Source of the DNA: Squalus acanthias
Lineage: Eukaryota
NCBI GenBank assembly: GCA_030390025.1
Contig: CM059452.1
Location: 7,812,001 to 7,876,000 of the forward strand
Direction: 5' to 3'
DNA length: 64,000 nucleotides
The position numbers and the translations under genes are program-made. A model generated the notes under the pieces. The model ran no database searches, was not told the origin of the DNA, and saw only the letters and a list, made by a program, of their open reading frames with translations. Of the stretch, positions 1-64,000 are shown piece by piece; within the stretch, counting starts at the first letter, position 1, and each line of letters opens with the position of its first letter.

Positions 1-19
1 TTATTATATTGTTCAATAG

Positions 20-990
20 TTAACGAAGTCTTCAACAGTGAAGTGGGTGTACCGGGCACAATTTCATAATTTGCAAATGACACAAAACTTGGAAGTATAG
101 TAAACAGTGAGGAGGATTATGATAGACTTCAGTAAGGCATAGACAGACTGGTGAAATGGGCGGACACGTGGCAGATGAAATTTAATGCAGAAATTGCGAA
201 GTGATACATTTTCGTAGGAAGTACGAGGAGAGGCAATATAAATAAAAGTATACAATCCTAAAGTGGGTGCATGAATAGAGAGACCTGGGGGTATGTATGC
301 ACAAATCATTGAAGGTGACAGGGCAGGTTGAGAAAGCGGTTAAAAAAGCATACGGGATCCTGGGCTTTATAAATAGAGGCATAGAGTCCAAAAGCAAGGA
401 AGTTATGATGAACCTTTATATAACACTGTTTCGGCCTCAACTGGAGCATTGTGTCCGATTCTGGGCACCGCACATTAGAAATGATGTTAAGGCCTTAGAG
501 ATGGTGCAGAAAAGATTTACGAGAATGATTCCAGGGATGAGGGACTTCAGTTACGTGGATAGACTGGAGAAGCTGGGGTTGTTCTCCTTAGAGCACAGAA
601 GAGTGAGAGGAGATTTTATAGAGGCGTTCAAAATCATGAGGGGTCTCGAGAGAGTAGATAGAGAGAAACTGTTCCCATTGGTGGAAGGGTCGAGAACCAG
701 AGGTCACAGATTTATGGTGTTTGGCAAAAGAACCAAAGGCGACATGAGGAAAAACTTTTTTACGCAGCGAGTGGTTAGGATCTGGAATGCACTGCCTGAA
801 AGGGTGGTGGAGGCAGATTCAATCGTGGCTTTCAAAAGGGAATTGGATAAGTACCTGAAGGAAAGAATTGCAGGGCTACGGGGAAAGGGCGGGGGAGTGG
901 GACTAGCTGAATTGCTCTTGCAGAGAACCGGCACGGGCTCGACGGCCGAATGACCTCCTTCTGTGCTGTAACCATTCCATGAATCTATGA
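20..990 (+). mobile_element. 5'-truncated CR1-type LINE (RT C-terminal region and 3' tail)
   Basis: ORF 297-953 has CR1 motifs (RPQLEHCVRFWAPH, RTRGH, FFTQRVVRIWNALP); short tail near 972-990. Confidence 0.9.
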
Positions 991-1112
991 ACCGGAGGCT
1001 GAAACTAGCCTTGGGAATTAGAACAAAATGGCAACTGGTCCAAAGGTTCTGGAAAGGCACATCTCGTTTCCACTTAACTAAATTCCGAAATTATGAAACT
1101 GTAAATGAATGT

Positions 1113-2362
1113 CATAGAAACATAGAAACATAGAAATTAGGAGCAGGAGTAGGCCATTCGGCCCCTCGAGCCTGCTAGGCCATTTAATGAGATCATGGCT
1201 GATCATCCAAATTCAGTACCCTGTCCCTGCTTTCTCCCCATATCCCTTGATCCCTTTAGCCTTAAGATATATATGTAACTCCTTCTTGAATATATTTAAT
1301 GCATTGGCCTCAACTGCCTTCTGTGGTAGAGAATTCCACAGGTTCACCACTCTCTGGGTGAAGAAATTCCTCCTCATCTCAGTCCTAAATGGCTTACCCC
1401 TTATCCTTAGACTGTGACCCCTGGTTCTGGACTCCCCCGCCATCGGGAACATCCTTCCTGCATCTAGCCTGTCTAGTCCTGTTAGAATTTTATAAGTTTC
1501 AATGAGATCCCCTCTCATTCTTCTAAACTCGAGCGAATACAAGGCCAATCGTCCCAATCTCTCTTCATACGTCATTCCTGCCATCCCAGGTGTCAGTCTG
1601 GTGAATCTTCGCTGCACTCCCTCCATGGCAAGAACATCCTTCCTCAGATAAGGCGACCAAAACTGCACACAATACTCAAGGTGTGGTCTCACCAAGGCCC
1701 TGTACAACTGCAGCAAGACATCCTTGCTCCTGTACGCGAATCCTCTCGCTATGAAGGCCAACATACCATTTGCCTTCTTAACCGCCTGCTGCACCTGCAT
1801 GCTTACCTTCAACGACTGGTGCACAAGGACTCCCAGGTCTCGTTGTACTTCCCCTTTTGCCAATCTATTGCCGTTCAGATAATAATCTGCCTTTCTGTTT
1901 TTGCCACCAAAGTGGATAACCTCGCATTATACTGCATCTGCCACGCATCTGCCCAATCACCCAACTTGTCCAAATCATACTGGAGTTTCTCTGCATCCTC
2001 CTCACAACACACGTGCCCACCCAGCTTTATTTCGTCTGCAAACTTGGCGATATTACATCTAGTTCCCTCGTCTAGATCATTGATATATATTGTGAATAGC
2101 TGGGGTCCTAGCACCGATCCCTGCGGTACCCCACTAGTCACTGCCTGCCACTCGGAAAAAGACCCGTTTATTCCAACTCTTTGCTTCCTGCCTGCCAACC
2201 AGTTCTCTATCCAAGTCAGTACTTTACACCCAATCCCATGTGCTTTAACTTTGCACGCCAATCTCTTATGCGGGACCTTATCGAAAGCCTTCTGAAAGTC
2301 CAAATACTCCACATCCACTGGTTCTCCCTTATCTATTCTACCAGTTACATCCTCAAAAATGT
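1113..2362 (-). mobile_element. 5'-truncated CR1-type LINE
   Basis: ORFs 1875-2405 (LDFQKAFDKVPH, GVPQGSVLGP, KFADE) and 1213-1863; (CATAGAAA)n tail at 1113-1137. Confidence 0.92.
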
Positions 2363-2482
2363 CAAACATTAATGAGCATAAATGTGAGATAAAAAGCAAT
2401 TTCACGTTACTTTATGTTGAGAAAGTGTCAGTCAATATTGGTTGATGTAAGGTGACCGGCGGTGGGAATCCGCCCTCTGTCA

Positions 2483-2496
2483 GCGCCACCTAGTGG
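2483..2496 (-). promoter_or_regulatory. CTCF-like motif just downstream of V1 RSS
   Basis: CCACTAGGTGGCGC on the minus strand, full match to the CCASYAGRKGGCRS consensus. Confidence 0.6.
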
Positions 2497-2578
2497 CTGG
2501 GTTTAAAGTATCTCCTTTGAGCTGATCTCACAGAACACGGTTTGTGTTCGAGGTGTCCAGAGGCCCCTTCTCACTGTG

Positions 2579-3169
2579 GGCCTCAGTGCACAGTAGTACA
2601 CGGCGCTGTCAGCGAGTTGCATCTCAGTCAAGTTGAAAACAGCGATATTTCTGGACTTTTCCAGAATGACAAGAAACGACCGTTAATTTCGCCCTTTCCA
2701 AAGGAATGTGCCTGAATTACAAAAGTCGGAGCCTTTTTCTGGCTCTGACGGTAAAGCTGCAGGGAATAGCTCACTTCTGAAATTGAATAGTTACAATTAA
2801 TGCTCATCGACGTTCCTTCCGGATATTGGGCTTCTGTTGGCCACTGATCGACGGAGTCTCCAGAACTCATCCTGCAGAAAACATTCCTGGTTACCGATGG
2901 AAACAGAGAGGAACACAGATCACACGTTTCTCATTCTTTAAGAATATATCTGTCTAACTCTCTGTGTATACACAGGGAGACAAAGAGACAGGAAGCGATA
3001 GCATTAGAATAATGGATAGACAGTGATAGATACACAGGTTGATAAAGAGAGAGATAGACAGAGGCATAGAGACGGACAGAAAGACAGAAAGACAGGCAGA
3101 GTGACAGACATAGAGACAGAGGGACCAACAGTAAAGCAGGCAGATAGACAGACAGTCAGATAGACGGAC

Positions 3170-3202
<33 letters not shown>

Positions 3203-3461
3203 TAGCGAGACAGACAGGCAGACAGACAGACAATTCGATAAACAGGTGGATAGACCTAGAGATCGATGAGAGAGAGGGAGACCGAGAGAGAGAGAGAGAG
3301 ACGCAAAGAGACAGAGAGAGAGAACGAGGCAGACCTAGAGATCGATGAATTGAAGACAGTTGTGTCAATAGTGGAATGGACAGACAGATGCATCAATAAA
3401 TAAACCAACCGAATAACAACGGAGGAAAGGACCAAATAACGAAAAGCCCAAACTCCCTAAT
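2579..3461 (-). pseudogene. TCR alpha/delta-type V pseudogene (V1)
   Basis: V exon ~2579-2871 GDSVDQWP..SINCNYS..LYRQ..[1-nt deletion]..DSAVYYCALRP; RSS heptamer 2572-2578, 24-bp spacer, nonamer ACACAAACC 2539-2547; probable leader 3410-3461 with ATT in place of ATG. Confidence 0.85.
3040..3330. repeat. (GACA)n/(GA)n microsatellite in the V1 intron
   Basis: direct reading. Confidence 0.85.
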
Positions 3462-4089
3462 GGCCGCAGTCTCCCCACACCGGGAGCCCGCACTTCACCC
3501 GGTGCCTCCTCTCAGCTGCAGCTTTCGAACTGAAGGGGAGAATTTGAAATGTTTCCGTCAGCACACGGAGTCCCCGTCATTTCCTGAATCAAACCAGGAG
3601 CCTGGTTTCAATGAGCTGCCGGTGATCATTGTCCCTCTCTGTGTTCATTATCACAGCCCGCGGTCCTGGCGCACAGGCTCCGTGAGCTGTTCTGCTTTGT
3701 CCCGGACATCTTATCATCCGATCCCGGGAATGGGTGAGGATTCTGTCTGACCGTTACCGGTGTTTTGAAATTGATGCTCATGGTTAACGAGGAATCGATT
3801 TTAGGGTTTTCTTGTTGATGGAATATATTCCATTAGATAGAAATGAAAACCTGACACGATGTTGTCGGAATTCCCATTAACGACAGTTTAATCTCGAACA
3901 TTTTTGTCTGTATTTGTGTTTGTTTATCTGAGCAGATCGGTATATGCATTTCTCTGTTTGTTTCCAGTGCTCCTAGTCAGGCTTGTAGTGGACACAGGAG
4001 GGCGCTCTCTGATCACTTGTGCAGATCATTCGTCTGAAACAACTTTCAGCTGAATATGCATCAATACCTCCACGCAGATCCACCAGTTG

Positions 4090-4320
4090 TGTGTAGCGGG
4101 GTTTGCTTTGGCGCGTGGGTGCATGTATATGTCTGTGTTTAGGTCTGTATGTATGTGTCTGTGTTTGTGTATAAATATCTATGAGCGCGTGTCTGTGTGT
4201 AGGTCATTGTTTGTGTATGTGCCTATGTGCATGCATATGTCTGTGTGTGTGTTTGTGTGTGTGTATGTCAGTGTGTATGTGTATGTGTGTGTGTATGCAT
4301 GTGTCAGTGTTTCTGTTTCT
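4090..4320. repeat. degenerate (TG)n microsatellite
   Basis: direct reading. Confidence 0.85.
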
Positions 4321-4556
4321 AATACACTGTGTTTCTAATACGTGAAGCTTGTACTGTCCACAGGAGGGCGCTCTCTGATCACTTGCTAAAGGACATGAAT
4401 CCCAACTACAGGAAGTGGCTGTATCGAGGGATACAAATGGCGGGGAGAAGAAATCCCAGCAGATCTGATGAGATCATCGCGCTGTTTCAGTTCCTCCCAT
4501 TCCAGGCCTGGTACGTGCAGTGATCACAGTCTGTTTCTGGAGTTCAGACTGAAACC

Positions 4557-5029
4557 ATGGAGGTGAAACGTTGCCTGACTTTGGTTATTGTCTTGATCAC
4601 AGGTCTGTGATATTAGAATCTTCCTACAATATTCCCCAATCCTCATACGATTTCCTATCTTCATCTCCGGGTGATTATTTCTCGGTCTAACCCGCTGCGT
4701 GTCCGCTGTTTATTTTCGGAGATGAGTAACGGAGACTCGGTGTTCCAGTCAGAGCAAGGACTCCGATAAGAAGATGGTGCAGATGCAGCAATAACCTGCA
4801 GTTAAACTGTATCGGGTTCAGCTACAAACTATGGCCTGTTCTGGTATCGCCAGTGTCCTCACAAAACCCCTCAGTATCTGCTCAGAGCCGATAGTTATGG
4901 GAATAACGAGACAGCTCCGGGTTTTGAACACTTCAGCGGAAATCTCAACCAGACACAAGGCACTTTTCACTTATCCATGAAAGGCTTGAAGGCCACAGAC
5001 AGCGCCGTGTATTACTGTGCCCTGAGACC
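4557..5029 (+). pseudogene. TCR alpha/delta-type V pseudogene (V2)
   Basis: Leader 4557-4602 MEVKRCLTLVIVLIT; acceptor mutated (ttttcGG); V exon GDSVFQ..ITCS*..LFWYRQ..DSAVYYCALR with two in-frame TAA; RSS CACAGTG 5030-5036, 22-bp spacer, ATAAAAACA 5059-5067. Confidence 0.9.
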
Positions 5030-6008
5030 CACAGTGAATAAAGACCATTGAACCGAATATAAAAACAGGGCATAGGTCGGCATCAATGGTTGGGCTTCAG
5101 CAAAATACCAGGGACTAAATCCCAGAGAGTTTGTGGAGAAAACGAATGGGAAAATAAAGCCTGATCCGTGCGGTTTTCTTCAGTTAAAGTCATTGTTGTC
5201 AGTGTTGGGATAAATTACATTTCTCTACCATTTTAATCCAGGGTCCAATTCAGAGATTTCCAGCTGCCTGTTAGCACAGACCTGCAGATTTTTCGGATGA
5301 ATAACAGGATCAATCTCTACAAGTAAAAGTCCTGGATAAGGATCAGATCCGTCAGGTGTCATCATTCAAAAGTGATCTAATCTCAAATGAGGCCTTAGGC
5401 GCGTCACACTTCAAAGATCTGGTGTCCCAGGGGTAAAAAATAGTGACTGACTGAAATCATCACTTTACTGGTACAAGTTGAGCCCCAGTGGTATCGCATC
5501 CTGGCTTGAAGAGGTGTGACTGCTTATCATGTCCCTCTTGGCCTTAAGACTATAACTATTAATGGAGCTCATTGACTGGAGCGAATTCATTAAAACCAGG
5601 GCCTGAGACTAATTTCGAATTCTTTCATTTTTCACCTTAATTAGAGAGAGATCTATCTATCTATAGACAGAGACATTGAGTTCAACAGAAAGAGACACAA
5701 AGCGAGAAAGAGACAGAAAGACTGACCGAGAGACACAGAGCAAGAAACTGAGACAAAGAGAAAAACGCACAGACACTGACAGGGATGGAAAGAGTTCGGA
5801 GAAAACCAGGAGTCATTTTTCCTCAACTGACACTGATTGGTCCACAGCTGACGTTAGTTCTGTGTGACCAGCCAATCCCGGCCCTGAGAAACGCCCCATG
5901 GTTTCCAAATAAGTGAAGCCTGCCTCTGATTTAGGTTTACTGTTTAATATCAGACTAGAATGGTTTAAACCATCCTGCTATTTTCTGTCTAATTCTAAAC
6001 CAGACACC

Positions 6009-6446
6009 ATGTGCTCCCGATGTTCCATACTGATGTTGATGGTCGTACTGCCCGGTGAGTCTATGTTTAAATGGTCAGTGTGTGTTCCATGGGTTATATT
6101 TACTCCCAGACTTTTGAATCATTCTGTATTTTGTTACAGGAACGAATGGCAAAGACTCAGTTTCCCAGGATCCGTCGGAGTTAAAGGTTCAGGAAGGACA
6201 GACCATAATACTGAACTGTAGTTACTCCACATCTGATACCTTTCCCTACCTCTTCTGGTACATCCAGTACCCCGGGGAAGCTCCGAAATATCCACTGAAG
6301 AGATACGGCAAGGGGCAGGGGGAAAGGTCTCCAGATTTCCCAGACCGGTTCTCTGCTGATTTGGACCAAGACAAGAAAACGGTTCCTTTAATTGTCTCCG
6401 GGGCTCTTGTCTCTGTCTCGACCGTGTATTTCTGTGTGCTGAGCCC
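6009..6446 (+). CDS. TCR alpha/delta-type V segment, open frame (V3)
   Basis: Leader 6009-6054 MCSRCSILMLMVVLP; exon 6140-6446 KDSVSQDP..ILNCSYS..LFWYIQYPGEAPKY..VSTVYFCVLS; RSS CACACTG 6447-6453, 23-bp spacer, ACAAAAACC 6477-6485. The DSAVY motif is altered to VSTVY. Confidence 0.88.
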
Positions 6447-6954
6447 CACACTGTTACAGGGGCGCAGTCAGTCCGTACAAAAACCAGCAAAGGACTCTCA
6501 CTCACTCTCACTGAAACAGATCTGGGACCTCGATTGTGACCTGATAATAGAACAGAAACCAAATAATAGAGATAAACAGAAGGATCAATAAATAGATGGA
6601 TAGGTAATTAAATAGATAGACAGACAGAGAGATAACTCTACAGTCTCCCTCTCCTCATTGTCTCTCCCAGTGATCCCTTCCTCCTTTGTTTGACAGTATC
6701 CGTCCCATGCAGACAAAGCCCAGCCCGTGTGGATTCCGGCTGCGGAGTCCGCGAGTGTAAAACGCGATGTATTTCACGGCTCTGTAACGTGTTTGTTCTT
6801 GTTACATTAGGAGCTGACTGATGAGATAGTTGAACAGTAGCGCTTCGATCATCATCCTGAGTGCCCGACTGCAATGACACCAAGAGGTAAATAAGATCGT
6901 GAAGAGTATTAAAAAAGCTAACTGAATATTTATTCAAAATTAAACTGCTGAAGT

Positions 6955-7185
6955 AGAACGGGTTCAAACTATGAAAGGTCAGTTTAGGGCTGATATCAGG
7001 AAATTCTTCAAAAACAGAGAGTGATTAATGTGTGGAATCAGCTTCAAGATGGAACAGCAGAGGGAACAACCTGTGAACAATTTCGGAAAACAATGGATAT
7101 TCCAATGGGGAGGGGAAGTTAGCATCACTCTGGATGAACTAAGAGGGGCCGAACACCCTCTCACATCTGGAATTATATTGTGATC
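6955..7185 (+). mobile_element. old degenerate CR1 3' fragment
   Basis: decayed 'aggaaattcttcaaaaacagagagtgattaatgtgtggaat' (FF-QRV-N-WN motif). Confidence 0.55.
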
Positions 7186-7997
7186 TTCTGAACTGCATTT
7201 GCAGGAGTTGGCGCTCGGAATTGCACCTTGTAGTTACATTTAGTCACCACCAGAGGTCGGTGCGATGTTGTGCTCGCTCTGTTGGTTTAAGTGCAGAGCC
7301 AAGTTAGACTGAAAACATTATTCAGTGATTTTACTGAAGAAACTGAGTAAAGAAACAGATTCGGAAGTGGGGCATACATTTCAAATGCAAGTTGCGTTGT
7401 ATTTAAATGTTATTATGAATTATTAAAGTATTATGAATGTCAATGCGTTGTAAATATATTAAACAGCAGCTCACCCCAGTATCACTGACCCTATCTGCTG
7501 TTCGTACCTACCCATTCTGCTCAAACCTGTCAGTCACTCCCCATTTCATTCATATAAAAGACGGCGTTTGTCTAATTTACCGCATCGTTGTGTTCAAATT
7601 GCACAGGACCGGTTGGCCGTCTATATATATCGGCTTTATATCGGCTGTGGGTGGTTCTAATGGTCAGTTTGCAGCTCCTTTAATGGGATTCTCCGGCACG
7701 GATACCAGAACAACAATCTGTTCCCCTTCACAGACTGACCCTGCTAAATGGCTCATTAATCCCCGTCCAGTTCCGTGTTGTGCGGAAAACAATTTCACGC
7801 TTTTCCCTCATCCCCGCTCTGACGTCATGAATTGGAGAACAAAGGAGCTGTGAGCTGATTGGATGTCACATGACACTGTCAGCAACGAACCAATCGACAG
7901 AGAGGCCGGATATTACTCAACATCTTCCCAACTCTTGACCACAACAGTTTCAGGTTCAACACATTCTGTTCAAATCCGCCATCAACGCTCTGCAAGC

Positions 7998-8853
7998 ATG
8001 TTGGCTGTTACTTTCTGTTCATTTATCACAGCTGCAGCTCTCTTAACTGGTAAGTGACACAACTCTGTGTTGTTTCACATCTGCATCATACCTTATATTA
8101 AATCGGTCAGTTCCCTGAACGTATGAATATCAATAGATTAATACGAAGTGAAGAAATCCATCCAGACCAACCTTGATTCAACACTGAAAATTATTTGGGG
8201 AAACTCGACAAATTCCCCCAGTAAATGAAAACGGAAATTTGAGGTAAGGTTACAGGCGAATGGCAGACAGACCCGCCCCGAGCTGCTGGGGCCAATGACG
8301 GACTTTGACAGACTCACGAGTCTGAAACCAACAGACCGTTTGAAGTTTTCCCTTCACCTCACAAGACGTGAAGGTGAGGAACTGATCCCGTTGGAAGGTG
8401 CTGAAGGTTCATTAAGGAATGTTTATTCGGTCGATCCAAGCACGTTTTCGTTGCAGCCGCTGAGCTGTGGGGAAATGTATTTCTGTTTAACTGCCCTGAT
8501 TTACTTCTCAGGGAAATGTTGAGGGTGACGGGCTGATTCTGGGGGATAGACACAGTGAAGTGACATTGTTTAATTTAGTGTCGCTCTGGGCCCTTGCAGG
8601 ATATTGTCGAGGAGACTGCCGTTTCACAGACACCGGCTGCAACCACAGTCAGTGAAGGAGACGATGTTCAGTTGCACTGTAATTATACAGCTACAAGCAC
8701 CAACCCTTACCTATTCTGGTACCGTCAGTATCCCAGCGGATCCATGGAGTATCTGCTGCAGATAAACAAATACAGCGAGAACGAAGGGACAGTTCCAGGG
8801 GTCCGTTTTTCAGCGAAGCTCAATGATTCGATCCGAACCGTCCCGCTGAATAT
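7998..8853 (+). pseudogene. TCR V pseudogene, frameshifted and 3'-truncated (V4)
   Basis: Leader 7998-8049 MLAVTFCSFITAAALLT; exon from 8600 has a 1-nt insertion after GYCRGD, then VSQTP..LHCNY..LFWYRQYP..RFSAKLNDSIRTVPLN; no YYC or RSS follows. CRE TGACGTCA at 7820 upstream. Confidence 0.85.
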
Positions 8854-9192
8854 GAGAAAGGAATCACTGGACACCGGGGAAAGCGGGAGGGAAAACATAC
8901 TGACTGGAACCTGTGCACACACAAAGATCACGGGCATCCAGCATCAGTTGAACTGAAAGGAAATAAAAGTCAGTTTTTGTGAATGCGGATTGCGGGTTGT
9001 TGTTGTTTATTGTGGGGATCAGAAAGGGTCAAATCTCCCAGCGAAAACTGTGAATTTACAAGCTCCACTTCATCTTCTTTATGTTTCTGTCCCTGTAAGT
9101 TTTGATGTACAAGGCTCGACATTCACCATCAGCATCACCGCAACACACCTCCCCAAAAGTGGACACTGGGAACTGGCCCATACACACACACA

Positions 9193-10383
9193 GGGCTGGA
9201 TTTTGATACTGGGGCGGGTTGGAATCGTGTCATCCGCATTTCGTGTTATCCATCCGCCTGCAATTGGATGTGGGAGATTGATGCAATTTTCACTTAATTG
9301 GGCAATTGAGTTCCAGCATGTGGGAACCCATGAACCAATTAGTGGTTTCAGTCTGAAAGTCGCCTTTGATGATGTCATCATTGCAGGTCAGAGACTGCCC
9401 GGTCTCAGAGATTGCCTGGCTTTTGCTGTGAGAGGACCTGGATGCAAAATGAGCAGCATCTCAGAGAGAGAGAGAGAGAGAGAATTATTTTGCAACCAAG
9501 TCCTCCCACGCAGTCTCTGAAGACATTCAATGGGCTGGATTTTGAATGACCCGTGGAGTCGGGGTTGGAGTTGGGGGGGTGGGGGGGGAGTTAAATTTGC
9601 AGATTCGGGGGTCCCGACCCCATCCCGACTCCAACCCGCCTCCATGCCAATTTCTCTGGCGGCGGGTACCCGACCTGGTCTGAGACCCGACTCCCCGAGG
9701 CGGGAAGTGATTAGTGACAATTAACTGCCTGTTAACAGGTAGTTAACAGGCAGTTTTTTGCATAATCCCTATTTTAAAAACAAAAGTGTGGGCTTCCCGA
9801 CAGGTGGCAAACACTCCAAGTTATCGGGTCGGGCCGTGGGTCTGCTGGGGTTGGAGGGGTCGATATGTCCGATGGGCAGGTGAGTGATGGGTGCATGTGT
9901 GCAGAGGTAAGTGTATAAGGTAAGTGCTAAGTGTTGGAAAAAGTTTTACTTACCTTAACTTCCTCCTGCAGGTGTCAGCCCTTCAGTTCTCGGGAGTTAG
10001 AAATCTCACCGGCACAGAAAGCAGGAAAGCCGTGGACCTGTCAAAAACAGCAGCCTTCTGTTTTCTGTGCTAGAATGATTTCTAACTCAGCCTGAAAGGA
10101 AGGACTAAAGTTAGAAATCATATTGTGGGTGTTTGACATCTTCACAGAGCTGTCAAACGCTGATATTTCATCTGTCAAAAGCTCTTGACAGATGAAATGT
10201 CAGTCTGTGACGTCACCTGTTGCCGGGTGGCCCTTAATTGGCCTGCTGAGCCCACTGGGCGGGCTCAACAAGGTCAATCAAGGGAAAATACAGTGGGTTG
10301 GCCACATCTCGATGGAGGCGGATTCACAAGCCAGAATGTGTGATTCCCGACCCCAACACGACTCCAACTTCAAAATCCAGCCC
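9193..10383. mobile_element. second related TIR pair (MITE), interleaved with the previous element
   Basis: GGGCTGGATTTTGA at 9193 and TCAAAATCCAGCCC ending 10383. Confidence 0.5.
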
Positions 10384-10810
10384 AATGCAGCAGCATCAGA
10401 GGCAACTTTCAGACCTAATACTACTACTACCTTCATCACAATACTACTACTACCTTCATCACATCTCCGTTGTAATAGTGGACCTGCAGCTGATAGTCAG
10501 CTATCCACTTGTGCTCCCGCCAGGTTTCACTGGCGTGTTTCACATCAGGCGAACTTCACGTCGGAAAAGGGTTAAACTAGCTAAAACGTTTCAAATTGGC
10601 ATTACAGAGCCAATTTCGGGCTTGTTAAGGGCTTTAATGGCTTCTCCCGCCTCTTGGAGGCGGGACAGAGTCGGGAACCCCGCGACCGATTTTGTCAAAA
10701 TTGCGTGGAGGCGGAATGGAGTCGGGATGGGATCGGGACCCCCAAATCTGCAACTTTAACCCCCCACACGCCTCCAAACCCGACTCCACGGGTCATTGAA
10801 AAGCCAGCCC
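9532..10810. mobile_element. non-autonomous TIR element (MITE, PIF/Harbinger-like GGG..CCC ends)
   Basis: GGGCTGGATTTTGAATGACCCGTGGAGTCGGG at 9532 and its reverse complement ending 10810; inverted similarity extends >100 bp. Confidence 0.7.
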
Positions 10811-10862
10811 TTATTGTCTGTTTTCACTAAATATCCGAACAATGTAAAAGGTCTCATCGTAT

Positions 10863-10876
10863 CCGCCAGAGGGCGC
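10863..10876 (+). promoter_or_regulatory. CTCF-like motif
   Basis: CCGCCAGAGGGCGC. Confidence 0.55.
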
Positions 10877-12050
10877 CGTGGTCGCAAGGTTCTCGCTGCT
10901 CCCTCGGCACTCGAACCATTGTTCTTCCTGATTTGTGTAAACGCATCACAATTTCAAAGCCTATTGCGTTTGTGTTCGTGCGATTCAGCAAAGTTTCCCC
11001 CCATCTCTTTTAATTGTCAACTATTCATCGTCACAATCTTTACCACGCTTATGAATTATTTCCTTATACTGCAAATCTTAAAGCGACTGCGAGTGACATC
11101 TTTGGTAACTGCCGTTTAGAAAAAAACCCTTATATATTAAAATCTGGAATGAAGGACACACTCAGAGAGATGGGACTGTAACCCGGGTGAGGAGTATCTC
11201 CCGTGTCAATAAGCACCATTTCCCTTCCCATGTGATTAATTGCAGCACAGTGGAATGGCGCCTCCTGTGAGTTTCAGGCAGACATTAATCTAACGGGTTC
11301 AGCAGATATTTGGGGAAGGGGCTCATGTTCCCCTCCGAGCAATTACCAACACAGTCGGTTGATGGCGGTAAGATATTATCTCGAAGTGACAATATATCGG
11401 TTTGAAAGTAGATGAAGCTGTTGTTTATTTCAATCACTGCCACTAATCAGACTGAGGTGGTTGACGGGGAGTCGGGTTTGATTAACCTGCTGGGGACCCA
11501 TAGTGGGAAGATTTCCTCCGGTCTCTCTCTGGAAATCTCATCCACAAGTTGTTTTAACGAAATCGCAAGCTGATTATTTTAGAATGTGTTCACTATTTCG
11601 TTAGAAATAGCGACCAGAGTAAATCTACCGCACAGAGCGGATAGTTCAGTGTAAACAAAATTGTTACGGGAGAAGGAAGTTAATGCTCTCGGTGAGCCGT
11701 CACACACCGACATAAAATAAACAAACACTCAGTGTGACCAATTCGGGCCCATTAAATAAATCCCCAAACCTCAGCAAAGCTGAAATTTTCTTCACACCAT
11801 AGGCAGCGCTCACTGAGTGATTGGTTCCAGCTTCAGATACTTTATACCGTGGTTCAAAGGGTTTCAACTGAGCCATGAGCCTCACTTGAATCTCATTTCA
11901 ATATATGGCGGGTGTTTTGGAGAAGGTGTCATTCGAGGGGAACAATGAGAGCAGGAAGTGACGTTGGACCAATAGGAGCATCTGACGAGGTCGATCCGGT
12001 CCGGAATTGGGCTTTTCAAGAGACCGACAGGTTCGGGCTCGGCAGCGGCC

Positions 12051-12506
12051 ATGCGGCTATTCAGCGCCTGGGTTGTGTTTGGGGTGTTAATTGTCGGTAA
12101 GGATCAATCCAATTATGTCGTGTTCAAACTAATGTGTTAATATTATTTCAGCTTTTAATACTCGGTCTTATCTTGTTCCTGAACACATGTTACAGATCAG
12201 AGTGATGGTGATTCTGTTACTCAGTCTCAGATTTCAGTCAGCAGCAGAGAAGGTGAAGCGGTGACTATAAGATGCACCTACAGTACCACAGCCAACTACT
12301 ATTATTTATATTGGTACCGGGAACAACCAGAGAAGCAGCCCCAGTTTGTAATAAGGAGATGGTCTTCGGACACAGAGGTTCGGAGACGAGAGGGTTTCGG
12401 AATCCGTTTCTCTGCTGAGCTCCAGAGCTCGACTAAATTCACCAGTTTAACCATCTCGGGGGCTGCAGCTGACTGACGCTGCCGTGTATTACTGCGCTCT
12501 GGGACT
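12051..12506 (+). pseudogene. TCR alpha/delta-type V with a single +1 frameshift (V5)
   Basis: Leader 12051-12096; exon 12196-12506 GDSVTQ..TIRCTYS..LYWYRE..SLTIS[extra G in 12458-12462]GLQLTDAAVYYCALG; RSS CACAGTG 12507-12513, 23-bp spacer, ACGAAAACT 12537-12545. Confidence 0.88.
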
Positions 12507-12894
12507 CACAGTGATGGAAAGCAGTCTCACCCCCGTACGAAAACTACCATTGGACGGTAGGGCGGAACTCCTGTCTGTTGGGGTTGTGTGGAATCGCGGG
12601 CAGATGCAGCCACAATGTGCAGCGCGCTGTCAGGCGCTCAAACACACACCGAGAGGAAACCAAATTAACCTCGGATCAAACTGTCACCCAACTGTTTCCA
12701 GGAGCGGCCGAGAAAACAAACTGCAGAATCCAATCGGCCCAAATGATCGATCAGAGAATGAACCGACCGGTTAAACTGTCCTTTCTGCTTCTAATCAGCT
12801 GTTTTCCCTTTAAAATCATGGATCGATGTTCTGATTTGCTTCCGAGAAAGTGGTCGCTTACACTCAAACGTCACTCAAATATCGCCGAAACAAG

Positions 12895-13290
12895 TCACCC
12901 AAACATGGCCGACGGCACGTCACTCAAACATGGCCGACGGCACATCACTTCAACATGTCCGACAGCACGTCACACAAACATGGCCGACGCGCGTCACACA
13001 GACTGCAGACTGACGTCACGCAAACACAAAGCGGGAGAGTCTAACGCTGACTGAAGCTCAATGTTACATTACATATTCTTCAAGTTTACAGAATAGAAAT
13101 GGGAGAAATGATTAATTGTACTTCAGTCATCTTTAATGCTTTGACGCCGATGATCCCTTCTGGCTGTACACGTTAATAAGTACCGTCTACAGCAAGTGCA
13201 GATTGACGTCACAGAGACTGCAGACTGACGTCACAGCGACTGCAGACTGACGTCACAGAGACTGCAGACTGACGCCATACAGACTGCAGC
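12895..13290. repeat. short tandem repeats rich in CRE and YY1-like motifs
   Basis: AACATGGCCGACGGCACGTCAC-type units 12900-13000; 22-bp unit with TGACGTCA at 13204, 13226 and 13248, plus one at 13011. Confidence 0.75.
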
Positions 13291-14049
13291 CTGCACGATG
13301 TCACCAGGGGACATGGGAATAGGAAAATCTGGGGTTTGTGAAGGGAATGGAGGTGATGGGGAGAAATGAGCGAGAGGACAAGCAGAAAAGATGGGGATAA
13401 ATAGACGGAAAAAGCAGACGGGGAACGGAAAAACAAACAGTAGGTTCAAATTCTGAACTGGAACAATAGAAGTGATTGATTGAAAGGAATATCTGATCAA
13501 TGTACTCGTGCAGGTGAGTGAGCAACCCCTCGGTGGATCAGCCCCACCCATGTCTGCTTGCCATCTTTAAGTATCTGAGCATTGTACATATACAAGTGAA
13601 TGAGGCCCCTCACTGTGGACCAGCTCAGTGTCTGTCTGCTCTCAATGGTTAAAGATTTGAGCAATGTAGCTGTGCAGGTGAATGAAGCCACCTCCATAGA
13701 TCAGCTCTTTGCCAGTCTGTACACTTTGAGAGGGAGATAGATAAAGGTGAGAATGAGTACAGTGAGACAGAGAGACACCAACAGAGGGAGATTGAGTCAG
13801 GCGTGTATTTATAAATATAAAGTCACAAAAAGGGAACAGTTTAATAAGGGTTGTGCTGACTATTCCCCCATGAGGATAACCCCGGAAGCCGTGCAGCGGG
13901 GTAAAGGGATCGGCACTGTTCTGTGTAATACAAATGGATAATGAGAGGGCTGATTAATCAAAGCCTGACTGAGGTAGAGTGACTCACACGGACACTGGCA
14001 GAGAGAGTGACGCTGGCTGAAACTCAGAGACACACAAACAGATTGCAGA

Positions 14050-14870
14050 CTTTTTTTTATTCGTTAATGGGATGTGGGTGGCGCTGGCAAGACCAGCATC
14101 TATTTCCCATCCCTATTTGTCCTTGAGAAGGTGATGGTGAGCCGTCTTCTTGAACCGCTGCAGTCTGTGTGGTGAAGGTACTCCCACAGTGCTGTTAGGG
14201 AGGGAGTTCCAGGATTTTGACCCAGCGACAATGAAGGATCGGCGATATATTTCCATGTCGGGATGGTGTGTGCCTTGGAGGGTGGTGGTGTTCCCATGCA
14301 CCTGCTGCCTTTGTCCTTCTAGGTGGAAGAGGTCGCGGGTTTGGGAAGTGCTGCCGAAGAAGCCTTGGCGAGTTGCTGCAGTGCATCTTGTAGATAGTAC
14401 ACACTGCAGCCACGGTACGCTGGTGGTGGATGGAGTGAATGTTTAAGGTGGTGGATGGGGTGCCAATCAAGCGGGCTGCTTTGTCCTCAATGGTGTCGAG
14501 CTTCTTGACTGTTGTTGGAGCTGCAATCATCCAGGCAAGTGGAGAGTATTCCATCACACTCCTTACTTGTGCCTTGTAGATGGTGGAAAGGCTTTGGGGA
14601 GTCAGGAGGAGAGACACTCGCCGCAGAATACCTAGCCTCTGACGTGCTCTTGTTGCCACACCATGGGCCAGTTAAGTTTACATAGAACATAGAACAGTAC
14701 AGCACAGTACAGGCCCTTCGGCCCTCGATGTTGTGCCGAGCATTGTCCGAAACCAAGATCAAGCTATCCCACTCCCTATCATTCTGGTGCGCTCCATGTG
14801 CTTATCCAATAACCATTTCTGGTCAATGGTGACCCCCGGGATGTTGATGGTGGGGGATTCGGCGATGGTG
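14050..14870 (-). mobile_element. non-LTR retrotransposon 3' fragment (second LINE family) with a nested CR1 tail at ~14680-14815
   Basis: ORF 14195-14659 (IYKAQVRSVMEYSPLAW) and the LQRFKKTAHHHLLK end. Confidence 0.8.
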
Positions 14871-15734
14871 TGGACATTAGTGAACTAAATCGTTTTTTAC
14901 AACAATACGATAGTTTCATGGTTACCATTACTGATACTAGCTTTTTATTTCAGATTTATTTTAATTAACTGAATTTAAACTGATAGTTCAGGGAAGTGGC
15001 GTTGAGGTAGAAGATCAGCCATGATCTTATTGAATGGCGGAGCAAGCTCGAAGGGCCAAATGGCCGACTCCTGCTGCTATTTCTTATGCTTTTATGTTCT
15101 TAGTCTTTTGTATTCAGTCGGTCCTCTGACTATCTGGCACGGAGCCAAGAACACACCATGTGTGTCCTTAGAGATTATTATTCGATTAATGTTTGTTCAT
15201 CAGCTTCTTCTCTTGTCCTGAATTTGACCTTCTGGAACCTGCTTTTACTGCAGATTCTCACTTTATATATGGGCAAGTCTCTATAATTTTGAGAAATGTT
15301 CAATAAAGTTATTAGAATTATACGGGTCTTCCCCACCCGACCTATCTCTGTCTACACTGTAGACTGATATTTCAAACCAATCATTATTTGTCCGTTTGCC
15401 GTGCGTTATATCCGAAGCAGCGGTGCACCAGATACAGGCCACCCGCAGGTGTGTTTATTCTCAATGGGACTGGCGCTTCCTAAAGATACAGAAATACACA
15501 TCAACCATTTTTGATCTCATGCAGTTAATACAATAATCAGACGGAATCAGTATTCGATGTGAACGGTTGTATATGAGTTTGATGTGGATTCTGCTCGGGG
15601 ACTGCGCGCACAGGAATGTAGTCACGTGTCAGTGTCTGACCCGCTGTGATAAACAGCCCACAACAGGCAGCAGCTGTGACACAGAAACCTGCGGCAGTTA
15701 TTGGACGAGGCTTTAGCTCGTTCCCATCACTGTG

Positions 15735-16037
15735 AGCCTCAGTGCGCAGTAATATACCGCGGTGTCAGTCAGCCGCAGCCCGAGATGGTCAATCGGTACA
15801 ACTTGTCTGACTGCTGGACTGTATCAGAAAACCGGCCTTGAGCGAAATCCGCCTGATATTCAGAACCGCCGCTCGTGTACCTCCGGACTGCAAACTCGGG
15901 CTGTCTGCCTGGGTATTGACGGTACCAGAATAAGTAATATCCATCGCCGGGATAGGTGTAGGTTAAAGTGGCCTCTTCTCCCTCTGTCTGTGTGAGCGAG
16001 GACTCCCGCTGAGTAACAGAATCTCCATCGCTCAGAT
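15735..16037 (-). pseudogene. TCR V pseudogene (V6)
   Basis: Exon GDSVTQ..ATLTYTY (first Cys->Tyr)..LFWYRQYP..LTIS[-1 G]..DTAVYYCALR; heptamer 15728-15734, weak nonamer 15696-15704; no leader found. Confidence 0.85.
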
Positions 16038-16134
16038 CTGGAACACACGGTTATAGAAAGCGGAAATCATCGGTTAAAGGTTCAAACTGAACCAACTGAC
16101 GGTGAAAATGCGCAGCGAGTTTTACATAAAATTA

Positions 16135-16385
16135 AATAGAATTTACTGCACAGAAAAAGATAATTTGTCCCAACCAGTCTATGCCGTGTTTATGCTCCAC
16201 ACAAGCCTTCACCCAGCCTTCTTCATCTCCCCCTATCAACATATCCTTCTATTCCTTTCTCCCTCGTGTACTTATCTAACTTCCCCTTCAATGAATCGAT
16301 GCTGTTCGCCTCAACTATTGCTTGTGGCAGCGGATTCTGCATTCTAACCTTGGTAAAGACGTTTCTCCAGAATTCACCATTGGAT
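16135..16385 (-). mobile_element. CR1 3' fragment
   Basis: similar to the 3' ends of other CR1 copies in the window. Confidence 0.6.
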
Positions 16386-17119
16386 TTTTTGTGATTATGT
16401 AGATGAAGATGTTCAGCGTGTTTCTCTTACTGTCAGTAATCAGGCTGAGGTGGTTGACGGGGCTCGGGTTTAATTAACCTTCTGCTGGGGACAAACAAGG
16501 GGAAGATTTCCTCTGATCTCCCAAACACAGCGGGAAATCTCGTCCGATCGCTAGTTTAGTAGAATCGTCATTCATTGTTTTAGAATGCGTTCACTATGTC
16601 ACTAGAAGTAGCGACCAGAGGAAATCTGCCGCACAGAGCGGACACCTCGGTGTAGAAACGAATGTTACAGGAGAATGAAATTATTGCTCTCGGTGAGCCG
16701 TCACACACCGTCAGAAATTAAACCAACACTCAAAAACGGGAAGGTTTAGAGCCTTTTGAATATAATCCCAAATCTAAGCAAAGCTGCACACTTCTGTGCT
16801 GGTTTAAGGGGTGTGGAAATGAAATAAACACAGCGGCAGTGAGGAGGGAAACTTGAAATTGAACAGACATTACACGGTACATTGGGCTATTAAACCTGCG
16901 GGTTACCTCCTGTTCATTCCTCATTATAGAGTGAATTAAATCTAAAATCATACTCCTTTATTCAGAGCTGTTGGGAGCTGCCCTGTCGGAATATTCTGTC
17001 CTGACAGTAACTGTCCTAATCAGACCATCACAGGCGGGTATTCCGGCCTCACACTCTTCTATTTACACGCGGTGTGCTGCAGTTTTTGTACAGGACGGGC
17101 ACAGAGCTGTGCAGCTGTG

Positions 17120-17563
17120 ACTCTCAGAGCGCAGTAATACACGGCGCCGTCTGACAGCTCCGCCCCAGAAACTCTCAGCCGAACCGTGCTCTCCTCTGCG
17201 CTTAGCCCTGCTGTGAAACGGCCCTTGGCGAAGTCGGCTGGGAAGGTGTTGTATTTGATGATGAACAACAGTATTACTGGGGCTCGACCGGGAATCTGCC
17301 GGTACCAGAAAAGCTCAGGGTTTGTATCTGTTGTTGTAAAACTACAATTCAACCTCACCGTTTCTCCTTCCCGCACCATCCTGGGCGAATAGTATTGGTG
17401 CACGGAATCGCCGCCAACGTTATTGGCTGGAAGAGAAATTGACCATTTATAAATATCTGCGCCATTAACCGGACCTATTGGTGTCTTTTCTGCTCGGATT
17501 CCACATGTACTTACACAGCACAGAGAGCGCCAACACTACACTGAAATAAACAGGGAAACACAT
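17120..17563 (-). CDS. TCR alpha/delta-type V segment, intact (V7)
   Basis: Leader 17515-17563 MCFPVYFSVVLALSVL; exon 17120-17426 GDSVHQ..RLNCSF..LFWYRQIPG..ADFAKGRF..DGAVYYCALR; RSS CACAGCT 17113-17119, 23-bp spacer, ACAAAAACT 17081-17089. Confidence 0.92.
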
Positions 17564-18751
17564 CGCTGTCAGCGGGTCACAATATGAGCATCGACCCTTT
17601 CTCTGCTGTAGCAAAAACTGCCACCAGTACAGGACCAGGCTGAGCTATTGAACCCTGTGACAGGCATAGAAAGGGAAGTGACCCTGTAACTATGTCACAT
17701 CCGTTTGGGATAATTTCACACCATCAGGGAGCGGGGGTAAGAATTGCTCTCGTCACTGTGGGGGCAGCAACATCGGAAATGTTTCAATTGAGATTCCTCT
17801 GGTCGGCATTTCTAGGGAAATCATAAACGATTCCTTTTTTACCTACTTAATTGCAAAAAGAACGTATTTAAGATCAATTTAGAGAGAGACTAGAGGAAAT
17901 CTTCGTGGAACGATTTAAGATTCGCTGCACTCAGTGAACAGAGACACTATCCCCCTCCCTTGATTCATTGCATGTAGCAGTGGCACTTTTCATAGACAGT
18001 GTTGAGCTGCCCTTAGCTTTACCCAGGGACAATAAATTATTTTTGATATAGCAAATACCGACCGAGAGACTATGGAAATTCGCTCCACGGCGCCACCAAT
18101 TGGAAGGAGCCAGAAACTACATGCTGACTGCTCTCCTTGATCACTGTTGCCGCCTAGTGTCTCTTTAACTCTCCTTCTGAGCTCATTTCATAGACACACA
18201 GAATCTTACAGCACGGAAGGTGACCTTTGCCCCGTTGTGCCTGTGCTGTTAGAACCACTGCCCTGCTCTTTCTCCATAGCCCTGAAAATGTTTCCTTTTC
18301 AAGTATATATCAAATTCCATTTTACAAATTTCTTTTTATATGGAAGGCAGCATCCTACACAAGAGTTGTACCAATGTATAGAGAGAAAATGTAGACCTTT
18401 GGTCCTCGGAAATTGCTCGGAGCGCCTCTGTGTGGGTGTGTCTCCCTCAATCGCTATATAAAGATGAGAGATAATTATATAGAAAAATGAATAAAAGGAA
18501 GACAGAAGGAGGATGTAAAGTTTGGTTTGTAATATTGGAAATTAATGACTGGTTGAAGCTGTTCCCGGTAACCTCGCCAGAAGCAGGCTGTTTAAAATCG
18601 ATTCAATATACCCATTTGAGTTTGTTGTAAAGTGTTTGTGCTACAGAGCAGCAGCAGGTTATTGGGAAAGAGACGGACACAAGTTCCTCGCAGGTCTCTG
18701 TCTCTCTCTCTCACTGTGGAAGCTGAATTCTCGCTTCTGTTTATCGGTGTG

Positions 18752-19050
18752 TCTCTGTTTATATTATACTAGGCCCTGTTTCAGTTATCACTGACCTGGA
18801 GATTTTTGCTGTTTGTATTAAACTCGGCCCAGTCTCTGTTAATATTACACTAGGCCCTGTCTCAATTATACTGAACTAGACTCTATCTCTTTTTATATTA
18901 TACTAGGCCCTGTTTCAGTTATTGCTGCCCTAGACATTGTCGCTGTTTATATTAAACCAGGTCCTGTCTCTGTTTATATTACACTCGGCCCTGTCTCAGT
19001 TATACTGCACTAGGCCCTATCTCTGTTTATATTACACTAGGCCCTGACTC
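18752..19050 (+). repeat. ~28-bp minisatellite (CTCTGTTTATATTACACTAGGCCCTGT-like)
   Basis: tandem units; reverse-complement arrays at 23220-23640 and 24160-24460. Confidence 0.75.
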
Positions 19051-19099
19051 AAATGGCCCAACAAATTACCAGAGTAATTAAAACATTTTGAAAAACTGA

Positions 19100-19590
19100 A
19101 AGGGGATATGCGGTCTCAGCCGTACAGCATAACATCAGTTATTAAAAGAGGCAATAATCTAAATGACCTGTTGGTCGGCAGCAGAGTACAGGCAATGCAA
19201 AACTGGCGTGACAAGCATAGTGGAACACGTAAATACCTCAACATCCAAAAAATGATACAAAACAGGAGCACGGGAAAGACAGCCTTAATAAACCAAAATA
19301 TTGCATGTGAACAGCCCAATGTAATCTATGGCAATCCGATGCAAACATCTTATATAAAAAGGAACAGGAAACAATTAAACAACCAGGCTTACAGGGCACC
19401 TCAGTGCCACTAGAACAGAACATGAAAAGAAAGCTATCACCAGACATTTGATGGAACGTGAAGTTCAGTCCCTGGAAATTATGGGGCTTGAAACCAATAG
19501 GAGCTGGCCAACCCCACAAAGGAAGAAGAGAGAGACGCTGTAATGCAAAATTAGAAACCCAGTTACCAAATGGCCTCAATCAAATATAAA
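19100..19590 (+). mobile_element. Penelope-like element remnant (GIY-YIG endonuclease end)
   Basis: Across frameshifts: KRGNNLNDLLV, NVIY.IRC..YI, TTRLTGHLS, QRKKRE and terminal KLETQLPNGLN* (PxGLN signature). Confidence 0.7.
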
Positions 19591-19614
19591 GCACGAAAAC
19601 GCTGATCCAGAGTC

Positions 19615-19945
19615 AAACCTAAAGTATCCCCCTAAAACTAACCCAACTACCATGGAAACCCTACTCTAACCCTCACCATAACCCTATCTCATAAACCGTT
19701 ACCCTAACCCGAAACCGAACCCGAACTCCAACACCAACACTAACCCGAACCCTAACCCCTACCCTAACACTAACTCACAAACCCTAACCCTAACCCAACA
19801 CCAACACCAACACTATTCCCAAACACGATCCCTAATCCGAACCCTAAACCGAACCCTAACCCCTACCTGAACCGTAATTACACTAACCCTAATGACTCCA
19901 ACACCAAAGACGCTAACGCTAACCGAAAACCCGCACCCTAAAATA
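19615..19945. repeat. degenerate interstitial telomere-like (CCCTAA)n array
   Basis: CCCTAA, CCGAA and CACCAA variants in hexamer register. Confidence 0.8.
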
Positions 19946-20049
19946 CCTTCAACCATGATCTTTATCTCTATCTTAAGCAAGACTACTCTTTCAACTAGAT
20001 ATTACCACGTTGAAGAGTGTAACATATGCCTTGAAACCCAAATATAACC

Positions 20050-20870
20050 CGAGCTTGGGCTAGATAATGGCAAGTAGAAATGGACAAAATGCAATAAAAG
20101 GCGTGAGACTCTTGTCTCATTATTAAATCTAATGAGAGGGCAAAAAAGGCGAGGGAATGCATAATAAATGGTAAGATACCTAGAAGTGTAGAGGAACAGA
20201 TGGACCTTGGAGTGCATGTCCACAGATCCCTGAAGGTAGCAGGACAGGTAGAGAAGGTGGTTAAGAAGGCAAACAGGATACTTTCCTTTAATAGCATGGA
20301 ATATATGACCAGGGTGGTTTTGCTAGAACTGTATAAAACACTATTTAGGTCACAGCTAGTGTACTGCGTCCAGTTCTTGTCACCGCATTACAGGAAAAAT
20401 GTGATTGCACGAGAGAGGGTACAAAGGAGATTTACGAGGATGTTGCCAGGACTGGAGAATTTTAGATCTGAGGAAAGATTGGATAGGCTGGTGTTGTTTT
20501 CTTTGGAACAGATGAGGTTGTGGGCAGATTTAATTGAGGTGTATAAAATTATGAGAGGCCGCGATAGAATGGATAGGAAGGACCTATTTCCCTTAGCAGA
20601 GACGTCAATAACCAGAGGGCATAGATTTAAAGTAATTGGTAGAAGGATTAGAGGGGAGTTGAGGAGAATTATTTTCACCCAGAGGGTGGTAGGGGTTTTG
20701 AACTCACTGCCTGAAAGGGTGGTAGAGGCAGAAACCCTCAGGACATTTAAAAAGTACTTGGATATGCAGTTGAAGTGCCGTAACCTACAGGGCTACGGAC
20801 CAAGAGCTGGAAAGGGGGATTAGGCTGGAGAGCTCTTTTTCGGCCGGCAGAGACACGATGGGCGCAATAG
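20050..20870 (+). mobile_element. CR1 fragment
   Basis: ORF 20200-20823, CR1 C-terminal motifs. Confidence 0.9.
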
Positions 20871-21104
20871 TACTTGGATATGCATTGCTGATGATAAACA
20901 TCTACTGCAGGCGCCAGAGTTTTCTTTTAAACATGATTCATAATTCCACAGACAACAACTTGCACTGACCCAGTGACGTTCACCCAGAGGAGTTTCTGAG
21001 AACAAACCACAAGAGGGCCAAGAGATCAGGAGGAATTAAGGGAGGAAGGAACACAATTACTGCTATATATTCTGAGGAGGTTTTTATGGGAAGTTATGAA
21101 GTTA

Positions 21105-22995
21105 TATAAGAACGTAAGAATTAGGAGCAGGAGTGGGCCACACGGCCGCTAGAGCCTTCTCCGCCATTCAATAAGATCATGGCTGATGTTCGACCTCAAT
21201 GCCACTTTCCCGCCCGATCCCCGTAGCCCTTGAATCCCCTAGAGTCCAAAAATCTATCTCCCTCAACCTTGAATATATTAAGGACTCAGCATTTACAGCT
21301 CTTTGGGTAGAGAATTCCAATGATTCACAACCCTCTGAGTGAAGAAATTCCTCCTCATCTCGGTCTTAAATGGCCTACCCCTTATCCTGAGACTATGCCC
21401 CCTAGTTCTAGATACTCCAGCCAGGGGAAACAACCTCTCAGCATCTACCCTGTCAATCCCCTTCAGAATCTTGTATGTTTCAATGAGATCACCTCTCATT
21501 CTTCTAAACTCCAGAGAGTATAGGCACATTCTACACAATCTCTCATCATAGGACAGCCCTCTCATCCCAGGGATCAATCTGGTAAACATTCGTTGCACAG
21601 CCTGCAAGGCAAGTATGTCCTTCCTCAGATAAGGAGACCAAAACTGTGCACAGTACTCCAGGTGTGTTCTCACAAAAACCGTGTAAAATTGTAGTAAGAC
21701 TTCCTTACTCTTGTACTCCAACCCCCTTGCAATAACGGCCAACAATTCATTTGCCTTCCTAATTGCTTGCTGTACCTGCATGCTAACTTTTTGTGTTTCC
21801 TGTAGGAGGACACCCAGATCTCTCTGAACACCAACATTTAGTAGTTGCTCACAATTTAAAAATATTCAGCTTTTCTATTCTTCCTACCAAAGTGAATAAC
21901 CTCACATTTCCCCACATTATACTCCATCTGCCATCTCATTGCCCACTCACTTATTCTGTCTATATCCCTTTGCAGGCAATTTGTGTCCTCCTCACAGCTT
22001 ACTTTCCGACCTAGCTTTGTATCATCAGAAAACTTGATACATTACACTCGGTCCCTTCAGCTAAGTCATTAAAATGGATTCTAATCAGCTGAGGCCCCAG
22101 CACTGATCCTTGCCGTACCCATTTGTTACAGCCTGCCAATCCGAAAATGACATGTTTATCACTACTCTCTGTTTTCTGTCCGTTAGACAATCCTCTATCC
22201 ATGCTAATACATTACCCCCAACCTTATGAGCCTTTACGTTGCGAAGCAAACGTTTATGTGGCAGCTTATCGAATGCCTTTTGGAAATCCAAATATAATAC
22301 ATCCACTGGTTCCCCTTTATCTACCCTGTTAGTTGCTTCCTCAAAAACTCTAATACATTTGTTAAACATGATTTCGCTTTCATACAACCATGTTGACTCT
22401 GCCTAATCATATTAAGATAGTATAAGTGCCCTGTTACCACTTCCTTTATAATGGATTCCAACAGTTTCCCGACGATTGGTGTCAGGCGAACTGGCCTGAA
22501 GCTCCCTGTTTTCTTTCTCCCTCCTTTCCTGAATATCAGGATCACATTTGCTACTTTGCAATCTACTGGGAACCTTTTAGAATCCAGGAAATTTGGAAAA
22601 TCACAACCAATCCATCCACCTGTTTTAGGACCCTCGGATGTAGGCCATCAGGTCCAGGGTATTTTTCGGTTTTTAGTCCTATTAGTTTCTCAAGTACCTT
22701 TTATCTACTGATATTAATGACATTAGGTACCTCACTCTTATTAGTCCCTTGATCCCCCATTATTTTGGTATGCTTTTTGTGTCTTCTACTGTGAAGACAG
22801 ATACAAACTATTTGTTTGAAGTCTCTGCCATTTCCTTATCCCCATTATAATATCACCTGTCTCAGCCTCTAAGGGACCAACGCTTACTTTTGCTTCTCTC
22901 TTCTTTTTTGCATACTTTGCTCTTACAATCTGTTTTTATATTTGTTGCTAGTTTACTCTCAGATTCTATTTTCTCCCTTTTTATCAAATTTTTGG
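21105..22995 (-). mobile_element. CR1 fragment (decayed RT)
   Basis: ORFs 22321-22545, 22085-22387 (YLDFQKAFDK) and 21293-21781. Confidence 0.9.
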
Positions 22996-23219
22996 AAGAA
23001 GCTGGCAATGAAGAAGGGAAACGCAACTGCAAAACCCACACATCTCCTCTAATGGTGGAGGAGGAGGAACCGATGCCTTTGAGTGTCTTGTGGGCAACTG
23101 CGCATGTGTGTCACTCTTACGCCGGGTTGAAACTTGCTGCAATGAAGAGCGCACGGAAACTGCTCACATTTCAAAAGCATTTGAAATGTAGAACTGCAAG
23201 TCCGAGATCTACTTTCCAC

Positions 23220-24460
23220 TATTACATATGTTTATATTACACCAGACAAGATCTAGTGCAGTAATAAATGAGACAGGGTCTGGTGTAATATAAACAGATG
23301 CATGGTCTACTATAGTAATAAGTAAGATAGGGACATGTGTAGTATAAACAGGGACATGGTCTAGTGCAGTAATAACTGAGACAGGGTCTAGTGTAATATA
23401 AACAGAGGCACGGTCTAGTGCAGTAATATCTGAGACAGGGTCGAGTATATTATGAACAGAGACATTGTCCAGTGTAATCTAAACAGAGAACAGGGTCTAG
23501 TGTAATATAAACTGAGACATGGTCTAGTGCGGTAATAACTGAGACAGAGTGCTGTGGAATATAAAGAGAGACAGGGTCTAGTGTAATATAAACAGAGACA
23601 GGGTCTATGTATGTAATAAATGAGAAAGAGCCTAGTCTAGTATTCTGCACCCATGAGGACGGCCTCAACCGGGATCTTGGGTTCATGTCACGCTACATGT
23701 AACCCCACCTGACGTAGAGTCATCCAGACTCGAGTCGTCATTGGCTTGTTCTCTCTACACAGATGCGGCCGGACCTGCTGTGATTTCCAGCAAAAAAAGT
23801 TTTTTTGTTTTCCATACAGACCCCAGCATCTGCCACATTTGACCCCTTGTGACCCCACCTCATTGTATTTGATGTAATGTTTTCCTGACTGACCTGTTTG
23901 GACACCATCCACACCTGTGATTGCCGTGATTATCTCTCTGCCGAGGTGTGATAAATGGCAGTTAGAAAGATTAACTGTAATCATCTGGCAGTGTTCTCTG
24001 ACTATATATGCTGTGCCTATATGCATCTCTTCACTTCACCTGACGAAGGAGCAGCGCTCCGAAAGCTTGTGATTTCAAATAAAGCTGTTGGACTATAACC
24101 TGGTGTTGTGCGACTTCTCACATTTGTCCACCCCAATCCAACACCGGCATCTCCACATCATAGTGTTATTAGAACAGAGGCAGGGTCTAGTGCAGTAATA
24201 AATGAGACAAGGTCTTGTGTAATATCAACACATTCCGGGTCTAGTGTAATATAATCAGCGACGTGTTCGACTGCAGTATAACTGAGACAGGGCCTAATGC
24301 AATAACAACAGAGATATCGTGTAGAGTAATATAAAGGGCGAAATTGTTTTTTGCCGTAATAACTGAGACAGGGTCGAGTGTAATAAGCTGAGACTCCGTC
24401 TAATATAAAAGAAACAGAGGGAATGGTTTAGTGCAGTGATAACTGAGAGAGGGCCGAGTG
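23220..24460 (-). repeat. ~28-bp minisatellite (inverse of 18752-19050) interrupted by a retroelement-derived insert at ~23645-24160
   Basis: units such as CTAGTGTAATATAAACAGAGACAGGGT. Confidence 0.75.
24035..24073 (+). ncRNA. minimal type-I hammerhead ribozyme motif (Penelope pLTR type)
   Basis: TCAC-CTGACGA-a-GGAGC agc GCTCC-GAAA-gc-TT-GTGA: both core boxes, 5-bp stem II, 4-bp stem I, palindromic AAGCTT stem III; AATAAA follows. Confidence 0.7.
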
Positions 24461-24487
24461 TATTCGAACAGAACAGATGAAAATGCT

Positions 24488-25015
24488 GTGTGCCAGATAG
24501 GTCCAAAGCTCTCAGAATATTTTCCAGGGTTTGTGCTCTCTGTCAGATATTCTCCTGTTTCAGGGAATAATTCCCAGGGTTTGTATACGCTGGTGTGTCA
24601 GATCGGCCCCAGGCTCGGGGAATCATTCCCAGGGTTTGTGTTCTCTGGTGTATCAGATAGGCCCCAGGCTCGGGGAATCATTCCCAGGGTTTGTGCTCTC
24701 TGGTGTGTCAGATAGGCCCCAGGCTCGGGGAATCATTCCCAGGGTTTGTGCATTCTGGTGTATCAGATAGATCCTAGGATCTGGAAATCATTCCCAGGGT
24801 TTGTAAATTCTGGTGTGTCAGATAAGTCCCAGGATCTGAGAATCATTCCCAAGGTTTGTGCTCTCTCGTGTGTCAGCTAGGTCCCAGGCTCTGGGAACCC
24901 TTCCCAGGGTATGTATTTTCCGTGTGTCAGATCGGTCCCAGGCTCTGAGGATCTTTCCCAGGGTTTTTCACTCTGGTGTGTCAGATAGGTCCCAGTCTCT
25001 GAGAATCATTCCCAG
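24488..25015. repeat. ~55-bp tandem repeat, about 9 copies
   Basis: CCCAGGGTTTGTGCTCTCTGGTGTGTCAGATAGGCCCCAGGCTCGGGGAATCATT units; a single inverted copy near 50155-50230. Confidence 0.85.
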
Positions 25016-26399
25016 TTTTATCAAATCATTTGAAATGAACCTCCATATAACCAATGGGGTTGTGTTTTACCAGTATGAGTATATTGTTGCTGGGCAGATT
25101 TGTGTACAAATAGGTCCCACTCATGATAGGTGGGTTGTAGTTGGCTTTCTATCTCTGATCAGCGGGCTGGAAACTGCTCGTTGATTTTTTTGCACAGAAC
25201 CAACAGATGTTTCCTGTAAGTTACATTGTGAGTTCTCGCCCCTCCCTGACGGGGAAATGATGAGTTTCTCGCATAAACTGTGTGGGAGAGATATGGAGTG
25301 AGTGTGGGTGGGAGCGAAGTGGAATTTAACTCTTCAACTACTGAATCAATAGGCAACGTCCATAGAAAATATATTTCTTATGGCATGACCTTAAAAAATA
25401 TGACGTTTCGTGTGTGACATGTGCATAACTGAATAAAATACGATTGGAGAAATGCAAAGAGTTTGAGACATTCATCAATAAAAGGCAATTCTCCTCTGAT
25501 TGAATGCGATATTCTATTACAATCCTGCAGAAGGCAATGGAAGCTGTGCTGGAATCACATAAACATAGAGCGGCACAGTTATAAAGAAGGCAATAACCGA
25601 TATAACAGTTCTTGGTTCCATTGGTAATTTTCTCCTTGACCCCATAACCTGCAGTCTGCCGATTTATTGTCCCAGTGATGGAGCCTCTGACCGTGAACTA
25701 TAGTTACTCACTGAGGTTTTGGTCTAATTGTCATTGACAGTCTTTATATTTTAAAATGAAACACGCTCCGGTCCAGCTGTGAGAGACGTGCACTTGGCAT
25801 CAGAGCAGCTGGTAACAGCTGGGTTAAGGGCAGCACTGAATCAAACTGCACGATGGTGACACTCAATTAAAGCATTTAACTTAATGAGTTCCCTTTCCTG
25901 GTGCAAATTAGAAATGTTACCTCAAACTAGTAATATCCCAAATCTACGACTGTAATTGCTCCTTTAATCGGTTCACACTGGTCGATACTGTTTAATCTGC
26001 AGTGTTGAGGATATTTCCATGGTCGGTGGGACAGTAATGTAACTGCGATTAGAAAGGCAGGCAGCGTGATTGAATTCTCACCCAGACAGCTTGGGGCGGA
26101 CCGTGCGGTCTCCTCACACCCACACAGATCGGTGTAGATCTTAACTTTTACAACTTAGAATTGTTCAGAGTGAAATAAAGTGACAGTCTTCACACATGTG
26201 AACTGAGATCCAGTGCCCGACTGAGTAAGTGATGATTGTATTCAGTGCAGTGCTGCGCAGGCGCGATGGATGCTATCTGACAATGTGTGAGGTTATTCCC
26301 AAACTTCGCTTTCCCTCCTGTAAAACCGGGACAAATATCATCAACTCTTGTGTCCTTTTCCCTTCCATCCCACAAGCAGTTGCCGATCGGAAAAAGAAA

Positions 26400-26672
26400 A
26401 ACATGCATTTATGCAGCGCCTGTCTCGACATCAGGATATCCCAAAGCGCTTCACAGCCAATGATGTACTTTTTGAAGAGTAATCAATGTTTTAATCTAGG
26501 GAAACGCGGCAGGCAATTTGTGCATAGCACGATCCCACTATGATCAATGTGATAAATGACCAAATCATCTGTTTTAGTGATGTTGGTTGAGGGATAAACA
26601 TTGGCCAATACACCGGGGAGAATTCCCCCGCTCTTCGAAATAATGCCATGGGATCTTTTACGTCCACCTGAG
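26400..26672 (-). mobile_element. SINE (DeuSINE/SacSINE1-like), partial
   Basis: same family as 41250-41665. Confidence 0.65.
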
Positions 26673-26977
26673 AGGAATTGGACACTGAGTAAATGTGGGC
26701 TGTTTGTGGGGAATGTAAATCCTCACACTGATTCAATTTTAAACTAAATATGTTTTGGTTCGACCGTATATAATCCCCAACAGTAAATCGGCAATCAAAG
26801 TCAAAGTATTTTTTGGGAATGGACACAGAACACGGATTATTAATGGTTAATTATATTTTACACAGCTGGACTCAGAGAGGAAACAGAGGAGGAGTCAGGC
26901 TGCTGCTGGGGGAGGCGTGTAAGTCCCAGTCCCCAGCTCCCCCTCTCTCTCACACACACACACAGGGCTCCAGCCAG

Positions 26978-26985
26978 TTTAAATA
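26978..26985 (+). promoter_or_regulatory. TATA-like element of the VH promoter
   Basis: TTTAAATA ~90 bp before the ATG; no octamer seen in the proximal promoter, as expected for shark IgH. Confidence 0.45.
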
Positions 26986-27076
26986 GTGGGGCGGTTCAGC
27001 TCCAAGTTCACAATCAGGAGGCGTTGTTGCGGCGCCGAGACACGTTCCCGAGTCAGTTACACCGAGAGACCGAACG

Positions 27077-27555
27077 ATGGGACTTGCCCCGTGCCTCTGT
27101 TTGTTACTGGCTTGCTTCGCCTGTGAGTATTCCTCACGGCTTTAGTGACACGATAGAAGACAGCTTCAGATATTGTGCTTTTATTTCTATTCATTGATGT
27201 GAATGTTCCACAATGTAATTGCATTTTTTTCATTCACTGACAGATGTCCGGTCCGATATCGTGCTGACTCAGTCGGCTTCTGTGTCGAAGAAGCCCGGAG
27301 AATCTCACAAACTGTCCTGTTCAGTGAGCGGGTTCAGTCTGGACAGCCACCACATGTACTGGATTAAACAAATTCCCGGGAAGGGGCTGGAGTGGCTGCT
27401 TGCTTACAGAAAGCCGTCGGATACCAATTATTATGCGCCTGGAGTCGAAGGCCGGATCATTCCTTCAAGAACAACTTCCACAACCTATATCGAGATCAAT
27501 AATCTGAGAACCGAAGACACCGCCATTTATTACTGTGCAAAAAACAGCAGGGGGG
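27077..27555 (+). CDS. IGHV: Ig heavy-chain leader plus germline-joined VH-D(D) exon
   Basis: Leader 27077-27122 MGLAPCLCLLLACFA; exon 27244-27555 DIVLTQ..LSCSVSGFSL..WIKQIPGKGLEWL..EDTAIYYCAK-NSRG; GT/AG sites and frame intact. Confidence 0.92.
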
Positions 27556-27583
27556 CACAGCAGTTACTGTCAATACAAAAACC
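27556..27583 (+). other. 12-bp-spacer RSS after the VH-D exon
   Basis: CACAGCA 27556-27562 + GTTACTGTCAAT (12 bp) + ACAAAAACC 27575-27583. Confidence 0.92.
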
Positions 27584-27906
27584 CTCAGCACTAATTGAGT
27601 GAGTCTGGGTCAGTGCTCGTTTTCACAATCCAACTGTAGATGCAGTGAAGTCCTATTTGTGTCCAGCACTGTCTACTAGCACAGCTTAATATGGATAAAC
27701 TGTGATAATTAATCATTGATCAGTTGATGATTTGATTAACTGTTCATGGGTTACTCTGTGAAATATAAAACATCAGGTTATTTATAAAGAGTGAAAAGTA
27801 TCCATTAACACATGTATCATTTTATGAAGATCCATCGTGACTTTATTTGTCTCTGGGATGTGAATATTTAAACTAATGTTGGATTTATGTTGTTTTACAC
27901 AGAGCC

Positions 27907-27945
27907 GGTTATTGTGTGACCCAACCCAGGGAATGTAACACTGTG
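27907..27945 (-). other. 23-bp-spacer RSS of JH
   Basis: GGTTATTGT 27907-27915, 23 bp, CACTGTG 27939-27945. Confidence 0.92.
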
Positions 27946-27993
27946 ACTACCTCGACTACTGGGGACAAGGCACCATGGTGACGGTGACTGCAG
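27946..27993 (+). CDS. IGHJ: JH segment
   Basis: YLDYWGQGTMVTVTA followed by the GTAAG donor. Confidence 0.96.
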
Positions 27994-28044
27994 GTAAGAA
28001 ACATTCACTCTTTCAGTAACGGTTATATTTGTGTCTTCAGTTTA

Positions 28045-29320
28045 TATTTCTGTTTATTTCAATATTTCATTCATTCACTGAAACTTGGGTTCGGTGGATT
28101 CTGTATTTAGATTTTTTGCAATGTTTCATTTGATTCTGCTGCAAAGGGATAATAGAATTTAACAGTTCCTTCAGAAAAATATATTGTTGAGGGATTGAGC
28201 CCCTGATTGATGTGATTTGGTGTTTATCTGCTGATGAGACTGTGCGCCTGGGTTACTTTAAATACCCAACGGTTGTTGAATTGTTTGGCGTTTCTGCAAT
28301 ATTTAATCTCGGTGACATCTGGAGGTTGCAGGTTTTCTGCTCAAATGTGAACATTATGTGACTAAAAGTGGTTGAAATAAGATTGTAGGCAGAAAATAGA
28401 AAGCTTTAGCAGTCAAAAATAATCTTAAAATATTTTAATGTATTTTTATTTGTGATAATGAGATTGTCATTTATTAATCTAATGTTCACCTACGGTCATA
28501 TTCAATAAGTGAAATGTTACTGTAATTAATAACTACATAATTAACAAATTTGCATCCAGAACAGATTTAAATTAATATAAATTAAATTATTATAATTTAA
28601 TATCACCCAATATTATTAAAATATGCTATAAAATCAATAGTAAACATGATCCGTCTGCTCACAATTCTGCTGTCATTATTTAGATTTCTGTTTATTTCAA
28701 TAATTAGTTATTTCAGTGATAGGTGCGTTCGGTGGATTCTGTATTGAGATTTTTTCGCAATGTTATATTTGATTCTGCGGAAAGGGTTTATGAATTAAGC
28801 TGCTGCTCCATGTCGAGGGATTCAGCCCCTCAGTGATGTGATTTTCTGCTTATCTGCTGAGTAGAGTTTGTGTCTGTGTTACTCTGAATAACTAGAATTT
28901 GTGAAACTCTTTGGCGTTTCTAGAATGTTTAATCTCGGTGACATCGAGCGGCAGCAGATTTCTGATCTATTGCAAATATTATATGTGTTTAAAACTGTTT
29001 GAAAGAAGATTGTAGGCAGAAAACAGGAAGGTTTTAGAAATCAAAAATCATTGAAACGTATTTTAACACATCTTATTTAAGTGATAATTATGCATTCAAC
29101 TACTAATCTATGGTTTACGGTGCTCATATTTAATGCGTGAAATGTTATTGTAATTACGAACTACATAATTAACAAGTGTTCAGGTTGTAGTTAAATTAAA
29201 TTACTATTAATCAACGATTGTAATGCGATAATATCCCCCAATGTTACTAAAATGTGCTGTAGTATTAATATTAATTTATTAAACATTATTCGCTTTCCAC
29301 AATTCTGCTCTACACTGGGC
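28045..29320 (+). repeat. old tandem duplication (~640-bp period) in the J-C intron
   Basis: TTTCTGTTTATTTCAATA..GTTCGGTGGATTCTGTATT at ~28047 and ~28685 with colinear similarity. Confidence 0.8.
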
Positions 29321-32094
29321 ACAATTAACGTGAGCGGAACATTTTAGAGGCTGGAGACAGTTTTTCATTATGCCTGCAATTATTTCAATAACAACATACT
29401 GATTCCACCGCTGTGTTCAGTTTGATTAGGGGCGCTCAATTACTGGCTGCCTCCTGTCTTACACAGATGAATGTAGGGTTGTATTTCAATACAACATAAA
29501 TCCGTGTTGTAAATTGCAGTTTTTCAATTTAACATATCTGCCGAGTTATTAAATTCATACTGTGCAGTCGAAACCTTGTTACTCTTTCAATATTATTGGT
29601 TGTTTGATGGCGAAACAATTATCACTAAACTAATCAGCAAGATCAAAGATTGAGAGACAGACGCAGGCAAAGAATTGATCATGTGATTCTATTTTAATTC
29701 AAGGAAGGTTCAGACTGCGTAAGGCTGGAGACAGACAAATAACCCATTGAAATTTAAGCAGGTTAATTTAATCACAAAACGTTCATATTATTTTGAATTT
29801 AAAAAAGCATCCTATCTCCCATAGCTCTGCTGTATACGGGATAGAACGATAGGCAGAGTTATGTTTAATTCTTATCAATAGTAAATTGATTCACACAATC
29901 TCTCCTCCATTTGCTCATTAAGTTTCAGTGTCGCAGATGGTCTTAATGAATTGTTCTCCACCAGTTTTACACTGATCATACTGGAGATTATTTTCAATAA
30001 ATAGCGAAATATATTTAATTATTAATTTACGGGCATTGTGTGAATTACGGGAGTAAAATATAAAAGGTTGTCCGTGTTATTAAATAGCGGAGGCTCTGTT
30101 ACTGACTGAAAACTACCCGGGTGGTTTTTAATTCATAAAAATATTTTTTTATAGTTAAGATTGAGAAAAATATTTCAACTCGGGAGCCCAGCTTCAGTAA
30201 ACAGGCGGTGTTACAGCTCATCGGTAGTTAATGAAATGTGAAATCCACTCTGAGAATAGACGGAGTTTATGTTATATCAGAGAGTTCAGAAACATGAAGA
30301 GTTTACAAAGGTGTAGGTAGAGAGCAGGACAGTATTAAAAGTTCGTGATCAGTATTAATTATTCAAATAGGATTTGATTTAAGTAAAAATAATATATTTG
30401 TCTGATTGCATTAAGTATAAATATGATGTTTATTTTTTTAATATTGATGAATTATCATGCCAATTTAATTAAAACCCTAATATATCATAAGTTACCAGGC
30501 AGTAACAGGTTTAAAATTACTATTAATTAATTGTATTAATAAGGCTGGAGATGACAAATAAGACACTGAAATTCGAGCAGATTAATTTAATTACAAAAGT
30601 TACAGGTGCACGTGGTTCTGAGGAGGAAGGGCCAGACAGGCTCGAAGAATATTTTCAATTATACGGTGTAACATCATTTAACATGAATATTAACTTACAA
30701 TATAACATAAGTGCTAATTCATTAAACATAAATGACCTCCCACAATTGCGTTGTATACTGGACAGGATTACAGTTACTGCAAAATCTCAAGGGTTGGAGA
30801 TAATTTTTATTTAAGTTTAAAATTAATTTAGAAACAATACATGTCTTACTCAGCTGTGCTCAGCTCGAGAAGGTGTCGCCGCAGATTTTAATGAATTAAC
30901 TTCGTGGTTTCCCTCGATGATTTTAAAGGTTATATTTAATTAAGAAATTATATCAAATCAGTGGGTAATCGGTTTTCAATGTAAATGTCTCCTGTTTTGT
31001 TAAATTCTTACTCTGTCACTTAGTCCTGTGTTACGGGCAGAAAATTGCTTTGAATGTGAATTATTTCAGTGAAATTAAATCTTACACGGTTTGTAAGATT
31101 GTCGATAGAGAGGGAGAAATGGTTGGATGTTGAAGAGTTTTTTTCATGAATACCAGTTTAATTTCAAAAAACGTGCAGACTTGAGGTGGTCGGAAATTGA
31201 CAAGAGATCAATTAGAAATTGACAGATTGAACAGATCTATCTGCTGAGAGCACGATTGTTGCACCGTTTGTGTCTGTTCTGTTTCTGTGCGCCTGCTCAC
31301 TGTGTGAGAATCAGGAGTCCTCCTGACTGGTTGTAAACCTGCTGATTTGTTCTCTTGTGTTTCAGCAAGTGTAATTTGACTCAATTATTTAAGAAACTTG
31401 TAATCTGTGAGAAACTTGAACGGTTGACTTTAAGGTTGAGGAAGCGCCTCGGAAATGAGATCAGGAACCCAGTTTGTGACATTCAGATGGAGCAGTTCAG
31501 AAACACGGCAGAGAGACTATAGAATGAGCTTTAATCAGTTTCTAACCCGTGCTGTACCTACCCTGGTTATGTTTGACGGGACAGTGTAGAGGGAACTTAT
31601 TTCGGAATCTAAACCTTGCTATACTTGACCCGGAGTTTCAGACTGGGCGGTGGAATAGGATATTTAATCTGAATTCAACCTGACCTTACAGCGCATGACA
31701 AAGTAAATCTGCCTTTGCAGTGCCCTATCGTATCTATCCTGTATCTGACCTGAGAGTGTTTTTGCAACAGTATTGAAGGAACCTGAATAGGCATCTAACT
31801 AATAAGGTGCGAGTGCTCGAGCCAGATATATAAAAATATATCCATTTCTCCGGTGAAACATCCGCGCATTTATTGAGTTTAACCTTCTTTCAAAAAAGTC
31901 TGCCCAATTTATAATGAATTGATAACGTTTAAACATTTTGAGTATCAGATAACGATTGAATGAGATTGTCCTGATCCTGAGCTCACTTTCAGAAAAAACA
32001 GTTTCAGGAAGTGACTGTAACGCTCCAGAAAGCAGCGCCTGTTCTGATCTGATGGGAGGCTGGAAGTTATTTTGAGAATTTAAATCGACAGTGT

Positions 32095-33100
32095 GATGCT
32101 TTACTCTGTATCTAACCCGTGTTGTACCTGCCCTGGGAGTGGTTGATGGGACAGTGGAGAGGGAGCTTTACTCTGTATCTAACCCGTGCTGTACCTGCCC
32201 TGGGAGTGGTTGATGGGACAGTGGAGAGGGAGCTTTACTCTGTATCTAACCTGTGCTGTACCTGCCCTGGGAGTGTTTGATGAGACAGTGTAGAGGGAGC
32301 TTTACTCTGTATCTCACCCGTGCTGTACCTGACCTGGGAGTGTTTGACAGGACAGTGTGGAGGGAGCTTTACTCTGTATCTCACCCGTGCTGTACCTACC
32401 TTGGGAGTGTTTGATGGGGCAGTGTGGAGGGAGCTTTACTCTGTATCTCACCCGTGCTGTACCTGTCCTGAATGCGTTTGATGGGCAATGCACTGGGAGA
32501 TCTAATATCTTATTTACAAGGACGTGGAGTTTGATGGACAACTTCAGTATAGATTTACCTTCTATCTAATCAGTGCTATAGGTGAGCTGGGAAGCTTTAA
32601 TGGGACAGTGTATGGGAAGCTTTACTTTGTATATAATTGTGCTTTACCTAACTTGGACAATTTGAAAGCCCATTTTATGGGGCATTTATTTTGTATCCAA
32701 ACTCTGCTCTACTAGAGCTGGGAATGTTTGATGGGACAATATGGATAAAGTTTTAATCTGCATCTAAACCGAGTATCATTAAACCTCACAGTCTTTGATA
32801 AGGCCGTGTAGATGGAGTTTTGCCCTGTATCTAAATTCTGCTGCATGTGATGCGTGAATATTTGACTGGGCTGTGCATAGCGAGTTGTATTCTCTATCTA
32901 ATCCGCCTTGAATCTTACCTGGCAGTCTAAAAAGATATCTATCTCTTGCTATACTTGACCCGGAGTGCCTGACTGGACAGTGTAGAGGGAGCATCACCCT
33001 GCACCCAACCCTTGCTACACCTGATCTGACAGCCAGGGTAGTGCAGAGCGAGCGTTACTCTATCTTATCCGTGCTGTATCTGACATTATGGTGCTTGGTC
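32095..33100. repeat. 67-bp satellite, decaying rightwards
   Basis: GGGAGCTTTACTCTGTATCTAACCCGTGCTGTACCTGCCCTGGGAGTG.TTGATGGGACAGTG units; inverted copies at 49960-50160. Confidence 0.85.
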
Positions 33101-33799
33101 AGGCAGTCTCCAAGGAAACTTAATCTGCATCTAACCAGTAATCTAGCCAGATATAAAAAAATAAATTGTTCTATTGCCCAGATGGAACAACGCACATTAA
33201 TTGGTGTTAACATTCTTTCTGAAACAAATGCCCAAATTTTAATGAATTTAAATATTTTGATTGTCCAATAATGATTGAATGAGATTGGCCTGATCCTGAG
33301 CTCAATTTCAGAACAAACAGTTTCAGGAAGTGACTGTAACGCTCCAGAAAGCAGCGCCTGTTCTGATCTGATGGGAGGCTGGAAGTTATTTTGACAATTT
33401 AAATGGAGAATGTCGACACTCCCGCTCCAAATAACCATCATGGGAATCTTATGTTTGAAAAACATTATTTGGTTCAATTATATTTTGAAAAGGGACAAAT
33501 ACGGCCGAGTTGCTGTTATTGGTCTGGGTCACAGCACAAGGCTCACAATCACTGGGCTGCATTTCTGTGAATCATTTAAAGAGAAACAGTCAGCCTGCGA
33601 TGGGACGTCATTCACTATGAGCTTTAAGTCTTTATAACAGTAACCGATTGACTAATTCGCGTCAAATTGCTCAGATCCCTTTATTTTAAATATCCTCTTT
33701 CATTATAAGAAACAATAAAAATAGGTCTGATAGAGGTGTTCAACATTATGAAGCGTTTCCTTCCATTAAATCGAGAAGAACTAATTCCGCTGAGTCGTG

Positions 33800-34815
33800 C
33801 AGAATCATAGCACCTTACCGAACAGCAAGAGACCATTCGGCCCGTCTTGCCTGTGCCGGCTCTGATGGAGCTGTCCAATTTCGTCCAACACCCCAGCATT
33901 TTCCTCGTAACCCTGCAAATGAGTTCTCTTCAATACATGTCCAGCTGCCTGGTGCATTCCAGAATTTAACAACCCTCTGTGTGAAAAACATTACCCCAAT
34001 TTCCCCTCTAGATTGCTTGCCAATTATTTTATATCTGTGACCTTTAGTTACCGACCTACTTGCCAGAGGAAAAGGTTTCTGCCTATTTGCTCTGTCAAAA
34101 CCTCCCATAAATTTGAATACCTCTATTATGTCTCCCCTTAAACTTCTCTGCTCTAAGGAGAACATCACAGCTTCTCTAATCTCTCCACATAACTGAAGTT
34201 CCTCATCCCTGGTATAATCCTGTTAAAACTCCTGTATACCCTCTCCAAGGCCTTGTCATCCTTCCTAAATTGTAGTGCCAGAATTGTGCACAATACTCCA
34301 GCTGAGGCCTAACCTGTGATTTGCAAAGGTTTAGCATAACTTCCTTGTTCTTTTATATTCAATGCCCCTATTTACAAAGCCAAGTATCCCATACGCTTTC
34401 TTAACAGCGTTATCAACTTGCCCTGCCACCTTCAACGATTTGTTAATATGCATTCCAGGTCTCTCTGTTCTTGCATCGCCTCAAAATTGTACCATTTAGA
34501 TTATACTGTCTCTCCACGTTGTTACTCCCAAAGTGCATAGCTTCACACTTATCCACATTAAATTGCATCTGCCATGTGCCTCTCTATTTCACCAGTCTGT
34601 GTATTTCCCCCTGAAGTCTGTTACTATCCTGCTCACTATTTGCTACTTGAACATGTTTTGAATCATCTGTGAACTTCGAAATTGTGCTCACTATCCCCAA
34701 GTCCAGGTCATTTTTATATAACAAGAACAACAATGGTCCTAATAGCGATCCATGGGGGACCCACTGCATCATTTTATCCAGTTAGTATAACATCCGATCA
34801 CCACTACTCTCTGCC
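33800..34815 (-). mobile_element. CR1 fragment
   Basis: ORFs 34584-34772 (VPHGSLLGP, KFTDD) and 33815-34168. Confidence 0.88.
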
Positions 34816-35733
34816 TCCTATAGATTTATAATGTTGAAGGATTGCCAATATTAGATATTTAGAAAAGAAACCTGTCCCGATGTTTAGATAATCTTCGGTA
34901 CAAATAGCAACAAGAAGTGACTGTAACGACCCGGAAAGCAGCGCCTGTTCTCACTGGTGGGAGGTCGAAAGGTACTTTGCTAAATGAAATGGAGTATTTA
35001 AAGAGAAACTTCAATAAACCAGATTTTGCAACCGTATTGAACGCGGATTATTAATTGAGTGGGAAGGAGGAGGAAACTCAGGAGACATCCATTCAATAGA
35101 ATGGGATAGAGCACAAATCACAGTGCGTTGAAGTACATCGGTCTTCCTCAAACACGCAGAGAAAGAAATAGATTCTCATCAATCCCGATTTATCTACAGC
35201 TTGAATCTTAGAAACTAGGCAGTGGAAATGTTCTCTGTTGAATTCTGTGTTCAAAAAGTTTTGAGTATTTTCGCTAATTTTATAAGCGCAGATTACGCTG
35301 TTACTTTTGAAGTGTATTCACTGTTGTTTTGTAGGGAAACGCAGCACTCAATTGGCACAGAGCAAATTTCCAAAAACTGCAATGAAATAAATGACCAGAA
35401 GTGACGTTGATTGAGAAATAAATGCTGGCCGAAATAGCAGGAAAACGTCTCTGCTCTTCTATTTTATGAGCCAATGAAAGATAATTTATTGTGGTGTCGT
35501 GAAAAGGTTCTTATTTGTGTAATGTGATAGAGCTCGGGGACAGAGATGTGTGTTCCTGACCAGGGGAACGACAGGTGCTTATGATGGAACTGACAGAAGC
35601 TCAAATGCCGATGTAGCTATTGATCGGAAAATGATGGAATGAGTTTATCCTGTAGTCAAATTTCGAGTTGATTGGTTATGTTATAAACAGGGATTACAGA
35701 GTCTAACTTGTTCAATTGGCCATTCTTTCCCAG

Positions 35734-36033
35734 CGACACAGTCTCCTCCCAGCCTCTACGCCCTGCTCTCCTCCTGTGAACAACCCAACACCGGCGGCCC
35801 CGTCACCTACGGCTGTTTGGCGATGGATTACTTCCCGGAAATCACCAGCCTTTCCTGGAGCAAAGATAAAGAGCCGATCACCACTGGATTGAAGACCTAC
35901 CCGTCAGTGCTCAACAAGAAGGGAACCTACACCCTGAGCAGCCAGTTAACCATCACCGAGTCAGAGGTGGGGAGCAGCACAATCTACTGCCAGGTTCGAG
36001 GAGGTGGGTCGGTCTGGGGAATCAAAATACGAG
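35734..36033 (+). CDS. IGHM: IgM Cmu1 exon
   Basis: [64 protein letters not shown]; phase-1 AG/GT; resembles shark Cmu1. Confidence 0.95.
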
Positions 36034-36079
36034 GTTAGTATTGGGGGATACAGGGGGGGGAAACTGAGAAAGTGAGGCG

Positions 36080-39000
36080 TTATGTTCAACTTTTACAGAA
36101 ATTTGGTTAGTCCACACTTGGAGTATTGTGAACAGTTTTGGACTCCATATCACGCGTAATGTACTGTGCAAAGTTCTGATCCCCATATCGCACTTAGTGT
36201 ACTGTGTACAGTTCTGGTCTCCATATTACAATTAGTGTACTGTGCACAGTTCTGGTCTCCATATCACACTTAGTGTACTGTGCACAGTTCTGGTCTCCAT
36301 ATCACACTTAGTGTACTGTGCACAGTTCTGGTCTGCATATTATACTTAGTGTACTGTGCACAGTTCTGGTCTCCATATTACGCTTAGTATACTGTGCACA
36401 GTTCCAGTCTCCATATCACACTTAGTGTACTGTGCACAGTTCTGGTCTCCATATTACACTTAGTGTACTTTGCACAGTTCTGTTCTCCATATTACACTTA
36501 GTGTACTGTGCACAGTTCTGGTCTCCATATTACACTTAGTGTACTGTGCACAGTTCCCGTCTCCATATTACACTTAGTTTACTGTGCACAGTTCTGGTCT
36601 CCATATTAAAATTAGTGTACTGTGCACAGTTCTGGCATCCATATTACACTCAGTGTACTATGCACAGTTCCAGTCTCCATATTACACTTAGTGTACTGTG
36701 CACAGTTCTGGTCTCCATATTACACTTAGTGTACTATGCACAGTTCCAGTCTCCATATTACACTTAGTGTACTGTGCACACTACTGGTCTCCACATCACA
36801 CTTAGTGTACTGTGCGCAGTTCTGGTCTCCATATTTCACTTAGTGTACTGTGCACAGTTCTGGCATCCATATTACACTCAGTGTACTATGCACAGTTCCA
36901 GTCTCCATATTACACTTAGTGTACTGTGCACGGTTCTGGTCTCCATATTACACTTAGTGTACTATGCACAGTTCCAGTCTCCATATTACACTTAGTGTAC
37001 TGTGCACACTACTGGTCTCCACATCACACTTAGTGTACTGTGCACAGTTCTGGTCTCCATATTACACTTAGTATACTGTGCACAGTTCCAGTCTCCATAT
37101 CACACTTAGTGTACTGTGCACAGTTCTGGTCTCCTTATTACACTTAGTGTACTGTGCTCAGTTCTGGTCTCTTTATTACACTTAGTGTACTGTGCACAGT
37201 TCCCGTCTCCATATTACACTTAGTTTACTGTGCACAGTTCCCGTCTCCATATTACACTTAGTGTACTGTGCACAGTTCTGTTCTCCATATTACACTTAGT
37301 GTACTTTGCACAGTTCTGTTCTCCATATTACACTTAGTGTACTGTGCACAGTTCTGGTCTCCATATTACACTTAGTGTACTGTGCACAGTTCCCGTCTCC
37401 ATATTACACTTAGTTTACTGTGCACAGTTCCCGTCTCCATATTACACTTAGTGTACTGTGAACAGTTCTGATCTCCATATTACACTTAGTGTACTGTGCA
37501 CAGTTCCGTTCTCCATATCACACTTAGTGTACTGTGCACAGTTATATTCTCCATATTACACTTAGTGTGCTGTTTGCAGTTCTAGTCTCCATATCACACT
37601 TAGTGTACTGTGCACAGTTCTGGTCTCCATATCACAATTAGTGTACTGTGCACAGTTCCAGTCTCCATATCACACTTAGTGTCCTGTGCTCAGTTCTGGT
37701 CTCCATATTACACTTAGTGTACTGTGCACAGTTCCAGTCTCCATATCACAATTAGTTTACTGTGCACAGTTCCGGTCTCCATATCACACTTAGTGTACTG
37801 TGCGCAGTTCTGGTCTCCATATCACACTTAGTGTCCTGCGCTCAGTTCTGGTCTCCATATTACACTTAGTGTACTGTGCACAGTTCCAGTCTCCATATCA
37901 CACTTAGTGTACTGTGCACAGTTCCTGTTCTCCATATTACACTTAGTGTACTGTGCACAGTTCCAGTCTCCATATCACACTTAGTGTACTGTGCACAGTT
38001 CCTGTTCTCCATATTACACATAGTGTACTGTGCACAGTTCTGTTCTCCATATTACACTTAGTGTGCTGTGCACAGTTCTATTCTCCATATTACACTTCGT
38101 GTACTGAGCACAGTTCGTTTCTCCATATTACACTTAGCGTACTGTGCGTAGTTATGTTCTCCATATTACACTTAGTGTGCTGTGCACAGTTCTGTTCTCC
38201 ATATTACATTTAGTGTACTGTGCACAGTTCTGTTCTCCATATTACACTTAGTGTACTGTGCACAGTTCTGTTCTCCATATTACACTTAGTGTACTGTGCA
38301 CAGTTCTGTTCTCCATATTACACTTAGTGTACTATGCATAGTTCTATTCTCCATATTACACTTAGTGTGCTGTGCACAGTTCTGTTCTCCATATTACATT
38401 TAGTGTACTGTGCACAGTTCCAGTCTCCATATCACACTTAGTATACTGTGCACAGTTCCGGTCTCCATATCACACTTAGTGTACTGTGCACAGTTCCAGT
38501 CAGCATATCACACTTAGTGTACTGTGCATAGAATCATAGAATCATAGAATCATAGAAACATAAAAGATGGGAGCAGGAGTAGGCCATTCGGCCCCTCTAG
38601 CCTGCTCCGCCATTCAATGCGATCATGGCTGATCATCCAAATTCAGTACCCTATCCCTGCTTTCTCCCCATATCCCTTGATCCCTTTAGCCTTAAGAAAT
38701 ATATCCAACTCCTTCTTGAATCTATTTAATGAATTGGCCTCTACTGCCTTCTGTGGCAGAGAATTCCACAGGTTCACCACTCTCTGGGTGAAGAAATTCC
38801 TCCTCATTTATGTCCTAAATGGCTTACCCCTTATCCTTAGACTGTGACCCCTGGTTCTGGACTCCCCGACCATCGGGAACATCCTTCCTGCATCTAGTTT
38901 GTCCTGTCCTGTCAGAATTTTATAAATTTCAATGAGATCCCCTCTCATTCTTCTAAACTCCAGCGAGTATAAGCCCAATCGACCCAATCTCTCTTCATAC

Positions 39001-40485
39001 GTGATTCCATCCATCCCAGGTATCAGACTTCTGAATCTTCGCTGAACTCCTTCCATGGCAAGAACATCCTTCCTCAGATAAGGCGACCAAAACTGCACAC
39101 AGTACTCAAGGTGTGGTCTCACTACTGGTCTCCATATCACACGTGGTGTACTGTGCACAGTTCTGGTCTCCACATTACACTTAGTGCACTGTGTACAGTT
39201 CTAGTCTCCTTATTACACTGAATGTACTGTGCACAGTTCCAGTCTCCATATTGCACTTAGGTTACTGTGCACAGTTGTGTTCTCCACATCACACTTACTG
39301 TATTGTGCACAGTTCTAGTCTCCATATCACACTTAGTGTACTGTGTACAGATCTGTTCTCCATATTACACTTAGTGTACTGTGTACAGTTCTGTTCTCCA
39401 TGTTACACTTAGTGTACTGTGCACAGTTCTGTTCTCCATATTACACTTAGTGTACTGTGTACAGTTCTGTTCTCCATATCACTCTTAGTGTACTGTGCAC
39501 AGTTCTGTTCTCCATATTATACTTAGTGTACTGTGCACAGTTCTGTTCTCCATATTACACTTAGTGTACTGTGCACAGTTCTATTCTCCATATTACACTT
39601 AGTGTACTGTGTACAGTTCTGTTCTCCATATCGCTCTTAGTGAACTGTGTAAAGTTCCAGTCTATATATTACATTTAGTGTGTTGTGCTCAGTTCTGTTC
39701 TCCATATTATACTTAGTGTACTGTGCACAGTTCTGGTCTCCATATTACACTTGGTGTACTGTGCACAGTTCTGGTCTCCATATTACACTTAGTGTACTGT
39801 GCACAGCTCTGGTCTCCATATTACACTTAGTATATTGTGCACAGTTTTGGTCTCCATATTACACTTAGTGTACTGTGCACAGTTCTGGTCTCCATATTAC
39901 ACTTAGTGTACCGTGCACAGTTCTGGTCTGTATATCACACTTAGTGTACTGTGCACAGTTCTGGTCTCCATATCACACTTGATGTACTGATTACATTTCT
40001 GGCCTCTATATCACATTTACAATACTGTGCACAGTTCTGGTCTCCACATCATACTTAGAGTATTGTGAACAGTTGTAGTCTCCATATCACACTTAGTGTA
40101 CACTGCACTGCTCTGCTGTCCATATCGCACTTCGTGTACTGTGCACAATTCTGGCCGCCATATCACACTTAGTGTACACTACACAGTTCTGCTGTCCATT
40201 TCGCACTTCGTGTACTGTGCACAATTCTGGCCTCCATATTACACTTAGTGTACTGTGCACAGTTCTGATCTCCATTTCATAGTTAGAGTAGTGAGTAGCG
40301 TTCGGGTCTCCATATCACACTTGGAGTACTGTGTAGAGTTCTGGTCGCCATATCACACTTACTTTATTATGCCGAGTTCCGGTCTCCATATCACACTTAG
40401 AGTACTGTGCACAGTTCTGGTCTCCATCGCACACTTCCTGTTCTGTGTAGAGTTCCGGTCTCCATATTACACTTAGAATACAGTG
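36080..40485 (+). repeat. 38-bp minisatellite (~100 units) derived from CR1 ORF2
   Basis: unit TTACACTTAGTGTACTGTGCACAGTTCTGGTCTCCATA; begins with a CR1 piece encoding ..LVSPHLEYCEQFWTPY. Confidence 0.92.
38528..39123 (-). mobile_element. CR1 insertion inside the minisatellite
   Basis: ORF 38808-39173; (CATAGAAT)n tail; same subfamily as 1113-2362. Confidence 0.92.
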
Positions 40486-40618
40486 CACAGTTATGCTCTC
40501 TGGAGGTGCCAGGTTAGTGTGAGCCTGACAGTAAAGGTCCTGTTAAAATATAAGGACATGTTGCATTTCTTAATCTTTTATTTTATAAGCAATGTTATTA
40601 ACATATGTTCTTTTGAAG

Positions 40619-40936
40619 GTCCTAACCAGGACATCGTCCATCCAACTGTGATCCTCACCCGGAGTTCCAGTGAAGAAATCACCAGCAGCAGGTCTGCAAC
40701 CGCCGTGTGTTCAATCATCGATTTCCGTCCAAAGTCACTGACCGTGAATTGGCTGAAGAATGGGCAGCTCATGGATTCGGATTTCGTCACTTCTCCCGTC
40801 TTTGAAGTGAACGGGAACTTCTCGGCGACCAGTCGGCTGACATTCACCGCCGGGGATTGGTTTACCGGCTCGGTCTATACCTGCCAGGTCTCTCATCAAG
40901 GGGTCACCCAAAGCCGAAACATCTCCAGATCTCTGG
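40619..40936 (+). CDS. IGHM: IgM Cmu2 exon
   Basis: [58 protein letters not shown]; AG/GT in phase. Confidence 0.95.
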
Positions 40937-41249
40937 GTAAGTGACACAATCCCGAGCAGGCCCAGATCATTTTGAGCGCTGATCTCAGTCAGGACTTTTA
41001 TTGGAATTAGTAAAAAGCACTGAACTATTTCTCATTTCCAATCACACAGTTTGTGTTTCCTTCCGATGTCAGTGTTGACTCAGGGTTCCTCACGGTTCAG
41101 CATTCAATAAACTTCGCTAAACGTTTCCCTCAGCTGTGATGTCAGACAGTGAGTGAGGTGTCCTTAGTTTCATGTTTACCCTGAGAAAGCTCTATTTCTA
41201 ATTTACAATCATGCTGTTTGTGTTTTCTTCCGATATAAAATAAAAGAAA

Positions 41250-41665
41250 GAACTACCTTTACATAGCGCCTTTCCCGACCTCCGGACGTCCCAAAGCGCT
41301 TTACCGCCAAGGAAGTAATTCCTGAAATGTGGTCACTGTTGTAATGTAGAAATCGCGGCGGCCAATTTGCAGACAGTAAAGTTCCACAAGCAGCAATGTG
41401 ATAATGACCAGACAATCTTATTATTTAGTGATGTTTGTTCAGGGATAAATATTGGTCAGGACACCTGGGAGATTTCCCCTGCTCCTCCTCGAAATAGTGC
41501 CATGGGATCTTTTACGTCCACCTGAGAGGTCTGTTTAAAGTCTCATGCGAAAGACGGCACCTCCGACAGAGTAGCGCTCCCTCAGTGCTGCACTGGGAGA
41601 GTCAATTTACATCTTTTGTTCACGTATTTGGAGTGAGACTTGAACCCACAATCTTCTGAATCAGG
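41250..41665 (-). mobile_element. tRNA-derived SINE (DeuSINE/SacSINE1-like)
   Basis: B-box GGTTCAAGTC on the minus strand near 41640; body shared with the 26400-26672 copy. Confidence 0.7.
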
Positions 41666-41854
41666 ATTCCTCACGGTTCATGATTCCATAACCTCGCCAA
41701 AGAAGGTTTCCCTCTGCTCTGATGTCAGTCAGTGAGTGAGGTGTCCTCGGTCTCAGGTTTATCCTGAGTTGGCTGATCATATTCTGAGCGGCAGTAGGTT
41801 TCTGGAACCCTTTACTTTTAACGGTCTCGAGACCCACTGCGAGAAAGGGCATCT

Positions 41855-42395
41855 TCCCTATTTAGAGAACTGCATTCAATTCTGGGCTCCACACATCCGG
41901 AAGGATATATTGGCCTTGGAGGGGCTGCAGTGCAGATTTAATAGAATGATATCGGGAAAAGTGTTAAATAATGAGGACAGGTTGCACATAATAGGCTTCT
42001 ATTCCTTTGATTATGGAAGATCTAATTGAGGTGTTTAAGTTGATAAATGGAATTGATAGGGGAGATAGAGAGAAACTATTTCCTCTGGTGCGGGAGTCCA
42101 GAACAAGGGGAATAACCTTAAAATTAGAACTGAGATGTTCAGGGGTGATGTCAGGAAGCACTTCTTCACACAAAGGACAGTGGAAATCTGGAATTCTCTC
42201 ACTGCAAAAAAGCTGTTGAGGCTGGGGGTCAATTGCAAATTTCAAACCTGAGGTTGATAGATTTTTGGGAGGCAAGGTATCAAGGGTTACAGAAACAAGG
42301 CGTGTTGATAGTGTTGAGGTGCAGATCAGCCATGATCTCATTAAATGGCGGAACAGGCTGGATGGGCCGAATGGCCTGCTCCTGTTCCCATGTTG
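41855..42395 (+). mobile_element. CR1 3' fragment
   Basis: LENCIQFWAPHIRKDILALE, DLIEVFK, RTRG motifs. Confidence 0.85.
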
Positions 42396-42731
42396 CTATT
42401 ACTGCCCTGCAGTCATATTTCCTCTGACTCTCTCACCAGACATTTTAAGTGCTCATTAATGACAGAAATAAACAAACTACTTCAAATCGGCATTACACAT
42501 TATTCTCCAGCACAAAAGACCCCTTGGAACTCCATTCTCCGGAGCTTTCACTTCTCCTCTGACGGGGCTGCAACTGGTTCCCGCACATTTTCATCGCCCC
42601 AAAAATCGCAACAAGACACCAGAAAATTAACTTTGTTTCCAGTTGCACCTAAAATCCTGGGTTTCATTTGACACTCGTTTTGAACCAGTGCAATTTTCGT
42701 GTAGAGCTCTTGACCCTGAGGGCGGAGCCAT

Positions 42732-43492
42732 GGGCCAGAAATTCAGCTTTCAGGCTTCCTGCGGGTGCAAGCATCGTGCGCGTACTTGCCTACCGTGCCT
42801 GCAGTTGTGCTTTGGGCCCACGAGGACTTCGGGTCCTGGGCCTCCTGCAGCTGCCGGCGCGCAGTGCTTGTGTATCCCAGGGGCGCAGTTAGTTCGAAGC
42901 GTCCCCTGGGATCACGTGGGCCATGGAGAGCCAATCCTAGCAGGTCATTTTCATTCATAGATTTGACAGGGAGACCTGACAAATCTATGAATAGAGATCG
43001 GCCCCAAAACCACACTTAAACTTCAAATAATTTTTTTTTAAATTACATTTTTAAAATAACTATAAGTTAAATAAATTAACTACCTTAAACAAAAATTTAA
43101 ATATTTGAAAAAATTAATTATACTTTGTAACGGTGCTAAAAATAAACTTACCTTAAGTTAAAGTATCTAAAAAAGATAAACCTGTTGAAAACATTTTTAA
43201 ATTGTAATTAATTAACCACTTACCTTGTTAAAAACAGGCCTTGCGCCTCCTTTTTAAAAGCGCAGCTTCTTTATACTTACCTTCCCGGAGAAACCTGAAA
43301 AAAAACCTAACTTCGTTGCGTGCGCGCAGCCTCTCCCGCGCACAGGTTCGACTTCTGAACCCCTCCCTTCAGGGGAAAGAAAGTTCCGGTTTCTCGCGCA
43401 TGCGCAGTGCATGCAGAAAACCGGCACTTCAAATGGCCTTACGGGTGAGTATACAGTGCGTACTCACCCGACAACAGCCGAATTTCTGGCCC
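42732..43492. mobile_element. MITE with 17-bp TIRs (PIF/Harbinger-like)
   Basis: GGGCCAGAAATTCAGCT ... AGCCGAATTTCTGGCCC (16/17 match), AT-rich core. Confidence 0.75.
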
Positions 43493-43853
43493 AATATAAT
43501 CAGCGGGAATGGATGGGCACAAGGATCTATACACGGGTTCAAAGGAGCAAGGGATTTCAGGAAGAGCGCTCTTCAGTGCGTAATATAATTGCGCCCGAAT
43601 TTATTCATTTTTTTACGCCGGGTATTTGCTTCACAGCCATTACAGGAGGCTCTGGGAGCAAATACACAGGAAATGTTAAAGAGTCTCCCGGAATCGTTGT
43701 CAATTCTTTGTCCTTCCAATGCGATGGTGTTTATGCAACACCCAGAGGTTAATCTCTCAAAGGTGATTTATTCTCGTTGAGAGAGTGAAGGCTGAATGCT
43801 TGTGTCCTGATTCTGAAGATGAAGCATTGCTTGATTTTAATTTCTGTTCACAG

Positions 43854-44162
43854 ATGATCCCTTATGCGGCGATCCAGAAATCACTATTCCGCAACCGTCA
43901 CTAGAACATGTCTTACTGGAGGCGACGGTGACCTTAACCTGCGTCGTGTCTGGTGCGCCTTATGGAGTAAACGTGTCCTGGATCCGAGAGAAGGAGACTT
44001 TGAAATCAGAGATTGCCGTCCAACCCGGAGAGGCGCCCAACAGCGTGATCAGCAACTTAAACATCTCGACACAGGCCTGGCTGAGAGGGGATGAGTTCTA
44101 CTGCGTGGTGAGCCATCAGGATATGCCGTCTCCTATAAGAGATTCCATCCACAAGGAAAAGG
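43854..44162 (+). CDS. IGHM: IgM Cmu3 exon
   Basis: [65 protein letters not shown]. Confidence 0.95.
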
Positions 44163-44309
44163 GTGAGCGGTGAGATTGTAGCAATAAGTGAGACACTGTG
44201 ACTATTTCCGGTGCTTGTGCACGGCCCAATTCGTTCTATTCAGTGTTTTAATGGACTGCTCTGATAATTCAATGGCTATTGCCACTAACTATACCCTCTG
44301 CGACCCGAG

Positions 44310-44475
44310 ATGATGCATTTAAAGGGAAGCTGGATAAGTCAATGAGGGAAAAAGGAATAGAAGGATATGTTATGAGGGTTAGATGAAGTAAGGTGGGAGG
44401 AGTCTCGTGTGGAGCATTAGCAGCAGCATTCACCAGTTGGACCGAATGGTCTGTTTCTATGATGTAAATTCTATA
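44310..44475 (+). mobile_element. short CR1 3' fragment
   Basis: AFKGKLDK coding end plus a CR1-like 3' UTR. Confidence 0.6.
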
Positions 44476-44681
44476 AAAAATTTCCTGTCCAACTCTTCAA
44501 GCTCCCAGAGAGAAGGATTGTATCCCCCTCTGCTCCGGGCTGGAAAACCGGACAGGACACAGAGGGGGAAAGTGAATCGTTCAAAATTCAGTGCAAAGCA
44601 CATTTCTCTCACATCTAACCGCCGGTTTCATTGTCTCTGGAATTCTCCAGTTTATTGACCTTTATTGTAATTGTTTTGCAG

Positions 44682-45073
44682 TTGAAGATCCGCGGGAACC
44701 GTCCGTGTCTGTCCTCCTGCCGCCGGCAGAAGAAGTCTCCGCTCAGAGGTTCGTGACCCTCACCTGCTTAGTGAGAGGTTTCTCCCCCCGAGAGATCTTC
44801 GTCAAGTGGACCGTCAATGACAAGCCGGTGAATTCCGGCAACTACAAGAACACCGAGGTGATGGCGGAGAACGGCAGCAGTTCCTTCTTCATGTACAGCC
44901 TGTTATCAATTGCAGCGGAGGAGTGGGCCAGCGGCGCATCTTACACCTGTGTGGTGGGACATGAAGCGATCCCCTTGAAGATCATCAACAGAACGGTTAA
45001 TAAATCCAGCGGTAAACCCAGTTTTGTGAACATTTCCCTTGTTCTGATGGACACCGTCAATTCTTGTCAATGA
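44682..45073 (+). CDS. IGHM: IgM Cmu4 exon with secretory tailpiece
   Basis: [67 protein letters not shown]; internal donor G|GTAAA at 45011/45012 for the membrane form. Confidence 0.97.
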
Positions 45074-45101
45074 GAATCTCTCGATTGCATTTCAGTTGTT
45101 G

Positions 45102-45117
45102 AATAAAAACCAATAAA
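45102..45117 (+). terminator. polyadenylation signals for secreted mu
   Basis: AATAAA at 45102 and 45112, just after the stop codon. Confidence 0.75.
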
Positions 45118-45496
45118 GGCCTTTTCTTCCAATCGTCAGTTACACACACAGCCGCTCGATTAATTTTGTTTCCCATTTTTGCCAAGCGGAGGGCATTTGC
45201 TGGTCTCGGACCCAAGGCTTGTACAGCCAGCGCTCCCAGCTCAGATACACCACGGGTTAGAGACAGACTGAAGCTCTATCAAGACAGGATTCCTCAAAGT
45301 CACTTCAGCAACTTTCCTCCCGCTGAGGGAAATCAAAAAGTTCCCATTTCAGACAAACAAACGCAGCACATTTAGATCTCGGTGTCTCCGTTTCTCGTGC
45401 TGTCCATCCCTTCAGAATTGGGGCCAGTTATATTTTGCAGCATCGCAACCTCTGGGATACGATATAAGGCAACTCACGAACACGAACTGTCACCCC

Positions 45497-47140
45497 TACT
45501 CCCCCAGCAGAGAGAGGGGAAAGGGCAATTGTTAACCCACTGTACCTCCCACACCCCCACCAGAGAGAGGGGAAAGGGTAATTGTTAACCCACTGTACCC
45601 CCACTCCCCCACCAGAGAGAGGGGAAAGGGTAATTGTTAACCCACTGTACCTCCCACACCCCACCAGAGAGAGGGGAAAGGGCAATTGTTAACCCACAGT
45701 ACCCCACTCCCCCACCAGAGAGAGGAGAAATGGCAATTGTTAACCCACTGTACCCCCACTCGCCCACCAGAGAGAGGGGAAAGGGCAATTGTTAACCCAC
45801 TGTATCCCCACTCCCCCACCAGAGAGAGGGGAAAGGGCGATTGTTAGCCCACTGTACCCCCCACTCCCCCACCAGAGAGAGGGGAAAGGGCAATTGTTAA
45901 CACACTGTACCTCCCACTCCCCCACCAGAGAGAGGGGAAAGGGCAATTGTTAACCCGCTGTACCCCCACTCCCCCACCAGAGAGAGGGGAAAGGGCAATT
46001 GTTAACCCGCTGTACCTCCCACTCCCCCACCAGAGAGAGGGGATAGGGCAATTGTTAACCTGCTGTGCCTCCCACTCCCCCATCAGAGAGAGTGGAAAAG
46101 GGAATTGTTAACCCACTGTACCCCCACTCCCCCACCAGAGAGAGGGGAAAGGGTAATTGTTAACCCACTGTACCTCCCACTCCCCCACCAGAGAGAGGGG
46201 AAAGGGCAATTGTTAACCCGCTGTACCTCCCACTCCCCCCACCAGAGAGAGGGGAATGGGCAATTGTTAACCCGCTCTACCTCCCACTCCCCCATCAGAG
46301 AGAGGGGAAAGGGCAATTGTTAACCCACTGTACCCCCACTCCCCCACCAGAGAGAGGGGAAAGAGCAATTGTTAACCCACTGTACCTTCACTCCCCCACC
46401 AGAGAGAGGGGAAAGGGCAATTGCTAACCCACTGTACCCCCACTCCCCCACCAGAGAGAGGGGAAAGGGCAATTGTTAACCCACTGTACCTCCACTCCCC
46501 CACCAGAGAGAGGGGAAAGGACAATTGTTAACCCACTGTACCTCCCACTCCCCCACCAGAGAGAGGGGAAAGGACAATTGTCAACCCACTATACCCCCAC
46601 TCGCCCACCAGAGAGAGGGGAAAGGGCAATTGCTAACCCACTATACCCCCACTCGCCCACCAGAGAGAGGGGAAAGGTCAATTGTTAACCCACTGTACCC
46701 CCACTCCTCCACCAGAGAGGGGAAAGGTCAATTGTTAACACACTGTCCCTCCCACTCCCCCACCAGAGAGGAGAAAGGGCAATTGTTGGCCCACTGTACA
46801 CCCCACTCCCCCACCAGAGAGAGGGGAAAGGGCAATTGTTAACCCACTGTACCCCCACTCCCCCACCAGAGAGCGGGGAAAGAGCAATTATTAACCCACT
46901 GTACCTCCCACTCCCCCACCAGAGAGAGGGGAAAGGGCAATTGTTAACCCACTGTACCCCCACTCCCCCACCAGAGAGAGGGGAAAGGGCAATTGTTAAC
47001 CCACTGTACCTCCCACTCCCCCACCAGAGAGAGGGGAAAGGGCAATTGTTAACCCACTGTACCTCCACTCCCCCACCAGAGAGAGGGGAAAGGGCAATTG
47101 TAAACCCACTGTACCCCCCACTCCCCACCAGAGAGAGGGC
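45497..47140. repeat. ~52-54-bp C-rich minisatellite (~31 units)
   Basis: CCACCAGAGAGAGGGGAAAGGGCAATTGTTAACCCACTGTACCCCCACTCCC units. Confidence 0.92.
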
Positions 47141-47474
47141 AGGTGAACCAATCTCTATTATATGAACTCAGCTGCCATTAGTAAAAAGTCAGCTTCAACT
47201 CACAGTCTAAAAACGTTAAAATTGCCGGATGAAAATCATATTTTAAAATAAATATTTATTGAACAACTTATCTTTAACTAGTGTTTGGGGTAAATCTGTC
47301 CCTGCTATTCATAAACTAACACATTTAATTGTAATAGTCCAAATTTGAACTGGTGATTGAATCCTCTGCGGGTTTCTCATGGTTGTGTCCCTGATGGTTC
47401 TGAGGCCCATCGGCTGACGTCACATTGCGTCTCACACAGAACACATTTACACAGAGCGGGGAAGAATGCGTGTA

Positions 47475-48210
47475 AAGTGAGTGTGTGTGTGTTTATGTGT
47501 AAGTGCGTTTGCGATTTTGTGTAAGTGTGTGTGTTTTCTGTAAGTGCACACTTACACATTAACACACACAGACTTATACATAAACACACGCATTAACACA
47601 TTGACAGAGAATATTACACATACCCAGAAAATAATACACACCCTCATTGTCAGACCCACTTATTGGTACTCTCTGAAACTTTCAACAGTACCGGAAATAC
47701 ACACGCGCACACCCTTAAACAAAACACACACAAACACATGCATTAACACACACACACTTACACACCCATAAACTCTCACATCAACACAAACATACACACG
47801 CACAAACACACACACTCAGAAACACACACAATTGCACAGGAACACTCACCCGCTTACACCTAAACAGACACAAACACTTACACATAACCATAAACCTACA
47901 CATAAACACACACATGGACGCACATACACAAAAACAAACACACACTTAAACATAAACACACTTACAAATAAACTTACACACAAACACACACATAAAATTA
48001 CAAATAAACACACACACTTATACAAAGACTTACACATAAAAATGCACAAACTGACAAAAATGCACACAGACTTACACAAACACACACACAATTACACAAA
48101 CACACACACACACTTACACAGCAACACACACATTAACACTCAAACACAGACTAAAACAAAACAAGAGATTGTCAGACACACATACACAAACATGAATGCG
48201 CACAAAAAAC
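47475..48210. repeat. degenerate (TG)/(CA) low-complexity tract
   Basis: direct reading. Confidence 0.85.
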
Positions 48211-48836
48211 CTTAGGCTATAGAGGAATGTAGAATTAAAATGCACCTTTTGAACGAACAGAGTTTCCAACGATTGTTCTGAATAAATAATTCCTGAAACC
48301 ATAACATCTCACATTTCTCTATTATGCTCCTACACATACACTGAATCAATGTTCTTGTTGGAAACTGATACAAGTTAATTATGTTCGGAGCATTGCCATA
48401 ACAAATAAATATACAAGATTATAAATCACATCTGATCTCTTACCCAGCCCCCTTGACCGTCTCCAAATAAGTAGCTATCTAAACCTATCGTTAAAATAAT
48501 CGATATCAATCAGTAAACTTCCCTCGATATTTCATCATATTATTTCCGAACAATAGATTGTACGAAATTGATGCAAAATCAATGAGCCTGTGTCATTGAA
48601 GAAAAAACTCGTTTTTTCCAACACGGACTATAGGAGGATCATAAAGGAAGAGCGACTGTGGAGTTTGGAACAGAGATAGATTGCTGAGAGTGATTAACTT
48701 AACACAAGATATACATTGAAAATTCAATTAGAGAAAAAACTAATACCTTAAGGAAAAGAAGAGAATATATAATAATAATATGATATCTTGGATTAATAAA
48801 GGATCTGAATATATTTCCTCCTCTACATCCCCGTAG

Positions 48837-48964
48837 ATTCCTCAGACCACATTTTGATTGAAGACTATGAGGAAGAGAGCGGCAACATCTGGACAACCGC
48901 TTCCACATTCATCATCCTGTTCTTCCTGAGCATGTCCTACAGCGCTGCCGTCACTCTAGTGAAG
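48837..48964 (+). CDS. IGHM: IgM TM1 exon
   Basis: DSSDHILIEDYEEESGNIWTTASTFIILFFLSMSYSAAVTLVK; conserved antigen-receptor TM pattern; AG/GT. Confidence 0.95.
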
Positions 48965-49107
48965 GTGAGAAGATTCAATCCACTCACACTTCGATCTGAC
49001 TGAAGCGGTTTGACAAATCTTTAAAAGTTTAATTGATAAAAAAAACCCTGAGATAAATGCCCCAAACCACTAAATCTCTGCTTCATTCTTTTATCCCTCT
49101 TTTACAG

Positions 49108-49116
49108 ATCAAATGA
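49108..49116 (+). CDS. IGHM: IgM TM2 exon (IK*)
   Basis: pyrimidine tract + CAG|ATC AAA TGA; AATAAA at 49180, 49228 and 49572. Confidence 0.88.
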   Translation: MK

Positions 49117-49748
49117 ACGGTTGAATTTCGGATGCCGTGGATTTTCCTCATCTGTTTATTAACATCTCTGTGTCCTGAAAATAAAATATATCCTCTTGGT
49201 GATTCTCAGAGTCAAATGCCTTCAGTTAATAAATCCGAATCTGTAGCTGAGAAAATCAGAACCGGGATTTCCGTCTCTCTGTTTGGAATGTGTGAGATAA
49301 TCGTGGCTATAATGGAAATGTATCTCAGAGTTTCACCGTTGTTTGAATATTTCATGTGTAAATAAGTCACTTTTCTCATTCCTAATTTACAATTGTTCCC
49401 TTCCCTTTATAAGAGCCCCTGTTTTCTCTCCCTGGTGTCTGTTACAGTTGTACAGATAACTGGCAGCTCAGACCGCCTGTGATCTGGTCTCAATGTGACG
49501 CTCTGTTGTTATATTCACTTTGTGTTAACTTTTTAAAAACTTCTCTGTAAATTGTTCTCAGTGAAATTGTTAATAAATCTGGAATGACAAATTGACTAAT
49601 TTGGACTTTGCTGAATTCCTTTCTCCAAGGCTCCTCCACACCGCTCCATTTTCCCTATCACACTTTGCTTTATTTCCCTGACAGGTATTTTTCACCCGTC
49701 CTGTCTGGGTTGTGTTTAAACCCAAGTCCCTTTGGTTAAGGAGCCACT

Positions 49749-49762
49749 GCGCCACCTAGTGC
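49749..49762 (-). promoter_or_regulatory. CTCF-like motif 3' of the IgM gene
   Basis: GCACTAGGTGGCGC on the minus strand. Confidence 0.55.
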
Positions 49763-52677
49763 CCCATCAGAGTAAAGACACCTTTACCCCTGCCTTTTTA
49801 TGTCAAGACCCAGAGGCGGAATGACTGCATAGCGACCAACAGCGACCAGGCGCACCTCGCAGTCTTCTCTAATATTATGGTCTGCAACAGTGACATGCCA
49901 GGTTCTAATAAAGAGCAGGGCTCTGCTCCATCACAGTTTGATACATTACAGTACATGGCAGAGTAAATCTCCCTCTACACTGTCCCATCAAACACTTCCA
50001 GAGCAGGTACACACTTGTTAGATACAGAGTAAAGCTCCCTCTACACTGTCCCATCAAACACTCCCAGGGCAGGTACAGCATGGGTTAGATACAGAGTAAA
50101 GCTCCCTCTACACTGTCCCATCAAACACTCCCACGGCAGCTGCACACTTGTTAGATATCTGACACAGACACACTGGGGAGCACAAACCCTGGAAATGATT
50201 CTCAGAGTCTGGGGCCTATCCGGCACACAGGCTCTCTCTCCAGCTTTTCTGTTATACACACTCAGGCACTCTTCACTTTACTGTTATAAACACAGAGATT
50301 ATGTTTCCAACTTCTCTGTTATAAACACAGACTCTCGAACTTCCCTGTTACACATTCACTCTTTCTCTCCACCTATTCTGGTGTATACGCACACAGACAC
50401 CCAGGGCAGAGAGGAAAGAAGGAGAGATTGTATTTGAGGGAGAGGGGATTAGGATCACGCGGTGTCCTCAGGTATATTTGGTCACTGCTGGACACAGGTT
50501 GTGTGACAGTCGGACAAAATCAAATTCTGATGGAATATCGTTCTAGTTTTGTTCAGGCCAAGTGAGCGAGTGTAGCCCTCCTCTCGGGGAGGGCGCTATA
50601 GAATGTATTTTTTGTTTTGGATTAGACCCTTTAATGGTGTCCCGAGTTCAAATGGTCCACACAGACCAATGAAAGAGTAGGCCCAGCACTGGGGTAACCA
50701 CTTCCAACCCTTCTCCAATCTGAGCCACACCCATTTACCCTGACCATCTGTCTCCTGTATCCCTGACGACCTTTCTCCCTGCTCTGCTCCATTCCCTCTT
50801 GTACCATCTCCATGAACTCAGTGAACATCACTACTGTGTACCGCCAGTGACCTTCAGATCTCTGATCCCTGTTTCCCTGTAGTTTTGCTCCACGTCCTTA
50901 ACCGGATCCTCGGGCTCTTTCGATGCCTCCCCGCCCCGGGAACATCTCCAGAGGTTTCTGGCCAGACCCGAGTATCTTCTGGCATTCTCCTTTTGATGCA
51001 GTGCTGCTTTCCCTCTGAGCTCCTGGAGTCCAGGCGCGAGGTCTCCTGTGGTTGAGTATATGATAGGGTTGAGGAACGGATGAATTAGGCGGCCCTTCTG
51101 AAGGGCTGAGAAGGAACATTGCAAATGGATGGAGTTGCTGTTTAAACTATGTCTCTGCCCCAATTTCTCTCCCTCCCCTCAAAGCGACAAATACCTTCAG
51201 CCACCATTGCTGTCTCTCCCGGCTCTGTATCCTGTCCCCAGGCTCCGAGAATATCGGGTGGTGCAGGGCCCATTGAAGACTTTCCGAGCTGACCCCCCAG
51301 GGTCACAGCCCTGGGTCAGGGGTCATAGGCTGCACACACGCGGAATCTTTAGCGCTGACCGGAGCCTGGAAACTGCCCGTGACCTCTGACCCTCAATGAA
51401 TGTGAAAAACAGCCAATCGCGGTGCTGTGACATGCGAAAAGCATTGTGGCGTCATCCAGTGCAGGGCAAAGCGGTGACGGCCATGTTTGTGTGACGTGCG
51501 GTGTGACGTGTGACTTCAATTCCCACAAAAGAAACGGTCTCCCTTTCTTAATAAAAAGGAGAAAATATGAGACAGAAATAAAGATACAGACAACAATAAT
51601 TGAAGCGGTTGGCGAGTTGCGCATGTGCGAACAGTGCTCCCAGGGAGCAGCACGGCCCGTGGTCGACATTGGGCCTATCCTGGCCCGCTGTGCATTGTGG
51701 GAATCACTGTCCTTCATGGCTGCTTAAATCACTGACAGGGTGTGAGCCAACTGAACCACTGAATAGCAATTTATTACAGCCTCCCTCGGGGAAACTGCCA
51801 CACAGTCAGAGTTCTCCTTACAGGCCAATAGCACTTGGTCAGATTTATTGCAGGTTAACTGACGCACGGAAGTTCAATGAGGCAACCAGTGACCGGAACA
51901 GCAAGAATAGCGAAAGAGATCAGAAATCTCTCTATTTTCTCCACAGATCTCCCGAAACATTCAACTAATTTTCTCTTTCATGTCCTCTCCCATTCGGTTG
52001 TGGGTTTCCAACACCTCTGTTTTCAAGCTTGGAAAGTGTCATCTAAATATAGTGAAACTGAAATAGAGTAATGGGTCGGAGGATATCCCGAGCACCCCAA
52101 TACATTAAATACTTGGTTTTGAAGGAATACACGAGATGAAATAACACACACAGGCAGAATATGGGAACCAGATCCTGTCCCATTAACGGAGCGACCAGCA
52201 GGAGGTTCCTGGCCCTGTCAGCAACCTCTTTCTCGGAGCTGATCTTAACATTATTCACTGACCTGTCTGCAGTTCCTGTTTATGGGAAGCTGGGTTAGAG
52301 CGGTTCTGAATTAATATGCCGTGCAGCAGTAAAGGTTTTACATCGTTAAACTAAAGACTGGAAGAAGAAAGTCCATACGATTAGTAAAGAGTGGAGACAA
52401 GGGATGAGAAGAGACAGGCAGGCCCGGAAATTACATCAAAAGACAAAAGGTGAGTTGTGGAACCACAGACATGATTGCTGAAGTTCATTTTTAGTATAAA
52501 TGCGAGTTGAAATCACAAACTAATATAATTCGGCCAGGGGACCTCACCTGTTCTTGTTGAGTGCTGTGTTGTTTTGTACTTTTAAGGAGGTCCGTGTGAC
52601 TCTCACTGTGGAGGCTGAATTATTGCTTCTGGTTATCGGTGTGAGAGCGCCCTCTCAGTGTGCGTTTTGGTACACTA

Positions 52678-52773
52678 GGGACGTTGAAAAGTTACAATTT
52701 ATGCTCATTGAGGTTCCTTCCAGATATTGGGCTTCTGTTGGCCACTGCTTGAAGGAGTCTCCAGAACTCAGTT
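52678..52773 (-). pseudogene. TCR V fragment (V8), 5' part of a V1 paralogue
   Basis: cag|AA CTG.. LSSGDSFKQWPTEAQYLEGTSMSINCNFST, then abrupt end. Confidence 0.8.
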
Positions 52774-52814
52774 CTGCAGAAAACATTCCTGGTTTCCCAT
52801 GGAAACAGAACGAA

Positions 52815-53360
52815 AGTGAGAGTGACTGCCCTTGATATCAAGGCAGCATTTGACCGAGTGTGGCATCAAGGAGCCCGAGTAAAAGGGAAGTCAATGGGAA
52901 TCAGGGGGAAAACTCTCCACTGGCTAGAGTCATACCTAGCACAAAGGAAGATGGTTGAAGGTCAATCATCAAAGCCCCAGGACATCGCTGCAGGAGTTCC
53001 TCAGGGCAGTGTCCTAGGCCCAACCATCTCCAGCTGCTTCATCAATGACCTTCCCTCCAACATAAGGTCAGAAATGGGGATGTTCGCTGATGACTGCACA
53101 GTGCTCAGTGCCATTCGCAACTCCTCAGAAAAGGAAGCAGTCCAAGCCCGCATGCAATAAGACCAGGCAATGACTATCTCCAACAAGCGACAGTCTAACC
53201 ACCACCCCTTGACATTCAATGCCATTACCGTCGCCGAATCCCCCACCATCAATATCCTGGGGGGTTGGTGGGGGGTCACCGTTGACCATAAACTGGACCA
53301 GCCACATAAATACTGTGGCAACAAGAGCAGATCAGAGGCTGGGTATTCTGTGGCGAGTTA
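52815..53360 (+). mobile_element. LINE RT fragment (same family as 14050-14870)
   Basis: ALDIKAAFDRVWH, GVPQGSVLGP, MFADD. Confidence 0.85.
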
Positions 53361-53383
53361 TCATGAGTGATTGTAATCTACAT

Positions 53384-56140
53384 ATAAGAACATAAGAACA
53401 TAAGAAATAGGAGCAGGAGTAGACCAATCGGCCCCTCGAGCCTGCTCCGCCATTCAATAAGATCATGGCTGATCTGATCCAACCTCAACTCTAAAGAACA
53501 CAAGAAGCAGGAGCAGGACCCGGCCACTCAGCCCCTGGGCCCGCTACGCCACCCACAGGGCCTTCACCGATCCGAACTCAAACTCATGTCCAATTTCCAG
53601 CCCGCTCCCCGTAAACCCTGATTCCCTTTACTTCTAGGAAACGGTCTATTTCTGTTTTAAATTTATTTAATGAAGTAGCTTCCACAGCTTCCTGGGGCAG
53701 CAAATTCCACAGACCCACTACCCTCTGAGTGAAAAAGTTTCTCCTCATCTCAGTTTTGAAAGAGCAGCCCCTTATTCTAAGATTATGTCCCCTAGTTCTA
53801 GTTTCACCCATCATTGGGAACATCCTCACCGCGTCCACCCGATCAAGCCCCTTCATAATCTTATATGTTTCAATAAGATCGCCTCTCATTCTTCTGAACT
53901 CCAATGAGTAGAGTCCCAATCTACTCAACCTCTCCTCGTATGTCCACCCCCTCATCCCCGGAATTAACCGAGTGAACCTTCTTTGTACTGCCTCGAGAGC
54001 AAGTATGTCTTTTCTTAAGTATGGACACCAAAACTGTATGCAGTACTCCAGGTGCGGTCTCACCAATACCCTATACAACTGCAGCAATACCTCCCTGTTT
54101 TTATATTCTATCCCCCTAGCAATAAAAGCCAACATTCCATTGGCTTTCTTGATCACCTGCTGCACCTGCATACTAACTTTTTGATTTTCTTGCACCAAGA
54201 CCCCCAGATCCCTTTGTACTGCAGTACTTTCCAGTTTCTCGCCATTAAGATAATAACTTGCTCTCTGATTTTTCCTGCCAAAGTGCATAACCTCACATTT
54301 TCCAATATTGTATTGCATCTGCCAAATCTCTGCCCACTCACCCAGCCTGTCGATATCCCCTTTTAGGTTTTTTATGTCCTCCTCACTCTCTACTTTCCCT
54401 CCCATCTTTGTATCATCTGCAAACTTTGATATGTTACACTCGGTCCCCTCCTCCAAATCGTTAATATAGATTGTAAAGAGTTGGGGACCCAGCACCGACC
54501 CCTGCGGAACACCACTGGCTACTGGTTGCCAGTCCGAGAATGAACCATTTATCCCAACTCTCTGCTTCCTGTTAGATAACCAATCCTCCACCCATGCCAG
54601 AATATTACCCCCAATCCAGTGATTTTTTTATCTTGAGTAATAATCTTTTATGTGGCACCTTGTCGAATGCCTTCTGGAAGTCTAAATACACTACATCCAC
54701 TGGTTCCCCTTTATCCACCCTGTACGTTATGTCCTCAAAGAACTCGAGCAAATTTGTCAGACATGACTTCCCCTTCATAAAGCCATGCTGACTTTGTCCT
54801 ATTAAATTATGTTTATCTAAATGTTCCGTTACTGTCTCCTTAATAATAGACTCCAAAATTTTACCCACCACAGATGTTAGGCTAACTGGTCTATAATTTC
54901 CAGCCTTCTGCCTACAACCTTTTTTAAATAAGTGTGTTACATTAGCAGTTTTCCAATCTGCTGGGACCTTTGCTGAGTTCAGGGAGTTTTGGAAAATTAT
55001 TACCAAAGCATCCACAATTCCTACTGCCACTTCCCTCAAGACCCTAGGATGTAAGCCATCAGGTCCAGGGGATTTATCCGCCTTGAGTCCCATTATTTTA
55101 CTGAGTACCAATTCCTTAGTGATTTTAATCGTATTTAGCTCCTCCCCCACTAGAGCCCCCTGTTTGTCCAGTGTTGGGATATTCTTAGTGTCCTCTACCG
55201 TAAAGACTGAAACAAAATATTTGTTCAGCATTTTTGCCATCTCCATGTTTCCCACCATTAATTTCCCGGTCTCATCCTCTAAGGGACCTACGTTTACCTT
55301 AACCACCCTTTTTCTTTTTATATCATTATAGAAACTCTTGCTATCTGTTTTTATATTTTTTGCTAATTTATTTTCATAGTCTATTTTCCCTTTCTTAATC
55401 AATCCTTTAGTTACTTTTTGTTGTCTTTTGAAGACTTCCCAATCTTCTATCCTCCCACTAACTTTGGCTACCTTATATGTCCTTGTTTTTAGTTGGATAC
55501 TTTCTTTAATTTCTTTACTTAGCCATGGATGGCTGTCATTTCTTTTACAACTTTTTTTCCTCAGTGGAATATATTTATTTTGAAAGTTGTAAAATAACTC
55601 CTTGAATGAACACCACTGCTCATGTACCGTCTTACCCTTTAATCTATTTTCCCAGTCCACTTTAATCAATTCTGCTCTCATGCCATCATAGTCTCCTTTA
55701 TTCAAGATCAGTATGCTTGTTTGAGAACCAACCTTCTCACCCTCTAATTGGATTTGGAATTCAACCATGTTATGGTCACTCATTCCAAGGGGATCCTTAA
55801 CTAGGACATTATTAATTAATCCAGACTCATTACACAGTACCAGGTCCAAGGTTGCTTGCCCCTTTGTAGGATCAGTTACATACTGCTCAAGAAATCCATC
55901 CCTAAGAAACTCAATAAACTCTTCCTCAAGGCTGCTCTGCCCAATTTGATTTGTCCAGTTAATATGATAGTTAAAACCCCCAATAATTATAGCTGTTCCC
56001 TTATTACATGCCCAACTATTTCCTGATTAATACTTCTTCCAACAGAGTTGCAACTATTAGGAGGCGTATATACTACGTCCACCAGTGTTTTTTTCCCCTT
56101 ATTATTCCTAATCTCTACCCAAACTGTTTCATTATCCTGA
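53384..56140 (-). mobile_element. young CR1 LINE, ~2.75 kb, part of EN plus RT, one frameshift
   Basis: ORFs 54605-55849 (SDHN, SPGPDG, LDFQKAFD) and 53584-54591 (KFADD); (ATAAGAAC)n tail. Confidence 0.95.
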
Positions 56141-58162
56141 TATAGATTGGGCTAACCAAATTAGTAACAATACCGTGGAGGAGGAATTCCTAGAGTGTAT
56201 ACGGGATGGTTTCCTGGACCAATATGTCGAGGAACCAACTAGAGACCAGGCCATCTTAGACTGGGTATTATGTAATGAGAAAGGATTTATTTGCAATCTT
56301 GTTGTGCGAGGCCCCTTGGGGAGGAGCGATCATAATATGACAGAATTCTTCATTAAGATGGAGAGTGAATTAGTTGACTCAGAGACTAGGGACCTGAATT
56401 TAAATAAAGGAAACTACGATGGTATGAGGCGCAGGTTGGCTAGGATGGATTGGGGGACGTTACTTAAAGGGTTGACGGTGGATAGGCAATGGCAAACATT
56501 TAAAGATCGCATGGATGAACTACCGAATTTGTTCATCCCTGTTTGGCATAAAAATAAAACAAAAAAGTTGACTCAACCGTGGCTAACAAGGGAAATTAGG
56601 GATAGCATAAAATCCAAAGACATGACATATAAATTGGCCAGAAAAAGCAGCAAACCTCAGGTTTGGGAGAAGTTTAGGATTCAGCAAAGGAGGACAAAGG
56701 GATTAATTAAGAGGGGGGAAACAGAGTATGAGAGTAAGCTTGCAGGGAACATAAAAACTGACTGTAAAAGCTTCTATATATATGTAAAGAGAAAAAGATT
56801 GGTGAAGTCAAGCGTAGGTCCCTTGCAGTCAGAATCAGGGGAATTTATAATGGGGAACAAAGAAATGGCAGACCAATTAAATACATACTTTGGCTCTGTC
56901 TTCACAAAGGAGGACACAAATAACCTCCCAGAGATGTCGGGGAACATAGGGTCCAATGAGAGGGAGGAACTGAATGAAATCAGTATTTGTAGGGAAAAGG
57001 TGTTAGGGAAATTGACGGGATTGAAGGCCGATAAATCCACAGGGCCTGATAATCTACATCCTAGGGTACTTGGATAGAAAACTGGTTGGCAGACAGGAAG
57101 CAAAGTGTTGGAATAAACGGGTCTTTTTTCCGAGTGCCAGGCAGTGACTAGTGGGGTACCGCTGGGATCGGTGCTGGGACCCCAGCTATTCACAATATAT
57201 ATTAATGATCTAGGCGAGGGAACTAGATGTAATATCTCCAAGTTTGCAGACGACACAAAGCTGGGTGGGCGTGTGTGCTGTGAAGAGGATGCAGAGAAAA
57301 TCCAGTATGATTTGGACAGGTTGGGTGATTGGGCAGATGCATGGCAGATGCATTATAATGTGGATAAATGCGAGGTTATCCACTTTGTTGGCAAAAACAG
57401 GAAGGCAGATTATTATCTGAACGGCAATAGATTGGGAAAAGGGGAAGTGCAACGAGACCTGGGTGCCCTTGTGCACCAGTCGCTGAAGGTAAGCATACAG
57501 GTGCAGCAGGCGGTTAAGAAGGCAAATGGTATGTTGGCCTTCATAGCGAGAGGATTCGAGTACAGGAGCAATGATGTCTTGCTGCAGTTGTACAGGGCCT
57601 TTGTGAGACCACACCTTGAGTATTGTGTGCAGTGTTAGTCGTCTTATCTGAGGAAGGATGTTCTTGCCATGGAGGGAGTTTAGCAAAGATTCACCAGACT
57701 GATACCTGGGATGGCATGAATGACGTATGAAGAGAGATTGGGTCGATTAGGCTTATATTCGCTAGAGTTTAGAAGAATGAGAGAGGATCTCATTGAAACT
57801 TATAAAATTCTAACAGGACTAGACAGACTAGATGCAGGAAGGATGTTCCCGATGGCGGGGGAGTCCAGAACCAGAGGTCACAGTCTAAGGATAAGGGCTA
57901 AGCCATTTAGGACTGAGATGAGGAGGAATTTCTTCACCCAGAGAGTGGTGAACCTGTGGAATTCTCTACCACAGAAGGCAGTTGAGGCCAATTCATTAAA
58001 TATATTCAAGAAGGAGATAGATATATTTCTTAAGACTAAAGGGATATGGGGAGAAAGCAGGGACAGGGTACTGAATTTGGATGATCAGCCATGATCTCAT
58101 TAAATGGCGGAGCAGGCTCGAGGGGCCGAATGGCCTACTCCTGCTCCTATCTTCTATGCTTC
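56141..58162 (+). mobile_element. CR1 LINE with an internal deletion at ~57070
   Basis: ORFs 56175-57077, 57144-57638 and 57720-58094; LHPRVL jumps directly to WIENWL. Confidence 0.93.
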
Positions 58163-58205
58163 TAAAATGATGTGCTGTTATCTGTCTAATTCTAAACCAG
58201 ACACC

Positions 58206-58637
58206 ATGTGCTCCCCGTGTTCTATACTGATAATAATGGTCGTGCTGTCCAGTGAGTATATGTGTAAATGGTCATTGTGTGTTTCGCGGATTATCCTCAC
58301 TCCCAGACTTTTGACACATTCTGTGTTTTGTTACAGGAACGAGTGGCAAAGATTCAGTGTCCCAGGATCCGCCTGAATTAATGGTTCAGGAAGGAAAAAA
58401 CATTATATTGAACTGCAGTTACTCGGCAGCTGCTCCAATTCTGTTCTGGTACATCCAGTATCCCGGGGAAGCTCCGAGATATTTACTGAGGATATATAGC
58501 TCGGGGACGGTAGACCGGTCTCCAGATTTCCCAGTCCGGTTCTCTGCTGTTTTGCATAGAGACAGCAAAACGGTTCCTTTAAATATCACCGCGGTTCTTG
58601 TCTCCGACAGCGCCGTGTATTTCTGTGCCATGAGCCC
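58206..58637 (+). CDS. TCR alpha/delta-type V segment, intact frame (V9; V3 family)
   Basis: Leader 58206-58251; exon 58337-58637 KDSVSQDP..LNCSYS..LFWYIQYPGEAP..DSAVYFCAMS; RSS CACATTG 58638-58644, 24-bp spacer, ACAAAAACC 58669-58677. Confidence 0.9.
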
Positions 58638-58701
58638 CACATTGCTGCAGAGATATAGCGGATCCCGTACAAAAACCCACACTGAGAGTTCCAGTTAGTG
58701 A

Positions 58702-58715
58702 TCACCAGAGGGCGC
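58702..58715 (+). promoter_or_regulatory. CTCF-like motif ~25 bp after the V9 RSS
   Basis: TCACCAGAGGGCGC. Confidence 0.55.
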
Positions 58716-58919
58716 TCTCACATCGATAACCAGCAGCGATAATTCAGCCTCCACAGCGAGAGTCACAGGGAGATTCTTAACAGAGCGACATGTCACAACA
58801 CTCAACAAAAACAGGTCATGTCCACTTGGGGATCTTTTAGGTGATTTCAACTCGTATTCATAACAAAAATGAACTTCACAAATCATGTCTGTGGCGCCTT
58901 AGCTCCCCTTTTGTCCTTT

Positions 58920-59437
58920 TTCTATTGTGTACATTTCTGGGCACCACACGTTAGGAAGGATGCCAAGGCCCTGGAGAGGGTACAGAGGAGGTTTACCAGG
59001 ATGATACCAGGGATGAGGGACTTCAGTTATGTGGAGAGATTGGAGAAGCTGGGATTGTTCTCCTAAGAGCAGAGAAGGTTAAGGGGAGACCTAATAGAAG
59101 TATTCAAAATTATGAGGAGTTTTGACAGAGCAAATAGGGAGAAAGTATTTCCTCTGGCAAGTAGGTTGATAACCAAAGGGAATAGATTTAAAATAATTGG
59201 AAAAAGAACTAGAGTGGAAATGAGGAGACATTTCTTCACAAAGCGGGTTGTTAAGATCTGAAAGGCAATGCCTGAAAGGGTGGTGGAATCAGATTTCATG
59301 GGAACTTTCAAAAGGCAATTAGACATGTACTTGAAGAGAACTAATTTGCAGGGTTATGGAGAAAAATCTGGGGTATCGGACTAAACAGGCACGACGGGCC
59401 GAATGCCCCCTTCTGTGCTGTAAGATTCTATGATTCT
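58920..59437 (+). mobile_element. CR1 3' fragment
   Basis: YCVHFWAPHVRKD..; ATTCTATGATTCT tail. Confidence 0.88.
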
Positions 59438-59991
59438 GTGATGCCCCTTCCGTGCCTGCCTGCAATATTGTGCAGCCCTTTACTCATCTCCCCTGTCAGT
59501 GTCCCGAACCCATTGATCGCGGCCTGTACACAGAGTTTATTTGATCAGGATATGTTGCTGGGTCAGAGACATTTTATACACAATGAACAGATTTCACAAG
59601 GTAGTGATTGTGCTCTTTAAAACAGGCCCCAAGCACAGAGTTCCCCCAATGCCCATTGTCCTTCAGAATGTCTCTTTAATGCTGGAATATTTTCCGTCAC
59701 CGTTAACAATCCCTCAGCTTCCCGGTTACAATAACCAGGGAAGAGTTTCATTCCCACCCCCGGTCTATAAAAGCGGAACCATTCCCCTATAAGGACACTG
59801 ACTGTAGCCCAGCTCGGGATGTTTCCATTCACTGGCAGCCAGCTCACCACGTACCGGTCTCACAGCACCACTGGGGACACCAAGAAGTGAGGTGAGAGCA
59901 TCCTGAGACACGACAGCAGATTATTGAGGGCGGGGATTAGAACGGGTGTCTTCAAATATCCAACCCCTCTTTTACAGAGCGGACAGCGACA

Positions 59992-60268
59992 ATGCGGCTA
60001 CTCAGCATCTGGGCTGTGTGGGGGGCATTTCAGACAGGTAATTGTGGAGCAAAGACATTTAATCTTTTCTCTCATTTCCAAACATGGTTTGACTCTGAAT
60101 TTTAAACACCCGCCGGTCTGATCTTTTCCTGTTTGAACATGTTTTTCAGATCTGAGTCTTGGAGATTCTGTCACTCAGCCGCTGTCCTCGGGAGTTTAGA
60201 CAGAAGGAGACGCGGCGACTTTAAACTGTAGCTATGACACTAAATGGAGCACCTTTAATTATTTATAA
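59992..60268 (+). pseudogene. TCR V pseudogene, truncated (V10)
   Basis: Leader 59992-60037 MRLLSIWAVWGAFQT; exon from 60150 GDSVTQPLSSGV*TEGDAATLNCSYDTKWSTFNYL, then lost. Confidence 0.85.
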
Positions 60269-60574
60269 GGGATAAAAGCAAAATGGATTCAGGAAATAGC
60301 ACCCAGACCTCACATACTCTTCCCCCCCAGCCATGTCTGTTGACCTCTGAGCAGGTACCGGGTCACACCGTAGCGCTCAACACACTGACCAGGAGCAAAG
60401 GTACATGGGGCCATTCTAAAACACGGAAAGAGAGGCGAGGCCACAGAGTTCGTCTTGGGCAGTAGTGCAGGACTGGCGATAGCAAATCGAGCGGAGTGTA
60501 AAATGGGCTGCCGCCCCCAGAGTGAGGTGAAATGTTCAGAGTGACAGGTCTGATCAGAATCACTCAGTTCAGCC

Positions 60575-61058
60575 TATATCCCAGAGCACAATCCCACAGC
60601 ACCCCGTCCTATAGCCCCGAGCACAATCCCACTACAACCCGTCCTATAGCCCAGGGCACAATCCCACAGCACCCCGTCCTATAGCCCCGAGCACAATCCC
60701 ACTACACCCCGTCCTATAGCCCAGGGCACAATCCCACTACACCCCGTCCTATAGCCCCGAGCACAATCCCACTACAACCCGTCCTACAGCCCAGGGCACA
60801 ATCCCACTACACCCCGTCCTATAGCCCAGGGCACAATCCCACTACAACCCGTCCTATAGCCCAGGGCACAATCCCACTACACCCCGTCCTATAGCCCTGA
60901 GCACAATCCCACTACACCCCGTCCTATAGCCCAGGGCACAATCCCACTACACCCCGTCCTATAGCCCAGGGCACAATCCCACTACACCCCGTCCTATAGC
61001 CCTGAGCATAATCCCACTACACCCCGTCCTACAGCCCAGGGCACAATCCCACTACAAA
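60575..61058. repeat. 35-bp minisatellite (~14 units)
   Basis: GCACAATCCCACTACACCCCGTCCTATAGCCCAGG units. Confidence 0.92.
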
Positions 61059-61190
61059 ACCCTAAATCCCTCAATGCCCTCATTCTAAGCTCGATGATAC
61101 ACAATGCACAAGCAGTAGGCGCCAAACCCAAGAATGTTAATCAGAAAGTCACGTTATGCAAACGCCAAAGCCAATAGCGATCGAAGCCTG

Positions 61191-61200
61191 AGTGAGGTCA
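61191..61200 (+). promoter_or_regulatory. TCR V-promoter CRE-like decamer
   Basis: AGTGAGGTCA ~120 bp upstream of the V11 ATG, with CCAAT at 61171. Confidence 0.5.
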
Positions 61201-61321
61201 CAATGGGGCCGCCCCCAGAAGTGTGTGGGTGGAACAATGAGCTGAACAGCCCGGGTTACCGCTCTCCTTCTCAATCTCTGCCTCATTCAATTCCAAGTTA
61301 CTGTGAGAGATTCAGTCAGAC

Positions 61322-61841
61322 ATGTTTCTAATAATACTGGCGGCTGTGTTGAACAGTAAGTATTGGATTATATTAAAAACACAGGTTAGCTGGTTGATGC
61401 AAAGAGTGTGTGCAGGGATTTAGTACAATTACCGATCAGAAATATCCACATGATGGACAGCTGCGTAGATGGAGGGTTACACACTCTCATACAGATAGAC
61501 ACAAGTTTCGATTTAATCTTCTGCTCTTCTGTTCCCCTATGTTCTCAGGCGGACTATGTGTAGATCCAGTAACTCAGTCTCCGGTGACAATCGCCGTGTC
61601 AATAGGGGGTTCGGTGCAGTTAGATTGCGAATATAAAAGCCCGGATATTGACTACATGCAATGGTATCGGCAGAAACTGGCACAGCCACCAAGCTGGATA
61701 ATTAGTAAAACAGTAGCACTGAAGGGAGTCGAAATCTCAGGACAATATCTGGCGGCTGCTAACACGTCTAGAAAGTACGGTTACCTCAATATTAGCAGCC
61801 TGAGTGTGGAGGACGGGGCGGTCTATTACTGTGCAGTGAGG
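61322..61841 (+). CDS. TCR alpha/delta-type V segment, intact (V11)
   Basis: Leader 61322-61355 MFLIILAAVLN; exon 61549-61841 DPVTQSP..QLDCEY..MQWYRQ..EDGAVYYCAVR; RSS CACAGCG 61842-61848, 23-bp spacer, ACAAATCTC 61872-61880. Confidence 0.9.
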
Positions 61842-62011
61842 CACAGCGTCAGAAAAAGCAAAGGCCCCTAAACAAATCTCAGCGAGAATTTACAGATCCA
61901 TTAAGTATTCTTCTGTGCTGTTATCTGTGGGGTTAATTTGATCCTAAACCCAATGAGACAATATACTATCAGGTTTCTATATCAAACAGTTGTATTCGTG
62001 TCTGTGCCTTT

Positions 62012-62346
62012 CAACCGCTCTGGGAAATCTGGAGACTTGTCTCCCTGCACCGAGATGTATCTCCTCATTCATTATCTCGGATCATCCCCGGGGCTACTGG
62101 TTGTACCAGAAGAGGAAGGGAAATCTATCGGCGTGGAGTAACTAGTGTTCAGTATTAAGATCTGTCCTTCCTGAACTGTTAAATCAGGTGGATCCTGTGT
62201 TAATGAGGCTTCGCCAGTGCAACAAAATACATAATCTGTCAAAAGTCTGGGAGTAAATATAACCCATGAAATACATACGTTCCTTTAAACATAGACTCAC
62301 CGGGCAGCACGACCACTAATATCAGTGCGGAACATGGGGAGCACAT
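62012..62346 (-). pseudogene. TCR V pseudogene (V12; V3/V9 family)
   Basis: Leader 62301-62346 MCSPCSALILVVVLP; acceptor lost, first Cys lost, stops, 3'-truncated after SPDFPER. Confidence 0.85.
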
Positions 62347-62524
62347 GGTGTCTGGTATGGATGGGAGGCTCCGGCATCAGAACAACATTAACTATAGCCC
62401 TTCACTGCTCCCCCTCAGCAGCAAACGGAAGCTGTGAGCGGTGCTGATGAAGAGGGAGTAAGAAGAAGGAAATACTCGCCTGGTGCTCCCTTTCTCTCGC
62501 AATTCGCCCTTTCTCTGAAGCGTA

Positions 62525-63372
62525 ATAAGAACATAAGAACATAAGAAATAGGAGCAGGAGTAGGCCATTCGGCCCTTCGAGCCTGATCCGCCATTCAACT
62601 AGATCATGACTGATCTTCTGCCTCAACTCCATTCACCGGCCCTATCGCCATATCCCTTGATGCCCTTACTAGTCAGAAATCTATCGACTTCTGTTTTGAA
62701 TATACCCAATGACTGAGCCTCCACAGCCCTCTGGGGTAGAGAATTCCAAAGATTCACCACCCTCAGTGTGAAGAAATGTCTTCTCATCTCAGTCCTGAAT
62801 GGCCTACCATTTATCCTGAGGCTGTGGCCCCTGGTTCTAGACTCCCCAGCCAAGGGACACATTCTCCCAGCATGCATCCTATCAAGCCCTGTAATAATTT
62901 TGTATGCTTCAATGAGATCCCCTCTCATTCTTCTGAATTCAACAGAATACAGGCCTAGTTTACTCAATCTCTTCTCATACGACAGTCCTGCCATCCCAGG
63001 AATCAATCTCGTGAACCTTCGTTGCACTCCCTCTATGGCAAGTATATCCTTCCTTAGGTAAGGGGACCAAAATTGTACATAGTACTCCAGGTGTGGTCTC
63101 ACCAAGGCCCTATATAATTGGAGTAAGACTTCTTTACTCCTGTACTCAATCCTCTTGTAATGAAGGCCAGCATACCATTTGCCTTCCTAATAGCTTACTG
63201 CACCTGCACATTCACTTTCAGTGACTCATGTACAAGGACACCCAGGTCCCTTTGAGCATCTGCATTCCCCAATCGTTCACCATTTAGGAAATACTCTGCC
63301 TTTCTGTTTTTTCTACCAAAGTGGATAACTTCACATTTATCCACATTATATTCCATCTGCCATGTTCTCGCC
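62525..63372 (-). mobile_element. CR1 fragment
   Basis: ORFs 62623-63105 and 63195-63437; (ATAAGAAC)n tail. Confidence 0.92.
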
Positions 63373-63553
63373 CTTGATTTAAAATTTGAAACTTGTTTTA
63401 TTGGTGTTACTAACATCACCTTTTCTATCAAGCACAATTTATTTGTTTTTTAAGCTCTAATAACCAGGATACGAAATTCACCTTTCTTATTTTTATCAGG
63501 TGTTTTCTTGAGAAGTGTCGGTACCGGAGTACCACGTGCAATGTTTGGGTCAC

Positions 63554-63567
63554 CCACCAGGGGGCGG
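63554..63567 (+). promoter_or_regulatory. CTCF-like motif
   Basis: CCACCAGGGGGCGG. Confidence 0.55.
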
Positions 63568-64000
63568 CAGGACCCCAGCCTACCCCTTCAGTGAAGTCCC
63601 CGCCCTCCATTAGGGCAGCGCCTTTGTTTGCTGCATCAAATCATTGAAGTTAGTCAACTGAATATGGCCAACCAGTTGGCTGCTGGGACTTCCTGCAATG
63701 GAAAAAAAGTATTGTGAAATTCAAACTCCTGGTGTGAAGATCTGGAACACAGAGGACACGTCAAGTCACCAATATGGCACAAAATTTGTTGAAAAAGCAA
63801 GATGATTAGACTGAGAATTTTATATAACTTTATTGAACCACCACTGACGCTGAGGGAAGGGGAGCGGATACAATGATCCGTGTGAGGCGATGTCAGTCAC
63901 GTGTTGAATTGGCTCACAAACCTTTTTTTAATTCATTCTCCGGATGTGGGCGTCTCTGGCAAGGCTGGCATTTATTTGCGTCGCAAGTTGCCCTTTTAGA

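Follow-up and report, generated by a model that had tools for sequence, protein, structure and literature searches.

Finding an antibody gene among V segments of T-cell receptor type raises the question of what this part of the Squalus acanthias genome is: a TCR V array that holds an IgM heavy-chain gene, an IgM locus littered with dead TCR relics, or an error of assembly. The window, meaning the whole stretch of DNA analysed here, comprises 64,000 nucleotides (64 kb) of contig CM059452.1. It is confirmed to contain a structurally complete shark IgM heavy-chain gene cluster between TCR-type V segments, most of which are broken. In the reading favoured here, to which a probability of about 0.8 is assigned, the cluster is one of many elasmobranch IgM miniclusters, of the VD-J type, lying in a region where IgH miniclusters and TCR alpha/delta-type V segments are interleaved.

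The minicluster occupies 27077-49116 on the + strand and consists of a leader, a VH, one JH, Cmu1-4 with a secretory tail, TM1 and TM2. Its exons, recombination signal sequences (RSSs) and associated features are the following, with Pfam values from searches run separately for each exon:

26978-26986, + strand: TATA-like box, ~90 nt 5' of the leader ATG
27077-27122, + strand: IgM heavy-chain leader exon, starting with the ATG at 27077 and followed by a GTGAGT donor
27244-27555, + strand: VH exon with a D-derived end, presumably joined in the germline, Pfam V-set 1e-13
27556-27583, + strand: 12-spacer RSS that follows the V(DD) exon, with CACAGCA as heptamer, a spacer of 12 nt and ACAAAAACC as nonamer
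27907-27945, + strand: 23-spacer RSS of JH, nonamer 27907-27915, spacer of 23 nt, heptamer 27939-27945
27946-27993, + strand: JH coding segment, the sole J in the window, donor GTAAGA
35734-36033, + strand: Cmu1 exon, 300 nt, Pfam C1-set 1.9e-13
36114-40500: 38-nt tandem array of about 116 copies, occupying the Cmu1-Cmu2 intron
40619-40936, + strand: Cmu2 exon, 318 nt, Pfam C1-set 6.3e-19
43854-44162, + strand: Cmu3 exon, 309 nt, Pfam C1-set 3e-09
44682-45073, + strand: Cmu4 exon and secretory tailpiece, stop at 45071-45073, Pfam C1-set 2.5e-23
48837-48964, + strand: TM1 exon, acidic spacer and transmembrane segment
49108-49116, + strand: TM2 exon of two codons plus the stop, with an AATAAA further on at 49180

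Frames are open throughout, every acceptor is AG and every donor GT, and the splice phases agree, being phase 1 everywhere except between TM1 and TM2, where the phase is 0. All candidate relatives of the VH passed (36/36) and all the named ones are Ig heavy variable, the closest being a Scyliorhinus torazame protein with 80% identity. Residues 6-128 of Cmu4 plus tail align with solved IgM mu chains with an E of about 1e-51 (best solved relatives, tail included). The secretory stop is followed by an AATAAA at 45102, and an internal Cmu4 donor for the membrane form lies after 45011. The parts expected of a minicluster are thus present: a split leader with an Ig heavy VH exon, one JH with its RSS and splice donor, and four C1-set exons with a mu-type tail and an internal Cmu4 donor leading to TM1 and TM2. 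The earlier note had listed leader, VH, JH, Cmu1-4, tailpiece, TM1 and TM2 as open and canonically spliced, and each exon was recovered at its span; it was likewise right to see a whole IgM gene rather than a stray VH, since the gene comes with a J of its own, all four C exons, a secretory tail and the exons for the membrane form. The 38-nt array is interrupted by a retroelement fragment at about 38529-39122.

The VH exon extends 16 nt past its Cys-Ala codons (27534-27539), up to the heptamer of the following RSS. That RSS matches the consensus at 5/7 heptamer and 9/9 nonamer positions, and the JH RSS at 7/7 and 8/9. A conventional unjoined VH carries an RSS with a 23-nt spacer, whereas the one remaining after the V here has a spacer of 12 nt. 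The two RSS-flanked D segments of a conventional minicluster are lacking in this cluster: no RSS-flanked element was found between 27556 and 27945, and V and J are about 390 nt apart. Given the absent D and this short spacing, the cluster fits the VD-J subtype rather than falling outside the IgM minicluster family. Such germline-joined clusters are a described class in sharks, where germline joining is common (PMC5192425). As in that class, D-derived letters extend the V end, the 3' RSS of the last D comes next, and an unjoined counterpart exists. In X1, a DNA run, a 986-nt contig matches 27550-27673 with 2 mismatches; ahead of the match stands a D that is still unjoined and has a 5' heptamer. 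A second contig diverges from the V at position 27540 and continues as a conventional V end with heptamer. The unjoined, ancestral layout is therefore present in a relative or a paralogue. The V-D-D join is presumably of germline rather than somatic origin.

Under the VD-J reading, V, D1 and D2 would have been fused beforehand in the germline, so that a single RAG-mediated join would remain, linking the 12-spacer RSS to the 23-spacer one that flanks JH; some 390 nt separate the two, which are in deletional orientation. This join would yield the VDJ exon, to be spliced to Cmu1-4; the transcript would then stop at the secretory tail or use the internal Cmu4 donor to reach TM1/TM2. The V segments of TCR type around the cluster form a mixed and largely decayed set interspersed with retroelement fragments.

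A tblastn search with the window's own V exons located 12 V-like segments flanking the IgM cluster, 7 upstream (at about 2988-, 4701+, 6118+, 8594+, 12189+, 16038- and 17535-, the sign giving the strand) and 5 downstream (at about 52762-, 58315+, 60143+, 61398+ and 62233-), the same counts as in the earlier note. They are the following:

2536-2988, - strand: TCR-type V pseudogene with a frameshift, 24-spacer RSS at 2578, same family as the 52679-52762 fragment
4701-5067, + strand: TCR-type V pseudogene with two in-frame stops, 22-spacer RSS at 5030
6009-6485, + strand: intact TCR-alpha-like V, its leader (ATG at 6009, donor GTGAGT) followed by an open V exon and, at 6447, a 23-spacer RSS with a perfect nonamer
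8594-8880, + strand: TCR-type V pseudogene, diverged 3' end without the second Cys, no RSS found
12189-12545, + strand: TCR-type V pseudogene with a frameshift near 12464, 23-spacer RSS at 12507
15696-16038, - strand: TCR-type V pseudogene with a frameshift and the first Cys replaced, 23-spacer RSS at 15734
17081-17563, - strand: intact TCR-alpha-like V, its leader (ATG at 17563, donor GTAAGT) followed by an open V exon and, at 17119, a 23-spacer RSS
52679-52762, - strand: 5' fragment of a TCR-type V, adjoining retroelement sequence
58206-58677, + strand: intact TCR-alpha-like V, its leader (ATG at 58206, donor GTGAGT) followed by an open V exon and, at 58638, a 24-spacer RSS with a perfect nonamer
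60143-60265, + strand: TCR-type V fragment with stops
61554-61880, + strand: open V exon of a distinct family and uncertain class, 23-spacer RSS at 61842 with a weak nonamer (6/9)
62006-62233, - strand: TCR-type V pseudogene fragment with stops, sharing 81% DNA identity with the 6009-6485 V

The three intact segments (6009-6485, 17081-17563 and 58206-58677) score best against the TCR-alpha-search panel, and the V exon at 58315 has 10 database matches, 2 of them named TCR alpha V and 0 Ig. The open exon at 61554-61880 is about equidistant from the TCR-alpha and Ig heavy V panels, and no leader of compatible phase was found for it. Families recur on both sides of the IgM cluster, with 90% identity over 126 nt between 2783-2907 and 52684-52809 and 80% DNA identity between 5976-6485 and 58173-58677, a similarity that suggests an old block duplication.

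The alternative that survives best is that the V segments, as relics or orphons, were duplicated together with IgM clusters and have ceased to serve a TCR, so that the locus would be an IgM array littered with dead TCR-type V. Frameshifts, stops or truncation affect 8/12 of them, their orientation is mixed (7 on +, 5 on -), retroelement RT fragments lie between them, and the recurrence of the same families on either side also fits such copying, as does the absence of any TCR J, D or C from the 64-kb window, in which a J motif search in six frames returned JH only. Against it, three of the V segments retain leader, splice sites, open frame and a good 23/24-spacer RSS, two with perfect nonamers, a state of preservation that argues for purifying selection; moreover, Flajnik et al. 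2025 (PMC12227049) report for four species that the IgH clusters share a scaffold with TCR alpha/delta and lie near it. The relic explanation is accordingly possible but is not the one we would choose, and the intact flanking V segments are presumably used by TCR alpha/delta.

The claim that the IgM gene sits inside a TCR V array consequently stands in part. A functional array would be expected to hold TRAV/TRDV-type V with 23-spacer RSSs, which are found here (an RSS with a 22-24-nt spacer is present on 8/12 segments), and to have most of its V potentially functional, but only 4/12 are open. The three intact TCR-alpha-like V with their 23/24-spacer RSSs speak for the claim; the dead majority, the mixed orientation and the lack of TCR D, J or C in the window speak against it. 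A TCR V array holding an IgM gene and TCR-type V segments scattered among IgM clusters are equal descriptions of what is seen, the second being the one chosen by Flajnik et al. 2025 (PMC12227049).

Whether the IgM gene is used was approached through a comparison of the IgM V-J stretch with reads of four runs, including X1 and X2 (DNA), X8 (cDNA-like) and X21 (single-cell RNA). No run held at least half of the sampled words of 27077-27990, the best reaching 0.39; probably none of the runs comes from the source animal itself. X21 reads splice the leader end to 27244 but derive from paralogous V genes, diverging at CDR1 and leaving zero depth over 27357-27467. X8 provides mismatch-free contigs across CDR1 (27318-27401, depth 124) and CDR2 (27386-27503, depth 133), with the leader intron and the V-J spacer at zero depth, and its contigs continue from 27993 into Cmu1-start sequence in which one letter differs from the window's Cmu1. 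The mean X8 depth falls to 2.6 over 27542-27578 vs 85,046 in the preceding bin. Expression of the window's exact IgM cluster is weakly indicated by these data, and we infer its use by B cells.

These reads also bear on the view, which we hold to be unlikely, that the IgM cluster is silent (open but unused for antibodies) or that its V-D-D join is a somatic rearrangement caught in the assembly. The cluster's own letters at 27544-27555 occur in 0 of the 15 V-to-J joints listed (of 17) from the four runs, all covering reads and contigs differ from the window at 27269, as they do at 27620, and a scan of the 370 nt preceding the leader turned up no perfect octamer, only a match with a single mismatch at 26713. 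Such points are outweighed in our judgement by frames and splice sites that have stayed intact across 22 kb, by the X8 pattern of exact CDR1 and CDR2 matches, zero depth on the leader intron and V-J spacer, and J spliced to a Cmu1 start, and, as regards a somatic join, by the commonness of germline joining in sharks and the likelihood that lymphocyte DNA is a minority in most assembly samples. The earlier description of the cluster as antibody-competent is therefore upheld for its complete structure but not for its product, as its own V-D-D end joined to J was not seen in the reads of the four runs. An assembly artefact, in which a multi-copy IgM cluster was misplaced among TCR V segments, draws on the multi-copy nature of IgM clusters and V families (along the stretch, X2 summed word depths vary between 0 and about 2,900) but is highly improbable, since the 64 kb contain zero N and the same pattern was independently reported in four chromosome-level assemblies by Flajnik et al. 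2025 (PMC12227049).

A bolder extension of the VD-J reading, which we regard as doubtful, is that the interleaving is functional and policed by RSS spacers, selection favouring germline-joined clusters as 'insulated' antibody genes wherever TCR V segments surround them, and amplification proceeding in modules of a TCR-type V block plus an IgM cluster. With a conventional IgM cluster, Ig/TCR chimeras could arise in both directions: a TCR-type V next to it could use its 23-spacer RSS to recombine with the 12-spacer RSS of D1, and the VH could use its own 23-spacer RSS to recombine with a D of TCR delta. If the extension is true, germline joining of V-D-D removes every RSS that would be legal for the flanking TCR V or a TCR delta D, while the internal 12/23 pair stays. 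The 5' spacer of the mammalian TCR delta D is 12 nt long; if the same spacer holds for the D in question, the 12/23 rule would prevent the VH, with its own 12-nt spacer, from joining it. Whether RSS spacer types limit Ig/TCR chimeric joining is, if the window's contiguity is real, one of two questions that it makes testable, the other being whether the intact flanking V serve TCR alpha/delta.

Among known systems, the closest is the elasmobranch IgM minicluster of the VD-J type, with which the cluster shares one VH, one JH, four Cmu, a secretory tail, two membrane exons and a length of ~22 kb, as well as D fused to V, presumably in the germline, with a single RSS pair left. Nothing essential differs; the points to note are the 12-nt spacer of the RSS left after V and the 4.4-kb array of 38-nt units in the Cmu1-Cmu2 intron. 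The mammalian TCR delta locus nested in TCR alpha offers a second parallel, as an inner receptor gene there lies within an outer V-to-J span and would be deleted by the outer rearrangement. If the intact flanking V are used by TCR alpha/delta, the IgM gene would similarly be deleted or inverted in T cells; in the window, however, the inner gene belongs to another cell lineage, and neither J nor C of the outer one is seen. The earlier note also predicted that the IgM gene would need lineage-specific control. The TAILV or VH-delta segments, which Deiss et al. reportedly described in 2019 as Ig-like V segments belonging to TCR delta loci, are also alike in placing a VH-type V physically among TCR alpha/delta-type V. 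Assignment of the present VH to TAILV was rejected, as this VH has its own JH about 390 nt off, is followed by a complete Cmu gene and carries an RSS with a 12-nt spacer.

The layout as a whole corresponds to the 'antigen receptor complex' (AgRC) of sharks and rays, described in Sci Adv by Flajnik et al. 2025 (PMC12227049), an interleaved arrangement in which the spaces between IgH clusters contain V exons of TCR alpha/delta type and certain V have a character midway between TCR and Ig. Both features, TCR-type V around an IgH cluster and an intermediate V, recur in the window. Because linkage and interspersion of IgH and TCR V had thus already been published in 2025, the surprise that the earlier note attached to the locus is reduced, and the window is a further example that adds little as a discovery. 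That account works at gene-model scale in four species, and RSS types, the pseudogene fraction and a germline-joined state beside TCR V are not given in the part consulted (PMC12227049), whereas the window is resolved to the base. If its contiguity is real, it supplies base-level detail for an architecture so far known at gene-model scale: which TCR-type V beside the IgM cluster are live and which dead, the RSS and orientation of each, and a V-D-D type of cluster with one join left to make.

The earlier note had claimed a complete IgM heavy-chain gene at this site and not a stray VH, and this was borne out: leader, V, J, Cmu1 to Cmu4, tail, TM1 and TM2 are all present at 27077-49116, in a 64-kb window that contains zero N.

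Exons and signals of the IgM cluster
27077-27122, +, leader exon (sequence reading)
27244-27555, +, V exon (Pfam V-set, 1e-13)
27946-27993, +, single JH segment (sequence reading)
35734-36033, +, Cmu1 (Pfam C1-set, 1.9e-13)
40619-40936, +, Cmu2 (Pfam C1-set, 6.3e-19)
43854-44162, +, Cmu3 (Pfam C1-set, 3e-09)
44682-45073, +, Cmu4 with secretory tailpiece and stop (Pfam C1-set, 2.5e-23; AATAAA at 45102)
after 45011, +, GT donor of the membrane form, inside Cmu4
48837-48964, +, TM1
49108-49116, +, TM2, two codons and stop (AATAAA at 49180)

All acceptors are AG, all donors are GT, and the phases are compatible from exon to exon. Protein searches were run with single exons, one by one. Residues 6-128 of Cmu4 with its tail align with solved IgM mu chains (E ~1e-51). 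All 36 of the 36 candidates for the V exon proved to be relatives, those with informative names being without exception Ig heavy variable; the top relative, a Scyliorhinus torazame protein, aligns with 97% of the query at 80% identity, which places the source animal among the elasmobranchs. The cluster is a real feature, and its anatomy is well supported. No further C-type exon or J was found in the window beyond the cluster's own. An IgW or IgNAR identity is ruled out by the four C exons together with the mu tail, and assignment of the VH as a TAILV, an Ig-like V belonging to TCR delta, is ruled out by its own J and C.

The intron between J and Cmu1 carries a 67-nt tandem repeat at 32098-32485 (5.8 copies, 92% matches), and the Cmu1-Cmu2 intron is mostly filled by a 38-nt unit at 36114-40500 (~116 copies, 78% matches), which is broken by a retroelement fragment at ~38529-39122 and holds a 12-nt palindrome resembling a head-to-head fusion of two RSS heptamers. 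A 52/105-nt tandem array (45486-47139; 52-nt unit, ~32 copies, 92% matches) lies past the secretory end of Cmu4, ahead of TM1, and is followed by a CA-rich low-complexity tract at ~47400-48200.

The V-J region fits the anatomy of a cluster in which V, D1 and D2 are joined in the germline. The V exon extends 16 nt past its Cys-Ala codons (27534-27539) and is followed at 27556 by an RSS with heptamer, 12-nt spacer and perfect nonamer; the RSS 5′ of JH (27907-27945) has a 23-nt spacer between its nonamer and a perfect heptamer. A separate D, which the first reading did not list either, was not found between V and J, nor was any additional RSS-flanked element between the two RSS at the threshold used. 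With V, D1 and D2 pre-joined, a single legal 12/23 pair is left, ~390 nt apart. Clusters of this VD-J type are a known class in cartilaginous fish, according to PMC5192425.

Independent support for germline joining comes from sequencing run X1 (DNA). One X1 contig of 986 nt matches 27550-27673 with two mismatches and carries, upstream of 27550, a D coding stretch that is still unjoined and has a heptamer on its 5′ side; a second departs from V at 27540 and continues as a conventional V end with its heptamer. A paralogue or a related animal therefore has the unjoined layout. In X2, a run otherwise resembling genomic DNA, a fully V-D-J-joined form was observed, passing from 27539 to 27946 at a depth of 96.6; 16 letters separate the V end from an untrimmed J start. 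It is probably another germline-joined IgM gene, located elsewhere in X2's organism.

In mammals, the TCR delta D segment bears a 5′ RSS with a 12-nt spacer. If the D 5′ spacer is likewise 12 nt here, the VH of this cluster, left with a 12-nt spacer after germline V-D-D joining, should not join TCR delta D in the way reported for conventional VH segments with a 23-nt spacer. Flanking V segments with a 23-nt spacer, in turn, would be unable to join the 23-spacer JH.

Expression was assessed by comparing 26950-28050 with four runs, namely X1, X2, X8 (whose RNA label is a guess) and X21 (single-cell RNA, raw reads). X8 behaves as cDNA: its depth is confined to the V exon from 27246 and J, leaving leader, leader intron and V-J spacer uncovered, and its contigs continue from 27993 into the start of Cmu1, one letter off the window's Cmu1. 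Mismatch-free X8 contigs cover CDR1 (27318-27401, depth 124) and CDR2 (27386-27503, depth 133), far shallower than the framework bins common to other clusters (depth 30,000 to 85,000), from which it follows that the VH of this cluster, or a copy identical to it, contributes a low share of the transcripts. A TATA-like box lies upstream of the VH leader at 26978-26986.

Several observations count against use of this exact cluster. Among the 15 V-to-J joints listed, out of 17, the 14 from X8 depart from V at 27535-27543 with diverse inserts, and the letters of the cluster's own V-D-D end (27544-27555) occur in none of the 15; among the inserts listed, out of 26 on record, 11 are from X8 and are 14-40 nt long. 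The listed X8 joints stem from other clusters and are of the ordinary V-D-D-J kind. Over 27542-27578, X8 reaches a depth of 2.6, and a single X8 joint that leaves V at 27543 (depth 33.6) includes three letters particular to the window's V end. All reads or contigs covering 27269 in X1, X8 and X21, and all those covering 27620 in X1 and X2, differ from the window. X21 shows leader-to-V splicing, but its reads diverge at CDR1, with zero depth over 27357-27467. No perfect octamer precedes the VH leader within 370 nt (26700-27077), the only match being one at 26713 with a single mismatch. In every run, fewer than half of the sampled words of 27077-27990 were recovered (best 0.39 in X1 and 0.36 in X2), and no run appears to come from the assembled animal or from this copy.

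On the flanks, a tblastn search using V exons of the window itself returned the counts first reported, seven V-like segments upstream and five downstream; seven of the 12 lie on the + strand and five on the - strand. Judged from frame, leader and RSS, eight are dead.

Flanking V segments and their condition
6009-6485, +, intact V, TCR-alpha-like (leader, GT/AG splice sites, open exon, RSS with 23- or 24-nt spacer)
17081-17563, -, intact V, TCR-alpha-like (leader, GT/AG splice sites, open exon, RSS with 23- or 24-nt spacer)
58206-58677, +, intact V, TCR-alpha-like (leader, GT/AG splice sites, open exon, RSS with 23- or 24-nt spacer)
61554-61880, +, open V exon of a separate family, weak nonamer (6/9)
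~2988, -, dead V, frameshift
~12189, +, dead V, frameshift
~16038, -, dead V, frameshift
~4701, +, dead V, stops
~60143, +, dead V, stops
~8594, +, dead V, 3′ end lost
~52762, -, dead V, fragment
~62233, -, dead V, fragment

A homologue search with V 58351-58635 passed 10 proteins among 17 candidates, two of them named TCR alpha V and none Ig, the remainder being labelled 'Ig-like domain' (three) or 'hypothetical' (one) or unnamed (four). Among 47 proteins, all three intact V segments obtained their top blastp scores with the TCR-alpha set from this search. The V at 61554-61880, for which no phase-compatible leader was found, scored 44.7 bits with Ig heavy V against 41.6 with the TCR-alpha set, its one unnamed relative aside; that relative, at 57% identity, was the sole match among three candidates in the search with 61554-61841. 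This segment may be of delta type, or one of the 'intermediate' V of Flajnik et al. Ranking the flanking V segments against solved structures gave no separation of TCR from Ig, since scFv and diabody constructs with several domains dominate the whole-chain score, and the window sequences queried were not present in the ESM Atlas. The possibility that the flanking V segments belong to an IgL cluster is ruled out, as no J or C lies nearby.

Upstream-versus-downstream blastn paired two V families across the IgM gene, 2783-2907 with 52684-52809 (90% DNA identity) and 5976-6485 with 58173-58677 (80%), alike in order and orientation on both flanks. These shared families hint that a block of V segments was duplicated long ago. 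The same comparison gave no long collinear duplicated block, matches being only V-gene-sized or retroelement. A whole-window repeat search, its output swamped by the 38-nt array, found no insertion-marking repeats bracketing the IgM cluster; the inverted repeats of the window are retroelement copies. Reverse-transcriptase fragments lie between the V segments (297-2405, 20200-22387 and 53584-58094), with Pfam RVT_1 in three of the six ORFs tested; some copies in inverted orientation, 1123-2216 against 57068-58164, are 93-95% alike. One copy stops ~110 nt short of the leader at 58206, which belongs to an intact V.

The further claim of the earlier note, that the IgM gene sits inside a TCR V array, holds insofar as a whole IgM gene has TCR-type V segments on both sides. 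As a description, 'nested in a TCR V array' has no firmer basis than 'TCR-type V scattered among IgM clusters'. For TCR rearrangement to delete or invert the IgM gene, the intact flanking V segments would have to be in use and a TCR J-C would have to be present on this chromosome.

In the literature searched, no paper beyond PMC12227049 was found that annotates IgM clusters among the TCR V segments of sharks at base level, and the stingray genome paper has nothing on the arrangement. According to Flajnik et al. 2025 (PMC12227049), V(D)JC elements of each isotype cluster together, and the window shows the same picture as the antigen receptor complex (AgRC) described there.
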